IMG/VR virus record: IMGVR_UViG_3300027736_000049
Location: 1-60,106 of that record
DNA from: a virus
Lineage: Duplodnaviria; Caudoviricetes
Length of the DNA stretch: 60,106 nt
Direction: 5' to 3' (one strand)
The translations under genes were made by a program, and so were the position numbers. Shown here piece after piece: positions 1-60,106 of this stretch (position 1 is the stretch's first letter; each line of letters starts with the position of its first letter). Under the pieces are notes generated by a model. The model was given only the letters and a program-made list of their open reading frames with translations. It searched no databases and was not told the origin of the DNA.

Positions 1-1
1 C

Positions 2-1165
2 GGGTACGCTGGAAACGGGGGAACTGGCGGAAGCGGGTACAATGGTGGTAATGGCGTGGCGGGCGCAGGTGGCGGTGGCGGCGGTGGTGGCGGCGGTTAT
101 CAGAAGGGAGGCGGCAGCGGCGGCGGCGTTGGCCTTTACGGGCAGGGCAGCAGTGGTGCTCGTGGAACTGGACCGGGCACAGGCTGCAATACCATTGGCA
201 CGGGTGGTTTTGGCGGCAGCGGCGGCGGCGATGGCCAAGATGGTTGTACTAACCCAACAGGCGGCACCTATGGTGGAGGCGGCGGCGCTGCTGGAAGTTC
301 GGGTGGCGCGGGGGGGCCGGGCAGTGGCGGCACAGGCGGTGTCCGCATAGTTTGGCCCGGTTCAACCCGCCAGTTTCCATCAACCAATGTTTCCGCAGCG
401 TATGACAATCGGGGCAGCGCGATATTTGCTGGAACGGCTGGAACTTATTCTTGGATTGCTCCTGCTGGTGTAACAAGCGTTAGTGTTGTGGCAGTAGGGG
501 GTGGCGGCGGGGGCAATTTGCGCGGTGGCGGCGGCGGTGCGTTGCGGTACAAAAACAATATTTCAGTAACACCGGGCACTTCGTATACTGTTGTTGTCGG
601 GTCTAAAGGAACCTATAACACGTCGGGCGGAACTTCATATTTTAACAGTACAGGAACTGTTGGCGCTGGCGGTGGAAGCGCCGCTGGTTGTTGTGCTTCG
701 ACTACTCCCGTTGCGGGCGGAACTGGCATTACTGGAACGGGCGGCTGTGGTGGTTCTGGTGGGGGATATTGCACTGGCGGATGTAGCGTTGGTGGATCAG
801 GCGGCGCGGGCGGGTACTCTGGAAATGGTGGAAACGGCGCTTTGGGCGCTTATGGAAGTGCCCCAACTGCGGGCGCAGGCGGCGGCGGCGGCGGCGGTGC
901 AAATTCAGCTTGCTTGGGCAGTACTTCACAAGGCGGCGGTGGCGGCGTAGGTTTGTGTGGTCAAGGCTCCAGCGGAGCCGCTGCTGGTACTTACAGTCGT
1001 GAAAGAGGCGGTGGTGGTTCTGGCGGAGTTGGCGGCGGTGTCACTAATGCCGGTGGTGCGTATGGCGGCGGCGGTTATGTCAGTAATGCCGCCAATGGCG
1101 CAGTTCGCATAGTCTGGCCGGGAACAACTAGACAATTTCCTTCAACATGTGTGGGGTATCCATGA
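2..1165 (+). CDS. Glycine-rich virion/adhesin protein, 3' part (5' part at 59557..60106)
   Basis: Frame is open from position 2 (GYAGNGGTGG...); two modules each end in VRIVWPGxTRQFPST. Confidence 0.8.
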   Translation, partial: GYAGNGGTGGSGYNGGNGVAGAGGGGGGGGGGYQKGGGSGGGVGLYGQGSSGARGTGPGTGCNTIGTGGFGGSGGGDGQDGCTNPTGGTYGGGGGAAGSSGGAGGPGSGGTGGVRIVWPGSTRQFPSTNVSAAYDNRGSAIFAGTAGTYSWIAPAGVTSVSVVAVGGGGGGNLRGGGGGALRYKNNISVTPGTSYTVVVGSKGTYNTSGGTSYFNSTGTVGAGGGSAAGCCASTTPVAGGTGITGTGGCGGSGGGYCTGGCSVGGSGGAGGYSGNGGNGALGAYGSAPTAGAGGGGGGGANSACLGSTSQGGGGGVGLCGQGSSGAAAGTYSRERGGGGSGGVGGGVTNAGGAYGGGGYVSNAANGAVRIVWPGTTRQFPSTCVGYP

Positions 1166-1578
1166 TGGAACTTTTTATCCAAATCCGAAACGGTCAGCCA
1201 TTCGAACACCCAATCTTTGGCGACAACTTTCGTCATGCGTTCCCGGACATCGACGTAGATAATTTGCCGCCACAGTTTGCTAGGTTTGAGCGTGTGCCGC
1301 AGAATGTCATGCCGGAAATCTTTGAAGTGGCCGAAGTCCGCTACGAATGGTTCGATGCCATTGTCAAAGATGTTTGGTCAGTTCGTCCTATGACGGATCA
1401 GGAAAGGGCCGACAAGATTGCTCAATACAGGGCAAACCCGCCTTTCCCCTCATGGACATTGGACGAGACCACATTAAAGTGGTCCGCGCCGACGCCAAAA
1501 CCGGATGACGGCCAGAAATACCGTTGGGATGAAGATACTCTTTCTTGGGTTGTTTTTGTCCCGCCCACCATTGCCTAG
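1162..1578 (+). CDS. Hypothetical tail-associated protein
   Basis: ATGA-coupled to upstream gene; C-terminal PPFPSWTLDE...YRWDEDTLSW Trp-rich motif as seen in fibre-linked phage proteins. Confidence 0.65.
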   Translation: MMELFIQIRNGQPFEHPIFGDNFRHAFPDIDVDNLPPQFARFERVPQNVMPEIFEVAEVRYEWFDAIVKDVWSVRPMTDQERADKIAQYRANPPFPSWTLDETTLKWSAPTPKPDDGQKYRWDEDTLSWVVFVPPTIA

Positions 1579-1589
1579 AGGGGACAGGC

Positions 1590-2264
1590 ATGTGTCAATC
1601 AGCACCAATAGCAGAAACGCCTGTGGTTGATCAGCCACAGGTTTTTACTTACTTCCCAACGCTTGTCTACATGATTAAGCGCCCGGAGTTTTTGGCTTCT
1701 GTCAGGGCCGTATGCGACGAGCATATAGCGAAAGCGAAACAAAAAAAGCTGGATGAAATTTACCCGGTTTACATGACCGGCAGTTTCTATGATGACCCAC
1801 GCATGGCAGAGTTTTCGCAGGCTGTTGGGCAGATGGCATGGGAAATTCTTGCAGGGCAGGGCTACGCCATGCAGGGTCTTAGCACCATGTTCACAGAGAT
1901 GTGGTGCCAGCAGCACTATAAACACTCATCAATGGAACAACACGTCCACGGATTTGGGTCGCAGATCGTTGGGTTTTATTTCACGCAGACGCCAGAAGAT
2001 TGTTCTCGTGTGGTGTTCCATGATCCTGTGCCCGGTCGCGTAATGGCTGGGCTTGGCGAGGCTGATGGAAGCATGGCGTCTGCTGCAAGCCGCATGATTA
2101 ACTTCCAGCCTGAGCCCGGCATGTTGATCTTCACAAACTCTTGGTTGGCGCATTCGTTCACCCGACACGCCTCTAAGAAGCCCATCCAATTCGTGCATTT
2201 CAATCTTGCCGTTCAGCAAGCAGGGCCAGTTGGGTGCCCGGCTCCGGCGGCTGAGATTATTTGA
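1590..2264 (+). CDS. Putative 2OG-Fe(II) oxygenase (TIGR02466-like)
   Basis: HVH and distal H (SWLAH) metal ligands; GFYF, FHDP and PEPGMLIF motifs; GAGGGG RBS before ATG 1590. Confidence 0.75.
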   Translation: MCQSAPIAETPVVDQPQVFTYFPTLVYMIKRPEFLASVRAVCDEHIAKAKQKKLDEIYPVYMTGSFYDDPRMAEFSQAVGQMAWEILAGQGYAMQGLSTMFTEMWCQQHYKHSSMEQHVHGFGSQIVGFYFTQTPEDCSRVVFHDPVPGRVMAGLGEADGSMASAASRMINFQPEPGMLIFTNSWLAHSFTRHASKKPIQFVHFNLAVQQAGPVGCPAPAAEII

Positions 2265-2497
2265 TGCCTAAGTATATCGTCCGGTTCAACAAGAACCGGG
2301 GCATGGAAGGCAGGGGAACGGCTGACCATGTGTGGCGCGTTTTTGAAGGCGAGAAGGAATACGTCTTTAAGAACGTCAAAATCAACGTCCCTTCGTGGGG
2401 TGAGAAGACGGGCGAAGATTGGAGCATTTGCTGCGATGGCAAGTTAACCATTGACCGAGACACTTCAACGGCAATCATCGAGGGGGATGCGCCATGA
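2264..2497 (+). CDS. Hypothetical protein
   Basis: Coupled to both neighbours (TGATG, ATGA). Confidence 0.7.
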   Translation: MPKYIVRFNKNRGMEGRGTADHVWRVFEGEKEYVFKNVKINVPSWGEKTGEDWSICCDGKLTIDRDTSTAIIEGDAP

Positions 2498-3573
2498 AGA
2501 TATGCGTTTACGCGATCAGCAAAAACGAGGAAATGTTTGTAGAAAGGTTCTGTGCGGCGGCAAAGGACGCTGACTTGATCCTGATTGGCGATACGGGGAG
2601 TACCGATGCAACAGTTGCTAAAGCTCAAGAATGTGGTGCCGTGGTCCACGATATATTCATCTCTCCTTGGCGCTTCGATCTTGCTAGGAATGCTGTTCTG
2701 GCCCTTGTTCCTCGCGATGTTGATGTGTGTATTAGTCTTGATCTAGATGAAGAGCTTCAGCCCGGCTGGCGTGAGGAGATCGAACGTGTCTGGACAGAAG
2801 GAACAACCCGGCTCCGCTACATGTTCGACTGGGGCTGCGGTATTGCCTTTTACTATGAGAAAATCCACGCCCGACACGGCTACTTCTGGCATCATCCCTG
2901 CCACGAGTACCCGGTGCCCGACGGCAGAATTGCTGAAGTTTGGGCGCAAACGGACATGCTCCTTGCCATCCACAAGCCTGACCCGACCAAAAGTCGGGGA
3001 CAGTACATGGATCTTTTGGAGCTTTCCGTAAAAGAAGACCCTCAGTGCCCGCGCAACGCCTTCTACTACGCCCGTGAACTGAGTTTCCACGCGCGTTGGC
3101 AGGAAAGCGTTGACGCCTGCCGCTCCTATCTCAATTTGCCCCGCGCAACATGGCAAAATGAGCGTTGCTATGCCTATCGCGTCATGGGCCGGTGCTACAA
3201 CGAGTTGGGGAACCCTGCCGATGCTGAAAAAGCGTTCCATGCCGCAGCCGCAGAAGCGCCAAACACGCGCGAACCGTGGTGTGAATTGGCTATGCTTATG
3301 TATAGGCAGGGCCGTTGGCCGGAGAGTTTTGCCTACGCCATGCGGGCGCTTCAGATTACAAACAGGGAAATGGTCTACACGGTAGACCCAGAAGTTTGGG
3401 GCTTCCAGCCTCATGACCTTGCCAGCATAGCGGCTTGGCATTTGGGGCTGGTTCAGGTATCTATTGAGCAAGCACAGATGGCTGTGGATAAGTCGCCAAA
3501 TGATGCTCGTTTACAGCAAAATCTTAAGTTTGTGAGGGGCGAACTTGAGGTGCCAGACATAGAGGCGGCTTAG
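2494..3573 (+). CDS. Family 2 glycosyltransferase with C-terminal TPR repeats
   Basis: KNEE, DTGSTD, FDLARN, LDLDE (DxD) and HE motifs; TPR-like helices (AFYYAREL, GRCYNELG). Confidence 0.9.
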   Translation: MKICVYAISKNEEMFVERFCAAAKDADLILIGDTGSTDATVAKAQECGAVVHDIFISPWRFDLARNAVLALVPRDVDVCISLDLDEELQPGWREEIERVWTEGTTRLRYMFDWGCGIAFYYEKIHARHGYFWHHPCHEYPVPDGRIAEVWAQTDMLLAIHKPDPTKSRGQYMDLLELSVKEDPQCPRNAFYYARELSFHARWQESVDACRSYLNLPRATWQNERCYAYRVMGRCYNELGNPADAEKAFHAAAAEAPNTREPWCELAMLMYRQGRWPESFAYAMRALQITNREMVYTVDPEVWGFQPHDLASIAAWHLGLVQVSIEQAQMAVDKSPNDARLQQNLKFVRGELEVPDIEAA

Positions 3574-3575
3574 GC

Positions 3576-3809
3576 ATGGACGCGCAAAACCTTATTAACA
3601 TTGTGGCTGGCATAGCCATGGGGGTCGGAGGATGGTTTGCGCGTCAATTATGGGACTCAGTTCAAGAACTTAAAAGAGATTTGCATGAGCTTGAGGTAGA
3701 CCTGCCTAAAACTTACGTCATGAAAGATGATCTCGACAAGCGGATGGACCACATTGAAGACATGTTTCAGCGGATCTATGACAAGCTGGATGGGAAGGCG
3801 GACAAGTGA
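3576..3809 (+). CDS. Small membrane/coiled-coil protein, holin candidate
   Basis: N-terminal hydrophobic segment plus coiled coil, upstream of endolysin. Confidence 0.55.
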   Translation: MDAQNLINIVAGIAMGVGGWFARQLWDSVQELKRDLHELEVDLPKTYVMKDDLDKRMDHIEDMFQRIYDKLDGKADK

Positions 3810-4279
3810 GCACTACCGAAGAGAAACAGGAAAAAATTGCTCTTGAGATGGCGGCGAGCGTTAGCAAGGGCGCATTGGTCGAGAAGATCACCTTTGCCGG
3901 TATTCCAATCCTATTTTCCTGCGTCGTTTATCTCATGAGCGCCCTGTCCAGCGCGAACAATGAAATTATCCAGCTTAAGTCCAAGGTGGCCGTCGTCGTC
4001 AATGCCGACAACAAGGCCATTCCCCCGCAGGGAACGACCATCGACATGGCGCAGATTAGGGAACACCTGAGCGAGCAGATAAGCAAAGTTGACCGGGAGA
4101 GCGCCCTTTCTCGCGCCGCCATGACCCTTGACAGGGAACGGTCAATGTCTGCGATTGAGAAGAGCCGCATGGATATGGTGGCTGATGCCGCACAGGCCCG
4201 CGCGGCCATTCGTTTTGATACGGCCCAGATGATCGCGGCGTTAGATAAACGCATCACTTTGCTAGAGAAGGGGAAATAG
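3806..4279 (+). CDS. Membrane-anchored hypothetical protein in lysis cassette
   Basis: One hydrophobic segment (ITFAGIPILFSCVVYLM); GTGA coupling. Confidence 0.6.
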   Translation: MSTTEEKQEKIALEMAASVSKGALVEKITFAGIPILFSCVVYLMSALSSANNEIIQLKSKVAVVVNADNKAIPPQGTTIDMAQIREHLSEQISKVDRESALSRAAMTLDRERSMSAIEKSRMDMVADAAQARAAIRFDTAQMIAALDKRITLLEKGK

Positions 4280-4281
4280 CC

Positions 4282-5034
4282 ATGAAAATGAGCAAAGAAG
4301 GCGTTGAAGCCCTTCTCAAGAAGTTTGAGGGCTGCAAGCTTAAGGCATACCGTTGCCCAGCTAATGTATGCACAATTGGCTATGGCCACACTTCTGCGGC
4401 TGGTACTCCTACCGTCATAGATGGCATGACCATCACCCAAAAGCAGGCCGACGACATCCTGTGGCAGGATCTGGTCAAGTACGAGACCGCTGTGCAAGGG
4501 TTGGTGACGCAGGACCTGACGCAACACCAGTTTGATGTGCTGGTGGATTTTGCCTACAACGCTGGCGTTGGCGCTCTCAAATCTTCCACACTGCTGAAGA
4601 AAATCAATGCAGGCGACTTTGACGCCGTGCCAGCCGAATTGATGAAATGGACCAAGGGCGGCGGGAAAGTGCTACCCGGCCTTGTGCGTCGTCGTCAGGC
4701 AGAAAGTGCGTGGTGGGCGACATCCCCCGCCGCAACCAAAACGCCAGAACAGGCATTTGAGCATGAACAGGAACAGCGCACCGATCCAGATCCTGTACCT
4801 GTCAGAACAATGGCAGAAAGCAAACAGGGTAATGCGGCGGTTATCACGGCAGGTCTCGGAGGTTTGGGTGCCGCTAAGGAGATCGCTGCGCAGGCGCAGG
4901 ATGCGTCTGACACAGCAAATCAGCTTATGGGCCTACTTAGCAACACGAACTTCCTCATTATGGTGGTCATCGTTGGCCTTGGCGGAGCGATCTGGTACTG
5001 GCGCAAAAAGAACATGGATCGTGACGGTGTTTAG
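4282..5034 (+). CDS. Endolysin, GH24 phage lysozyme with C-terminal transmembrane extension
   Basis: FEGCKLKAYRC, TIGYGHT, FDVLVDFAYNAG and LPGLVRRRQAE motifs. Confidence 0.92.
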   Translation: MKMSKEGVEALLKKFEGCKLKAYRCPANVCTIGYGHTSAAGTPTVIDGMTITQKQADDILWQDLVKYETAVQGLVTQDLTQHQFDVLVDFAYNAGVGALKSSTLLKKINAGDFDAVPAELMKWTKGGGKVLPGLVRRRQAESAWWATSPAATKTPEQAFEHEQEQRTDPDPVPVRTMAESKQGNAAVITAGLGGLGAAKEIAAQAQDASDTANQLMGLLSNTNFLIMVVIVGLGGAIWYWRKKNMDRDGV

Positions 5035-5257
5035 CCTGCTTTTCACGCCAGTAGGGCGTTGCCTGACTATGGCGGTTGTCGCCATAATGGTCTTGTCTGG
5101 CGTTTACTTTAAGATCAGGGCCGACGCCGTGGCGGAAGTTGAGGCTGCGGCGACGGCAGACGCTTTGAGGAGGATGGGCCGTGCGGTTAATGCTGGCGAT
5201 GCTGTCGATACTTCTCCTGAGCGGGTGCGCGAGTCAGACGGCCACCGTCGCGACTAA
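5027..5257 (+). CDS. Putative i-spanin (Rz-like)
   Basis: GTG start overlapping the endolysin end; TM segment then helical Ala-rich tail; overlaps a lipoprotein gene. Confidence 0.6.
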   Translation: MFSLLFTPVGRCLTMAVVAIMVLSGVYFKIRADAVAEVEAAATADALRRMGRAVNAGDAVDTSPERVRESDGHRRD

Positions 5258-5378
5258 CGGCGCTGTCTGCAAGGTTTGGCGGGATGTGTCTTGGTCGTCC
5301 AAGGACACGACCGCCACGATCATTGAAGTTAAGCAGAACAATGCGCGCCGTGAGGGGTGGTGCGAAGGGCAAAAATAA
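5181..5378 (+). CDS. Putative o-spanin lipoprotein (Rz1-like)
   Basis: Signal peptide with lipobox LLSGC; two further Cys; overlaps preceding gene. Confidence 0.7.
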   Translation: MRLMLAMLSILLLSGCASQTATVATNGAVCKVWRDVSWSSKDTTATIIEVKQNNARREGWCEGQK

Positions 5379-5411
5379 GTGCTATAAGAGGCGCTTACAG
5401 GAGTAACGGCC

Positions 5412-6149
5412 TTGACCACTGGCTTGTCCTATAGCGGAACCGTCTCGGGGACCATGAGCTATGTTCAGCAAATTGCTGAAATGGCCGTTGTTGACCAGAC
5501 GGACGCCAATTATCTGGCCATTTTGCCTGCCATGATCACCTACGCCGAGAACCGGATGTATCGTGATTTGGACTTCCTGTTCACGTCCACGTCCATCACT
5601 GGCTATACAATCACCAATGGGAGCCGTCAGATCACCATCCCAGAGGGCACGATTGTCGTCAGTGAGCAGATCAACGTCATCACGCCTGCCGGGCAAATCA
5701 ATCCCGACGCTGGCACTAGAAACCCTCTTTTGCCCACGACAAAAGAGTATTTGGACGCCGTTTACGGGTCTGTTTCCTATACCGGCATCCCCCAGTATTT
5801 TGTGCCCTTCAACGACAATCTCTTTCTGGTAGGGCCTTTTTCGGACGCCACCTATTTTGTGGAGATCGTTGGCACATACCGCCCGGCGAGCTTGTCCTCG
5901 ACTAACACCACAACCTTTATCAGCCTCTATTTGCCCGACGTGTTCATCATGGCGTCCATGATCTACATCTCGGCATACCAGCGCAACTTTGGGCGGCAGT
6001 CTGACGACCCGCAGATGGCGCAGAGCTATGAGGCCCAGTATCAGGCGCTCCTGAAGGGCGCTACGATTGAAGAGGCGAGGAAAAAGTTTGAGGCTGCGGC
6101 GTGGTCTTCGCAGGCCCCGGCACCTGTTGCTTCGCCGTCGAGGGGATAA
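5412..6149 (+). CDS. Head-tail adaptor / tail tubular A-like virion protein
   Basis: AGGAG RBS and TTG start; AENRMYRDL, GIPQYF motifs; lies before the nozzle-like gene. Confidence 0.55.
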   Translation: MTTGLSYSGTVSGTMSYVQQIAEMAVVDQTDANYLAILPAMITYAENRMYRDLDFLFTSTSITGYTITNGSRQITIPEGTIVVSEQINVITPAGQINPDAGTRNPLLPTTKEYLDAVYGSVSYTGIPQYFVPFNDNLFLVGPFSDATYFVEIVGTYRPASLSSTNTTTFISLYLPDVFIMASMIYISAYQRNFGRQSDDPQMAQSYEAQYQALLKGATIEEARKKFEAAAWSSQAPAPVASPSRG

Positions 6150-6152
6150 CCC

Positions 6153-8243
6153 ATGCCCCATGCCTCGCTCAAGCTTATCCCCGGCGTTGATGTTAATCGC
6201 ACTCTAGCCCTCAACGAGGCTGCGATTTCATCTGGCGATTTAATCCGGTTTGTGCCGGATCGGCAGGGCGTTGGGCTTGTTCAGAAGCTGGGCGGTTGGA
6301 CTACCTATGCGGGGCCGTTTTCGTCTTACATCCGCTGCCTGTGGGCGTGGGAAGACACCAACAGTAATTCCTATCTAGCAGTTGGCGCTGAAGCTTCGCT
6401 TAGTTACATCCTTAATGGGAATGTTGTCAGCATAACGCCCCGCACATTGACCAATAATGTCGCCGTTAGCGTCAGCACTGTCTCGGGTAGCAGCGACGTT
6501 ACCATTACAGATACTGGGTCCAGCATTACCCAATGGGATAATGTCTACATTCAAACGCCAATTGCCGTTGGCGGCTTGGTGCTTTTTGGCGTTTACCCAA
6601 CAACCAATCCAACATTATCGGCCAACACCTACCACATTACTGCCGTTGACGCTCTTGGCGATCCTGCGCTGGCAACCTCCACTGTCACCAATGGTGGTGC
6701 AGTTGCTTCATTTAGCACGGTCAACACCAGTGCAGTTGTTACTATCACCCTGACAAATCACGGCTATTCCGTTGGCAGCACGTTTCCCATTGTCGTTTCA
6801 ACGACCGTTGGCGGCATCACTCTTTATGGGAACTATACCGTTCAGACGGTAATTGACGCCAATAACTTCACGATAATTGCCGCCAATACAGCGTCTTCGA
6901 CCGTCACAAATAGCCCCATGAACGGGGGATTGGCCCGCTATGTCTATTACATTGGCGTGGGCCCCCTTCCAAACGGCACGGGCTACGGCATCGGCGGCTA
7001 TGGCCGAGGCGGATACGGGACGGGCAATGTAACTGTTCAAAACGGCAATACAATCTCAACGTCCGACTGGACCTTGGACAATTGGGGCGAGATTTTAATC
7101 TCATGCCCTTTGAATGGTCCTATTTATGAGTGGTCTCCTGCGGCTGGATATTCGGTTTCTGCGGTCATTAATACCGCCCCAATCGTCAATGCCGGTATCG
7201 TTGTGGCCATGCCGCAGAGGCAGATCATTGCGTGGGGATCGACGGAAACAGGCATCCAAGACCCCTTGCTGATCCGCTGGTGCGACGTTGACGATTTCAC
7301 CTCATGGACGGCGACCGTCACCAATCAGGCTGGTTCCTACCGCATCCCCAAGGGCTCCAAGATCATTCAGGGCATTCAGGCCGCTCAACAGACCCTGATT
7401 TGGACGGATCTTGGCCTTTGGTCGATGCAGTATGTTGGCCTACCATTCGTCTACCAGTTCAATGAAATCGGCACTGGGTGCGGCCTGATTGGGCGCAAGG
7501 CGGCTGCTTCAATGAGCGGCGTCGTCTATTGGATGGGCCAGAGCCAATTTTACACGCTTGCAGGTAGTGGCCCGCAGCCCATTCCCTGCCCCGTGTGGGA
7601 CGTGATCTTTCAGGATTTGGATAGCACCAACCTCGACAAGATCCGCATTGCCGTGAACAGCCGTTTTGGTGAGGTGGCTTGGTACTACCCGACAAAGGGC
7701 AATGGAGGCGAGATCAACGCCTACGTCAAATACAACGTCGTCTTGCAGCAGTGGGACTACGGCTCCCTTGCCCGCACGGCTTGGACCAACGAAAGCGTCC
7801 TTGGGCCGCCTATTGGGGCTGGGACGGACAAGTACATTTACCAGCACGAAACCTCGACAAATGCCGCCACCAATGGCGTTGACGACGTCCCCATGCTGTC
7901 AAACTTCCAGACCGGCTACTTTCAAATAGCCGAGGCTGAATTGAAGATGTTTGTCGATCAGGTCTGGCCCGACATGAAGTGGGGCTATTTTGGCGGCACG
8001 GCCAATGGCACGACGGTCTACCAGACGCCTACGGCGCAGGTTCAGTTGACCTTCTACGCGACTGATTATCCCGGCCAGACGCCGATTGCCTACGGCCCCT
8101 TTAACCTTACGCAATCGACGACCTTCGTTTCTCCGAGGTTTAGGGGGCGATTGGTGTCGATCAAGATCAGTAGCAGTGACGTGAACAGCTTCTGGCGCAT
8201 TGGAAACATGCGCTACCGCACTCAGCCAGATGGGAAGTTCTAA
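6153..8243 (+). CDS. Tail nozzle / DNA stabilisation protein (P22 gp10 / T7 gp12-like)
   Basis: 696 aa beta-rich with propeller-like Trp repeats; C-terminal PRFRGR...WRIGNMR...PDG; precedes ejection proteins. Confidence 0.6.
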   Translation: MPHASLKLIPGVDVNRTLALNEAAISSGDLIRFVPDRQGVGLVQKLGGWTTYAGPFSSYIRCLWAWEDTNSNSYLAVGAEASLSYILNGNVVSITPRTLTNNVAVSVSTVSGSSDVTITDTGSSITQWDNVYIQTPIAVGGLVLFGVYPTTNPTLSANTYHITAVDALGDPALATSTVTNGGAVASFSTVNTSAVVTITLTNHGYSVGSTFPIVVSTTVGGITLYGNYTVQTVIDANNFTIIAANTASSTVTNSPMNGGLARYVYYIGVGPLPNGTGYGIGGYGRGGYGTGNVTVQNGNTISTSDWTLDNWGEILISCPLNGPIYEWSPAAGYSVSAVINTAPIVNAGIVVAMPQRQIIAWGSTETGIQDPLLIRWCDVDDFTSWTATVTNQAGSYRIPKGSKIIQGIQAAQQTLIWTDLGLWSMQYVGLPFVYQFNEIGTGCGLIGRKAAASMSGVVYWMGQSQFYTLAGSGPQPIPCPVWDVIFQDLDSTNLDKIRIAVNSRFGEVAWYYPTKGNGGEINAYVKYNVVLQQWDYGSLARTAWTNESVLGPPIGAGTDKYIYQHETSTNAATNGVDDVPMLSNFQTGYFQIAEAELKMFVDQVWPDMKWGYFGGTANGTTVYQTPTAQVQLTFYATDYPGQTPIAYGPFNLTQSTTFVSPRFRGRLVSIKISSSDVNSFWRIGNMRYRTQPDGKF

Positions 8244-8698
8244 TGGCCGCTTCCTTAGACGACATCCTCACTACCCAGCGAAATGGCGTGATTGCCATCA
8301 ATAATCTGGGGCAGAAATTGGCGCTCATTGAGGCCGATTTGCCGTGTCTTTGCACTAATTTGGCGCTGATTGTCACGCAACTTACCAATTTGGCCGGTGC
8401 TTCTTTCCCTGCAACGACAAGCGCGACGGTTGCCGCATCGACTACAACTTTGATAACAGCAGGCACTGGGCGGATTTTTGCAGTCTCCATACCCGTTCAT
8501 GCGGGTTCGGCGCAGGTCTATATCTATAACTCGGCTACAACTGGCGGCATATCAGCAACTAATCTGCTTTATGCGTCTTTGCCGTCAAACGCCGCTTCTT
8601 TCACGCCCTATCAAAACGTGAACTTGGCATACACCAATGGTATAGTTTTGAAAACCGACGCAGGAATGAACTTCTGCGTTGCCTATACGGCCAATTGA
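8243..8698 (+). CDS. Hypothetical virion protein
   Basis: TAATG coupling; N-terminal coiled coil and beta-rich C-terminus. Confidence 0.6.
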   Translation: MAASLDDILTTQRNGVIAINNLGQKLALIEADLPCLCTNLALIVTQLTNLAGASFPATTSATVAASTTTLITAGTGRIFAVSIPVHAGSAQVYIYNSATTGGISATNLLYASLPSNAASFTPYQNVNLAYTNGIVLKTDAGMNFCVAYTAN

Positions 8699-8705
8699 GG
8701 ACGCC

Positions 8706-9263
8706 ATGCCCCTATCGCGCGGAAAATCTCAAAAGACCATCAGCCACAACATCTCTGAGATGATTGGGTCCGGTCATCCTCGCGATCAGGCCATAGCAGC
8801 GGCCCTTAGCACCGCCCGCAAGACCAAGGCGTTTGGTGGCCATACACCCGCTTTTATGCAGAAATCTGCCCAGCCCGGCGCTGAAGTGATCCACGAGGGC
8901 CCAATCCATAGCCCCGTGTCTGGCCGCACAGATCATCTGCCCATGCACGTCGCCTCTGGCTCCTACGTCATCCCCGCCGACATCATCAGCGCGATGGGCG
9001 AGGGAAACACTATGTCCGGCTTCAAGCAGATGAAGCAGATCCTGAGTGGAGCCAAGGCCATCCCCAAAGCGTCCGGTGGCCCTGTTCGCGCCGTTCCTAT
9101 TGTGGCGGCGGGTGGTGAGTATGTCGTAACCCCCCATGAAGTGATGTGGGCGGGAGACGGCGATATGGATGCGGGACATGAAGTTTTTGATGGGTTTGTG
9201 ACGGGGATGCGCGCCAAAACCATTAAAACTCTGAAGGGGTTACCGCCCCCGAAGAAAAACTGA
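8706..9263 (+). CDS. Virion-associated protein with AxGG motifs and duplicated G(S/E)YV(I/V) motif
   Basis: GAGG RBS; KAFGG, KASGG, GRTDHLPMHVASGSYVIPADII and AAGGEYVVTP. Confidence 0.7.
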   Translation: MPLSRGKSQKTISHNISEMIGSGHPRDQAIAAALSTARKTKAFGGHTPAFMQKSAQPGAEVIHEGPIHSPVSGRTDHLPMHVASGSYVIPADIISAMGEGNTMSGFKQMKQILSGAKAIPKASGGPVRAVPIVAAGGEYVVTPHEVMWAGDGDMDAGHEVFDGFVTGMRAKTIKTLKGLPPPKKN

Positions 9264-9274
9264 GAGGGGAAAAT

Positions 9275-9766
9275 ATGAGCGACGAACTGAAAGTAAGAGT
9301 TGGAACACCGGACGACATCCATGAAGCCATGGAATTGTCCATGATGGCCTGCGCCGAAAACGGCTTCAGAAACCCAGATAAAGTCAAGCTTCTCAATGAG
9401 TTATGGCAGGCCCTTAACTTAAATTACGGCCTCATTGGCATCATCGGAAAAGAGGGTGGTCCTATGGAAGGGGCCATCCTTTTGCGTATCGGCCCAATGT
9501 GGTACAGTCATGATATGGTGTTGGAGGAAAAGGCAATTTTCATCCACCCTGATCATCGCAAGCACAGAGATGGTCGTGCGCGTAAATTGGTCGAGTTTGC
9601 CAAACAGACGGCAGATGAACTTGGTATTCCGCTTCTCATTGGAGTGCTTTCCAATGAGCGGACGGCGGGTAAGATCAGGCTATACGAGCGGCAATTAGGC
9701 AAGCCAACCGGGGCGTTTTTTCTGTATGGCGCCCAGACTGGCGAATATCCTATGACGGAGCATTAA
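9275..9766 (+). CDS. GNAT-fold acyltransferase-like protein
   Basis: IFIHPDHRKHRDGRARKLVEFAKQTA (GNAT motif A-like) and RLYER; position before ejection proteins. Confidence 0.65.
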   Translation: MSDELKVRVGTPDDIHEAMELSMMACAENGFRNPDKVKLLNELWQALNLNYGLIGIIGKEGGPMEGAILLRIGPMWYSHDMVLEEKAIFIHPDHRKHRDGRARKLVEFAKQTADELGIPLLIGVLSNERTAGKIRLYERQLGKPTGAFFLYGAQTGEYPMTEH

Positions 9767-9769
9767 GAG

Positions 9770-12700
9770 ATGAGTAATCCCCTTCTCGCTTTTCGCCGGG
9801 ACGACGACTTTAGCTTTGGCGGCGCGGCTAGGGGATTGCCTCCGGGCGTCCATTTAGAGTTCTATGGTGGTGGCGGCAAGGGGGGCTCTAGCACTCAGAC
9901 CGTCTCCATTCCTCCCGAGGTTTTGGCGCGATACAATGCCGTCAACGCCCGTGCAGAGAATGTGGCGCAGACGCCGTTTACGCCATATTCGACCGATCCT
10001 AACGCCTTTGTGGCCGGCCTTACCTCATCTCAACAGGCTGGAATTGGCAATATTAATGCCCAACAGGGGGCCGCAAATCAGGCCGTTGGCATAGGCCAAG
10101 GTCTTCAGCAGCAAGGGATTGACACTGCCCGAACTGGCCAAGGTCAGGCCAACGCTATCAATCAAACTGCTTTGCAAGGCATTAGTCAGGCACAGCAGCA
10201 GGGAACCGCTTATAATCAGGCCGCGGGCAAGAACATTGGCAACGCTATGTCTTCGGCTGCGCCCTACATGCAGCAAATGGCTGGCCTTACGCAGGCTGGT
10301 CTTGGGCAGGGCCAGCAATACCTTGGCGGGGCTACCGATCTGACACAACAGGCCATTCAGACCGGCCAACAGTACGCCAACAAGGCGGAACCCTATTACA
10401 CCGGCGCTTTGCAGGCTGGACAGCCCCTGAACCAACAGGCGCAGCGATACATGCAGGCCGGGACGCAGGCGGTAAACCCGAATGCGCTGGATTACGGTCA
10501 GTACATGAACCCGTACATGAGCGACGTGGTTCAGGCCCAGCAAGCCCTTCAGGCGCAGGAAAACGCTCAACAGCGTTCCGCCTTGCAGGGTAAGGCTATT
10601 CAGTCAGGTGCGTTTGGCGGCGACCGTGCCGGTATTGAGCAGGCCAATTTGGCTCGCCAACAGAGCCTTGCCAATCAGGCGACAATGGCCAATCTGCTTC
10701 AGTCTGGCTATGGGCAGGCTCAGGCCGCTGCACAGCAGCAGCAGGGCGTGGGTCTTGGCGCTGCTCAAGCTAATCGTGCGGCCCAGCAGGCTGCGGCCCA
10801 ACAAGCTGCGGCGCTTGGTCAACAACAATACGCCCAGCAGCTTGGCGTGGGAACTGGCCTTTCGGCTCTTGGTCAGCAGCAGTATGGACAGGCCCTTGGC
10901 ACTGGCTCGCAGCTCGGCACATTGGGCCAGCAGGGCTACACACAGAACCTTGGCGCTGGTGCGCAACTGGGTCAGGTCGGCCAGAACCTGTATGCACAAA
11001 ATATCGGTCAGGGTCAGGCCATTCAGGGTCTTGGCAATCAACAGTTTACGCAGGGGCTTCAGGGCTCTCAGGCGGCGTCTGGCATTGGCCAGAGCATCTT
11101 TGGCAATGCCGCCCAGACCGCTGGCATTCAGCAGGCTGGCGGCATGAACACCGCCAACCTTGGCCTCCAGAACCAAGCCGCACAGATTGCCGCCGCGCAG
11201 GCTCAGATGGCCGCTGGTCAGCAGCAGCAACAGACTGAACAGGCTGGCAAGACGGCGCTCTACAACCAATTCTTGCAACAGCAGGGCTACCCCTTCCAGA
11301 TCGCGCAGTTCCTTGCCAATATCGCGATGGGCACTGGCGCTCTGTCAGGCTCCACAACAAGCGCCGCCCGTACAGGGCAGCGCGGTGGTCGCATGGGCGA
11401 TGGTTATGCTTCTGGCGGGCTTGTGCCTGATAGTCAGGGCGGCGCGGTTTATGAGCCGGGCCTGTACGAGCGCGGCGGCTATGCCAGTGGCGGCAAGATG
11501 GGTCCTGATTTTGCGCTTGGCAGTGATAATGATGGTAATGAGGTTTGGACTAATCTCGCTACAGGCCGAGCCGTTGACGCAATCAATGACCCTGAATTTT
11601 TGGCGTGGCGCGCAAATGGCAATGTGCCCGTGGGGAATAAAAAGACGGCACCAACAACAAGTTCTGCTGGGTTGGCTGGAACATCTAATTATGACCAAAT
11701 TGTCCGTAACGCCTATGGGCAAATTGGCCGTAAGGATTTTGGCACTGCCGCCAGTAACATTGATGAGGGCGGCTACAACTATTGGATGAACCAACTGAAC
11801 TCAGGAACCATCACGCCTGATCAGTTTAATGCACAATTTACGAAAGAGGGGCAGGCGTATAATGCCGCCAATCCGAAATCTGATGTAGCAAAACTGACGC
11901 AGCCAGTCATGCAATCCAATGCAGATTTTCGTAGTGTCGGCGGGCTTGATCCAGACATTGCGGACGCATTTAAAGAGGCTGTTGGCAGAGATATTGATGG
12001 GGCTTCCGCCCGCAAATATCAGGCTATGAAGGATGCTGGTTTGAGCTTGGATCAAATCACATACAACATCGCAAATTCCCAGCCAGCGAAATTGAAAGCG
12101 GGCGATGTTGACGCCCTCAAGGGCCCATCGCTTGCTTACGATGCCTCCAAGTTCTCCCAGCCAGTTGCCCCTGTTCGCAATCAGTATGGCGCGTTTTCTG
12201 CGGGTGATTTTACAGGTTTAACGCCTCAACAATCGCAGGTCATTAACGCCTATTCGGCGGTTGGTCGGACCCCCGGCAGTCGATATGCTCCTTCGCAAAA
12301 TGAGTTGAACTATTGGACAGGCCAAATGTCTTCTGGCGCAATTGCGCCGGGAGAATTTGGTAATACGTTTAATCAAGCTGTTCAAAGCAATATGGCGCAA
12401 AATCCCAATGCGCCTCTTACGCAGTACATTAATAATTACATGAACCAGCCCATTGGTGGCTATGGTCAGCCGCAGGGTGGTGGTTATAGCGGTGGCCTTG
12501 GTGGTTATGGCCAGCCGCAGGGCTATGGCAATATGTCTGCCATACAGGGTGGATATGGTGGTTATGGCGGCGGGTTTGGGGGTTATGGCGGCGGCATGAT
12601 GGGCGGTTACGGCCAGCCCAGCAACTACGGTATGCCTAACTTTGGCTCATCGCCGCAGTATGGCGGCGCTCCTGACTATGCCGGTGCTATGCAGTATGGT

Positions 12701-15700
12701 GGGATGAGTGCGCAGTATGGGATGCCGCAGGGCTATGGGATGCAGCAGCAGGGCTACGGGATGCCGCAGCAGCAACAGTATCAGCAGCAACAGTATCAGC
12801 AACAGCCGCAATACCAGCAATATCAGCCGCCTATGCAGTCCACGCCTGCCATCCCGCAGGGCGTTTTGGATCGTTATAACGCGACAAATGGTCAACAGGC
12901 CGCTCCCACCGCCACCGGCAAGGGCGCTGCACCTGCTATGGGCACTGACGGTTTGGCTGGCTCCACAACAACCGCGCAGACTACTGCCGCCCCAACGGCA
13001 ACTGGCAAGGGCGCAAGTTCGCCGTCAACTGCCACCGGCAAGGGAGCGTCTGGCATGGCGGGCGGTGGCCGTGCGGGCTTTGCTGACGGTGGTCGGGCGG
13101 GGTATGCCGCTGGCGGCGGAGACCCATCCAGCATACTTCGTGGCCTTATCAGCCAGTACGATCCCGGCGATCCGCAGGGTTTGGTGGCTAGGCAAGCGGC
13201 TATGTTTGCTGGCGCTCCGGGCGCTGGCGCTGCTGGCTATGTGCCGCCCACGCAAAGCATGGCAGGCCAGCGTCAGATGCTTCAGCCGCAGGCAAGCATT
13301 CTTCCGCAACAGCAGAGCGGCATTTCGCAAGCGGCTGCGACCGGCACTAGCATCGCCAGTTTGGGTGAGGCTGGTGGTAAGCTCTATAGCAAAATGACCA
13401 GCAAGCCCGGTACGGACACGGCTGCTGACACTTTTAAAGAAGGTTTTGGCAACTTTGCTGATAAAACCAAAAACTTCTTTGGGTTTGGCGAAGCGGCAGG
13501 TGGTCGCATAGGCTACGCCTTGCAGGGCGGTATCCCTTATTCGCAAGGCGCTGACCCGAACAAAGACCCTTCGCGCGTGGGCTACATGGGGATGCTGGAC
13601 TTGCAGCAGCCCATCGACCCGACGCAAGCGTTCAACGCCCAGAAGGCCGGGCAGATGCCCAGCGTTCATCAGGCGTCTAACCCGCTCGTGCAGGGCGCTC
13701 AGGCTGTGAATGCGCTCAACAGTGGGGCCAAGACCCTCAAAAGTGCTGGCGAGTTCCTTGGAATTGGCAAGACAGCCCCAGATATGGGCTCCTTGGCGAA
13801 TGCGCCACTGCCAATGGCTCGCCCTGAAGGTCTTGGCGCTGCCGCCCCTGAGATGGGCTCTCTATCAAACGCGCCGCTTCCGATGGCGCGTCCCGAAGGT
13901 CTTGGGGCACTTGTGTCTGAAAGCGCCCCCGCAGCCGCTGCGCCTGCCCTTGAGGCCGGTGCTGTTCAGGCTGCCGCCTCGCCCGTCCTTGGCGAAATGA
14001 TTGGCGCTGGCGCTGCCCCTGCGGTGGCTGAAGCTGCTTCACTTACAGCTCTCGGTGAGGGTGCTGCCGCCATGGGCGCGGAGATGTTTGCGGGCTTGGC
14101 GGCTGGCGCTGGCAGTGCGTTGGAATTTCTCCCGTTCCTTTTCCTGAAGACAGGCGGTCGCGTCGGCAAGGCTGGCGGCGGTTCCCTTGTGGACCCCAGC
14201 AATCCCCAAGATCAGGCGATGGCGAAATCTTTCGACAATCTGCTCCAGCGTTACGACAACAACCCGCTCCTCGCCGCTGCGGCGATGGACGTTGGCACCA
14301 AGGTCGTTGACGCCGCCATCCAGAAGGCCGAGCAGACTGGAGGCGACATCACTGACTTCCTGCCCCGCAGGACGCAGGAGTACATGTTTGCCCTGTCCAA
14401 GGCCGCTATGGGCGCGCATGACGCCATGAGCCGCCCTGCCCGTGCGGCGGGTGGGCGGACGGGGTATGCGTTGCCGGGCTTCGTGAATGACGAGCCTACT
14501 GGCCTTGCACCTGCGCCGTCTGACGCTATGACCATGGGCGATGTGGCTGGTGGGCTCTCGCCTGAGCCTACTGTGCAAGTTGCTGAACTGAAGAACCCGG
14601 ACATTCTTCGCGCATTGCGTGGGTCTGAAGGGGCCAATGGCAACCCGGAAGCCAAGAACCCCAACTCAACGGCTGGTGGTTTGTACCAATACCTTGACAG
14701 CACTTGGCAAAAACAAGCTCCCCTTGCCGGTGTGGACATTAAACAATACCCCACGGCTAGGTCTGCCCCTGCGGACATCCAGCACCAAGTGGCCGACGCC
14801 AATGTCAGCAGCATCTTGGAGCAGAACAAGGGTAATGTGCAGGCCGTCCCTCATCTTTGGTATTCGGGCAACCCCGAAGGCAAACTGAGCCCCGAAGGCC
14901 TTGCGGCTAACAAAGGGTTCACGCAAGAGCAATATAATCAACGGTTCTTCAAAAAACTTGAGCCCGGTGCGCCTGAAGGCAAGCCTGTTCAAGTTGCTGG
15001 CCTCAACCCTTCCAAGACTGACGCTGGCTCGCTCAGTGACATTGGAAAGACCATTTCCGACTCCGTTCCTACCAGCAGCAGCTTCTGGGTTCCGCTGATT
15101 GCGGGCCTTGGCACCATGTTGGCCTCTGACAAGTATCGCTTCTCGCAGCGCATTGGTGAGGGCCTTGTGGGCGGTGCGGCTGCGTTTGGTAAGCAGCAAG
15201 AGTTCGGGTTGAGTAAGGAAAAACTGGCGCAGGAAGAGGCGTTGCGTAAACAAGGATTTGGGCTCCAACAGCAACAGATTGGTTTGACTGAGCGTGAAGT
15301 TGCGCTCAAGGAGGCTGAGAGCAAACGTAGGATTGAAGCAGCCAAAGCTGCCGCTGCGGCATTAAGTGGAAATGTTGCGCCGGTGCAACCTTCTGCCCCT
15401 GTTCCGACAGCCAAAACTACGGTTGCCCCTCCCTCTGTTGGCGGTGCACAGCCAAGCAATCCCAATAATGCAGCGCCAGCAATTCCTCCGGCTGGCGGTC
15501 TTGTGCCTCCTCCGGTTGAAGATAAGGATAAAACCCCAGCGGCTCCTATCCCGGCTCCTAACAGCAAATTCTGGGAAAATGTGGACCCTCAGTCCAATCC
15601 GCATAACCTATTAGCTTTGGCGGATAGGTTCGATCAAGCTGCCGTTGCGTCTGCTGAAGATCCATCATCAATGGCTGCCTATCGCGCTTCTGCTCAACAG

Positions 15701-16894
15701 TACCGGGCGCAAGCAAGTGCTATTCGCCTGAGCGGCATAGTCACGATGAAGGATCAGTCAACAGCCTCAATGCCCGGCTTCAATGAAGCCAAGGCAGCGC
15801 AGGCTGCTGCGCTTAAGCAAGCGGAATTGAACGTTACAACTTCGCCAGAAGCCCGCGCTGCCGAAGTTGAAAAACAACGTCTTCTTGAAGAAGAGAAACA
15901 GCGTTATGCCCCCTTCGAAGACAATGAGGGTAATCAATGGCGTCGGGCAGCGCCAAGCGACACGCCAGTTCAAATGGCTGCGGCCCCCAACACCACTGCC
16001 GCTGCTGGTGAGCCGGTGAAGGCGTCTCTTGATCCAAAGACAGCGCGAGTTAATAATGTCATCCCGGCACCTCCTGTTGGTGGTGGTATCCCACAAGCTA
16101 TTCCCCCGCGCGAAGGTCTCGTTCTTGCGAAGTCGGCTGGTCTTTCGCCTGCCGCCAAAGCAAATGACCAAAAGTTTTCAGAAGAATTCCCCGGAAAATT
16201 GCATAATGCAATTGAAGGCGAAGAAGCCATGCAAACTGTGGCGCAGGCTTTCAAACTCTTTACTTCCAATGTTGTTGCCGAAAAACTTCAGGGATACGCG
16301 CTTTTGGCAAGGGCCATCGGAATGCCTGACAGTGTTGTGGAGGCTGTTGCAGGGGGCGACCCTGCGGCCATGCAGCGCGTTGATAAGGAAGCTGTACCTT
16401 CCGTTATTGGCATTCTGAAAGAAGGTGCAAGCCGGTTTGGGCAGCAAGAATTTATGGTTACGCAGAAAACTGCCGTTGCATCCAAAACGGCTGACCCCAA
16501 GGCAAATCATGCCCTTGTCGGCGAGTTGATGGGCAAGGCTCAGTGGAACAAACAATTCCTCACTGATTGGGATAAGGCCAAGGACGAGGGATGGCGTAGC
16601 CCGTCTGCGTTCTTTGCCTCATGGTCTCAGGCCAATCCGCTCAATACCTACATCCTCTCTGCTACCAAGCAGATTGGAAACTTCAGTGGGATGGATCTTC
16701 CCAAAGATCCAAATGCCTATGTGGAAGGGGCTATTTACGTTGCACCCGAAAGATTTGGTACTCCTGCACTAGAAAAATATTTTGGGTCTATCGGGGTGAA
16801 GCCGGGTCAATTGTTCAAGTACAATGGGCCCAATAATCTTCAACCTATAGCCAAAGAAGATTATTACACGGCGCATTTGACCGGGAGGCGATAA
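9770..16894 (+). CDS. Giant internal virion / DNA ejection protein with lytic transglycosylase-like domain
   Basis: 2374 aa; Gln/Ala/Gly-rich N-terminal region; SEGANGNPEAKNPNSTAGGLYQYLDSTW lysozyme-like motif near 14620-14710. Confidence 0.75.
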   Translation: MSNPLLAFRRDDDFSFGGAARGLPPGVHLEFYGGGGKGGSSTQTVSIPPEVLARYNAVNARAENVAQTPFTPYSTDPNAFVAGLTSSQQAGIGNINAQQGAANQAVGIGQGLQQQGIDTARTGQGQANAINQTALQGISQAQQQGTAYNQAAGKNIGNAMSSAAPYMQQMAGLTQAGLGQGQQYLGGATDLTQQAIQTGQQYANKAEPYYTGALQAGQPLNQQAQRYMQAGTQAVNPNALDYGQYMNPYMSDVVQAQQALQAQENAQQRSALQGKAIQSGAFGGDRAGIEQANLARQQSLANQATMANLLQSGYGQAQAAAQQQQGVGLGAAQANRAAQQAAAQQAAALGQQQYAQQLGVGTGLSALGQQQYGQALGTGSQLGTLGQQGYTQNLGAGAQLGQVGQNLYAQNIGQGQAIQGLGNQQFTQGLQGSQAASGIGQSIFGNAAQTAGIQQAGGMNTANLGLQNQAAQIAAAQAQMAAGQQQQQTEQAGKTALYNQFLQQQGYPFQIAQFLANIAMGTGALSGSTTSAARTGQRGGRMGDGYASGGLVPDSQGGAVYEPGLYERGGYASGGKMGPDFALGSDNDGNEVWTNLATGRAVDAINDPEFLAWRANGNVPVGNKKTAPTTSSAGLAGTSNYDQIVRNAYGQIGRKDFGTAASNIDEGGYNYWMNQLNSGTITPDQFNAQFTKEGQAYNAANPKSDVAKLTQPVMQSNADFRSVGGLDPDIADAFKEAVGRDIDGASARKYQAMKDAGLSLDQITYNIANSQPAKLKAGDVDALKGPSLAYDASKFSQPVAPVRNQYGAFSAGDFTGLTPQQSQVINAYSAVGRTPGSRYAPSQNELNYWTGQMSSGAIAPGEFGNTFNQAVQSNMAQNPNAPLTQYINNYMNQPIGGYGQPQGGGYSGGLGGYGQPQGYGNMSAIQGGYGGYGGGFGGYGGGMMGGYGQPSNYGMPNFGSSPQYGGAPDYAGAMQYGGMSAQYGMPQGYGMQQQGYGMPQQQQYQQQQYQQQPQYQQYQPPMQSTPAIPQGVLDRYNATNGQQAAPTATGKGAAPAMGTDGLAGSTTTAQTTAAPTATGKGASSPSTATGKGASGMAGGGRAGFADGGRAGYAAGGGDPSSILRGLISQYDPGDPQGLVARQAAMFAGAPGAGAAGYVPPTQSMAGQRQMLQPQASILPQQQSGISQAAATGTSIASLGEAGGKLYSKMTSKPGTDTAADTFKEGFGNFADKTKNFFGFGEAAGGRIGYALQGGIPYSQGADPNKDPSRVGYMGMLDLQQPIDPTQAFNAQKAGQMPSVHQASNPLVQGAQAVNALNSGAKTLKSAGEFLGIGKTAPDMGSLANAPLPMARPEGLGAAAPEMGSLSNAPLPMARPEGLGALVSESAPAAAAPALEAGAVQAAASPVLGEMIGAGAAPAVAEAASLTALGEGAAAMGAEMFAGLAAGAGSALEFLPFLFLKTGGRVGKAGGGSLVDPSNPQDQAMAKSFDNLLQRYDNNPLLAAAAMDVGTKVVDAAIQKAEQTGGDITDFLPRRTQEYMFALSKAAMGAHDAMSRPARAAGGRTGYALPGFVNDEPTGLAPAPSDAMTMGDVAGGLSPEPTVQVAELKNPDILRALRGSEGANGNPEAKNPNSTAGGLYQYLDSTWQKQAPLAGVDIKQYPTARSAPADIQHQVADANVSSILEQNKGNVQAVPHLWYSGNPEGKLSPEGLAANKGFTQEQYNQRFFKKLEPGAPEGKPVQVAGLNPSKTDAGSLSDIGKTISDSVPTSSSFWVPLIAGLGTMLASDKYRFSQRIGEGLVGGAAAFGKQQEFGLSKEKLAQEEALRKQGFGLQQQQIGLTEREVALKEAESKRRIEAAKAAAAALSGNVAPVQPSAPVPTAKTTVAPPSVGGAQPSNPNNAAPAIPPAGGLVPPPVEDKDKTPAAPIPAPNSKFWENVDPQSNPHNLLALADRFDQAAVASAEDPSSMAAYRASAQQYRAQASAIRLSGIVTMKDQSTASMPGFNEAKAAQAAALKQAELNVTTSPEARAAEVEKQRLLEEEKQRYAPFEDNEGNQWRRAAPSDTPVQMAAAPNTTAAAGEPVKASLDPKTARVNNVIPAPPVGGGIPQAIPPREGLVLAKSAGLSPAAKANDQKFSEEFPGKLHNAIEGEEAMQTVAQAFKLFTSNVVAEKLQGYALLARAIGMPDSVVEAVAGGDPAAMQRVDKEAVPSVIGILKEGASRFGQQEFMVTQKTAVASKTADPKANHALVGELMGKAQWNKQFLTDWDKAKDEGWRSPSAFFASWSQANPLNTYILSATKQIGNFSGMDLPKDPNAYVEGAIYVAPERFGTPALEKYFGSIGVKPGQLFKYNGPNNLQPIAKEDYYTAHLTGRR
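12902..13050 (+). repeat. Three copies of peptide repeat (P/S)TATGKGA within the giant protein
   Basis: APTATGKGA, APTATGKGA, PSTATGKGA in translation. Confidence 0.8.
13774..13910 (+). repeat. Tandem duplication of a 22-aa unit within the giant protein
   Basis: APDMGSLANAPLPMARPEGLGA followed by APEMGSLSNAPLPMARPEGLGA. Confidence 0.85.
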
Positions 16895-16895
16895 G

Positions 16896-19517
16896 ATGAC
16901 TTTTGAAGAAGCACTTGCTGCCGAATATGGCTCAAAACCAGAAGCGTCAGCGCCACAAGGTTCTGGGCAGCTCTATGCTCCGGCAACTTCTTTTGCTGAA
17001 GCTTTGGCTTCTCAAGAGGAGAATAAGCCAAGTGTGACTTCATTTGCGTCGGCTTTGCCAATTGGATTGAACCGTGGTGCGGCAAATATCATTGGAATGC
17101 CCATTGATGCCATCAACTGGACGTTAAAGCAGTCCCATGAATATCTTGGCACACCGGCCCCGTCAGAAACACCATTTGGCGGATCGGAGTCGATCAAAAA
17201 AGGAATGGGTATCATTGGCGCAAATCCTGATGCGCCTGAACACAAACCCCGTTCTATGCCCGAACACGTTATGCAGACGTTTGGAGAAGGTGCGGCGGGA
17301 GCATTGATGCCTGCTTTCGCCGCTAAAGCAATTCCTGAACAGCTTGCCACTCAATATCCCCGGATTGTTGAAGGTGCCAAAACGATATTTGGTAAGCCAA
17401 CTGCGACAACTGCAATCGTTGGCGGAACGGGCGCACTTGGCGGAGAAGCAGCTTCATCTCTTGTCCCTGACAAATGGAAGGGTATGGCTGGATTAGTCGG
17501 TGGGTTGGCAGGAGGTGCCGCTGGTGCACTTGGCACAACTGCCGCAAAGACACTTCCCGTCATCGCCCGCGCTCATTTTGCTCCTGAAGAATTATCTGCT
17601 CGCGTGGCTGGGCAGGGTCTTCGTGAAGCAGTAGGGGCCCCTAAGATTGAAACTTCCATATCTGAGCCAACATTGCAGGGCCTTGACCTTGCATCGGCTC
17701 AGGCGTCCCAAAACCGTGGTCTTGAAACTCTTAGTCGCACTTTAGAGACTAGCAAGGGGCTTACTCCCGCCGAAGACATAAAAGTTCAAATTGGCGCGCA
17801 GTCCGCAAAAAATCAGAAGGTTGTTTCTACTGCCGCCGAAGATGCTGCGCGTGAACTTGGGCAAGATGTTAAAAGTGGCTACAACCTGCCCCCTACAGAC
17901 GCAAAAGCTTCGGCAAGTGTTCGCGCTCGCTTAATTCTTGACAATCTTGAAGGCGCTGCTGACGAGAATGTTAAAAAGTTGTGGGAAAATCCCGACTTGA
18001 AAAAAGCAACAATGTACAAAAACAAATCCATTGATCCAGTCAATGAATTTGTCTCGGATTTGTCCATATCTCGTCGAAAGCAACTTGACCCGTCAATCCT
18101 TAATACGATTGATGAAATATCAGCACTTCAAACCCGTGATGTACCCTTAAAAGAATTGCAAGACTTGCGTTCAACCGCACTGGCAAAAGGTCGCGCCGCA
18201 TATAGAAGCGGAGATGACGCTATTGGGGGCGTTCATTACGCCCTTGCAGACAAACTTAAGAATGTCATTGGGGATGGTCAAAACATCGTCTTTGGCGACA
18301 AATCAGGCGCTGCGCGGCAAGCTTGGAGTGATGCTGTAGCCGAAACGGCCAAATATCATAAAACCTTTAACGAAGGGTTTATGAAATCCCTCAATCAAAA
18401 TGCCGACGCAACTACAAGAAAAGTGGCTATTGACGATACGTTCAAGCGTATGTTGGCCGGTGGAAACGCCAATCAAAACATCGCGCAATTTCAAAACGCA
18501 ACGAAAGGCGCGATCAACGGCCATCTCGCCGACTATCTCGTTGGAGATTTGACAACCGACGGTGTAAAGATCGTCTCGCCAAAAGACGTTGACAATTGGA
18601 TGGCAAAAAGGGGGAGCACCGTTTCTCTTGTCCCCGGCTTGCGAGATCGTATTCAAAGCATCCGCGACATGAGCCTTTCCCAGAAAGTTTCTGAGGGGCT
18701 TTCCGCGGTGACGCAAGACCCAGACAAATTGTCGGCGTTTATGTCAAAGAACAAAGCCGACATTGCTACAGTCACACAAAACAATCCGCAGTTACAGTCC
18801 TATATGGAGATGCTGGAAAATTCGGCAAATCGGATCAAGCCGATTGATCCAGATAAGGCAACGAACCTCGCAACTGTGAAGAAACTGGCCAATGGGAATG
18901 TCAGTGACATTTTGTATGGTATTGGCACAGGAAAGATTATCCGTACTGCCGCCTCTGATCTTCTGATCCGTTCAATCGGAGAAAAGATGGGTGTTGATCT
19001 TGGCGCTTCTCTTGAAGCTGTTGGCGCACTGGCTGGCGGTATTGGTTCGCAACATCTTCCATTTATCGGAAAAGGTGTTGAGGGCGCTACCGAGTGGGCA
19101 TTGACCGGAAATGTCCGTCAAAAAGCAATTGAGCTTTTGCATCAGGCGCAAACCGATCCAGAGTTAATGAAAATCTTGATGGCCAAGCCAGACCCGCGCG
19201 CGGTTGAAAGCATTTTCAGCGAACAGAATCGGGCAAATGTTGTGCGCGGTTCAATGGCCGGGCGGGAAGCTGGTGATAAACATAAAAACGAGCCACTTCC
19301 TCTCACTATCCCCGGCCCTGCCAATCGTTTTGCCGGTGGTCGCATAGGCCGCGCCTCTGGCGGCAAGGTCGCCCACAACATTCAGCCGCTTGTGAGCCGC
19401 CTCATGGGGCTTGCGGATCAGGCCAAGAAGTCTACAGACAGTAGCACCAAGCCGTTGCTGGACGCCCCTGACGCTAGTATCGTCAAGGCTCTCCGTGTCG
19501 CCAATCAAGCCATCTAG
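16896..19517 (+). CDS. Internal virion / DNA ejection protein
   Basis: 873 aa, helical with Gly/Ala hydrophobic patches; ends FAGGRIGRASGGKV...ALRVANQAI. Confidence 0.65.
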   Translation: MTFEEALAAEYGSKPEASAPQGSGQLYAPATSFAEALASQEENKPSVTSFASALPIGLNRGAANIIGMPIDAINWTLKQSHEYLGTPAPSETPFGGSESIKKGMGIIGANPDAPEHKPRSMPEHVMQTFGEGAAGALMPAFAAKAIPEQLATQYPRIVEGAKTIFGKPTATTAIVGGTGALGGEAASSLVPDKWKGMAGLVGGLAGGAAGALGTTAAKTLPVIARAHFAPEELSARVAGQGLREAVGAPKIETSISEPTLQGLDLASAQASQNRGLETLSRTLETSKGLTPAEDIKVQIGAQSAKNQKVVSTAAEDAARELGQDVKSGYNLPPTDAKASASVRARLILDNLEGAADENVKKLWENPDLKKATMYKNKSIDPVNEFVSDLSISRRKQLDPSILNTIDEISALQTRDVPLKELQDLRSTALAKGRAAYRSGDDAIGGVHYALADKLKNVIGDGQNIVFGDKSGAARQAWSDAVAETAKYHKTFNEGFMKSLNQNADATTRKVAIDDTFKRMLAGGNANQNIAQFQNATKGAINGHLADYLVGDLTTDGVKIVSPKDVDNWMAKRGSTVSLVPGLRDRIQSIRDMSLSQKVSEGLSAVTQDPDKLSAFMSKNKADIATVTQNNPQLQSYMEMLENSANRIKPIDPDKATNLATVKKLANGNVSDILYGIGTGKIIRTAASDLLIRSIGEKMGVDLGASLEAVGALAGGIGSQHLPFIGKGVEGATEWALTGNVRQKAIELLHQAQTDPELMKILMAKPDPRAVESIFSEQNRANVVRGSMAGREAGDKHKNEPLPLTIPGPANRFAGGRIGRASGGKVAHNIQPLVSRLMGLADQAKKSTDSSTKPLLDAPDASIVKALRVANQAI

Positions 19518-19528
19518 GGGTCATCGCT

Positions 19529-20209
19529 ATGGTTTCGACCTATACCACCAACAAGCGCATCGAAAAGCCCGCCAATAACGATTATATCGACACATGGAAC
19601 GTCCCCGTTAATAACGACTGGGACATCATCGACAGGGCCTTTGGCGGCACCTACACGGTCTCGCTGACGAACGCCAACGTCACGCTGACGCAGACCAACG
19701 TGCAGAACACCTGCATCCTGTTGCAAGGTGTGTTGACGGCCAACGTGACCGTCTACTTCCCCTCCGGCGTGTCGGGCTTCTACATCATCAACAACGCCAC
19801 CACTGGGGCGTTTACTGTCACACTGCTTTCGGCTGGCGGTTCTCCCGGTCGCGGTATCACGGCTGGGCAGGGCTCCTACACGATTATCTGGTCTGATGGA
19901 AGCAATGTGGATCTTGCCACCAACGCCGCTTTGACGGCTGGTTCTGGCATCAGCATCGTGGGCAATACTGTCTCAATTGATACCCCTCTCTCCACCATCT
20001 ACGGCGGCACGGGACAGAGCGTTTACACCAACGGGCAGCTTCTGATCGGCAACAGCGCCTCTGGGTTGCTGGTTCCCGCTACGCTGACCGCTGGGGCAAA
20101 TATCACTATCACGAACGGCAACGGTACGATCACCATCGCCTCAACTGGCGGCTCTGGTGGCCCTATACCCAATCCCTTTGGTGTCGCCTACATTATGGCT
20201 GGTGTCTGA
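19529..20209 (+). CDS. Tail fibre / needle-like virion protein
   Basis: Thr/Gly-rich; GGTGQSVYTNGQLLIGN and TLTAGANITITNG fibre-type motifs. Confidence 0.6.
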   Translation: MVSTYTTNKRIEKPANNDYIDTWNVPVNNDWDIIDRAFGGTYTVSLTNANVTLTQTNVQNTCILLQGVLTANVTVYFPSGVSGFYIINNATTGAFTVTLLSAGGSPGRGITAGQGSYTIIWSDGSNVDLATNAALTAGSGISIVGNTVSIDTPLSTIYGGTGQSVYTNGQLLIGNSASGLLVPATLTAGANITITNGNGTITIASTGGSGGPIPNPFGVAYIMAGV

Positions 20210-20659
20210 TCTGGGCTTTAGGGTGTAGTAGCACAATGCTCTGTGCTGTCGGCAGTACGACTTCCCCGTTTTTGGCTCTCCGCAATAGCGGGTATTTTCG
20301 CCATTTACGGGCCCAAGAATGTAGCGGCAGGATTTGGGCGTAAGCTCAAAGATTGTGATCCCGCCATCCAGTTTTGGCGGTTTGGGCAACGGTGCGGGTA
20401 TCGGTGCGGGTTTATGTACCTTAATCTTGGGCTCAATTGGCCTTGGGTTTTTCACCATTGGCTTCACCTCTTCCTGCGGCTGCGCAACAGTAACCACTTT
20501 TTTTGCTACCCTGTGGAAAACTCGTCCTTTTTCCTTAAACCTGTGGATAACTCCCATAACTGTCCCGCGAGTTACCCCAAGGCTTTTGGCTATTTCTGTA
20601 CTAGACAGCCCGCTAACTTCCCACATTTCAGCAATTAGCTCATTCCGTTCTTGCGGCAT
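20141..20659 (-). CDS. gcrA: GcrA-family transcriptional regulator
   Basis: N-terminal W..GLSSTEIAKSLGVTRGTVMGVIHR; C-terminal IFEL...CRY..G...YCG...YCRQH. Confidence 0.85.
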   Translation of the reverse strand: MPQERNELIAEMWEVSGLSSTEIAKSLGVTRGTVMGVIHRFKEKGRVFHRVAKKVVTVAQPQEEVKPMVKNPRPIEPKIKVHKPAPIPAPLPKPPKLDGGITIFELTPKSCRYILGPVNGENTRYCGEPKTGKSYCRQHRALCYYTLKPRSDTSHNVGDTKGIGYRATRAAS

Positions 20660-20849
20660 TTCTCTTCTTTTCCCTCTGTGGTGGATCAGGCAGCGACATC
20701 CAATGAGTTGGTTGCGGATTTAGGGCCCCATCAGTGCCCGTGTCCCACACACCGCAGCAAAAGAACACGATTTCCACCCATCGCCCGTTCCACCCCAAAA
20801 TCCAGTTTCCGTCTTGGGGGGCCGTGTCCATTGTTTGCCATTCGGTCAT
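20640..20849 (-). CDS. DUF551-like protein
   Basis: EWQTMDTAPQDG...PTHWMSLPDPP. Confidence 0.75.
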   Translation of the reverse strand: MTEWQTMDTAPQDGNWILGWNGRWVEIVFFCCGVWDTGTDGALNPQPTHWMSLPDPPQREKKRNAARTE

Positions 20850-20911
20850 GTTGCGCCCTCTCAAGTTAAGTGCAGATGGGGCCGCAGTCCCACCTGCCTG
20901 TTAACCCTACC

Positions 20912-21244
20912 TCACATCCCGTCGTCAGTCGGAGCGTCAGCAACAGATTTTCTAGCCATTTCGGCAATTTCGTGCTCAAGCATATCGGCTGTCGCAAACA
21001 TCCCCGCAAAGGCAAAATAGTTGATCCCGTCAACATACGAATCTAAATTGCCCCTATCGCCTTCAAGCCTTCCTAGCTTGCAAGCGTGCATAATCATGGC
21101 AATGTCGTATGGCGTGATTGGCTTGTTGAGCAACAATGTGGCGATCTTTGCCTGCCGCTCCAGTGTCTTCTTCATGTCGCCATACTGGCTGGCGCGATCA
21201 TGAAACACTTCAATAGTCCGTGTCATTACCTCTTGATATTCCAT
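20912..21244 (-). CDS. DUF6378-like phage protein
   Basis: DRASQYGD...IAMIMHACKLGR...DSYVDGINY. Confidence 0.7.
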   Translation of the reverse strand: MEYQEVMTRTIEVFHDRASQYGDMKKTLERQAKIATLLLNKPITPYDIAMIMHACKLGRLEGDRGNLDSYVDGINYFAFAGMFATADMLEHEIAEMARKSVADAPTDDGM

Positions 21245-21260
21245 TGCTGGCCCCTTTTCC

Positions 21261-21491
21261 TTATTGAAATTCGTCGTAGATGCGGACTTTTCCGACGTAG
21301 TGCTGGTTGATAAGTAATTTTCCTCCGTTTTGTAGCTCTCCGTTTTCGCGTTTCCATTCTGTGACCATGATGAAATCCTCTTGGTGCAGAACGTTCTGAA
21401 ACTCTTCCAGTGTTTTTGCAGGGTAATCTCCGACGATTTGATGAGACATGCCATTTTTAGTCGGTACATTTAGTGTGATGAAGAATTTCAT
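21261..21491 (-). CDS. Hypothetical protein
   Basis: ORF tiles with neighbours; AGGGG RBS. Confidence 0.6.
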   Translation of the reverse strand: MKFFITLNVPTKNGMSHQIVGDYPAKTLEEFQNVLHQEDFIMVTEWKRENGELQNGGKLLINQHYVGKVRIYDEFQ

Positions 21492-21505
21492 ATTGACCCC
21501 TGATG

Positions 21506-21748
21506 CTAGTTCCACAATTTTTTCTCTTCTTCCATATTCTTTACTTTTAACCTGATCAATTCCCCTATTTGATTTTTGGCTAATTCTGTTGCGTTATCAA
21601 TATCTTTTTGTGCAATATTTTCGCCTATAAATTCGCAGAGAGCCAACAATATGGCCATGGTCCCATACATAGGGTGTTTGCACATGGAGGCGAGTGCAAA
21701 TATTGCATCGCTAATTTCCATAGCTTCTTCCAGTTTAGGGTCTGACAT
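21506..21748 (-). CDS. Hypothetical protein
   Basis: GAGGAG RBS; tiles with neighbours. Confidence 0.6.
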   Translation of the reverse strand: MSDPKLEEAMEISDAIFALASMCKHPMYGTMAILLALCEFIGENIAQKDIDNATELAKNQIGELIRLKVKNMEEEKKLWN

Positions 21749-21920
21749 AAGTGGCTCCTCTCATGAGCAGGTGGTCTAAAGCTGATTGATTTGGTTCACT
21801 TTTTGGACGCTTCAACTCTATGATTTCCGCCTCAAGCTTATTGATCCTGTTTTCCATCCTGCGAATGTCCGCTGCATATTGAGCCATCCGGTCTTGCAGT
21901 ACAAGGGCGAAAGTTTCCAT
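21735..21920 (-). CDS. Small coiled-coil protein
   Basis: GGAGG RBS; RINKLEAEIIELK heptads. Confidence 0.55.
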   Translation of the reverse strand: METFALVLQDRMAQYAADIRRMENRINKLEAEIIELKRPKSEPNQSALDHLLMRGATYVRP

Positions 21921-21921
21921 T

Positions 21922-22020
21922 TTAGCCTCCCGCCACAATGCAGATGGTGAAGATCGCCACTATGGCTATGCCAGTGGCGAAAATGTTGGCGGCTTCATAG
22001 GCTAGGTCCAAGGCTTTCAT
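21922..22020 (-). CDS. 32-aa membrane peptide (not in ORF track)
   Basis: AAGGAG RBS; MKALDLAYEAANIFATGIAIVAIFTICIVAGG; fills the gap between neighbours. Confidence 0.55.
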   Translation of the reverse strand: MKALDLAYEAANIFATGIAIVAIFTICIVAGG

Positions 22021-22498
22021 TTGATTTCTCCTTTTCGATGCAACCACTATGCACCGCAATTTCTTTAGGAAAGCTTAACAGCGGCAAATTATTTCGCTTT
22101 GCATGTTGGCGAACGGCATGGAGGATCGTCGTGTGGTCTCGCTTGCCCAATATCAGCCCCACCATAGGCAGGGATAGGTTGAGCCTCTTTTTGATTTCAT
22201 ATGCCGCTTCCTGACGGGCTCTTGCGTATTTCCATTTTCGACTTTGCCCAGTTATGTCCTTTGCCGTCATCTCATGCTTGATTGCGATTTCCTTCAAAAT
22301 GGCCTGCGCAGGCGTTAAAGGGATGAACAAGCGCGGCATCTTTGGTTTTTCAGGTTCCGGCTCTGGCTCCGGCTCTGGCTCTGGCTCAGGGGCCAGTAGA
22401 ATAATCGGCTGAATGACGATTGGCTTCTTTGGGGGCGCGTATCTCAGACGCTCCCGGACGGCTTTGTAGTGCGCCTGCATTTCTTCAATCGTTTGCAT
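21995..22498 (-). CDS. DnaA C-terminal (domain IV-like) DNA-binding protein
   Basis: ARARQEAAYEIK...LSLPMVGLILGKRDHTTILHAVR; (PE)n linker; no AAA+ domain. Confidence 0.85.
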   Translation of the reverse strand: MQTIEEMQAHYKAVRERLRYAPPKKPIVIQPIILLAPEPEPEPEPEPEPEKPKMPRLFIPLTPAQAILKEIAIKHEMTAKDITGQSRKWKYARARQEAAYEIKKRLNLSLPMVGLILGKRDHTTILHAVRQHAKRNNLPLLSFPKEIAVHSGCIEKEKSNESLGPSL

Positions 22499-22502
22499 AA
22501 GG

Positions 22503-22982
22503 TTATTCCTTTGGCGGGTTTGGCAACAACATCCAGTGGGTTGGCTTACGTTTTTCATAAAATGTTTGCTCAATCCACCACATCCCGCCCGCAAAGCACC
22601 CGATAAGAATACCCCCATCCTCACAAAACACCAGAATTTCTGTATCATCCCTTGGCGCGGTTTCTATAGGTTGCCATTCAGCATACATAACATACCCATG
22701 TTTATGCATGTTTTCTTGCCAAAGTTCTGTCATGGAACGATGGGTTTTGCGCAATGCGTTAAGAGCGCGTGTTTGGGCTTCATATTCACTTAACAAACGC
22801 GCATCGGCATGTTCTTCCCAATGCCGTTTGGTTGACAGTTCATGCTCATAGGGAAGATTGGCGCACAGATACTCATATTGCCCCATAACCATCAATGCGT
22901 TTTTTGAAGCTTCATCTTTGCTATCTAGTAAAGCTTCATATTTCGCACGATAGTTCAGTTGTTCTTTGAGCCATTTAAACAT
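22503..22982 (-). CDS. Protein with C-terminal DUF551-like domain
   Basis: EWQPIETAPRDD...PTHWMLLPNPP. Confidence 0.7.
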   Translation of the reverse strand: MFKWLKEQLNYRAKYEALLDSKDEASKNALMVMGQYEYLCANLPYEHELSTKRHWEEHADARLLSEYEAQTRALNALRKTHRSMTELWQENMHKHGYVMYAEWQPIETAPRDDTEILVFCEDGGILIGCFAGGMWWIEQTFYEKRKPTHWMLLPNPPKE

Positions 22983-23175
22983 CTTCCGCCCCTAACAGTT
23001 CTCTTGCTTTCCCGCATTCTTCCACTGCCGCCCAGCAGTCGCAAGTGCTAAACAGTTTGCGTAGCGCCGCCTCCAGCTCTTCAATACGATCTGCCGCTCG
23101 GTTTAACTCTGACTTGAGCGGGTCGTAGAAGGTGGCCTTAGCGGACTTTCGTAGTTCCTGCGCGAGGTCATTCAT
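22975..23175 (-). CDS. Small accessory coiled-coil protein
   Basis: AADRIEELEAALRKL and CDC motif; GGAG RBS. Confidence 0.6.
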   Translation of the reverse strand: MNDLAQELRKSAKATFYDPLKSELNRAADRIEELEAALRKLFSTCDCWAAVEECGKARELLGAEDV

Positions 23176-23392
23176 ATTGTTTCTCCAAAGCGTCAAACGC
23201 ATCTTTACATGGGCAATATTCTTTTCCACACCAATCATCCGGCCCTTCGTGAGGGCAGACCCATATAATATCGGCCAGCGTGCTTCGTAATTCTTCAATA
23301 CAAGTGGCTGCTTCCTCTAGCGTTTTTGATACTTCAACATCGCTGCGGATAACTGCCCATGCGCGCAGCCGAGGCACAAGATCTTTACCCAT
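23168..23392 (-). CDS. Small accessory protein
   Basis: DLVPRLR...EAATCIEELR; Cys-rich C-terminus. Confidence 0.6.
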   Translation of the reverse strand: MGKDLVPRLRAWAVIRSDVEVSKTLEEAATCIEELRSTLADIIWVCPHEGPDDWCGKEYCPCKDAFDALEKQYE

Positions 23393-23597
23393 TTCCTTGC
23401 TCCTGTATCTTTCTACCCATAGTCGGATTATTGCGGCCCCGAACCTCGGTGTTAGGCCAGACCCAGATCTCCCCGTTGTCGTTCTGTATGCAGACCCAGA
23501 GCAAGTGATGCTCGTCCCCATTGTCGATCAGGAAGTGGCACAGGGCTTTGCCTCGTGGCGTGGTGAGCGGAATGGTGGGGTTAAGTTGAAGGATCAT
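23385..23597 (-). CDS. Hypothetical phage protein
   Basis: MILQLNPTIPLTTPRG...WVCIQ; GGAGG RBS. Confidence 0.65.
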   Translation of the reverse strand: MILQLNPTIPLTTPRGKALCHFLIDNGDEHHLLWVCIQNDNGEIWVWPNTEVRGRNNPTMGRKIQEQGNG

Positions 23598-23769
23598 TTC
23601 CCACCTCCAAAACATGTTTAATTAGTAACACTTTTGCATTTGGGTGGAGTTCTTTCCAGTATTCTGCAACTGCTTTTGCATCTTTTTTATCAAGATACCA
23701 TCCATCCCAAACGGCGTCCCTTGAATTTCGTTTATGTAGCAGGATGCCCCACTCAAGTTTTTTACTCAT
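23581..23769 (-). CDS. Hypothetical protein
   Basis: Starts from the repeated GGAGGGAAAAGATG junction. Confidence 0.6.
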   Translation of the reverse strand: MSKKLEWGILLHKRNSRDAVWDGWYLDKKDAKAVAEYWKELHPNAKVLLIKHVLEVGNDPST

Positions 23770-24013
23770 CTTTTCCCTCCAGTGCTTTGCGGGCGATCTC
23801 CCGCATTTCAAAATCATTCTCTGCTGGCAACGTGCAACAATCGGTTATCTCCCGCAGCGCCGCTTCCAGTTTCTCGATGCGGATTGCGTCAAGTTCAATC
23901 TTATCTGCGGCTTGGTCCAATACACTCCAAATGTCGTCATCTTGCCATTTTTCTTTAAACTCTTCCAAATCGTGGCGAAGCGCATCAAGTTCCTTCAAAA
24001 GATCATCAGTCAT
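23762..24013 (-). CDS. Small accessory coiled-coil protein
   Basis: AADKIE...RIEKLEAALREI...ARKALEGKDE. Confidence 0.65.
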   Translation of the reverse strand: MTDDLLKELDALRHDLEEFKEKWQDDDIWSVLDQAADKIELDAIRIEKLEAALREITDCCTLPAENDFEMREIARKALEGKDE

Positions 24014-24225
24014 CTTTCCCCTCCAGTGCTTTGCGGGCGCGCACTTCAATTTTCGCCCACTCATCATCGTAGTCACAGTGCTGACAGTGATCTCCCCAGA
24101 GCAGAAAATCCCGCAGTGCGGCAGATAGCATAGCATTGCGTTCTTTGAGCCGGTCGATCTCAGCGTTCTGTTCAGTAAGCAACCGCTGGACCCGTGATGC
24201 TTCAGTCATCTTTCCCCTCCAGTGC
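23766..24225 (-). repeat. Three copies of a 24-30 nt gene-junction repeat
   Basis: 23766-23795 and 24010-24039 match 29/30; 24006-24029 is identical to 24202-24225. Confidence 0.9.
24006..24209 (-). CDS. Small accessory protein
   Basis: NAEIDRLKE, CQHC motif, ends ARKALEGKDD. Confidence 0.6.
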   Translation of the reverse strand: MTEASRVQRLLTEQNAEIDRLKERNAMLSAALRDFLLWGDHCQHCDYDDEWAKIEVRARKALEGKDD

Positions 24226-24417
24226 CTGACGATATTCATTAATATCAAGCACCGCATCAATTTGTGCTTTAATGAATGGTATATCGTTTGGTGCAGCATA
24301 AATGTTGAACAGCGCCTCCTCCAAGTCCTCGATGCGGTCGGCGGCTGAGTTAAACAGTTCATACGTTTCAGTTCTGAACGCTTTTTCGCGCAGCCGCTTC
24401 ACAAGATCGTTGCTCAT
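24202..24417 (-). CDS. Small accessory coiled-coil protein
   Basis: DLVKRLRE...AADRIEDLEEAL...ALEGKDD. Confidence 0.6.
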   Translation of the reverse strand: MSNDLVKRLREKAFRTETYELFNSAADRIEDLEEALFNIYAAPNDIPFIKAQIDAVLDINEYRQALEGKDD

Positions 24418-24418
24418 G

Positions 24419-24718
24419 TTAAGATTTCCCGTTATTTTTAACACGTTCTGCGGATGTGTTAATTTCATCAACAGGTGCTGGTGGAAGTGGCATCCAGTGG
24501 GTAGGGCGTATTTCTAACTGGTCTTCGCCATCCATGTCAGATGACCAATACGATACAATTCTATCTAAGTTAAATGTTTCCCAATGTTCGGTATCTGCGC
24601 GTGTTGAGATGATGTTCTTGCAAACCATGTAGACAACTGGATCTCCCTTATCGTTTTTCCATGTTACAATGATTGGCTCCATCAACGGCGCGGTCTCTAT
24701 AGGTCGCCATTCAGTCAT
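24419..24718 (-). CDS. DUF551-like protein
   Basis: EWRPIETAP...PTHWMPLPPAP. Confidence 0.7.
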   Translation of the reverse strand: MTEWRPIETAPLMEPIIVTWKNDKGDPVVYMVCKNIISTRADTEHWETFNLDRIVSYWSSDMDGEDQLEIRPTHWMPLPPAPVDEINTSAERVKNNGKS

Positions 24719-24849
24719 CACCATTCCCCTTTGTAGATAGAACGTAGCGTTTGCCACATCATGTAAGTGAAAAGAACCACTGTGCCGCCTATCATGAACA
24801 GCGCCCAGATGATGAAGATCAGTTGACCCAGTGCGTTAAGGTAATCCAT
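24718..24849 (-). CDS. 43-aa membrane peptide (not in ORF track)
   Basis: GGAG RBS; MDYLNALGQLIFIIWALFMIGGTVVLFTYMMWQ...; TGATG coupling to next gene. Confidence 0.55.
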   Translation of the reverse strand: MDYLNALGQLIFIIWALFMIGGTVVLFTYMMWQTLRSIYKGEW

Positions 24850-25225
24850 CTTTCTTCTCCATCAGTTGCTTCAATTTTGCTTTGTTCTCATCATCCAGAT
24901 AGTAGCCGATGCCGCGCCACGTCTTGATCTCGATGCCGTACTTCCTCATCTTTTGACGCAGCTTCCAGACTGACACTCTGGAACGTAAAAGCTCGTGATG
25001 GATGTCTGTGTAGCGGTTGTACCTGTCAAGCTTTTCAGTGATCCTATCCAGATAAACATAGTCAGCAATCTCTCGCCTATAGATGCCCATCAGAATTGTT
25101 AGCTCTTGTTTTGACAGAACATTTAAAAACGTCGCATCAGTCGGAAGCATATCAGTGCGGAGCTGGCGAACTTCTTCCTCTAATTCAGCGATGCGCTCGC
25201 GCAATTCTCGCACCAGATCAGACAT
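24836..25225 (-). CDS. OmpR/CtrA-type winged-helix DNA-binding protein without receiver domain
   Basis: LSKQELTIL...VSVWKLRQKM...IKTWRGIGYYL; N-terminal coiled coil. Confidence 0.75.
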   Translation of the reverse strand: MSDLVRELRERIAELEEEVRQLRTDMLPTDATFLNVLSKQELTILMGIYRREIADYVYLDRITEKLDRYNRYTDIHHELLRSRVSVWKLRQKMRKYGIEIKTWRGIGYYLDDENKAKLKQLMEKKDGLP

Positions 25226-25451
25226 TGGCGTCCCTCAACGCCTCAACCACAACGCCATCAATCTCACTGCTGAAACGGTCGCGCTTGTTATTGATTGCAC
25301 TCACTTTGCGTAGTGCCGCCTCCAACGTCTCAATCCGGCTGGACTTCTCCCAGATTTTGACCTCCAACTGATCAAGCAGCTTCTCCGCCGCCAGATATTG
25401 CTGATGCCAGCGGTCTTCTTGCATCTGCCAGTAGTGCGCTTGTTTATTCAT
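25218..25451 (-). CDS. Small accessory coiled-coil protein
   Basis: SSRIETLEAALRKV. Confidence 0.6.
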   Translation of the reverse strand: MNKQAHYWQMQEDRWHQQYLAAEKLLDQLEVKIWEKSSRIETLEAALRKVSAINNKRDRFSSEIDGVVVEALRDANV

Positions 25452-25464
25452 CTTCTTCCCTTTC

Positions 25465-26022
25465 TTAAGTGATGTTCATGTCTCTATAGAACTCAAACTC
25501 GGCTGCTTGCATTTCAGGGGTCCACGCTTCATGCGAGACCCCCATTTCTGTAATGTCAGGCAATGGCGGGTTTACTTTCTTATTCTTTTTAATTTGCCTG
25601 AGCCCCTTTTTTTCAAATTTACGAGCAAACTTTCGGCAGATTATTTGAACGCTTGTTCTGCTAAGTTTGTATTCTTCCGCCAAAACTTTCTGTGTTTCTC
25701 CAGCCACCCATCGGTTGTATATATTTTGATTGCGTTCCGGGGGGATAGGTGGCCTTGCGTTCAGCAAAGTCACCCCCTGCTTCTTAAGGATTTCGCAAAC
25801 AATTTGTTTGCTGATCCCGTAATCAACGCATAAATCAAGAATTTTTCTGCCTTTTTTGTAGCCATCAGCTATATTTTTATTGCGCGTTTCAGTCCCATTT
25901 AACGTTGTGTAATGCCGCGCCACTTTCTTGTAATATTCAATGTCGCCTTCAAACCTTTGGCGCTCAACACCATCAACGTACAAGCGGCCATTGACCCAGC
26001 GCGCATCTAACTCATGGCTCAT
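25465..26022 (-). CDS. Protein with two tandem HTH motifs
   Basis: RNKNIADGY..G...YGISKQIV and RNQNIYNRW..GETQKVLAEEYKLSRTSVQII; GGAGG RBS. Confidence 0.65.
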   Translation of the reverse strand: MSHELDARWVNGRLYVDGVERQRFEGDIEYYKKVARHYTTLNGTETRNKNIADGYKKGRKILDLCVDYGISKQIVCEILKKQGVTLLNARPPIPPERNQNIYNRWVAGETQKVLAEEYKLSRTSVQIICRKFARKFEKKGLRQIKKNKKVNPPLPDITEMGVSHEAWTPEMQAAEFEFYRDMNIT

Positions 26023-26257
26023 CTTCTTCCTCCATCGCATACAAAACGTCTTCAGCCCCATCGGCTATCTTTTCCAACTTGTCCTTCATTTTGCCCGGCA
26101 TGTAATCAATGGTTAAAATGACGTATTTTGCATATGACTCAAGCTCATCAATACGATTGCTAACTTCGACAATTGCCAAAGCCTCGTCTTTCCATCCTTC
26201 TTTTGTAAGAACTACGGCGGCTGCGTTAAGGCGCTCCGCTAGGTATTGGTTCATCAT
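26012..26257 (-). CDS. Small accessory protein
   Basis: LAERL...SNRIDELE. Confidence 0.6.
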   Translation of the reverse strand: MMNQYLAERLNAAAVVLTKEGWKDEALAIVEVSNRIDELESYAKYVILTIDYMPGKMKDKLEKIADGAEDVLYAMEEEDEP

Positions 26258-26621
26258 TTCTTTCTTCCTTTATTTTTTCAATCATTCGTTTTGCTTCGTT
26301 TGCGCCTTTGCAGATTATTACCGTGTCTCCGATTAACATCAAGTAGGAATGCCAATCTTTTTGATTTTTATCTACTACGCCACCCTGCACACGTTTCATT
26401 TCAATCCAAAGTTTCCACGCAGGTATATAAAGGTCAGGAACACCCGTGCTTACACCCTCTACCTTTAACCTCGCTGCTGTGGTGATGCTGCGGACGCCGC
26501 CGTTGGGGATAGCAAATATGCGAACACCATCAAACGTCTGACGGAACCATTTGACAAGCTCACGTTGTTCTTCATGTTCTGTTGGGATACGCTCGGTCAA
26601 AATGGTGGGTCCATTATCCAT
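26226..26621 (-). CDS. VRR-NUC nuclease
   Basis: EHEEQ, FAIPNGG, GVPDL...IEMK...Q..W. Confidence 0.85.
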   Translation of the reverse strand: MDNGPTILTERIPTEHEEQRELVKWFRQTFDGVRIFAIPNGGVRSITTAARLKVEGVSTGVPDLYIPAWKLWIEMKRVQGGVVDKNQKDWHSYLMLIGDTVIICKGANEAKRMIEKIKEERNDEPIPSGAP

Positions 26622-26806
26622 TCATCACACTGATTTGCTACCTGAGTAAACTCCTTTGGAGGTTCCATGTCAAACACGCCGCAACGTCCATCACCGCTAT
26701 AATTTATGCAATTGTAGCAGAACTGGGGAGGGCCTTTGGCAAAGAACTCTTTCATCATTTTCTCATGCGCCGATAATTCATCTGGTTTCTCTTGTCTCAT
26801 GTCCAT
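26597..26806 (-). CDS. Small Cys-rich (putative Zn-binding) protein
   Basis: CYNC...C...CDEW, ends PPF. Confidence 0.65.
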   Translation of the reverse strand: MDMRQEKPDELSAHEKMMKEFFAKGPPQFCYNCINYSGDGRCGVFDMEPPKEFTQVANQCDEWIMDPPF

Positions 26807-28389
26807 CTCCTATCTGTAACCTTGAAGAACTTGCCGTCTTTTTTGTATTTGATGGTGTGGGGTGGAGCGCCGGTATTTAATGCCTGAGACATTGCGCCTA
26901 AATCAGTTTCTGTCAAACTGATTTTAGCTTTTGATGCAGAGCTAAGATTGAAAATAGTTTGCGCCGCTTTTTGCCCCGCATATCCGTCATGCGTCACCGG
27001 AAAATATTCAACGATTGGCGGATCAGACAAACCACCATAATATGAAACAGCCAACATTTCTTTACCGCTGGCGCGGCTAATGTGCTTGCGCCACCGCCAG
27101 TCCGTCACCTGCATTTCATTGCCATCCAACCCCATGATGTCGTCGTGGTGAAGCTTCAATTTCTTCTGCGCGATGGGGAAGTGATACCCGCAGCACGGGC
27201 ATTCTTTGGTGTTCGGCGGCACCAGTTCATGGCACTCAGGACAGGATTTAACCGGCGCTTCGCCCTCCTGCCCCGGCTTGGGCTTCTTAGGCGGCTGCAC
27301 GGCGGTTATAGGCCCGTGCGAGGCTACTACGCCAGCGAAGTCTAAAACCATGCAATGGTCCGTGTGTGATTTCACCCGCATCCCCCGACCGGCCATCTGT
27401 ACGTACAGCCCCGCGCTCATGGTGGGGCGCAGCATGGCGATCAGATCAATGTCGGGGTAGTCAAACCCCGTCGTTAGCACATTGGCGTTGGTGAGCGCCC
27501 GCAGCCGCCCTGCCTTGAAATCCTCCAAGATCTTCTCGCGCTCTTTCTTTGGCGTCTTGCCAGTCACGCAGGCCGCAGGAATGTCATTCTCCAACAAAAT
27601 TTTTGCAACGTTATGTGCATGATCAACACCAGTGCAGAAAAATAGCCATGCCTTGCGGTCGCCAGCCCTCTCAATGACCTCTTTCACTACTGCCCTGTTT
27701 TTTGGCTCAAGATTTACCGCCGCCTGCAATTCGCTCTCAATGAACTCGCCGCCGCGCTTTTTCACGCCGGAAACATCCAGCCTCTCTTCCGTATGCTTGC
27801 TGCGCAGGGTAGACAGAAAACCCTTGTAAATCAGCGCCTCAATGCTGACCGGGGTCAACAACGCATCAAACATGGCGGGCTTGTCGGTGATGTAGCCATG
27901 GCCCAGCCTGAAAGGCGTGGCGGTAAGGCCGATCACACGCAGCGCCGGATTGATCATGGTCAGTTCATAAAGGAACGTGCGATAGTCGCCGGTCTCCTTG
28001 TGATTGACCAAATGGCACTCATCAATGATCACCAAATCAATGTGCCCAACATCTGCCGCCTTTTTCCCAATCGACTGAATGCCAGCAAACGTAATGGGTT
28101 CGCCAAGATGCTTCTTACCAATGCTCGCCGAATAGATCCCCAATGGGGCATTGGGCCAGTGCTGGCGCAGTTTCTCAGCGTTCTGCTCAATCAGCTCCTT
28201 TACATGCGTTAGCATGAGGATCTGCGTCTCAGGCCACGATTGCAGCGCGTCCTTACACAGCGCCGCAACGATGTGGCTCTTGCCCGATCCGGTGGGCATG
28301 ACAATGCAAGGGTTCCCCGAATTGCCCGCCGAGAACCAAGCGTAAAGATCGTTTATGGTGTCTTGCTGATATTCACGGAGTTGAGTCAT
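26797..28389 (-). CDS. Superfamily 2 DNA helicase (RadD/YejH-like) with Zn finger
   Basis: LREYQ, PTGSGKS, DECH, TATP, LTTGFD, QMAGRGMR and CPEC...CPCC. Confidence 0.93.
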   Translation of the reverse strand: MTQLREYQQDTINDLYAWFSAGNSGNPCIVMPTGSGKSHIVAALCKDALQSWPETQILMLTHVKELIEQNAEKLRQHWPNAPLGIYSASIGKKHLGEPITFAGIQSIGKKAADVGHIDLVIIDECHLVNHKETGDYRTFLYELTMINPALRVIGLTATPFRLGHGYITDKPAMFDALLTPVSIEALIYKGFLSTLRSKHTEERLDVSGVKKRGGEFIESELQAAVNLEPKNRAVVKEVIERAGDRKAWLFFCTGVDHAHNVAKILLENDIPAACVTGKTPKKEREKILEDFKAGRLRALTNANVLTTGFDYPDIDLIAMLRPTMSAGLYVQMAGRGMRVKSHTDHCMVLDFAGVVASHGPITAVQPPKKPKPGQEGEAPVKSCPECHELVPPNTKECPCCGYHFPIAQKKLKLHHDDIMGLDGNEMQVTDWRWRKHISRASGKEMLAVSYYGGLSDPPIVEYFPVTHDGYAGQKAAQTIFNLSSASKAKISLTETDLGAMSQALNTGAPPHTIKYKKDGKFFKVTDRRWT

Positions 28390-29395
28390 ATTTCACCACC
28401 TTGGCACCGGGCCATATCTGTTTCATTTTTTCCACCATTGGGTTGGCGCAGCCCGAGACGTTGTTGATCAACTCTTGGCTGCTAACCTCGCCTTCGCCGT
28501 TCCTGACCTTGCGCCCATCAACTTCATAGACGGCTATCCAGTCGGTTCCGTCAAACATGTGCCACGGCACAAGATCGGGGTGAAGCGTATGCGATGAGCA
28601 TCCATCATACTGATACTCCAATGCAATTTCATTCTCCCAACGTTCACACCGCCAAGTGCTGTCGTCCTTGGGGGTGCTGTGGGCACACGTCCTGCAATTG
28701 ACGTGCTGGGTTAACTTCGTCTCGTGACAGAAAGAATGCGCATCGCAGAATTTACACTGAAACCATGTCGGGTCAGTCGATATAGGTGGAGGCATACGCT
28801 CAGACAATGCCACACGTTTGCCACGCGCGACCAGCTTTTTCGCCATCTCTTTGTTATACCGAACCCGCTCGGTGTAGATGCGGTCATTATCTTTGCAAAC
28901 CGCCACATATAACGCACGGTCAATGCCGGTCCCGTGCATGTAGACCTGCATCTGAGCGAAATGTTCAGGCTTTGATTTCTCGACACCTTTGGCCTCCACG
29001 TCGTTAAACGATTTCAATGAGTGCGTCTTGAACTCGCCAATGTGGCGCTTGTTCGGGGCCTCCGGCACACCCCCCTCGATAACCGCGTCAATGCTCCCAG
29101 ACACATGCGCGCCAAAATCAACGCCATCCTGTGTGTCAACCGGCTTCACTATGATGCCAATGGAGCGAAGGTCCGCGAGGATGTTTGCCTCTTCCTGATG
29201 GCCGCGCCGAAACAAGCGCAAAATCCGCCCCGGAAACTTGGGCTGCACCGCCCAGCGGAACGAAAGCCACAGGCGGCGCTCACATGGGTGCCCAAGCATC
29301 GACGCCCCCATGTGAGGGCGAGGCTTGCTGGTTCGGTTCTCGTGTGCCTTGTTGATCAGGCTTTCAATGGTGTTTTCACGGTTTGGGATTTTCAT
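28373..29395 (-). CDS. PD-(D/E)xK / Cas4-like exonuclease
   Basis: GASMLGHPCER, GSID, EFKT, QMQVYM, CKFC, CRTC. Confidence 0.85.
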   Translation of the reverse strand: MKIPNRENTIESLINKAHENRTSKPRPHMGASMLGHPCERRLWLSFRWAVQPKFPGRILRLFRRGHQEEANILADLRSIGIIVKPVDTQDGVDFGAHVSGSIDAVIEGGVPEAPNKRHIGEFKTHSLKSFNDVEAKGVEKSKPEHFAQMQVYMHGTGIDRALYVAVCKDNDRIYTERVRYNKEMAKKLVARGKRVALSERMPPPISTDPTWFQCKFCDAHSFCHETKLTQHVNCRTCAHSTPKDDSTWRCERWENEIALEYQYDGCSSHTLHPDLVPWHMFDGTDWIAVYEVDGRKVRNGEGEVSSQELINNVSGCANPMVEKMKQIWPGAKVVKYDSTP

Positions 29396-29399
29396 GTGT

Positions 29400-29891
29400 T
29401 TACTTTCCTCTTGCTGATCCACCTGAAAAAAATACGTGCTCTTTGTAAATTGCTTGTTTTTCTATTGCCGGTTTTTTTGGCTCAAATTCAACTCTGCTGG
29501 CTTGCATATCTATGCTAACAATGTTTAAATTTTCAATTGGCTTTGCAACGCCAATTCTTTCTTTTATATATTCTGACAACATCAGCCACGCTTGCATTTC
29601 AGTTCTTGCTTTGATCTCAACATTGACCGATAAATTAAAAATTGCTTTTTTATCAGGTTCAACGCGAGTTTCATTTGATTTTTGTTCTTTCTTTATAATT
29701 TCCCTTCTATTTAATTGATAGAAATTTCCTTTCACACGATGTGTTTCAAACATTGTTTTTGATATTGGTAGGAGTAAATTATGTGATAAAATTTCTGTGG
29801 CATGATCTTGATTAGAAGCGCAAACAATCACTTCGCCATGATCTATTATGTTAGTTTGATGGGCGTTGAAGATAACTTTGTACATTTGCAT
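29400..29891 (-). CDS. AT-rich hypothetical protein (probable recent insertion)
   Basis: GGAGG RBS at ATG 29891; visibly lower GC than flanking genes. Confidence 0.6.
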   Translation of the reverse strand: MQMYKVIFNAHQTNIIDHGEVIVCASNQDHATEILSHNLLLPISKTMFETHRVKGNFYQLNRREIIKKEQKSNETRVEPDKKAIFNLSVNVEIKARTEMQAWLMLSEYIKERIGVAKPIENLNIVSIDMQASRVEFEPKKPAIEKQAIYKEHVFFSGGSARGK

Positions 29892-29911
29892 TTTAACCTC
29901 CTTCATGAATT

Positions 29912-29935
29912 GCCCCGGCCATTTCTGACCGGGGC
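29912..29935 (-). terminator. GC hairpin after SSB-like gene
   Basis: GCCCCGG...CCGGGGC inverted repeat; U-tract is weak. Confidence 0.4.
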
Positions 29936-29943
29936 GGCTGATG

Positions 29944-30423
29944 TTACTTCTTTGCCCACGGAGGAGCTGCCTTCGCAGGCGCGGAAGCAGGGGTAGCAAC
30001 CATAACGCGCGGAGGTGCGCCGCCTTCTACGGCTTTAAAAGCCCGCACTTGGTTTTTGTCGCCATATTGTTCGGATTTCTCAATGTCCAACTTAATCTGA
30101 AGACTATGACCAATAAGCTGGTCAGTGTCTGACACCCTTGGAATGCCAGTAGCCTTCATAATCTCACCCAACTGCTGATGCCCGATCTCCTCCGCCTTTG
30201 GCGACTGGTTCTTAATATTCAAATTGCCAAAAACCACACGCCCTTGATGGGTCGGGCCAGTGATCGTGTATTTGATGGCTATGTATTCACCCGTGCCTGT
30301 TTTGGTGGACTTAATCTCCGCCGATGACATGGTGGCCGTGTACCAACCCGGAGGAAGTGGGTCGAACGAGGTCTTGCCCTGCGGGAGAAACTCAACGTCA
30401 AAAGTTTGACCAAGATTTGCCAT
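29944..30423 (-). CDS. DUF669-like ssDNA-binding protein
   Basis: FDPLPPGWY, GPTHQGRVVFGNLNI; ends PPWAKK. Confidence 0.75.
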   Translation of the reverse strand: MANLGQTFDVEFLPQGKTSFDPLPPGWYTATMSSAEIKSTKTGTGEYIAIKYTITGPTHQGRVVFGNLNIKNQSPKAEEIGHQQLGEIMKATGIPRVSDTDQLIGHSLQIKLDIEKSEQYGDKNQVRAFKAVEGGAPPRVMVATPASAPAKAAPPWAKK

Positions 30424-30424
30424 G

Positions 30425-30835
30425 TTACTTTGCCTTCATGTTTGAGATAGGGGCCTCGCGCGTGATTGCGAAAGATGGACGCCCCGGAGTTGAAGTGATA
30501 GCGGGGGAAAAAATGTTCTTCACATTATCGCCCACGCCTTTCCATGCAGCCATGCTCAATTCTGGTTTCCAGCGAAACAACATGCTGAGAAAGTCCCGCA
30601 TGTCGTGTTCAGCCGCAATTTCTTGGGCCAATTCACCGTTTACCTTCCGGTTAATCCGGCAGGTAATTTTGAAAGTGAAAGGGTTCGCTTCAAATTCACG
30701 AGAATGTTCATCGGTTTCTTGGATCTCCAACAACCGAACAACCTCGTCTTCAATCAAGCGCCGCTTTTCAACAGCCTCTTGTTCAGCGTTCTTCGCCTCA
30801 AGCCATTCCTCTGCGAGCTTCTGAAGCGGCTTCAT
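30425..30835 (-). CDS. Hypothetical protein of recombination module
   Basis: N-terminal coiled coil, FRWKPEL, ITSTPGRPSF; ATGA-coupled. Confidence 0.7.
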   Translation of the reverse strand: MKPLQKLAEEWLEAKNAEQEAVEKRRLIEDEVVRLLEIQETDEHSREFEANPFTFKITCRINRKVNGELAQEIAAEHDMRDFLSMLFRWKPELSMAAWKGVGDNVKNIFSPAITSTPGRPSFAITREAPISNMKAK

Positions 30836-31506
30836 GCGGCACCCGCAATCTTAGCGATGATCTCGCCAAGGTCAGGCGCTTCCCACGCGCCCAGCTTGCC
30901 AGAGCGGTCCTTGGCCAGCCAAAGCCCATCGCTGTCACACATGATGGCGCGCTGGGTATTGCCGTCTGCGTCCTTCTCCACCCGAAGCGCCAACACCTCG
31001 TCAAAGAAGTACGGCAGGCTTTGGCCAGTCTTGTTGCCGGGCATAGACGGGGCATACAAAATGCGCCCCATCTCGTCGGTAGACTTTTCCAGCTTAGCGC
31101 TCATGTAGACATGCCGTCCGGGCAAATCGCGAAAAGCACGAATGATGTCAGCCATTTGCTCTTGCATAGCGCCGTAGGCCTGCCGAGGGTCTTTCGCAAT
31201 CTTCTTTTCGTGGTTCAGCACAACCTCAGCAATCTCGCTGATGCTGTCCAGCGCCACGCTCTTGAACCTCATGCCTTCTGCCGAGGACATCCATTCAAAA
31301 GCTTCCTTCAAATCATCCATGCTGGTGATTTCAATGAAGGGAAGTTTTGCGTCCTGAATGGAAAGCAACCCGCCTTCCGCGCTCAGGACAATAGGGTCTG
31401 GCAAGCCGGGGATGAGAGATGTTTTCCCAGCGCCCGCCTGCCCATAGACAAGCATCTTGACGCCATTGGCGGACAAGCTGCCCGTATTCTTTACTGATAT
31501 GGCCAA
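30832..31506 (-). CDS. Sak4-like AAA ATPase / ssDNA-annealing protein
   Basis: LVYGQAGAGKT, AEGGL, LDSISE, AKDR; TTG start after AAGGAGG. Confidence 0.85.
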   Translation of the reverse strand: MAISVKNTGSLSANGVKMLVYGQAGAGKTSLIPGLPDPIVLSAEGGLLSIQDAKLPFIEITSMDDLKEAFEWMSSAEGMRFKSVALDSISEIAEVVLNHEKKIAKDPRQAYGAMQEQMADIIRAFRDLPGRHVYMSAKLEKSTDEMGRILYAPSMPGNKTGQSLPYFFDEVLALRVEKDADGNTQRAIMCDSDGLWLAKDRSGKLGAWEAPDLGEIIAKIAGAA

Positions 31507-31623
31507 CGCGGCCTCCTTCGTTTTGATCGGTCGGACCATTCCGTTCGATCAACACTTGCAATATGGGTGATTTGCTGGCAGTTTGCAACAGCCAAATGTT
31601 AAAAACCCACATGGGATTGCAAA
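31507..31623. promoter_or_regulatory. Divergent promoter region
   Basis: Intergenic gap between divergent arms; three TTGCAA copies. Confidence 0.45.
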
Positions 31624-31806
31624 ATGCTAACAATCGAACAGATAAGGCTTGCCCTGCGAGACCGGAGGATTAGCATGGTCTCCGCCGCGACTGGCTTGCA
31701 TTACAACACCATCAGAGCCTTGCGGGATAATGAAAGCGCCAATCCAAGCTATAAAGTTTTGAAGGCTTTGAGTGACTATTTTGAGGGGGCAAAGCAACAT
31801 GGCTGA
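31624..31806 (+). CDS. Cro/XRE-like HTH protein
   Basis: VSAATGLHYNTI...NPSYKVLKALSDYF. Confidence 0.8.
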   Translation: MLTIEQIRLALRDRRISMVSAATGLHYNTIRALRDNESANPSYKVLKALSDYFEGAKQHG

Positions 31807-33814
31807 TTTGACGGACATTTTAGGTGGCCCGTGGTCCCCGCCAACCGCTGTTAATCTTGGAACCCCAGAGGAACAGTTATCCACAGCTATGTCTGGGTGC
31901 GGCATTTTGCCACCCAAAGAGATCCTGCTAGATGGGAAAGTTCACCGCTTTAACTCAGGCACCAAAGGCTCAGGTGGGCACGGCGACAAGGCTGGCTGGT
32001 ATGTGGCTTTCTCGGACGGCATTCCAGCCGGACGCTTTGGTTGCTGGCGCGCAGGCATCGAATCCACATGGCGAGCCGACATAGGCCGCAAGTTCACCCA
32101 TACCGAAGAAATGGCCCACGTCCGCCGTATGGGCGAGGCCAAAGCCCTCAGAGACGCCGAGAACGCCAGAAAACAGGAAGTCGCCGCCAACACCGTCGAA
32201 GCCATCTGGGTCGACTGCGGTTTTGCTAACGAAGACCATCCTTATCTAAAAACCAAGGGCATCAAGACCCATGGCGCCCGCGTCACAGGTGACGGGCGCC
32301 TAGTCGTCCCCCTGTTCGATCAGGCCGGGAATCTCTCCAGCCTCCAATACATCGCCGTAGATGGCGGCAAGCTCTACCACTCCGGCGCACAGACGGGCTC
32401 TCGCTTCTGGCAAATCGGCACCCTAGACGAGCCCGGCACCCTCTACGTCGCCGAGGGCTTCGCAACCGCCGCGACCATCCACGAAGCCACAAACCGCCCC
32501 TGCATTGTAGCCTACTCCGCCTCCAACCTCGTCCCCGTCACCGGCATCCTGCGCGAGATCCACGGGGCCACGCAGGACATCGTGATCGTGGCCGACAATG
32601 ACGCCTCCGGCGTTGGCCAGCGATACGCTGAGCAGGCGTCGGCCAAGTTCGGGGCTCGCATGGTTATGCCGCCAGAGCCGGGCGATGCCAATGACTACGT
32701 TCAAGCTGGGCACGATCTGGCGGCGCTCTTGTTCCCGCCAAAAGACAATTGGCTAATTCCCGCCGATGACTTCTGCGCCCAGCCCGCGCCTATCTCATGG
32801 CTTGTCAAGCATTGGCTGCAAGACAAAGCCCTGATCATGGTCCACGGCCCTTCCGGCGGCGGCAAAACCTTCGTAGTGCTGGATTGGTGCCTACGCATGG
32901 CGGCGGGCGTTTCAGAATGGGCAGGCCACCGCGTTAGAACGGGAACGGTTGTCTACCTTGCGGGCGAGGGGCATCACGGCCTGCGGGGGCGCGTAGCCGC
33001 TTGGAAAGTCCACCAGAACGCCGGGCCGCTATCCATGTGGCTCTCCCGCGACGGATGCGATCTCAATACACCGGCTGGCTACATGCGGGTGGTGGATAAC
33101 ATCCGCGCCCTCCCAAATCGGCCCAGCATTATCGTGGTGGATACCTTGCACCGCTTCCTGCTCGGTGACGAAAACTCCGCCCAAGACGCGAAGACCATGC
33201 TCGACGCCTGCGGGGCGCTGATGGCGGAGTTTGAGTGTTCGGTCTTGCTTGTCCACCATACTGGCGTCAGCGAAGAGGCCCAGCATAGGGCGCGTGGCTC
33301 ATCGGCATGGCGGGGGGCTCTGGACATCGAGATCAGTATCGTCCCCGGCAAGGACGACCAACCCATGTCGATCATCCAGCGCAAGTCCAAGGACAGCGAG
33401 CTGGCAGACCCGGTTTATGCCGAGCTTACGTCTGTGACGATACCCGGTTGGTTTGACGAGGACGAGCAGCCAGTCACGAGCGCGGTCGTGAGCCTCGTGG
33501 AGGCCCCCGTGGTGGCTAAGAAGGAGAGTAAAGTTGAGGGGCTGCGTAAGCAATTTGTAGCCGCTTGGTATGACTCAAAGGCTGAGGAACGCGAGGGGTT
33601 GCCTTATGTGAGCCGGTCAGCTTTGAAGCACTTTCTGGTGGCCAATTTGAATTGTAGCGAGGCGACAGCGGACAAGAAGCTGAAGCCGGGGTCAGCGGAC
33701 CAGCTTATTGGTGCGCTCTTAATTGCAGAAATTATCAGCCCATTTGAGAATGGGTGGATCGTTAGTAATGAAGTTTGCGCATCTGCCATGTTGATGGACA
33801 AGAATAAAAGGTAA
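31799..33814 (+). CDS. Primase-helicase (Toprim plus RepA/AAA_25 helicase)
   Basis: HPYL, AEGFAT, ADND, DAND; GPSGGGKT, VVDTL, HHTG, RGSSA. Confidence 0.92.
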   Translation: MADLTDILGGPWSPPTAVNLGTPEEQLSTAMSGCGILPPKEILLDGKVHRFNSGTKGSGGHGDKAGWYVAFSDGIPAGRFGCWRAGIESTWRADIGRKFTHTEEMAHVRRMGEAKALRDAENARKQEVAANTVEAIWVDCGFANEDHPYLKTKGIKTHGARVTGDGRLVVPLFDQAGNLSSLQYIAVDGGKLYHSGAQTGSRFWQIGTLDEPGTLYVAEGFATAATIHEATNRPCIVAYSASNLVPVTGILREIHGATQDIVIVADNDASGVGQRYAEQASAKFGARMVMPPEPGDANDYVQAGHDLAALLFPPKDNWLIPADDFCAQPAPISWLVKHWLQDKALIMVHGPSGGGKTFVVLDWCLRMAAGVSEWAGHRVRTGTVVYLAGEGHHGLRGRVAAWKVHQNAGPLSMWLSRDGCDLNTPAGYMRVVDNIRALPNRPSIIVVDTLHRFLLGDENSAQDAKTMLDACGALMAEFECSVLLVHHTGVSEEAQHRARGSSAWRGALDIEISIVPGKDDQPMSIIQRKSKDSELADPVYAELTSVTIPGWFDEDEQPVTSAVVSLVEAPVVAKKESKVEGLRKQFVAAWYDSKAEEREGLPYVSRSALKHFLVANLNCSEATADKKLKPGSADQLIGALLIAEIISPFENGWIVSNEVCASAMLMDKNKR

Positions 33815-33821
33815 TTGCCAT

Positions 33822-34005
33822 GCTCAACCGTACCGTACCGTACTTTTGGCGTACTAGTACGTTTTGGTACGTTTTTGGCTTATTGCTTAGCTCAACCGTA
33901 CCGGCGTACCGTACCGTACTTTTGCGTACTGGTACGTTTAGGGGCAAAACGCCCGAAAACGTACCGTACCGTACTCCCCCCCTTTAGGGGGGGTACGGCG
34001 GTACG
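33822..34005. repeat. GTAC-rich repeat region with hairpin, putative replication origin
   Basis: About 17 GTAC copies; imperfect ~45-nt direct repeat; C-run/TTTA/G-run hairpin. Confidence 0.7.
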
Positions 34006-34030
34006 GTCGGTGCGGCGGATAGTCCGGACG

Positions 34031-34055
34031 AAAAAACCAGCCCGGAGGCTGGTTT
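34031..34055 (-). terminator. Intrinsic terminator between convergent units
   Basis: AAACCAGCC-CGGA-GGCTGGTTT; T6 tract on the - strand. Confidence 0.7.
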
Positions 34056-34063
34056 GAAGTTGG

Positions 34064-34264
34064 TCACTTGTTCAACTGCTGGGCCAGCCAGTCAATGTCG
34101 ATCTTGCCCGCCTCTAGGGCCGCCAGCAGGATCAGGACGGCCCGTGGTGGCTCCCAGCCACCCGCCCGCCATGTCTCCACCGTGCGGACCCCGCACCCCG
34201 TCAGGAGGGCTAGGTCCGCCACAGTGAGGCCGAGCCGGATCATCTGGGCCTTGATGGGGGTCAT
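34064..34264 (-). CDS. XRE-like HTH protein
   Basis: LGLTVADLALLTGCGVRTVETWRAG..EPP; ATGA-coupled to the methyltransferase. Confidence 0.75.
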   Translation of the reverse strand: MTPIKAQMIRLGLTVADLALLTGCGVRTVETWRAGGWEPPRAVLILLAALEAGKIDIDWLAQQLNK

Positions 34265-35292
34265 GGCTGGGTCTCCATAAATGCTTTGATCACTTCTGCC
34301 GCGACTTGCGGGACGATGGCGTTGCCGTAGGCGCGCAGGCGTCCCACGCGGTTGGATACCCCATGAGCCAGCAGACAAATGCTGGGTTCAACGCGCCGGG
34401 CCTTGCCGTCGGCTCCGGTGAGCCAGATGTGGTCGTCCCAGAATGAACCAGCGCACCCAGATCCGTTATCGCTCCGTCCGGTTTTCGCCCCTTCCTTTTC
34501 AGGAAGCTCTCCCCGTCTCCCCCGCATGGCTGAGACGTTGGCGTTGGCCATGTGGACAGGTTGTGCATTACCGTGCTGGGAAGGTCGTCCAGACGGCCCT
34601 TGCGAGCCATCTCCTTCACGCATCCCTCCGGCGTTCGAGATCCTTTGTCCCCGTCCACTGAGCGTGGTGTCGGCCATGTGGTCCGCGCCAGCTCCGGCAG
34701 TGTCCACCCGGCCCTGTGAGCCGCCTCCGGCGTTCTGTTGCCCGTCCTGCCGTTCCCGTTCTTCTCGTCCGATGACCGAGGCGTTGGCCACGTCGAGTGC
34801 GACCCAGTAGAGGCGCTGGCGAATGTGCGGGGCGTTGACCGCGAGAGCCGGAATATCTGCCGCCCGGCTGGAGTAGCCAGTTCCTTCCAGATTAGATTGA
34901 ACTCCATCGAACCATCCGTACCCAGCCTTTCCCGCAACTTGCTCCCCCATGACGACAGGGGGCCTGACGGCGGCGATGAGGCGATGGAAGTGGGGCCACA
35001 GGTGCCTCGGATCGTCTGTACCGGCTCCTTTGCCCGCGACGGAGAACGGCTGGCACGGACAGCTCCCCGTCCAGATTGGCCGGTCGTCTGGCCATCCGGC
35101 GAGTCGGAGGGCGTGTCCCCATCCGCCGATCCCGGCGAAAAAGTGGCACTGGGTGAAGCCTCTGAGGTCATCAGGTGCCACATCGACAATTGACCGGGTA
35201 TCGACTTCGCCATCGGGTATCAATCCTGCTTTGATCAAGTTGCGTAGCCATTGGGCTGCGTAGGGTTCGATCTCGTTGTAGTAGGAGGTCAT
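34261..35292 (-). CDS. C5-cytosine DNA methyltransferase, large (alpha) chain
   Basis: FFAGIGG, GSCPCQPFS, GEQV, PHIRQRLY and RLRAYGNAIVPQVA motifs. Confidence 0.92.
   Translation of the reverse strand: MTSYYNEIEPYAAQWLRNLIKAGLIPDGEVDTRSIVDVAPDDLRGFTQCHFFAGIGGWGHALRLAGWPDDRPIWTGSCPCQPFSVAGKGAGTDDPRHLWPHFHRLIAAVRPPVVMGEQVAGKAGYGWFDGVQSNLEGTGYSSRAADIPALAVNAPHIRQRLYWVALDVANASVIGREERERQDGQQNAGGGSQGRVDTAGAGADHMADTTLSGRGQRISNAGGMREGDGSQGPSGRPSQHGNAQPVHMANANVSAMRGRRGELPEKEGAKTGRSDNGSGCAGSFWDDHIWLTGADGKARRVEPSICLLAHGVSNRVGRLRAYGNAIVPQVAAEVIKAFMETQP
34290..34907 (-). CDS. Nested alternate-frame methyltransferase small (beta) chain; start uncertain, frame open to 35213
   Basis: Three TWPTP repeats and LNPAFVCWLMGYPTAW (motif IX-like), which the main frame lacks. 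Confidence 0.65.
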   Translation of the reverse strand: MEFNLIWKELATPAGRQIFRLSRSTPRTFASASTGSHSTWPTPRSSDEKNGNGRTGNRTPEAAHRAGWTLPELARTTWPTPRSVDGDKGSRTPEGCVKEMARKGRLDDLPSTVMHNLSTWPTPTSQPCGGDGESFLKRKGRKPDGAITDLGALVHSGTTTSGSPEPTARPGALNPAFVCWLMGYPTAWDACAPTATPSSRKSRQK

Positions 35293-35465
35293 GGCTGCGC
35301 CTCAAGGGCCTCTACAGCCTCGGTGAGGGTTCGGTGGTGGGTGAGTACACCGGAGGGCGTCAAAGCCCTCCAGCAGCCTCGTGTGGCCCGCTGGACCCAT
35401 CCCAGTGTGGCGGTGTTGATGGTGAGGACGTAAAGGCCCTCGGTGGTGCGGGTGATGGTCATCAT
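35289..35465 (-). CDS. 58-aa hypothetical protein (not in ORF track)
   Basis: MMTITRTTEGLYVLTIN...; abuts the upstream stop and is ATGA-coupled to the methyltransferase. Confidence 0.55.
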   Translation of the reverse strand: MMTITRTTEGLYVLTINTATLGWVQRATRGCWRALTPSGVLTHHRTLTEAVEALEAQP

Positions 35466-35669
35466 TTATGCGTCTTTCCATTCGTCATATTTTGAATTTT
35501 GGTTCTCCAATCGCTCCATGAGGAGGTCCACGGCTTCGCGGGGGGTGGAGGCATAGCCAATTGGGTCGGTCTCTTGCCCGTCGTAGTCGTCCGTCACGGC
35601 GCACCAGTCCCAGCTGGGATGGAGGGAGTGGATGTTGAAGCTCACGATGATTTTGTAGCTGGTGGTCAT
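35466..35669 (-). CDS. Hypothetical early protein
   Basis: AGGA RBS; DWCAVTDDYDG...IGYASTPREAV. Confidence 0.6.
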   Translation of the reverse strand: MTTSYKIIVSFNIHSLHPSWDWCAVTDDYDGQETDPIGYASTPREAVDLLMERLENQNSKYDEWKDA

Positions 35670-35739
35670 TTGCCTAGTTCCTGTTGGGTGAGTGGACGGG
35701 AGAAAACCCGCCCTGTTTTTGGTGAAGTTTTCGTCCGGA

Positions 35740-36018
35740 TCAGATTTTGGCGTATTCGCTGGGGTCCAGAAAGAAGGGGGCATTTAGCGAACCCACCAGC
35801 TTTCCCTGCACATAGACGGCCTCGACATACTCGGCCTCGTCAGGGGTCTGCATGGAGACGACCTCGACCAGATCACGGGCAGCCACGTCGGAGTAGGGGT
35901 CAGCGCCGAGAACGTGATCGACGATGGACTCGCACAGGGTGTCCCAGAGGCCGTCGCCAGTGGCGACGAAGGTAAGGCAGGGGGTGTATTCGGTGAGGGC
36001 GAAGAAGGTGAAGGTCAT
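35740..36018 (-). CDS. Acidic hypothetical early protein
   Basis: AGGAG RBS, downstream of a sigma70-like promoter. Confidence 0.65.
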   Translation of the reverse strand: MTFTFFALTEYTPCLTFVATGDGLWDTLCESIVDHVLGADPYSDVAARDLVEVVSMQTPDEAEYVEAVYVQGKLVGSLNAPFFLDPSEYAKI

Positions 36019-36056
36019 TTGCTTGGCTCCTGATTGAGTGATTTGCTTACCCGTCT

Positions 36057-36107
36057 TGTATACCCGCAATAACTGCGGGGTGTCAAGCGCACCCCGCGAT
36101 TTATTTT
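36057..36107 (-). promoter_or_regulatory. Sigma70-like promoter with palindromic operator
   Basis: TTGACA-N18-TATACA; spacer holds CCCGCA-N5-TGCGGG; upstream AAAATAAATCGC. Confidence 0.7.
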
Positions 36108-36394
36108 CAGGCCATCGCCTTGGCCGTCGCGCTGACCGTCAGCTTGTAAGTGGCCTTGATCGCCGTGGCATGGCAGCGGCGGAAGTCCTCGGCGCTCAGG
36201 AGCGTCTGGGCCAAGTCCTTGCTGAAGGTCGTGGGGTAGCTCTCGGAGACCTTCACGATGGCCTTCTCGCCGTGGATGACGTTCTCTTTGGTCTCAAGGA
36301 TCAGCTTGCGGATGGCGTCCTGCTGGGCCTTCAGTTCCTTGATCTGGGCGTCGAGGGAAGCGTAGGTGTCGGCGAGGCTGGCGATGTTGGACAT
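36107..36394 (-). CDS. Hypothetical early coiled-coil protein
   Basis: LADTYASLDAQIKELKAQQDAIRK; AGGA RBS. Confidence 0.7.
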   Translation of the reverse strand: MSNIASLADTYASLDAQIKELKAQQDAIRKLILETKENVIHGEKAIVKVSESYPTTFSKDLAQTLLSAEDFRRCHATAIKATYKLTVSATAKAMA

Positions 36395-36431
36395 TGTTGT
36401 GTTCCTGTTTGCTTGCGTTGTTGATGTCCTA

Positions 36432-36514
36432 TCTTTATCCCGCAGTTTCTGCGGGGTCAAGCGGGAATTCGCATATTCGCGGCGATTTTGCGATTTATTT
36501 TGCGATTTATTTTT
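36432..36514 (-). promoter_or_regulatory. Sigma70-like promoter with the same operator
   Basis: TTGACC-N17-TAAAGA; CCCGCA-N5-TGCGGG; tandem AAAATAAATCGC copies upstream. Confidence 0.65.
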
Positions 36515-36721
36515 GGGGGCCATTTTGGGGGCTATTTCGGGGAAGTTTCGGGGGGAGTTTTGGGGGTTATTGCGCTTCGCCTCGCCCTCGCCTATCTTTA
36601 GCCATGGAATTGGTGGACAAGATTGCGCTGGCGCTTTGCGGATATGGCTTGCCCGGTGAGCCCTGCGAAACGCCATGCGAGTTTTGTTTAGGTCAAGCTA
36701 ACGCAGTTATGAAGGTGATCA

Positions 36722-37195
36722 ATGGCCACTCCGAAAAAGAAACCAGAGGATCTGTTGAAGGTCGGAAGACCAAGCGGGTATCGGCCTGAGTTCTGTCAGC
36801 TTGTGCTTGAGCTTGGAAAAAAAGGAAAATCCTTCACGCAGATGGCCGTTGCGACTGGTTACACGAAAGCAAGTTTGCACGGATGGCGTGATCAATACCC
36901 AGAATTTGCGACCGCTTTAACGCGCGCGCTCGAAATGTCTCAGGATTGGTGGGAGTCTCGCGGGCAAGAAGGGATCACTTCTCGCGAGTTCAACGCTGCG
37001 CTTTGGCATAAGAACGTCGCCAGCCGCTTCCGCGAGGATTACGCTGATCGCAAAGAGGTCACAGGCGCAGGTGGCGGGCCTATTCAGCAGGCGGTGACGC
37101 TGCGGACGCTTGACGTGTCTGAGCTTGACGACGATCAGCTTGAGGCGCTGGAGACTGCGCTTCTGTCCACAATGGGCGGCGATGGGAAAGATTGA
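36722..37195 (+). CDS. terS: Terminase small subunit
   Basis: GRPSGY, HTH, W...YPEF, EVTGAGGGPI; immediately before TerL. Confidence 0.85.
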   Translation: MATPKKKPEDLLKVGRPSGYRPEFCQLVLELGKKGKSFTQMAVATGYTKASLHGWRDQYPEFATALTRALEMSQDWWESRGQEGITSREFNAALWHKNVASRFREDYADRKEVTGAGGGPIQQAVTLRTLDVSELDDDQLEALETALLSTMGGDGKD

Positions 37196-38840
37196 TCTCC
37201 CGCGCGACATCGACGGCAAGGCGAGCCTGCGGGCGATCCAGAAGCGGCGCTGCGAGCTGTCGCTGGCCACGTTCATCAAGCAGGCGTGGCACGTCGTCGA
37301 GCCCGGCCAGCCGTTTGTGGATAACTGGCATATCGGGTTAATTTGCGCCCACCTTGAGGCGATCACAGACGGCCACGTTCTCGATGATGGCTCGCTTTAT
37401 AACCGCTTATTAATAAACGTAATACCCGGTGCAATGAAATCAATGATTTGCAACGTGTTTTGGCCCAGTTGGGAATGGGGGCCGAAGAACATGCCCCACA
37501 TGCGCTACATTTGCGCCGCCCATCAGCAGGGCCTCGCGATCCGTGACAGCACCAAGATGCGCCGCCTCGTTACCTCCAAATGGTATCAGGACCGTTGGGG
37601 CGACCGGGTAAAGTTGACCGGCGATCAGAACGCCAAGACTAAGTTTGAAACGACCGCTACAGGTTTTCGCGAAGCGATGGCCGCTGGCTCAATCACAGGG
37701 TCTCGTGGTGATCGCGTGATTATTGATGACCCTCACAGCGTCGAGGGTGCAAACAGCGAGGCCATGCGCCACACGACGCTCGAATGGTTCACTGAAGCCG
37801 TCCCGACGCGCCTCAACAACCCAAAGACCAGCGCCATCGTCGTCATCATGCAGCGGCTGCACGAAGAAGACGTGTCGGGCGTAATCCTAGAGCGCAAGGG
37901 CTTTCAAGGCGTCTACGACCATATCTGCCTGCCCATGCGCTACGAGGCATGGCGGTCAGGCGTTGCAACCAAGCTGGGCTATCTCGACCCTCGTGAGGAG
38001 GAGGGCGAACTGCTCTTCCCGCAGCGGTTCCCGCCCGAAGTGGTGGACCGCGACGAGGCGGCAATGGGCCCGTATGCCGTCGCCAGCCAGCACCAGCAAG
38101 TCCCTTCGCCTCGTGGCGGTAATGTGGTCAAGGACAGTTGGTGGCAGCTTTGGGAGCAAAGCCACTTTCCCAGCCTCGACTTCGTGGTGGCCAGCATTGA
38201 CACCGCCTACAGCACGAAGGCGGAGGAGCGCGGCGACTTCAGCGCTATGACCGTCTGGGGCGTCTTCAGCGGCGATCCCGCCGCCACCGCGACCCGCAGC
38301 GTTGACCGCTACGGCAAGGGCTTTGACGGCTACGTCAACACGTCCTACACCTCAGACCTGAACGCTGTCCCGCGCGTGATCCTCATGCGGGCGTGGGCCG
38401 AACGGCTAGAGTTGCACGAGCTGGTCGAGAAGATCGCCAAGGACTGCAAGGCTCTGAAGGTGGACAAGCTGCTAATCGAAAACAAGGCGGCAGGTCACAG
38501 CGTGGCGCAGGAAATCCGCAGGCTGTTCAGCCACGAGCCGTGGGCCGTCCAGATGTACGACCCCAAGTCCATCGACAAGCTGGGCAGGCTCTACAGCGTC
38601 CAGCATCTGTTTGCCGAGGGCATGATCTACGCGCCCGGCGTCACATGGGCCGAGGCCGTCATCCGGCAAGTCTCCAGCTTCCCGCGTGGCAAGCATGACG
38701 ACTTGGTTGACACAGTGTCAATGGCTTTGCGACATCTGCGAGACCTCGGCCTCCTCACCCGCAGCCCCGAAAGGCTGGCGGAAATCCACGAAAGCAAGAG
38801 CCAATATGGAAAAGCTCCCCCTCCTCTCTACGACGCCTGA
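37182..38840 (+). CDS. terL: Terminase large subunit
   Basis: NVIPGAMKS (Walker A variant), IIDDPH, IMQRLHE, SIDTA, IENKAAG, FPRGKHDDLVD. Confidence 0.95.
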   Translation: MGKIDLPRDIDGKASLRAIQKRRCELSLATFIKQAWHVVEPGQPFVDNWHIGLICAHLEAITDGHVLDDGSLYNRLLINVIPGAMKSMICNVFWPSWEWGPKNMPHMRYICAAHQQGLAIRDSTKMRRLVTSKWYQDRWGDRVKLTGDQNAKTKFETTATGFREAMAAGSITGSRGDRVIIDDPHSVEGANSEAMRHTTLEWFTEAVPTRLNNPKTSAIVVIMQRLHEEDVSGVILERKGFQGVYDHICLPMRYEAWRSGVATKLGYLDPREEEGELLFPQRFPPEVVDRDEAAMGPYAVASQHQQVPSPRGGNVVKDSWWQLWEQSHFPSLDFVVASIDTAYSTKAEERGDFSAMTVWGVFSGDPAATATRSVDRYGKGFDGYVNTSYTSDLNAVPRVILMRAWAERLELHELVEKIAKDCKALKVDKLLIENKAAGHSVAQEIRRLFSHEPWAVQMYDPKSIDKLGRLYSVQHLFAEGMIYAPGVTWAEAVIRQVSSFPRGKHDDLVDTVSMALRHLRDLGLLTRSPERLAEIHESKSQYGKAPPPLYDA

Positions 38841-39594
38841 CCGGGTCAAGACCATAAGGACAATTAGCTGGTTTTCCTGTGGTGCGGCTAGCGCCGTCGC
38901 CACAAAACTTGCGCTCAAATTATATGAAAATGTTGTTGTAGTTTATTGCGAGACGGGGGCCGAACATCCGGATAATGAGCGTTTCATGTCCGAATGCGAG
39001 CGTTGGTTTGGCGTTTCAATTCGGCGGGTCAAGTCAGACGAATATGCCGATACATGGGATGTCTGGAAAAAAAGGAAGTATCTTGCGGGCATCAATGGGG
39101 CCCCCTGCACTGTTGAGCTAAAAGTTGCACCCCGTTTGGCTTTCCAGCACCCGAGCGATCACCATGTTTTCGGATACACTCACGATAAGCCGGACATGGA
39201 TCGGGCGGATCGCCTTCGCGCCAATTACCCAGAGATGACCATTTTGACGCCGTTAATTGACAATGCTTTGAACAAGGAATCTTGTCTTGGAATGCTTCAG
39301 TCGGTTGGGATCGGCCTGCCGCCTATGTATGCCATGGGGTTTCAGAACAACAACTGCATCCCATGTGTAAAGGCTACCAGCCCAGCCTATTGGGCTTTGG
39401 TCCGCAAAGAGTTTCCCGATCACTTTGCGCGCATGGTTAAGCTATCTCGGGAGCTTGAAGTTCGCTTGTGCCGGATTAAAGGGGTGCGCTCATTCATTGA
39501 CGAAATCCCTTTTGATCATCCAACAACGAACGCAATGTCGCCTAGCTGCGATTTTTTGTGCCATTTGATCGAACAGGAGCTAGAGAACAAATGA
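38806..39594 (+). CDS. PAPS-reductase-like (adenine nucleotide alpha hydrolase) protein
   Basis: SWFSCGAASAVA PP-loop variant, EHPDNERF, CTVELK, NNNCIPCVK, SCDFLC. Confidence 0.7.
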   Translation: MEKLPLLSTTPDRVKTIRTISWFSCGAASAVATKLALKLYENVVVVYCETGAEHPDNERFMSECERWFGVSIRRVKSDEYADTWDVWKKRKYLAGINGAPCTVELKVAPRLAFQHPSDHHVFGYTHDKPDMDRADRLRANYPEMTILTPLIDNALNKESCLGMLQSVGIGLPPMYAMGFQNNNCIPCVKATSPAYWALVRKEFPDHFARMVKLSRELEVRLCRIKGVRSFIDEIPFDHPTTNAMSPSCDFLCHLIEQELENK

Positions 39595-39773
39595 TCAAAG
39601 CCAATGCCTTCGTTGATAAAATCAAGCGAAATCAATGGCTTGTCGAGGTCTGGGGCAAGGCCCCCTACGACTTCACCCGTCGCTATGAAATCAAGGCGAA
39701 ATCCGATACACTAGCGGCACAGGAGGGCATCCGGCGCTTTGTGGCGGAGATGGAAGCTCGCAGGGACCACTAG
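39591..39773 (+). CDS. Hypothetical protein
   Basis: ATGA-coupled; fills the gap to the portal gene. Confidence 0.65.
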   Translation: MIKANAFVDKIKRNQWLVEVWGKAPYDFTRRYEIKAKSDTLAAQEGIRRFVAEMEARRDH

Positions 39774-39775
39774 CC

Positions 39776-42208
39776 ATGCCGTTGACCCCCGGTCTGTCGC
39801 CATCCATTCGTCAGCCCCTTTCCGATGAGGACCCCGCCGTTCAGATCGAGATGATCGAGGATGGCGATATGCCCGTCATGGATCAGCGCGGCAATGTGCT
39901 GGAGATCGAGCACGGCGACGGGTCGATCTCAATCAGCCTTGACGGCAGGCCGCTTGATGAGGCCGGAGAGGCCGAGCCGAAGGACTGGTTTGATAACCTC
40001 GTTGACGACATTGACGAGCTTGAGTTGTATCGGATCAGTGACGAGCTGTTGCGCGGCGTTCAGGACGACATCGACAGCCGCAAGGAATGGATCGAGAACA
40101 GGGCCACCGGCATCAAGCTGATGGGGCTCAAGCTGGAGATCCCCGGTTTGCAGGGTGCGTCTGATGGCGCTCCGGTGGAGGGCATGTCCAAGGTGCGCCA
40201 CCCGCTGCTGCTTGAAGCTGTGCTGCGGTTTCAAGCCAATGCGCGGTCTGAGCTGCTGCCCACCGATGGGCCGGTGAAGATCCGCAACGACGACAACAAT
40301 GCCGATTTCCAAGAGGACCAGCTTGCCAATGCGCTGGAGACGGATCTCAACCACTTCCTGACGACGACCGCGACTGAGTACTATCCCGATACGGATCGGA
40401 TGCTGCTCATGCTGGGCTTTGGTGGCACGTCCTTCAAGAAAGTCTATTATTGCCCCCTGCGCAATCGCCCCGTCTCCGAGACGGTAGACGCTGACGACCT
40501 GATCGTGAACAACGCCGCGACGGATCTGCGTAACGCCAAGCGCATCACGCATCGCTCTTATATGCGCCCGAGCATTGTGAAGCGGCTCCAGATCCTTGGT
40601 GTCTACAAGGACATTGACCTGTCCACCGCCCGCCTGCCGACGCTCGATAGCGTCCAGAAGGAAAAGAACAGCCAGCAGGGCATCGCCCTCTCGGCCTCTG
40701 GCAACCCGGACGACCGCGACCGCGAGATTTACGAAATCTATTGCGAGCTGGATGTTAAGGGCTTCGAACACAAGTACAAGGGCAAGGTCAGCGGTCTTGA
40801 GATCCCTTATCGCGTGACCATCGACACTTCGTCCAAGCAGGTCTTGAGCATCGTCCGCAACTACGATGAGGACGATCTGGATCTGCCAGAGGCGCGCATC
40901 AACTTCGTCAAATACTCGTTCGTTCCGGGGCTGGGCTTCTATGACATCGGGCTCTTACACATTCTTGGCAATACGACCAATGCTATCACTGCTGCGTGGC
41001 GTGAGCTTCTTGACGCTGGCATGTATTCCAACTTCCCCGGCTTCCTCATGGCCGACACTGGCGCACGTCAGAACACGAATATCTTTCGCGTTCCTCCGGG
41101 CGGAGGTGCTCTTGTTAAAACTGGCGGTATGCCGCTGAACCAAGCCATCATGCCGCTTCCGTACAAGGAGCCGTCTGGCGCTCTCATGTCGCTCGTTCAG
41201 AACATGGCCGAAACGGGGATGAGGATTGGCGGCACAAGCGAGCAGCAGGTTGGCGAAGGCCGGGCCGACGCGCCTGTGGGCACGACGCTGGCCATGATTG
41301 ACCAAGCCACCAAGATGATGAACGCCGTCCACAAGCGGATGCACGCCGCGCAGGCGGAGGAGTTCAGGCTACTGGTGCGGACGTTCAAGGACAACCCGGA
41401 AAGCTTCTGGCAACGCAACAAACAGCCGTCCTATCAGTGGGATCAGGATACGTTCCTGAAGGCCATTGACGACTACGAGTTGACGCCGCAGGCCGATCCG
41501 AACACGGCGAGCCACACCCAGCGCATCATGAAGGTCGTTGGTCTCATGCAGCTGATGGGGCAGGCTCCTGAACTTTTTGACAAGAAAGCGGTCATCACGG
41601 ACGCCATGCAGGTCATGGGCTGGAACAACCCTGCGCAGTTCTTTACCAAGACCCCGCAGGGCGGCATTGAAGGGATGCTGGCCAATCCGATGGTCTTGAA
41701 GGGCCTTGGCGACTTGCTGATCAAGAAACAGGACAGCGACACCAAGAAGCTGGTGGGCGAGGCGCAGGCCGCCGAGCTTCACGCCAAGGCGCAGCAGATC
41801 CCCCAAGAGGGTGCGCAGGCTGGTGGCCTCAATCCGATGGACGCTCAGATCAAGCAGGCGCAGCTACAGGCTGATTTGCAGCTCAAGGGCGCGGACTTGC
41901 AACTGAAGCAGGCGCAGATCGCCGAGGTTCAGGCCAAGGGGCAGGCGGATCGCACGGCTGATCCCATGAAGATGGCGGATCTCCAACTTCGCCAGCGCGA
42001 GCTGGACCAGAAGCAGGAAGACGCCGAGCTTGATGCGATCAACCGCAAGCGCGACCGTGAAAGCCGCGAAAGGTTGGCGGCTGTGAAGCTGGCGGAGGAG
42101 ATGGCGGCTAATCCGCAGGGGCTGGGGGTCGTAGATCAGCTCCTTGACCCCGGCATGATCCAGCGGCTTGAGAGCAATGAGCCCAAGCTGAAGAGCGGGA
42201 GCGATTGA
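39776..42208 (+). CDS. Portal protein (P22-like, long C-terminal coiled coil)
   Basis: 810 aa after terminase; HPLLLEAVLRFQA, APVGTTLAMI; Gln-rich helical tail. Confidence 0.85.
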   Translation: MPLTPGLSPSIRQPLSDEDPAVQIEMIEDGDMPVMDQRGNVLEIEHGDGSISISLDGRPLDEAGEAEPKDWFDNLVDDIDELELYRISDELLRGVQDDIDSRKEWIENRATGIKLMGLKLEIPGLQGASDGAPVEGMSKVRHPLLLEAVLRFQANARSELLPTDGPVKIRNDDNNADFQEDQLANALETDLNHFLTTTATEYYPDTDRMLLMLGFGGTSFKKVYYCPLRNRPVSETVDADDLIVNNAATDLRNAKRITHRSYMRPSIVKRLQILGVYKDIDLSTARLPTLDSVQKEKNSQQGIALSASGNPDDRDREIYEIYCELDVKGFEHKYKGKVSGLEIPYRVTIDTSSKQVLSIVRNYDEDDLDLPEARINFVKYSFVPGLGFYDIGLLHILGNTTNAITAAWRELLDAGMYSNFPGFLMADTGARQNTNIFRVPPGGGALVKTGGMPLNQAIMPLPYKEPSGALMSLVQNMAETGMRIGGTSEQQVGEGRADAPVGTTLAMIDQATKMMNAVHKRMHAAQAEEFRLLVRTFKDNPESFWQRNKQPSYQWDQDTFLKAIDDYELTPQADPNTASHTQRIMKVVGLMQLMGQAPELFDKKAVITDAMQVMGWNNPAQFFTKTPQGGIEGMLANPMVLKGLGDLLIKKQDSDTKKLVGEAQAAELHAKAQQIPQEGAQAGGLNPMDAQIKQAQLQADLQLKGADLQLKQAQIAEVQAKGQADRTADPMKMADLQLRQRELDQKQEDAELDAINRKRDRESRERLAAVKLAEEMAANPQGLGVVDQLLDPGMIQRLESNEPKLKSGSD

Positions 42209-44817
42209 TGCACGACCTCGACAAAGCCATTCGCGCAGCCATGATGACGGCGCATCGTTATGCCCGTGGCGGGTATGCGGGCGGTGGCGGCGCCGAAAGC
42301 GTGTTGATGCAGGAGATGCCCACATATGACCCTATGGGCAATGTAAGCGTTCCCGCTTTTGGCCCCGCGCCAGAACAAAAACCAATTGCAATGGAAAATC
42401 CAGAGCGCGTTCGCGCTGCTGAAGATGCCGCAAGGCTTGCCAAAGAAATACAAGCTTTTGAGGCCAGCAAGGCCCAAATTCAAACGCAGCCTGAGTGGGC
42501 GCGAATGATGACCCATGCGCCCCAAGAGCCTCGTGCGCCTGTGCAGATTGAGGGCGGCTTCATTGGAAACAGGCAGCTTGGCACGGCTCCTTATCCGGTG
42601 GCCAACGCGCTTTCCGGCATGGCGCAGGGCGCATATGATTTCAAGACTGCGCCTCTTTATGGTCTTGGCGCAGTGTTTCCGCCCGCAGCGGCTTTGGGCA
42701 CTGCGCTGGATACAGCAGAGGGTGTTGCGGCTGGTAGCCCGACACAGGTAGCAATGGGCGCTTTTGGTACGCCCATGAAGGCCGTGCGCAACGTGATTGC
42801 TCCTTTGACGGTTGCGTCCGGTCTTACTGCCCCCGATGAAGCGGAGGCCGCCCGTGCGCCTCGCCTTGGTGGGTTGTCTGCTGCCCTATCCAAGACCGCC
42901 CCGAAGGCCGGAGAAATGTCTTTGGAGCAAGCGATGAATATCGCTAAGTCTATCCCCGCCCGCGAACTCTCCCCGCTTGGCTTCTACAGCCACGGCGCTG
43001 AGACGGCGGCTGGACTTCAGCAGGCGAAGGGGACGCCAGAGCAATATGCTGCGATGCTTCAGAAGGCTGGCGTTAAGCCTGCGGAGCTTGAGGGCTTCGG
43101 TGAGGCGTTTGCCGGTCGCCCCAGCGTGACCCGCGAGGAGATTGCCGCGCACTTCAAGGAGCGGATGCCGCAGATTGAAGAGACGGTGTTGGGCGTTAAT
43201 GCTGCCCGTAAATCAAAACTTGATGCGATAAATAATGAATTGGGATCGCTTGCAGATAGTGAAATTGCGGCGGGCCGCGTTCCTGCGGAAAATCCTCGTT
43301 TTAAAGAACTTGAAAAACAATATTACGAAATTGCTGACAATTCTCTAGCCGAAACGCCCACCAAATTCGGCCAATACACCCTCCCCGGCGGCGAGAACTA
43401 TCGCGAGGTTAGACTGACGCTGCCGGAAGGTTACGGCGCTCCCCAAAAGGCGTTGGATGATCTTGCTGCGGCAAAAGAGCGAGCCTCCGCTGCAAGCAAG
43501 GCTTATACCGACGCTCTTATGGCCGAACTTGATGGAACTTCAAAGCTTTCGCCTGAAGCGTTTGCTGCGCTTGAGAAAGAAAATTCGATTGCCAGTTCGC
43601 GTGTGAAGAACTTTGAAAAGTTGGCAAAGCAACCAGCCTTTCAGTCTTCTCATTGGCCAGATGCACCTAACACGGTTGCGCATCTTCGCATGGCTGACCG
43701 CACCGGCCCGAACGGTGAGAAGATCCTGCATGTCGAGGAGATCCAGTCCGACTGGGGGCAGAAGGGGAAGAAGGAGGGGTTTGTTACAAAATACAACCCC
43801 GAAGATATAAAAGAAATGGACCCAGCCAATATTACTAGCGAGCGCAGACGTAATGAGTTTTGGAACTTTGAAACGCCAACCGGCGCTATAGATGTTCCGA
43901 GAAATAATCGTTGGCCGACGATAGAAGCTGCAAGACAACACATTCTTGATAATGTGAAACCAACTGGCGTTCCCACTGCTCCCTACGTCACCAACACGCA
44001 AGCATGGACTGACCTTGCCCTGAAGCGCGCCCTGCGTGAGGCGGCTGAAGGCGGGTATGACAAGCTCGTCTGGACGCCGGGTGCGGAGCAGGCGAAGCGG
44101 TACAAACTTACCAACCACATCAACTCAATCGACTACATGCGCGAAGGTGAAGACGCCTATCGGCTTGGCATCACCAACAAGCGTGGCGAGGGGATTGATC
44201 TTCCCAAAGACACCTTTACGGCGAAGGAGCTTGAAGACTATCTTGGGAAAGAAGTTGCCCAGAAGATAGTTGAAGACGAGGGCAAAGCTTATCGGGGACG
44301 TAACCACAAAACGCTTGAGGGCCTTGACCTTGAGGTCGGCGGCTCCGGCATGAAAGGCTACTACGACAAGATCGTGCCGAACCAGTTGAGCAAGCTGGTG
44401 AAGAAGCTCGACCCGGAAGCGAAAGTTGGAGTGCATGATCTGATAACAAAGAAGGGCGGCAAAGTGGCGGATGAAGCCGCGCTTAATGAAAATAGTCAGT
44501 TAATTGAGCAGGGGCGTTTCTGGGACGATGCGCGTGCAGAAAATGTAAACGGGTATCGCGTGACTTTGCCCGGAGGTCAGGAACTGGGCGTTTTTGAAGA
44601 CTTGCCAGACGCGCATGATGCTTTGTTGCAAGCTCTTGGCAGCGCAAAGGAGCCCGACACCATTCTTAAAGTCCCCTCCCTCACCATCACCCCCAAGATG
44701 CGCGAGGCCATCATGAAGGGCCAAACAGCCTTCAAGCGTGGCGGCAGCATCCCATTCGGCCCTGAAGCTGCTCAGAGAGCCGTGCAAATCGCAAAGCAGC
44801 AAGCGGGACGCCGCTAA
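42208..44817 (+). CDS. Large virion-associated protein with EEIQSDW motif
   Basis: [40 protein letters not shown] motifs recalled from large phage internal proteins. Confidence 0.6.
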
Positions 44818-44828
44818 GGAGTACTCCC

Positions 44829-45806
44829 ATGTCTGAAGCCAGCAAGGCCGCAAGGTCGGCCATGAAATCCAAGATCAAGCGTCTAACGACTGATCCCAAG
44901 ACCAAGGTAGACGCTAGTAGCTGGACGCCCCCCGAGCCCCTTAACGCTGACGTTAAGACGGGTATGCGCCCGATCAGCCCCCGCGCCTTCAAGCAGGGTG
45001 GCAAGGTCATGGGCGAGGCTATGGAAGCCAATGCGGGCCGCAAGCCCCGCACGGGCAACAAGCCTGTCACGCCTGACAGCATGATCAACCGCAACGCCAA
45101 GGCCGCTAATGAAGAGCGCGAGGGCATTAAGCACGTCGGCGGCATGAAGAAGGGTGGCCGCACCAAGAAAATGGACGGTGGCCTTTTGACCGAACCTATG
45201 GCGCAGGACAAGCGCATGAGCATGGTTCCCAAGGACGTGATGACCTTTTCTCCCACGGGCGGTAGCAAGGTTGGCCTGAAGAAGGGCGGCAAGGCCGAGC
45301 ATGATGACGTGAAAGAGGACAAGGCGCTCATCAAGAAGATGGTGAAGCCGGGCGCTCGCACGGGCAAGGACACGGGCGGCATGTCCGTCTCCGATGGCGA
45401 GATTGAGGGCACCCGCCCGACCGGTGGCCGCAAGGCTCGCAAGTCCGGTGGTCGCGCCAAGGGAAAGACCAACATCCACATCAACATTGGCAGCGGTGGC
45501 CAGCCCCCGATGGGCATGAAGCCTCCGATGCCTCCGATGGGCCCGCCTCCCGGCGCTGGCGCTCCGCCTCCGATGGGTATGCCTCCCGGTGGCCCGCCTC
45601 CGGGCGCTGGTCTGCCTCCCGGCCCGCCTCCCGGCGCACCTCCCGGTGGAATGCCTGCTGGTCTGCCTCCGGGCCTTGCGCAGCTCCTTCAGGGGCGCAA
45701 GGACGGCGGTCGCACATACCCGAAGATGCGCTACGGCGCAGGCGGCGGGAAGGGTCGTCTGGAAAAGATTGAGGAATACGGCGAGCCTCAGAAGAAGGCT
45801 GGCTAA
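44829..45806 (+). CDS. Basic, disordered KxGG-repeat / Pro-Gly-rich protein
   Basis: AAGGAG RBS; FKQGG, MKKGG, LKKGG, RKSGG, RKDGG; PPG tract. Confidence 0.75.
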
Positions 45807-45818
45807 CAAGATTTGGCC

Positions 45819-45919
45819 CGCTGGTCCTCCCACCAGCGCGTCAGATAGGCCGGTGAGTGAGCCCCCTCTCAAACTCACCGGCCACTTCCACATGAGAGGG
45901 GCAACCAGAGGGGTGGTTG
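45819..45919 (+). ncRNA. Structured intergenic RNA (three hairpins and a possible pseudoknot)
   Basis: 11-bp stem 45848-58/45873-83; its loop CCCCTCTCA is complementary to 45893-45901. Confidence 0.55.
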
Positions 45920-45920
45920 G

Positions 45921-46124
45921 ATGTTGACGTATAGTGACGCTTTCGAGCGTGAATTGCAGAAGATAATTGTGGGCGAGGTTGATCGACTACTGGAAAATCT
46001 TGGTCACGGTATGGGCGTAACGGATTACGCTAACTACATGAAAATTGTCGGTGAGATAGCGGGCCTTCGCAAGACTTTAGAGTTTTGCGAGGAAGCGCGT
46101 CTTATCGTCAGTGAACAGAGATAG
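45921..46124 (+). CDS. Hypothetical protein (portal-GroES region)
   Basis: GMGVTDYANYMKIVGEIAGL; GAGGGG RBS. Confidence 0.7.
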   Translation: MLTYSDAFERELQKIIVGEVDRLLENLGHGMGVTDYANYMKIVGEIAGLRKTLEFCEEARLIVSEQR

Positions 46125-46137
46125 AGGGGTATCTACA

Positions 46138-46509
46138 ATGGCAATGGTGATGCAGCATAACGAAGATCCGAAAGAAGAAATCTGGAAGGCGGTTGGTAAT
46201 CTTGCCGACTTCCAGTTGTTTGGGAATGAGGTTCTGGTGGCGATTTATATTCGGCCACAGAAAACTTCGTCAGGAATTTTCCTTACCGACAATTATCGTG
46301 ACGAAGACAAGTGGCAAGGCAAGATTGGCCTTGTCCTAAAGAAGGGAGGCACCTCGTTGGTTGAGTTATCCGACACGGTTAATGTCAATGAATGGGTGTT
46401 GTTCCGTCCCTCAGACGGCTGGGGGCTGACTGTTAACGGCGTGATGTGCCGCCTCTTGGATGATCGCGTCATCCGGGGCCGTCCCGCAAAACCCGACACC
46501 ATTTACTAG
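46138..46509 (+). CDS. groES: Co-chaperonin GroES-like protein
   Basis: NEVLV...QKTSSGIFL (mobile loop)...GLVLKKG...RLLDDRVIRG. Confidence 0.75.
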   Translation: MAMVMQHNEDPKEEIWKAVGNLADFQLFGNEVLVAIYIRPQKTSSGIFLTDNYRDEDKWQGKIGLVLKKGGTSLVELSDTVNVNEWVLFRPSDGWGLTVNGVMCRLLDDRVIRGRPAKPDTIY

Positions 46510-46519
46510 GAGATAACCA

Positions 46520-47410
46520 ATGGCAGAAGCCAATGAAGAACAGATTGAGATCCATCTTGATGAGCCTGAAAAGGCCAAAGAGGCGGAAATTGAAGTTGTA
46601 AAGGCTGAAGATGTTCCGGTTAAGACGAAGCCGGAGATCCCGCCTGAAGTGCGAGAGCTGAAATTCCAGCTTGAGCAGGAAAAACTGGCCCGTGCGGAGG
46701 CTGAAAAGCGCGCCCGCATGGCGTCAGAGCGTGAGTATGTGGCTAAAAATGAGGTTACAGACACCAATCTGAGCCTGATTAACAACGCCATTAGCTCCAC
46801 GCAGCAAGAAACGGGGTATCTGAAGGCCGAATACCGTGAGGCAATGGCGACTGGCGACTATGCCAGGACGGCTGAAATCCAGCAGCGCATGTCGGACAAC
46901 GCCGCGCGCCTTTTGCAGCTTGAAAACGGCAAGGATGCCTTGGAAAGGCAGGGAAGACAGGTTGCTCCGCAGTATCAGCACCCTATGGACCCTGTTGAGG
47001 CCCTTGCCGCTCAGTTAAGCCCCCGTTCTGCCAATTGGGTACGCGCTAATCCGCAGTTTGCCACTGACCCGCGCCTCTTTCAGAAGATGATTGCGGCGCA
47101 TAATCTGGCTTTGGCGGACGGTTTGCAGCCAGACACGGACGATTATTTCGCCACGGTTGAGGAAACCTTGCGCATTCGTCGTCCCGAGCCGACCTATGAA
47201 GATCCGATGGCCCAATCAGCCTCGGTAACGCAAAGACGTTCCGCCCCACCTGCTGCACCCGTGTCTAGGGGTGGCAATGGGACGGGCAGCAACCCGAACC
47301 GGGTCACATTGAGCGCCGCAGAGCGTGAAATGGCTCAGATGATGGGCATGACCAATCAGGAATACGCGCAAAACAAGCTTTCCCTTCAGAAAGAAGGCAA
47401 GCTCAACTAG
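46520..47410 (+). CDS. Capsid scaffolding protein
   Basis: Acidic coiled coil; C-terminal VTLSAAEREMAQMMGMTNQEYA; upstream of capsid gene. Confidence 0.7.
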   Translation: MAEANEEQIEIHLDEPEKAKEAEIEVVKAEDVPVKTKPEIPPEVRELKFQLEQEKLARAEAEKRARMASEREYVAKNEVTDTNLSLINNAISSTQQETGYLKAEYREAMATGDYARTAEIQQRMSDNAARLLQLENGKDALERQGRQVAPQYQHPMDPVEALAAQLSPRSANWVRANPQFATDPRLFQKMIAAHNLALADGLQPDTDDYFATVEETLRIRRPEPTYEDPMAQSASVTQRRSAPPAAPVSRGGNGTGSNPNRVTLSAAEREMAQMMGMTNQEYAQNKLSLQKEGKLN

Positions 47411-47420
47411 GAGTTGACCT

Positions 47421-47981
47421 ATGGAAACCGAAGAAACCCGCCCCGTTGGGCGTCCGCGCAGTCTTTTGGCTGGCAAGATCGCCACCAATGAGGCCGCTGC
47501 GCCTGTTGCTCGTGAAGAAAGTTCCCGTGATCGCGCAGCCCGCCGTGCGGCGGAATTGCGTGGTCATATTGGCAATATGGATCAGGGCACGGACGATTTT
47601 TTCGTCCCGCCTGAGTATATTCCCGATGGCTGGAGCTATGAGTGGAAGCGCAAGACTAATGTCGGCATGGAAGACCCTGCGTATCAGGTTTCTCTGGCCC
47701 GCATGGGCTGGGAGCCTGTTCCGGCGTCTCGCCATCCCTCGATGATGCCAGAAAGTAACAAGTATCTGATCATTGAGCGCAAGGGCATGGTCCTAATGGA
47801 GCGTCCCCTTGAGATTACGGAGGAAGCCCGTGAGATTGAAAGGCAGCGGGCCCGCAATCAGATCCGGCAGAAGGAGGCGCAGCTTGCTTCCGCCCCTGAC
47901 GGTACGCTGACGCGCGATCACGCTCAGGTTAAGCCAAAGATTTCAAAGAGTTACGCACCAATCCCAATTCCAAAGGATTGA
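47421..47981 (+). CDS. Conserved head-region hypothetical protein
   Basis: IPDGWSYEWKR, GWEPV, GMVLMERP; AGGAG RBS. Confidence 0.7.
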   Translation: METEETRPVGRPRSLLAGKIATNEAAAPVAREESSRDRAARRAAELRGHIGNMDQGTDDFFVPPEYIPDGWSYEWKRKTNVGMEDPAYQVSLARMGWEPVPASRHPSMMPESNKYLIIERKGMVLMERPLEITEEAREIERQRARNQIRQKEAQLASAPDGTLTRDHAQVKPKISKSYAPIPIPKD

Positions 47982-47996
47982 CCCAAAATGGTGTTT

Positions 47997-48020
47997 AGGG
48001 GGGCTTTTAGGCCCCCCTTT
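47997..48020 (+). terminator. Intrinsic terminator
   Basis: GGGGGC-TTTTAG-GCCCCC-TTTT. Confidence 0.7.
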
Positions 48021-48070
48021 ACATTTGTGAGGTTTTAGTCCTAAAATGGTTTCAAGGTCTTGATGATCTT

Positions 48071-48137
48071 CTTTCCCCCGTTGTGGAGAGATAACTTGCC
48101 CGTTTCCTAGTCGCCCCGTTGCGCGATGAGCGGAAAC
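48071..48137 (+). promoter_or_regulatory. 5' leader with twin hairpins sharing loop CCCGTTGY
   Basis: CTTTCC-CCCGTTGT-GGAGAG and TCGC-CCCGTTGC-GCGA, the latter inside GTTTCC/GGAAAC. Confidence 0.5.
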
Positions 48138-48159
48138 TCCCCTGAAAAAGGAGCCCGTC

Positions 48160-48750
48160 ATGGCGAACACAAACGCGCCTTTCGGTTTTGCCCAGTCCAG
48201 CGGCAATGGTTCCGCGCCGACCTATGAGCAGGTCGCGGTGACTATTGCTTACGATGCTTCCGCACTTTACTTTGGCGACCCCGTATTCCCCACCGCCGCT
48301 GGCGGCGTGGCTAAGGGCACCCCCGGCACTGACGGCATTGCCGGTGTCTTTATCGGCTGCAAGTACCTTTCGGTCGCTCAGAAGCGCACCGTGTGGTCGA
48401 ACTACTGGCCCGGTTCTGACGTTGCCGCGACCCAGACGGTCGAGGGCTACATCGTCAATGATCCGAACGCTCGGTTCGTTGCAATGGTTGGCGGTTCGTC
48501 TTCCACCGGCCTCACCGTCGCTGCGATCAACGCCAACGTCCAGTTCGCCTATGGCACGGGTAACACCGCCAACGGCCTGTCTGGCGCTTACGTTGTGTAC
48601 AACAGCGCAGATACGACTTCGACCCTTCCCTTCCGCGTTATCAGCCTCCTGACTGATCCGCCCGGCTCTGCCGGTACGGAGTCCGGCGCTTATAACCGGG
48701 TCATTGTTGGCTTCAACAATGTCACAACCAAGTCCCTCACGGGCATCTAA
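48160..48750 (+). CDS. Capsid decoration / cement protein
   Basis: MANTNAPFGF start, GDPV, GVFIGC; directly before the major capsid gene. Confidence 0.65.
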   Translation: MANTNAPFGFAQSSGNGSAPTYEQVAVTIAYDASALYFGDPVFPTAAGGVAKGTPGTDGIAGVFIGCKYLSVAQKRTVWSNYWPGSDVAATQTVEGYIVNDPNARFVAMVGGSSSTGLTVAAINANVQFAYGTGNTANGLSGAYVVYNSADTTSTLPFRVISLLTDPPGSAGTESGAYNRVIVGFNNVTTKSLTGI

Positions 48751-48762
48751 GGAGTAGGATCA

Positions 48763-49674
48763 ATGGCTGTTAATCTCTCAGCGATTAAAGACCTTCTCCT
48801 CCCCGGTCTCCGTGGAATTGAAGGCAAGTACGAGCAGATCCCGTCGCAGTACGACAAGATCTTCACGAAGCACGACTCCAAGATGGCGCTGGAGCGTACC
48901 GCTGAAATGCGTTACCTCGGCCTCGCCCAGCTCAAGACCGAAGGCGGCCAGACCTCCTTCGACAACTCGGCTGGCGAACGCTACGTCTACAATCAGGAGC
49001 ACACCGAGATCGCTCTCGGCTACGCCATCACCCGCAAGGCGATTGATGACAACCTGTACAAGACACAGTTCCATCCGTCGAACCTCGGTCTGATCGAGTC
49101 CTTTCAGCAGACCAAGGAAATCTACGGCGCGAACGTGCTGAACACCGCCACGACCTACAATGCGGCCATCGGCGGTGACGGCAAGGCTCTGTGCGCTACT
49201 GACCACCCCATCGACGGTGGCACGGTTGCGAACACCCCCACTGTGCAGGTTGACCTCAATGAGTCCACCCTGCTCAACGGCATGATCGCTATCCGTACAA
49301 ACTTCAAGGATCAGGCTGGTCTGAAGGTGTTCGCTCGCGGTCGCAAGCTCGTGGTTCCCCCGCAGCTTGAGCCTGTCGCTATCCGTCTGACCAAGACTGA
49401 GCTGCGTCCCGGCACTGCGGACAACGACGTGAACGCAATCCTTACAACGGCAGGTGGCCTTCCCGAGGGCTACATGGTCAACGACTTCTTGACCTCCGCC
49501 TCTGCTTGGTTCTTGCTGACCAACATTGACGGCCTGTCGTACATGGAGCGCGTTTCCTTCGAAACCGACATGCAAGTCGATTTTGTGACCGATAACCTTC
49601 TCGTTAAGGGTTATGAGCGTTACAGCTTCGCCTACTACAACTTCCGTGCGATCTTCGGAAGTTTCCCGACCTAA
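48763..49674 (+). CDS. Major capsid protein (Mu gpT-like, HK97 fold)
   Basis: LLPGL, KTEGG, AITRKAIDDNLY, GDGKALCATDHP, LVVPPQL, ERYSF; strong codon bias; AAGGAG RBS. Confidence 0.92.
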   Translation: MAVNLSAIKDLLLPGLRGIEGKYEQIPSQYDKIFTKHDSKMALERTAEMRYLGLAQLKTEGGQTSFDNSAGERYVYNQEHTEIALGYAITRKAIDDNLYKTQFHPSNLGLIESFQQTKEIYGANVLNTATTYNAAIGGDGKALCATDHPIDGGTVANTPTVQVDLNESTLLNGMIAIRTNFKDQAGLKVFARGRKLVVPPQLEPVAIRLTKTELRPGTADNDVNAILTTAGGLPEGYMVNDFLTSASAWFLLTNIDGLSYMERVSFETDMQVDFVTDNLLVKGYERYSFAYYNFRAIFGSFPT

Positions 49675-49682
49675 TGCCAATG

Positions 49683-49707
49683 GGCGGGGCCAAAAGCCCC
49701 GCCTTTT
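49683..49707 (+). terminator. Intrinsic terminator after major capsid gene
   Basis: GGCGGGGC-CAAAA-GCCCCGCC-TTTT. Confidence 0.85.
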
Positions 49708-49709
49708 AT

Positions 49710-49780
49710 CTAGGGTTTACAGTCGCGTTGACCGACCTAGCGGACGCTGCACACGACAACGCGACAACTTGTGCAGGAGG
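49710..49780 (+). ncRNA. Pseudoknotted RNA element, candidate Mu-gpT-DE motif
   Basis: Three perfect crossing helices downstream of a gpT-like capsid gene; family identity not verified. Confidence 0.55.
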
Positions 49781-49785
49781 CCATC

Positions 49786-50238
49786 ATGGCTATTACTACT
49801 TTCACCGGCCCTATCAAGGCGGGCAATGTTCTGAACACGACCGGCACCACAGCCGGTACGGTTAAGAATGTTGGCTTCGTTGCTATGGCCCAGACCGCAT
49901 CTATCACGCAGGCGGGTTCCGCCACTGCGTATAAGACCGCCATCTGCATCCCGGCCTACAGCCACATCTTGAACATTCAGTTCTTGACAACGGTTGCTTG
50001 GAACGGCGCTGCGGCAACGGTTAGCATCGGCACTAGCGCCACTTCGACGGAGCTTGTTGTTGGGCAAAGCCTTGGCACCATCGGGCAAGCTTCGGCTGGT
50101 CCCGGCGCTGATGCAACTCGCACGGCCCTTTGGACAAACACCGGCTCGACGGACGTGATCATTTACGTTCTGTCTGCCAACACTGGTGCGGGCGTTGGCG
50201 ACATTGTTGTTCGCTATCTCCAAGCCGAAAACGCTTAA
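49786..50238 (+). CDS. Virion structural protein
   Basis: MAITTFTGPIKAG start; beta-rich; GGAGG RBS. Confidence 0.7.
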   Translation: MAITTFTGPIKAGNVLNTTGTTAGTVKNVGFVAMAQTASITQAGSATAYKTAICIPAYSHILNIQFLTTVAWNGAAATVSIGTSATSTELVVGQSLGTIGQASAGPGADATRTALWTNTGSTDVIIYVLSANTGAGVGDIVVRYLQAENA

Positions 50239-50259
50239 TCTCAGCCATAGGAGGCTACT

Positions 50260-50547
50260 ATGAAGGGTCGTAAGAAGCGTGAAGAGGGTGGTCGTAATCT
50301 GGCTGCCGAGGATGTCAACAAGAAGAACATGTCCTACACCTATGAGAATAAAGTTGGCCCTGCCGCTGAAGAGCGTAAGGCTGGCGGCAAGGTGAAGGGT
50401 GACAAGGCTATGTCCAATGCCGGTCGCAAGCCCCGCAAGTCCGGTGGCCGCGCTGGTTCGGATCAGAGCCCGTTCTCGTCTGCTCTCAAGGGCACGGCTC
50501 CCAAGGGCCGTTCGCTCGACAAGATTACGATGGGAACAAACATCTAA
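50260..50547 (+). CDS. Small basic KxGG-motif protein
   Basis: EEGGR, RKAGGKV, RKPRKSGGR; GGAGG RBS. Confidence 0.75.
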   Translation: MKGRKKREEGGRNLAAEDVNKKNMSYTYENKVGPAAEERKAGGKVKGDKAMSNAGRKPRKSGGRAGSDQSPFSSALKGTAPKGRSLDKITMGTNI

Positions 50548-50574
50548 GTTGCGTACTTAGTGTCAGTGTAACGG

Positions 50575-50599
50575 ACGGGGGCCTCAGTGCCCCCGTTTT
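50575..50599 (+). terminator. Intrinsic terminator
   Basis: ACGGGGGC-CTCAGT-GCCCCCGT-TTT. Confidence 0.7.
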
Positions 50600-50615
50600 A
50601 CCATGAGGGGCGAAA

Positions 50616-50855
50616 ATGGCTGGAGCTTGGACGCGCAAAGAGGGTAAAGCCCCGTCTGGTGGGCTGAACGAAAAGGGCCGGGCGTCTCTCAGGGCGCAGG
50701 GCCATGACATCAAGCGCCCCCAGCCAGAAGGGGGTTCGCGAAAAGAGAGCTTCTGTGCTAGGATGACTGGGATGAAGCGAAAGCTGACTGGCTCCGCCAA
50801 GGCGGCAGATCCTGACAGTCGCATCAACAAGTCACTTCGAAAGTGGGATTGCTGA
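50616..50855 (+). CDS. Small basic phage protein (DUF6321-like)
   Basis: AWTRKEGK.PSGGLNEKGR...SFCARM...SLRKWDC. Confidence 0.75.
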   Translation: MAGAWTRKEGKAPSGGLNEKGRASLRAQGHDIKRPQPEGGSRKESFCARMTGMKRKLTGSAKAADPDSRINKSLRKWDC

Positions 50856-50856
50856 C

Positions 50857-51018
50857 GTGGACAAACCATTCTGGGAAAAAGAAGCCCCGAAAGATGCCAA
50901 AGTTAAGCATCTGGATCGCAAGCACAAGCAGTCTGCCAAGGCTATGGCGCGCGCGGCTGGTCGGCCTTATCCGAATTTGGTCGATAATGCCGCAGCGTCT
51001 CGCATGAAGGGAAAGTAA
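50857..51018 (+). CDS. 53-aa basic protein (not in ORF track)
   Basis: GTG start; KPFWEK...AKAMARAAGRPYPNLVDN; fills the gap between neighbours. Confidence 0.7.
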   Translation: MDKPFWEKEAPKDAKVKHLDRKHKQSAKAMARAAGRPYPNLVDNAAASRMKGK

Positions 51019-51020
51019 AC

Positions 51021-51368
51021 ATGCAGCCGATTACAGTTTCCACCACCGACGCCTCTGGCGGAACCACCTACAGCCGCTCGGTTCGCATGGATAGCTGGGC
51101 CAATGCTCAGACCATCATTCAGGTGAACGTCACGGGAAGTGCGACTTACACGGTCGAGACCTCGATGGACGACCCCAACAGCCCCACCAATCCCGTTGCA
51201 GTGGCCAGTATGGTTTGGGTTAACTGCGCCGACAGCGCCGTTGTTGCCAAGACTGCCAGCGCACAGGGCGTTGTGGTGGCTACGCCTACGTTCATCCGCA
51301 TCAAGCAGACGGCGGGCGCTGGCTCGACAACGATGACGCTCGCGCAATTTGGTAATGCCCCTTACTAA
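51021..51368 (+). CDS. Hypothetical virion protein
   Basis: Beta-rich 115 aa in late operon. Confidence 0.65.
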   Translation: MQPITVSTTDASGGTTYSRSVRMDSWANAQTIIQVNVTGSATYTVETSMDDPNSPTNPVAVASMVWVNCADSAVVAKTASAQGVVVATPTFIRIKQTAGAGSTTMTLAQFGNAPY

Positions 51369-51376
51369 GGTGAGCC

Positions 51377-52069
51377 ATGACGACCAGCGGAACATACACG
51401 TTCAATCCGTCGCTTGGTGAGCTTGTCATCTATGCGTTCAATCTGTGTGGGCTTCGGGGCACGAGTGTGCTTCAGGAGCATATGCAGAGCGCCAGAATGG
51501 CAAGCAACATGTTGCTGTCCCGCTGGGCGAACCAAGGGGTCAATTTGTGGAAAGTTGACCTTGTGACGGTTGCGCTTGTCACTGGGCAAGCCACCTACAC
51601 CGTAGACGCCAACACTGTCGTCATGCTCGACGCCTACGTCACCAATGACCAGACCGGCGAAAACATCGACCGCATTATCATGCCCGTCAGCCGCACGGAG
51701 TATGCGAGCTACCCAAACAAGGAGCAGCAGGGTTTTCCGACTGTTTTTTGGTTTGATCGCCTGCTGTCCCCGACTGTGACGCTTTGGCCTGTTCCCAATG
51801 TCGATAATGGTCCAAGTACCCTTAGTTATTATCGGGTAACGCAGATACAGGACTCCAACCTGTCCAGCGGTCAGACGGTGGACATACCCTATTTGTGGAT
51901 GGAGGCGTTCGCCTATGGATTGGCGACCCGGCTATCTCAGATATGGGCTCCAGACAAGCTGGCGCTCCTGAAGCCGTTTGCTGACGAAGCTTATGCCATT
52001 GCGGCGGAACAGAACGTAGAGCAGGCAAATACGTACATCTCCCCCATGATTAGCGGCTACTTTAGATGA
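51377..52069 (+). CDS. Head-tail adaptor-like protein
   Basis: MTTSGTYTF, WANQGVNLW, SRTEYASYPNK..QGFP, LWPVP, EAFAYGLA. Confidence 0.6.
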   Translation: MTTSGTYTFNPSLGELVIYAFNLCGLRGTSVLQEHMQSARMASNMLLSRWANQGVNLWKVDLVTVALVTGQATYTVDANTVVMLDAYVTNDQTGENIDRIIMPVSRTEYASYPNKEQQGFPTVFWFDRLLSPTVTLWPVPNVDNGPSTLSYYRVTQIQDSNLSSGQTVDIPYLWMEAFAYGLATRLSQIWAPDKLALLKPFADEAYAIAAEQNVEQANTYISPMISGYFR

Positions 52070-52719
52070 CAAATTTTTATGTCTATGAACATTGGAGAAC
52101 TGATAGGGACGAATGCTTTTACGTTGGTAAAGGGCATGGTAGTCGCGCGTATGATATGCGGCGGCGCAACAATTACCATAAAGCCATCGTAAACAAAGTT
52201 CGTAAATTTGGTTTTGCCATTGAGGTAAAAATTGTTGCGTCAAATTTATTTGAAGAAGAAGCTTATCGTTTGGAAGTTGAGCAAATTCAATTTTGGAAAA
52301 GCTCAAACATTGAATTAGCCAATTTATCTTCCGGCGGCAGGGGTGGCTCTAGCGGCGTAAAAGCATCTGAAGAAAAACGCAAAAAAATATCTGAAAGCTT
52401 GAAAGGGCACAAAGTTTCCAGTGAGCAAAAAAAGAAGCATTCAGAGACATATAAAAAAAATATGACGCAAGAACGTAGAGAAGATTTGCGTCAAAGAGGT
52501 TTGAAAAATGTAAATGTGTTCAAAGAGTATCAAATGATGGGCCCGCGCGCTTCATCAAAAAAAGTCATGTGCGTGGATGACAATAAAGAGTTTGAATCTG
52601 CATCAGCAGCAGCGCGGTTTTACAAAACTGCTAAATCCGCGATAATAGAATTGTGCAATGGTCAAAAGAACCGAAAAACTGTTAAGGGAAAAGTTTTTAC
52701 GTACTTAGAGGAGTCGTAA
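52066..52719 (+). CDS. Free-standing GIY-YIG-like homing endonuclease with NUMOD3-like motifs
   Basis: YVYEH...FYVGKG...R; EEEAYRLE; SEEKRKKISESLKG; AT-rich. Confidence 0.8.
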   Translation: MTNFYVYEHWRTDRDECFYVGKGHGSRAYDMRRRNNYHKAIVNKVRKFGFAIEVKIVASNLFEEEAYRLEVEQIQFWKSSNIELANLSSGGRGGSSGVKASEEKRKKISESLKGHKVSSEQKKKHSETYKKNMTQERREDLRQRGLKNVNVFKEYQMMGPRASSKKVMCVDDNKEFESASAAARFYKTAKSAIIELCNGQKNRKTVKGKVFTYLEES

Positions 52720-53452
52720 TGGCATATGCTTCGCAATCCGGTAGGGCGCGAACAAGCGCAACAAACCCGCAAGCTTTTGCTGTATGCGACCGTTGCGCTA
52801 TTTGGGCTAATCACGTTGATTTGCGTTGGCAGTATGATTGGGCGGGCGCTTCGCTCATTAACAAGCGCATCCTTGTTTGCAGCAATTGCTATGACAATCC
52901 GCAAGAACAACTGCGCGCCATTGTGTTGCCCGCAGATCCGACGCCCATCATGAATGCCCGCGTTGAGCCCTACGCTTGGGACGAAGTGGATCGTCGTCAG
53001 GTGTCTGGCTATGACACAACAAATTCAACGACGGGTATCCCTGTTCAGGCCGGCCCCATTCGCGTTACGTCGCTTGACGATGAGGCGACTGAGGACAAGC
53101 GCGTCACGCAACAGACCGGCGAGGCTCCATATGGGACCAATCAGCTCCCCGGCACTGATCCTAATGCCGTGACCTATCGAAACATCGTGAATGTTGCTAA
53201 TAATGGCATTGGGGCCATTCGGGTGACGGTTAGCCTCACTTCTGGCTTCATATCCGGCCAAAGAGTGATCATTCAGGAAGTTGAGGGGGTCACTAATGCC
53301 AATGGACGCTGGACCATCACGGTCATCAATCAGACCCAGTTTGACCTTCGAAACTCGACTTATTCGGGTACTTACACGTCTGGCGGGTATGTTATCAATG
53401 ATCCCAGCCTGCCGCCCGGCTTCACTGAAATTCCGAGGACGGGACCGCTCTG

Positions 53453-53453
<1 letters not shown>
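52719..53453 (+). CDS. Hypothetical protein with N-terminal CxxC...CxxC and C-terminal beta domain
   Basis: CDRC...VCSNCYD.PQEQL. Confidence 0.7.
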
Positions 53454-56170
<2,717 letters not shown>

Positions 56171-56180
56171 GGGATAACAG

Positions 56181-56816
56181 ATGACCATCTCTCGCAACAT
56201 ATCAGTCATGGCGCAGGGTGCTAGTAGCTCTGGCATTCTCGCTGGCGGCTACGGCGGGCTTGGCGCAAGCGTGTCGCCAACGACTGCTGGCAATGTGCTG
56301 TTCACTGCGGACGGGTCGGTGTGGTCTTCTACGCAGAAGATTGTGCAGGGCACTTCTGTGGCGTCCACAAGCGGAACCAGCATTGCGTTTACTGCATTGC
56401 CCGCTTGGGTGAAGCGCATCACAATACAGTTTCAGGGCGTCAGCACTAGCGGCTCTTCCAATATGTTAGCGCAGCTTGGTACTGGTGCTACTCCAACCTA
56501 CACGACATCTGGATATATCGGAGCCAGAGCAACCATCTTCAACGCCAACTCCACTACTGCTACCGTGTATTCTGCGGGATACCTTATCGGCGACGGATTT
56601 GGTGCAGCATATTTGCTTCATGGAACGATGGTTATCACAAATTTAACTGGCAACACTTGGGTAGAAAGCCATTCAATGGGCAGAAGCGATAATGCCATGG
56701 CAAATGTTGGCGGCGGATCTATAGCTCTTGGCGCGGCACTCACCGCCGTTCGCCTTACCACCGTCAACGGCACCGACACCTTCGACGCAGGCAGCGTCAA
56801 CATTCTCTACGAATAG
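56181..56816 (+). CDS. Fibre-associated beta-sandwich protein
   Basis: TSGTSIAFTALPAWVKRITI...DTFDAGSVNILYE. Confidence 0.65.
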   Translation: MTISRNISVMAQGASSSGILAGGYGGLGASVSPTTAGNVLFTADGSVWSSTQKIVQGTSVASTSGTSIAFTALPAWVKRITIQFQGVSTSGSSNMLAQLGTGATPTYTTSGYIGARATIFNANSTTATVYSAGYLIGDGFGAAYLLHGTMVITNLTGNTWVESHSMGRSDNAMANVGGGSIALGAALTAVRLTTVNGTDTFDAGSVNILYE

Positions 56817-56825
56817 GGGGCACAT

Positions 56826-57020
56826 ATGGAACGCATAGAGGTCAACGTCGAGACTGGTGAAGTCACGGTCATCCAGTACACGCCAGAGGAAGAGGCTGCT
56901 GCGCTGGCCTATGCTGCGTCTCTGCCCGCACCCGAAGAGCCCGCCAAGCCGACGCTGGAGCAGCTTCAGGCGCAGCTTACGGCTATCTCTGCGCAGATGC
57001 AGTCGCTGGCGGCTGGTTAA
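56826..57020 (+). CDS. Small tail-fibre assembly-like protein
   Basis: RIEVNVETGEV...YTPEEEA...PTLEQLQAQL; AGGGGG RBS. Confidence 0.6.
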   Translation: MERIEVNVETGEVTVIQYTPEEEAAALAYAASLPAPEEPAKPTLEQLQAQLTAISAQMQSLAAG

Positions 57021-57077
57021 GTGAAACTAGATTTTTGTGTTGGTTTCGGAGTAAGATAGGGGAACGGAGTCCCGTTA

Positions 57078-57671
57078 ATGGCCAATCAGCAGATCCCAAA
57101 CTTGCCAGCAGCTATCTCCCTCGGCGGGGCCGAGGAGGTTGAGGTTGTGCAGGCTGGCGTCTCGCGCCGGGCCACAACGCAGCAAATTGCTGACTTAAAG
57201 GGTATCGGACCTACGGGCCCCACGGGCAGCATTGGCTTGTCGGGGCCCACCGGGCCCACGGGAACAGTTGGGCCAACGGGGGCATTTGGGGGACCTACCG
57301 GGCCTACGGGCGTTGCCGGGCCTACTGGACCCACGGGGCCTACAGGGCAGTTAGGGGCTACGGGGCCCACGGGTTTGGGGGCTACCGGCCCCACAGGACC
57401 AACTGGCGCGGCCTCAACAGCCGCTGGACCTACTGGTCCTACGGGGGCCGGAACAACAGGCCCGACCGGCCCAACAGGGGCTGGGTCATCGGTAGCAGGG
57501 CCTACCGGGCCTACGGGAAGTGCCGGAGCCAACGGGGCCGCTGGACCTACGGGGCCAACTGGGGCAAACTCAACGGTAGCAGGGCCTACTGGCCCAACTG
57601 GGGCCACTGGTCCGACAGGTAGTGTATCCAACGCAACGGCGATCCAGTTCGCCATTCTATTCGGACTTTAG
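57078..57671 (+). CDS. Short collagen-like fibre protein
   Basis: GPT repeats; N-terminus paralogous to 53453; hydrophobic end [10 protein letters not shown]. Confidence 0.85.
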
Positions 57672-57681
57672 GAGAACCGCC

Positions 57682-58185
57682 GTGAACCTGACCCGGGAAA
57701 TGCTCAAAGAGATGTTTGAATACCGGGAAGACGGTAATCTCATCCGTAAGCATACCGTCAGCGGAAATGGCAATAAGGCTGGTCGTGTGGTTGGGACCAA
57801 GCCAAGAATGACGCGCGGTAATAGATATTCTGTCACTACAATTAATGGCAGTCATTGGTGCGTTCACAAACTTATTTATCTGTATCATCATGGTCGGGTT
57901 CCAAGTCAGCTAGATCATGTCAATGGAAATACAGCAGACAATCGGATTGAAAATCTCAGAGAAGCCACGTCTTCCGAAAATATGCGGAACAGAAAGATTT
58001 TTTCCAATAACAAATCTGGCCATAAGGGCGTATCGTGGAGCAAAGCTCACGGTAAATGGTTTGTTTATATGAACGTCAATAACGCTCGAAAGAATTTCGG
58101 GTATTATGACGATCTGGAAATAGCTGCCCTTCTGGCCTCAGAAGTGCGTGATCTTCACCATGGCAACTTCGTTTGCCAACGATAG
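57682..58185 (+). CDS. HNH endonuclease with AP2-like domain
   Basis: HKLIYLY..G...LDHVNGNTADNRIENLR; NKSGHKGVSW; GTG start after AGGAG. Confidence 0.88.
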   Translation: MNLTREMLKEMFEYREDGNLIRKHTVSGNGNKAGRVVGTKPRMTRGNRYSVTTINGSHWCVHKLIYLYHHGRVPSQLDHVNGNTADNRIENLREATSSENMRNRKIFSNNKSGHKGVSWSKAHGKWFVYMNVNNARKNFGYYDDLEIAALLASEVRDLHHGNFVCQR

Positions 58186-58198
58186 AAGGATTGTTACA

Positions 58199-58594
58199 TT
58201 GTCAAACCCAAACATTGCAGCCGTAACCGCCATCTACGGCGTGACCACCTACTACACGCCGTCCGGCACGTCGGCGGTGGTTCTGCTCCCCAATGCCGCC
58301 GCCAGCGGCACGGTGATGCGGGTCAACCAGATCGTCGCCTCCAACGTCGATGGCACGAACGCCGTTAACGCTACGGTGTCGATCTACACCAACGGCGCTG
58401 TAGCTCAGGGCTCGGCTCCCGCTGGCGGCACAGCATACCCCATCATTTCGACGGTTTCTGTGCCCGCCAACGCCTCGCTGATAGTTGCGGATAAGACGAC
58501 CAACATCTATCTGATGGAGGGAACGTCGATCACGGTGACGAGCGGCACGGCGAGCAAGATCACCTACAGCGTTTCCTATGAGCTGATCTCGTAA
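58199..58594 (+). CDS. Hypothetical virion protein
   Basis: TTG start after AAGGA; NPNI...SNVDG...TVSVPANASL...SYELIS. Confidence 0.7.
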   Translation: MSNPNIAAVTAIYGVTTYYTPSGTSAVVLLPNAAASGTVMRVNQIVASNVDGTNAVNATVSIYTNGAVAQGSAPAGGTAYPIISTVSVPANASLIVADKTTNIYLMEGTSITVTSGTASKITYSVSYELIS

Positions 58595-58603
58595 GGATAA
58601 ACC

Positions 58604-59560
58604 ATGTCCAGACGCTACAAGGGCGGTGTAATTAGCGCGACTGCGCCGACGACCAGCACGTCAGCGGCTACAGGCGTTTGGACGCTGCCGCAGCAGATGC
58701 AGGCGCAGGCGGCCGGGACGTGGCCTTCACCTGCTGGTTCTCAGTCCTACACTACTGCTGGGTCATACACTTGGGTTGCCCCTGCGGGTGTGACTTCGGT
58801 TTCTGTTGTTGCAGTTGGCGGTGGGGCCGCTGGTACACCGGGTTTATATAATTGCTGCTGTAGCAGCTACGTAGGTGGTGTCGGCGGTGGTGGTGGCGGC
58901 TTAGGGTATATCAATAATTATTCTGTTACACCCGGCAATTCATATAACCTTGTTGTTGGAAATACGGCTTCGTCAAATCAAAATGGAAATTTTAGCCAGT
59001 TTGTAAATGCAACAACTGTAAAAGGATTTGGTGGTATTGGTGCTGGTGCAGGCCCTGCGGGTGGAACCTACTATGGTACAGGTGGCGGTAATGGTGGTAA
59101 TGGTGGAAGCCCCTCTGTATATTCCAATGGTTCAGGAGGAGGCGGCGCTGGTGGATATTCTGGAACTGGTGGCAATGGCGGTAGCTTATATTCCCTTGCT
59201 GGGGGCAATGCTGCTGCTTGTAGTGGGGGCGCTGGCGGTGGTGGTAGTTACAACGGAGCTGACCAAAGCGGCGGCGCTGGTGGCGGTGTAGGAATATTAG
59301 GTAAAGGAAGCACTGGGAGTGGCGGTATATCTCAACCTAGTCCAACCGGCGGTGGCAGAGGTAGTTGTGGAACATCTGGCAGTAGTGGTAGCGCCGTATA
59401 CCCCCAAACTGGAGGAGCGGGAGGCGCTTATGGGGGCGGCGGCGGCGGCGGCGGCGGCGCCGGCCTCAACCTCGGTGGCCAAGGCGCAGGCGGCGCAGTC
59501 CGCATAGTCTGGCCCGGCGCGACCCGTCAATTCCCATCAACTAACGTAGGTTCTCCATGA
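58604..59560 (+). CDS. Glycine-rich virion/adhesin protein (one module)
   Basis: GVWTL..Q...GTWP head, then Gly-rich module ending GAVRIVWPGATRQFPST. Confidence 0.8.
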   Translation: MSRRYKGGVISATAPTTSTSAATGVWTLPQQMQAQAAGTWPSPAGSQSYTTAGSYTWVAPAGVTSVSVVAVGGGAAGTPGLYNCCCSSYVGGVGGGGGGLGYINNYSVTPGNSYNLVVGNTASSNQNGNFSQFVNATTVKGFGGIGAGAGPAGGTYYGTGGGNGGNGGSPSVYSNGSGGGGAGGYSGTGGNGGSLYSLAGGNAAACSGGAGGGGSYNGADQSGGAGGGVGILGKGSTGSGGISQPSPTGGGRGSCGTSGSSGSAVYPQTGGAGGAYGGGGGGGGGAGLNLGGQGAGGAVRIVWPGATRQFPSTNVGSP

Positions 59561-60106
59561 CAACGAGATATGTTGGCGGTTTCATCACCAAGGCACCTGT
59601 CACGCCGACAACATCGGCGGCGTCTGGCATATGGACGCTTGATCAGGCTACCCAATACATCAAGGCTGGGACGTGGCCGCGACCGGGCATTGGTTGCTCA
59701 ACCACATATGCCGCGCCCGGAACGTATACTTGGGTTGCTCCTACCGGCGTGACCAGCGTCAGTGTTGTAACGGTAGGCGGTGGGGCAGCCGGAGGATGCG
59801 GTGGCAGCAGGCTAGGCGGCGGTGGCGGTGCATTAGGATACAAAAACAACTATTCTGTTACCCCCGGCAATTCTTATACAGTTGTAGTTGGGGCACCGGG
59901 CAGTAGAAACGCCCCAAGAGTTGGCAACGATTCATATTTTGTTTCTACCGCTGTAGTCAAAGGTGGCGGTGGATTATGCGCCGCTGGGGGTCTATCCACC
60001 TACGTAGGCGACGGCGGAGGCCAAGGTGGGTCTGGTGGGTGCCGCGCTCTTTGTTGTGGCGGCGGCGGCGGCGGCGGGGGCGCAGGCGGGTACGCTGGGA
60101 ACGGGG
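59557..60106 (+). CDS. Glycine-rich virion/adhesin protein, 5' part (not in ORF track; runs off the end)
   Basis: ATGA-coupled; MTTRYVGGFITK...GIWTL...GTWP...; open to the end, finishing GAGGYAGNG. Confidence 0.8.
   Translation, partial: MTTRYVGGFITKAPVTPTTSAASGIWTLDQATQYIKAGTWPRPGIGCSTTYAAPGTYTWVAPTGVTSVSVVTVGGGAAGGCGGSRLGGGGGALGYKNNYSVTPGNSYTVVVGAPGSRNAPRVGNDSYFVSTAVVKGGGGLCAAGGLSTYVGDGGGQGGSGGCRALCCGGGGGGGGAGGYAGNG

Follow-up and report, generated by a model that had tools for sequence, protein, structure and literature searches.

Why would six late proteins of one phage share a short string ending in two glycines? The window analysed here, a stretch of 60,106 nucleotides, is a single complete podovirus-like genome of 60 kb from an environmental source (completeness rating 100%), and the only close GenBank phage record is itself an uncultured genome. 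An earlier note on this DNA had quoted (A/K/S/R)xGG strings from these proteins and combined them with an Ala-rich helix into a sorting and processing signal. All the quoted strings are present, in ORFs 8706, 9770 (the giant), 16896, 42208, 44829 and 50260. Is this motif more than glycine background? Where in the proteins does it sit? Is it a hinge, a cleavage site or a tag? The six proteins and their parts are as follows.

8706..9263, + strand: 8706 protein, 185 aa; N-terminal hairpin, motif, variable linker, duplicated core
8706-8825 (residues 1-40), + strand: 8706 two-helix hairpin, DUF6496-like; phrog_2423 match over residues 1-42
8826-8840 (residues 41-45), + strand: 8706 motif copy 1; G44 and G45 invariant in a 63-sequence alignment
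8883-9260 (residues 60-185), + strand: 8706 conserved core; internally duplicated beta-hairpin plus two helices
9066-9080 (residues 121-125), + strand: 8706 motif copy 2
9770..16894, + strand: giant internal-virion-type protein, 2374 aa; six motif clusters
11384-11419 (residues 539-550) and 11480-11503 (571-578), + strand: giant clusters 1-2
13064-13117 (residues 1099-1116) and 13499-13531 (1244-1254), + strand: giant clusters 3-4
14153-14182 (residues 1462-1471) and 14441-14464 (1558-1565), + strand: giant clusters 5-6
16896..19517, + strand: 16896 protein, 873 aa; conserved C-terminal module
19317-19514 (last 66 residues), + strand: 16896 C-module; doubled motif, then helix-loop-helix to the last residue
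19335-19364 (residues 814-823), + strand: 16896 doubled motif
42208..44817, + strand: 42208 protein, 869 aa, directly 3' of the portal gene; 'polyvalent' family with variable added domains
42208-42288 (residues 1-27), + strand: 42208 N-terminal helix and two motif copies
44731-44814 (residues 842-869), + strand: one 42208 motif copy and C-terminal helix; G845 and G846 invariant in a 9-sequence alignment
44829..45806, + strand: 44829 protein, 325 aa, basic (pI 10.3), Gly/Lys/Pro-rich; N-terminal helix and five [RK]-x-G-G-[RK]
50260..50547, + strand: 50260 protein, 95 aa, basic (pI 10.4); three motif copies, downstream of the capsid gene

Four neighbouring genes serve as context only.

9275..9766, + strand: GNAT-type acetyltransferase gene (phrog_1249, E 1e-6; Pfam acetyltransferase matches weak, below cutoff)
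39776..42208, + strand: portal (phrog_1216, E 6e-27)
46520..47410, + strand: probable scaffolding protein, acidic and helical, position kept in relatives
48763..49674, + strand: major capsid protein, 303 aa (phrog_371; Pfam Mu-like gpT, a weak match listed at 24.4 bits, above the 20.1-bit cut-off)

The six proteins are Gly-rich (9-17%), and the GG dipeptide as such occurs near the level that glycine content predicts (51 versus 41.5 expected in the giant, 10 versus 7.9 in 16896). When the loose [AKSR]xGG was compared with 2000 within-protein shuffles, it rose weakly above them in 8706 (p=0.044) and 42208 (p=0.017) and failed to beat them in the other four (giant, 16 versus 11.9 expected, p=0.14; 16896, p=0.47; 44829, p=0.07; 50260, p=0.19), so that the recurrence as first described does not exceed glycine background there. 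The doubled form fared better, as narrower patterns: G-G-R-x-G occurs 6 times in the giant against 0.17 expected, [YFRK]-A-x-G-G 6 times against 0.86 in the giant and twice against 0.04 in 8706, and [RK]-x-G-G-[RK] 5 times against 0.31 in 44829 and twice against 0.12 in 50260.

Could the motif nevertheless be chance, a compositional artefact or a repeated DNA element? The poor showing of the loose pattern would suit this, as would the fact that all the narrow patterns were defined after viewing the sequences. When every 4-of-5-letter pattern in the six proteins was counted without bias, after masking of simple repeats, GGR.G came out among the top non-trivial ones (8 versus 0.23 expected, p 2e-10, in three of six proteins), together with R.GYA (5 versus 0.07) and YA.GG (5 versus 0.18);.A.GG is found 20 times against 7.8, in five of the six. 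The top p values, 2e-10 and 1e-8, survive correction for the ~6.5e5 possible patterns. The GG codons are mixed (GGC 34, GGT 26, GGG 7), hence the copies are not a DNA repeat. Enrichment was also counted in non-redundant ORFs from related IMG/VR loci, where it reaches 5- to 45-fold in five families. [YF]AxGG occurs 77 times against 4.8 expected in 26 giant homologues and 36 times against 0.8 in 10 homologues of 42208; [RK]AxGG 98 times against 2.4 in 63 homologues of 8706 and 11 against 2.3 in 19 of 16896; and [RK]-x-G-G-[RK] 320 times against 20.8 in 55 sequences of 44829, at 3-8 per protein. The controls are flat: 2 versus 4.6 in a tail protein family (67 sequences), 11 versus 8.1 in 410 unclassified ORFs, 0 copies versus 0.1 in the portal family and, for [YF]AxGG, 0 versus 0.5 in the 9275 acetyltransferase family. 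Finally, a scoring matrix trained on giant-family instances only and run on the other 69 window ORFs gave 42208 (21.4), 50260 (16.8) and 16896 (16.4) as its three best matches, each above the best of every one of 20 shuffles (mean 11.3, maximum 16.0); the 8706 copies score poorly with it, neither being within the top 30 matches. These results, with the conservation of 50260 described below, refute chance or artefact for practical purposes, and what probability it keeps is minute.

What, then, is the shared unit? It is a short linear motif of ~11 residues, G-R-x-G-[Y/F/R/K]-[A/K]-x-G-G-x-[V/A/I], and it frequently comes as a pair. Four or five families have in common Arg at -8, Gly at -6, either an aromatic or a basic side chain at -5, and at -4 either Ala or Lys. 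Positions that played no part in choosing the instances agree between families: the Arg that precedes the end of GG by eight residues has frequencies of 0.37, 0.74, 0.51 and 0.41 in four of the five. The GG pairs are invariant in alignments of 63, 18, 9 and 9 sequences, among them all three pairs of 50260 in 9 sequences that are 44-84% identical, and the linkers adjoining them vary among relatives. In the 63-sequence alignment of 8706, a family with at least 597 relatives in IMG/VR, the disordered linker after copy 1 is hypervariable, differing both in sequence and in length, and there is next to no variation at residues 65-105. The carriers are not quite the unrelated proteins of the earlier note: 44829 and 50260 have a 20-residue stretch in common (13 identical, E 1e-4), and the profile of the 16896 C-terminus matches 50260 (E 2.5e-5).

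Such a motif could be a mere helix cap and flexible hinge, with no recogniser, that helps to store large unfolded proteins in the head and thread them through the tail, recurring because the proteins are rich in Gly and Ala. Its location in low-confidence model segments between helices and domains, the background level of GG and the glycine content all agree with this. A hinge would, however, require neither the four positions upstream of GG in four to five families nor GG pairs unchanged in all 63 sequences. Other Gly-rich ORFs of the window (56, 57078, 58604 and the tail fibre 53453) also lack G-G-R-x-G altogether and are free of [RK]-x-G-G-[RK], with one GGR in 58604. We therefore judge a hinge improbable.

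Where does the motif sit? It follows helices at N-termini, precedes those at C-termini and flanks inserted domains on either side. As claimed before, helices adjoin GG at protein ends: N-terminally in 8706, C-terminally in 16896 and at either end in 42208. AlphaFold2 models 8706 (mean pLDDT 77) with helices at 9-21 and 26-39 and pLDDT <50 at 42-58, and 42208, at low confidence (mean pLDDT 53), as helix 2-20, coil, body, coil 842-851 and helix 852-866. That the helices resemble one another holds less well: they do adjoin GG copies, but their similarity across families is weak (8706 N-module versus 16896 C-module, 15 columns, P 1e-3, probability 22%; 44829 N-helix profile versus 42208, E 2.7). 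Among 17 homologues of 16896, an identity of 40-58% is retained in the last ~60-70 residues alone; the profile of this C-module matches 1544 clusters at E<=1e-3 and, in 150 of 150 clusters among the matches listed, ends at most three residues from the C-terminus. Both termini of 44829 (at least 274 relatives) are conserved in the 55 non-redundant sequences.

The same placement recurs at domain junctions. The giant's homologues align over the first ~530 residues only; beyond these lie DUF4214 (residues 584-900, above cutoff) and a weak transglycosylase-like match (residues 1573-1800, E 0.005, below cutoff). The proposal that its motifs fall at composition boundaries receives weak support: the jumps at the six clusters are 0.201, 0.144, 0.168, 0.177, 0.169 and 0.093, against a median of 0.117 at random centres (75th percentile 0.162, 90th 0.195). 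In the 10 homologues of 42208, motif copies are placed between differing domains, and a 740-aa protein of MW202675.1 has one between every domain pair and another near its C-terminus. At locus L086, two adjacent large ORFs share their first 13 residues, a leader that closes with the motif. At L087, DUF4214 occurs as a protein of its own, which opens with a helix and motif and closes with two helix-motif units in tandem, the chain finishing two residues past the last GG. In the three longer 8706 homologues inspected, the extra domain, in one case ART-PolyVal (an ADP-ribosyltransferase, E 1e-8, above cutoff), has copies on both sides; at L082 the second helix-motif copy, after the inserted domain, matches the first in only 19 of 51 DNA positions, which indicates that it is kept at the protein level.

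The 8706 hairpin is a portable module. Its matches include at least 7984 small proteins (26-86 aa), and it is 50-67% identical across podo-, myo- and siphoviruses. In Acinetobacter phage Cato it makes up the first 37 residues of a protein annotated as 'prohead core protein protease', whose gene adjoins the Cato capsid gene. In a library of predicted viral structures it matches the N-ends of two proteins, one annotated 'Prohead serine protease' and one with a Nudix domain. Could hairpin and motif bind nucleic acid? The motif would be an RGG-box-type binding or charge-neutralising element, the hairpin a small DNA-binding domain, and the proteins would ride the DNA into and out of the head. The very basic, low-complexity, multi-copy 44829 and 50260 point this way, as do the Lys-rich tails of the stand-alone hairpin proteins, the conservation of the hairpin across distant phages and one record that annotates a small hairpin gene by its likeness to a DNA-binding domain complex. 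On the other hand, the aromatic flavour of the motif occurs within acidic or neutral surroundings in the giant (pI 5.7) and 42208 (pI 5.9), and no match to a DNA-binding family emerged (best HTH_36, E 0.43, for one small protein). On balance, DNA binding seems rather unlikely.

Is GG a cleavage site? In a model that takes up the proposal of the earlier note, a maturation protease would cut at GG, the terminal helices would be removed as propeptides, the giant and polyvalent ORFs would be polyproteins yielding separate effectors, and the basic proteins would give small DNA-condensing peptides. The invariant GG fits this, as does a specificity lying mostly on its N-terminal side with proline just after GG depleted 2.6-fold (18 of 639 instances, 2.8% versus 7.4% background); so do the copies flanking every interchangeable domain and the short leaders ending in the motif. 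The near-invariant ~40-residue stretch of the 8706 core is rich in His, Asp, Ser and Glu and has no known fold (no PDB match, best E 1.3), and may thus be an unrecognised enzyme. There is also a precedent in P1 DdrB, a packaged polyvalent protein for which the available text of the source proposes processing (PMC5512222). Against this, the earlier failure to recognise a canonical prohead protease is borne out by a six-frame search of the complete genome, in which Peptidase_S78, S77, ClpP, S49, C39, C48, DUF2213 and MPTase-PolyVal had no match at E<=1. The capsid protein needs no processing: it has no N-terminal scaffolding extension, and a separate scaffold gene is present (46520, whose product weakly matches Mu-like_Pro at the scaffold end of that model, E 0.09), an arrangement shared with phages whose assembly involves no protease. 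The adenovirus protease requires Met, Ile or Leu four places before the cut, whereas Ala or Lys is found here. The conserved unit is long (~11 residues), certain copies are only 2-4 residues away from the C-terminus, where cutting would release nothing, and in the 8706 family 15% of instances have proline directly after GG. Two proteins of Pelagibacter phage HTVC027P, gp41 and gp42, carry the motif, and this phage is absent from the 40 phage records listed out of the 53 that match 8706. Cleavage thus seems doubtful, though it deserves to be taken seriously.

We tentatively favour another explanation, namely that helix plus motif is the standard tag and connector of a packaged and ejected cargo set. 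The motif is real, conserved and confined to these families, at their ends and junctions, and as a connector or tag of packaged 'polyvalent' proteins it is apparently undescribed. The genes of its carriers occupy the places of virion proteins that are internal or ejected; the giant's counterpart in MW202675.1 bears the annotation 'internal virion protein D'. We infer that the proteins are in the virion, that the unit recruits them and that it has a binding partner. The cargo would comprise the putatively transglycosylase-bearing giant, its partners, the polyvalent effector by the portal gene and the two basic, disordered proteins. The motif lies in flexible segments, usually joined to a short amphipathic N- or C-terminal helix, and terminal copies may recruit or hold the protein inside the assembling head, via one common partner or many weak Arg/Tyr/Gly contacts with the basic 44829 and 50260. 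Internal copies could be the same tags, retained when separately tagged domains were fused, which would account for the presence of the motif on either side of each interchangeable domain. Cleavage at GG may occur too, although tagging does not need it.

A targeting role of helix and motif is plausible. As far as the available text of the source goes, the first 30 residues of P1 DarB are enough to bring a reporter into the capsid, and in T4 a packaging signal lies at the N-terminus (PMC9024508), both precedents for a terminal tag here; phage polyvalent proteins are predicted, in the corresponding text, to be capsid-packaged (PMC5512222). Several points, besides the poor matrix scores of the 8706 copies, weigh against the tag. 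The invariant GG, the N-side constraint and the proline depletion are also compatible with a protease site. The helices of separate families, judged by sequence, are not demonstrably homologous. Capsid and portal proteins of phages as distant as those with the hairpin are unrelated in sequence; a module so conserved across unrelated heads would bind something universal, such as DNA, which argues against a phage-specific head-protein partner. As for the neighbours, the acetyltransferase gene is kept between the 8706 and giant genes and holds the same place in MW202675.1. Across 37 loci the capsid protein is 85-100% identical, and the 44829 homologues there only about 40-60%.

The virus record is complete (60,106 bases, completeness rating 100%) and its predicted gene set is that of a short-tailed phage. 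The landmarks needed here are the following:

1545-3573, genes for a 2OG-Fe(II) oxygenase-like protein and a beta-1,4-glycosyltransferase-like protein (E 4e-97 for the latter), among virion and lysis genes
6153-8243, large virion protein
37110-38840, large terminase
39776-42208, portal
46111-46509, GroES-like co-chaperonin (weak matches)
46520-47410, probable scaffold
48763-49674, capsid protein (303 residues)
51377-52069, adaptor
52066-52719, homing-endonuclease-like ORF (phrog_314, E 4e-18), between the adaptor gene and the tail genes
53453-56170, collagen-like tail fibre

An endolysin, a primase-helicase, a helicase, a Cas4-like exonuclease and a Sak4-like annealing protein are encoded in the same genome. 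The closest phage record in GenBank is the uncultured MW202675.1, with a portal 67% identical and the same gene order; the pelagiphages HTVC027P and HTVC023P, the roseophages CRP-901 and CRP-902 and Caulobacter phages are more distant relatives. The six motif-bearing proteins, named here by the start coordinates of their ORFs, lie in two blocks. The first holds 8706, an acetyltransferase gene, the giant ORF (9770, 2374 aa) and 16896; in the second, 42208 and 44829 follow the portal gene and 50260 lies just beyond the capsid gene. Pfam and PHROGs contain no family for 16896, 44829, 50260 or two further ORFs, 47421 and 48160. A tblastn search with the N-terminal domain of the giant protein for a cultured relative with a virion proteome matched one uncultured record only, and the paper on the podovirus PhiGT1 contains none of the words acetyltransferase, cleav-, protease or glycine. 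The GroES-like gene lies within the head module, with 44829 on one side and the scaffold gene on the other, and is kept in relatives including HTVC027P. Mimicry of the GroEL-binding loop of GroES by the motif was considered and discarded, as the register is different and GG is not consistently followed by a hydrophobic residue. The capsid protein is unusually frozen next to fast-evolving internal proteins: over 37 related contigs (L096-L170) it is 85-100% identical, beside 44829 homologues at about 40-60% and scaffolds at 32-100%. At both ends of the record there are very Gly-rich ORFs (1-1165, 57078-57671 and 58604-60105, with 38%, 25% and 31% Gly); since reading frames are open at both ends, a gene may cross the junction if the genome is circularly permuted.

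Is the motif more than glycine-rich proteins would produce by chance? All the peptide strings quoted in the earlier note were found in the translated ORFs. The loose pattern drawn from them, [AKSR]xGG, is too broad: the number of GG dipeptides is that predicted from glycine content, and in four of the six proteins the pattern is not enriched above shuffles. The doubled form is real, with G-G-R-x-G seen six times in the giant protein for 0.17 expected; [YFRK]-A-x-G-G also occurs six times there (0.86 expected) and [RK]-x-G-G-[RK] five times in 44829 (0.31 expected). Hindsight was limited by counting all 4-of-5-letter patterns in the six proteins with simple Gly/Tyr/Gln and Pro tracts masked, which placed at the top GGR.G (8 versus 0.23, p 2e-10), R.GYA (5 versus 0.07, p 1e-8) and YA.GG (5 versus 0.18). 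Synonymous codons are mixed among the copies. Among non-redundant ORFs, enrichment reaches 5- to 45-fold in the motif families and is lacking in the controls (a large tail protein family, the portal and 410 unclassified ORFs of the same contigs). Positions that played no part in the selection of instances agree across families, namely Arg at -8 and Gly at -6 (counted back from the end of the GG pair) and a small hydrophobic residue two after GG. A matrix built from giant-family copies alone picks 42208, 50260 and 16896 among the other 69 ORFs, scoring above 20 of 20 shuffles. These two results together define a shared unit of approximately G-R-x-G-[Y/F/R/K]-[A/K]-x-G-G-x-[V/A/I], whose flavour is aromatic in the giant and 42208 families and basic in 16896, 44829 and 50260. 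Thus the motif is real at the level of sequence, and chance is a very improbable source of it.

The motif is also conserved among homologues, as the earlier proposal required, with GG pairs invariant in the family alignments of 8706, 50260 and 42208. In an alignment of 63 sequences of the 8706 family (at least 597 relatives in IMG/VR) the GG behind the N-terminal helices never changes, while the preceding residue and the following linker vary freely. Three GG pairs are invariant in nine sequences of 50260, as is the GG preceding the C-terminal helix in nine sequences of 42208, which has 11 relatives in IMG/VR; 44829 has at least 274. The 16896 family is the most lopsided: in most members the body is no longer recognisable, and the last 66 or so residues remain 40-58% identical. 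This C-terminal module consists of the doubled motif and then a helix-loop-helix running up to the last residue; its profile matched 1544 clusters among 1.8 billion representatives, and among the matches listed it ends within three residues of the C-terminus in 150 of 150. Homologues of the giant protein can be aligned over the first ~530 residues only, and 24 of the 25 listed carry one to six motif copies or clusters. The suggestion that the motifs of the giant protein fall at composition boundaries was borne out only weakly. This protein also has a low-complexity tract rich in Gly, Tyr, Gln and Met (residues ~895-1040, 12452-12889; 37% Gly and 14% Tyr over residues 901-1000) that is reminiscent of the prion-like, phase-separating segments of RNA-binding proteins in eukaryotes and is unusual for an internal phage protein. 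HTVC027P, the nearest cultured phage bearing the motif, has one A-x-G-G-R-[IV]-G-Y copy in each of gp41 and gp42, the two large proteins encoded just before the portal gene, so the motif extends past the immediate group of this genome.

Where in the proteins do the copies stand? In the AlphaFold2 model of 8706 (mean pLDDT 77) an N-terminal helical hairpin is followed by a disordered stretch with the first GG and then by the core. The model of 42208 is poor (mean pLDDT 53) and places a helix at residues 2-20, coil over the motif, the body, coil over the C-terminal motif and a final helix. A pure hinge would fit such coils, yet it seems a rather unlikely account of the motif. In relatives, the predicted proteins make plain that the motif marks junctions. 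Whole domains are gained or lost at motif copies in the 42208 family. A 740-residue protein of MW202675.1, annotated as an M15 peptidase, has the motif between each pair of domains and near the C-terminal end. A stand-alone DUF4214 protein (locus L087) has helix-motif units at both its N- and C-ends, and at another locus (L086) two adjacent ORFs share an identical 13-residue leader with the motif at its end. In long 8706 homologues the variable linker holds an extra domain flanked on both sides by motif copies (3 of 3 inspected); one such insert is ART-PolyVal, an ADP-ribosyltransferase of the polyvalent-protein type. At sites of insertion a second copy of helix and motif comes after the added domain. 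Could these copies be scars of recombination at the DNA level? This was rejected, as the two copies at locus L082 are identical at only 19 of 51 bases in register, or 33 of 66 with the best offset; being dissimilar in DNA, they are kept at the protein level.

N-terminal helices are found in 8706, 42208 and 44829, the conserved one of the 44829 family being absent from the earlier list. Similarity between the helices of different families is not significant, and only weakly can they be taken as the same thing. In 8706 the helix is the second one in a hairpin that also occurs as a separate small protein (at least 7984 clusters, 26-86 residues); these stand-alone relatives have Lys-rich tails and lie on contigs of up to 78 kb. 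Three of the four tested matched Pfam DUF6496 (PF20106) at E<1e-3, via the second helix, with 26.9, 28.0 and 21.1 bits (the fourth gave no score), two of the four being above the 24-bit gathering cutoff. The N-terminus of 8706 in this genome has no match to DUF6496 at E<=10, and its tie to the small relatives comes from profile search. DUF6496 proteins are small and of unknown function, and the stand-alone proteins related to them share the hairpin of 8706; in 8706, by contrast, the place of the Lys-rich tail is taken by a GG motif, then a linker and a core of 125 residues. In Acinetobacter phage Cato the annotated prohead protease begins with this hairpin (residues 1-37), and in Pseudomonas phage PA11 it is an unannotated small ORF adjoining the largest virion genes (L094, 5001-5147). 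Among predicted viral structures, an annotated prohead serine protease and a protein with a Nudix domain also have the hairpin at their N-termini. The hairpin thus behaves as a portable N-terminal module of head-associated proteins.

The earlier note took the GG copies to be cleavage sites, by analogy with known maturation enzymes. Several enzymes act at such pairs: the adenovirus protease, ASFV pS273R, Ulp/C48 and the C39 double-glycine leader peptidases. The GG pair itself, a specificity lying on its N-terminal side, basic core proteins and leaders that form an amphipathic helix all recall the substrates of these enzymes, and in these families the pair is invariant and Pro is depleted after it. 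Which enzyme would do the cutting? The earlier remark that no canonical prohead protease is present was confirmed, with eight families searched and all absent from the genome. Searched in six frames at E<=1, the complete genome has no match to the T4 gp21-type prohead core protease (Peptidase_S77), nor to Peptidase_S78, ClpP, S49, DUF2213 or the MPTase-PolyVal peptidase. It also has no match to Peptidase_C48, the clan CE family that the search covered, or to the C39 peptidase domain, for which a host enzyme is possible. Unlike GG-protease systems, then, this one has no C48 or C39 domain. The site rule differs too: over 639 distinct instances position -4 is Ala (0.63-1.00) or, in the 44829 family, Lys (0.79), and not the Met, Ile or Leu of the adenovirus-type consensus; the leader spacing also departs from the bacteriocin consensus. 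HK97-, Mu- and lambda-type maturation has no counterpart here either, as there is no protease gene, the capsid protein is 303 aa long and the scaffold has a gene of its own; this capsid protein needs no processing. Finally, some copies stand at the extreme C-terminal end, where they argue against cutting. Cleavage therefore seems unlikely, while deserving to be kept in mind.

If there is a GG-cutting enzyme, the only candidate that can be named is the core of 8706 (8883-9260, residues 60-185). It is modelled by AlphaFold2 as two similar units, each a beta-hairpin plus two helices, and a run of some 40 residues, with several His, Asp, Ser and Glu, is almost invariant. A fold search with the 8706 model against the PDB gave nothing below E 1.3, and PDB sequence searches with the 8706 profile, the C-terminal part of the giant protein and 42208 found no match. 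The core has no named match in Pfam and meets only unnamed viral clusters in a protein atlas, the nearest named entry being a crAss cargo protein domain (0.85, a lead only). An enzyme and a key interface for assembly are both possible roles. An M23/M15-type Gly-Gly peptidase and a JAMM protease were both dropped as identities for it, because the spacing of His and Asp is off the known motifs and the fold differs in the model. In a complex prediction, the C-terminal module of 16896 with the capsid protein, the scaffold and the 8706 core scored 0.24 against a mark of 0.32, which speaks neither for nor against binding.

What, then, could the units be for? We favour, tentatively and at somewhat less than even chances, the reading that the motif and the terminal helices serve packaged proteins as a standard tag and connector. 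Cargo domains unrelated to one another would each bear a helix-motif unit at one end; fusions would retain these units, which would then end up between domains, and two basic, disordered, multi-copy proteins of the head module could serve as glue. The T4 capsid-targeting tag, which is removed by the prohead protease, offers one likeness, although a Peptidase_S77-type protease is absent here. The N-terminal helices and leaders may or may not correspond to T4 tags: units also stand at C-ends and inside proteins, and the helices of different families show no significant similarity. Encapsulins and bacterial microcompartments offer another parallel, in which unrelated enzymes are brought into a protein shell by short peptides or amphipathic helices at their ends; encapsulation peptides are joined to their cargo by poorly conserved flexible linkers, and encapsulin shells have the capsid fold. 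The sequence motifs differ, and in those systems the shell-binding site is known. Precedents for a packaging tag come from phages (PMC9024508), where a short N-terminal peptide is described as sending otherwise unrelated proteins into the assembling head in T4 and P1, the N-terminal 30 residues of P1 DarB sufficing as a signal, and from packaged polyvalent proteins (PMC5512222). Compared with the T4 and P1 signals, the unit seen here couples a helix to a Gly/Arg/aromatic motif of ~11 residues, occurs at N-ends, at C-ends and between domains, and is often repeated within a protein.

Iyer et al. 2017 (PMC5512222) describe polyvalent proteins as large polypeptides with 2-15 effector domains in a row and genes next to those for virion proteins, and predict that they are packaged and injected; the paper also proposes autoproteolysis through an MPTase domain, a frequent but not obligatory component. 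Several unrelated effector domains per polypeptide among virion genes are what is found here too. The 42208 family adjoins the portal gene and has variable added domains, and an 8706 homologue carries the inserted ART-PolyVal. In MW202675.1 the neighbours include the annotated M15 peptidase, whose several further regions are split by motif copies, and a domain that is acetyltransferase-like by eye only. The giant protein combines DUF4214 with a weak, sub-threshold transglycosylase-like region (18 bits for a cutoff of 27), and its homologue in MW202675.1 was annotated by the depositors as 'internal virion protein D' (compare T7-type ejection proteins). The difference is that an MPTase domain is absent. 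The words 'linker' and 'glycine' do not occur in the main text of PMC5512222, so a standard junction motif is not described in that main text.

One observation counts against the tag reading. Phages that share the conserved hairpin have unrelated head proteins, and such strong conservation across them points to a universal ligand such as DNA. The motif as an RGG-like nucleic-acid-binding element is a fairly improbable explanation. Tag, cleavage site, hinge and nucleic-acid binding are not mutually exclusive. A bolder combination, to which we give little credence, is a lineage-wide 'cargo cassette', in which effector domains (ADP-ribosyltransferase, M15 peptidase, transglycosylase and others) would be plugged in interchangeably via a helix-plus-GGRxG[Y/F]AxGG connector, loaded into the head and cut by a GG-specific maturation enzyme, for which the almost invariant His/Asp-rich core of 8706 would be the best candidate. 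Cutting would release the effectors and small basic DNA-condensing peptides, and the whole, if true, would be a tailed-phage counterpart of adenovirus core maturation.

Each kind of system invoked here is known: capsid-loading tags, packaged effectors that resemble polyproteins, and viral proteases specific for GG. The main texts of the literature searched contain no description of the motif or of its pairing with terminal helices, no junction use around interchangeable domains and no role for the DUF6496-like hairpin; DUF6496/PF20106 is not mentioned in that literature. To our knowledge, how podoviruses choose the proteins that are packed and injected is largely unknown beyond T4 and P1. The signature picks out predicted proteins of this kind in a large set of uncultured phages from freshwater and marine sources: two of the families have at least 597 and at least 274 related loci, and the C-terminal module has 1544 protein clusters. 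Should it be a loading tag, the injected proteome could be predicted from sequence alone, the addition of new effector domains to packaged proteins would be explained, and foreign proteins could be loaded into capsids. Were it a cutting site too, a new maturation protease of phages would come to light, along with a first functional lead for the DUF6496-like hairpin. A last observation concerns the gap between the homing-endonuclease-like ORF and the tail fibre gene, where a 244-aa ORF (52719-53453) matches the FCCH domain of the ubiquitin-activating enzyme E1 (E 1e-8, 35.5 bits for a Pfam cutoff of 29.5); a small beta-barrel taken over by a tail protein is the probable explanation, and it is curious alongside the GG motif.
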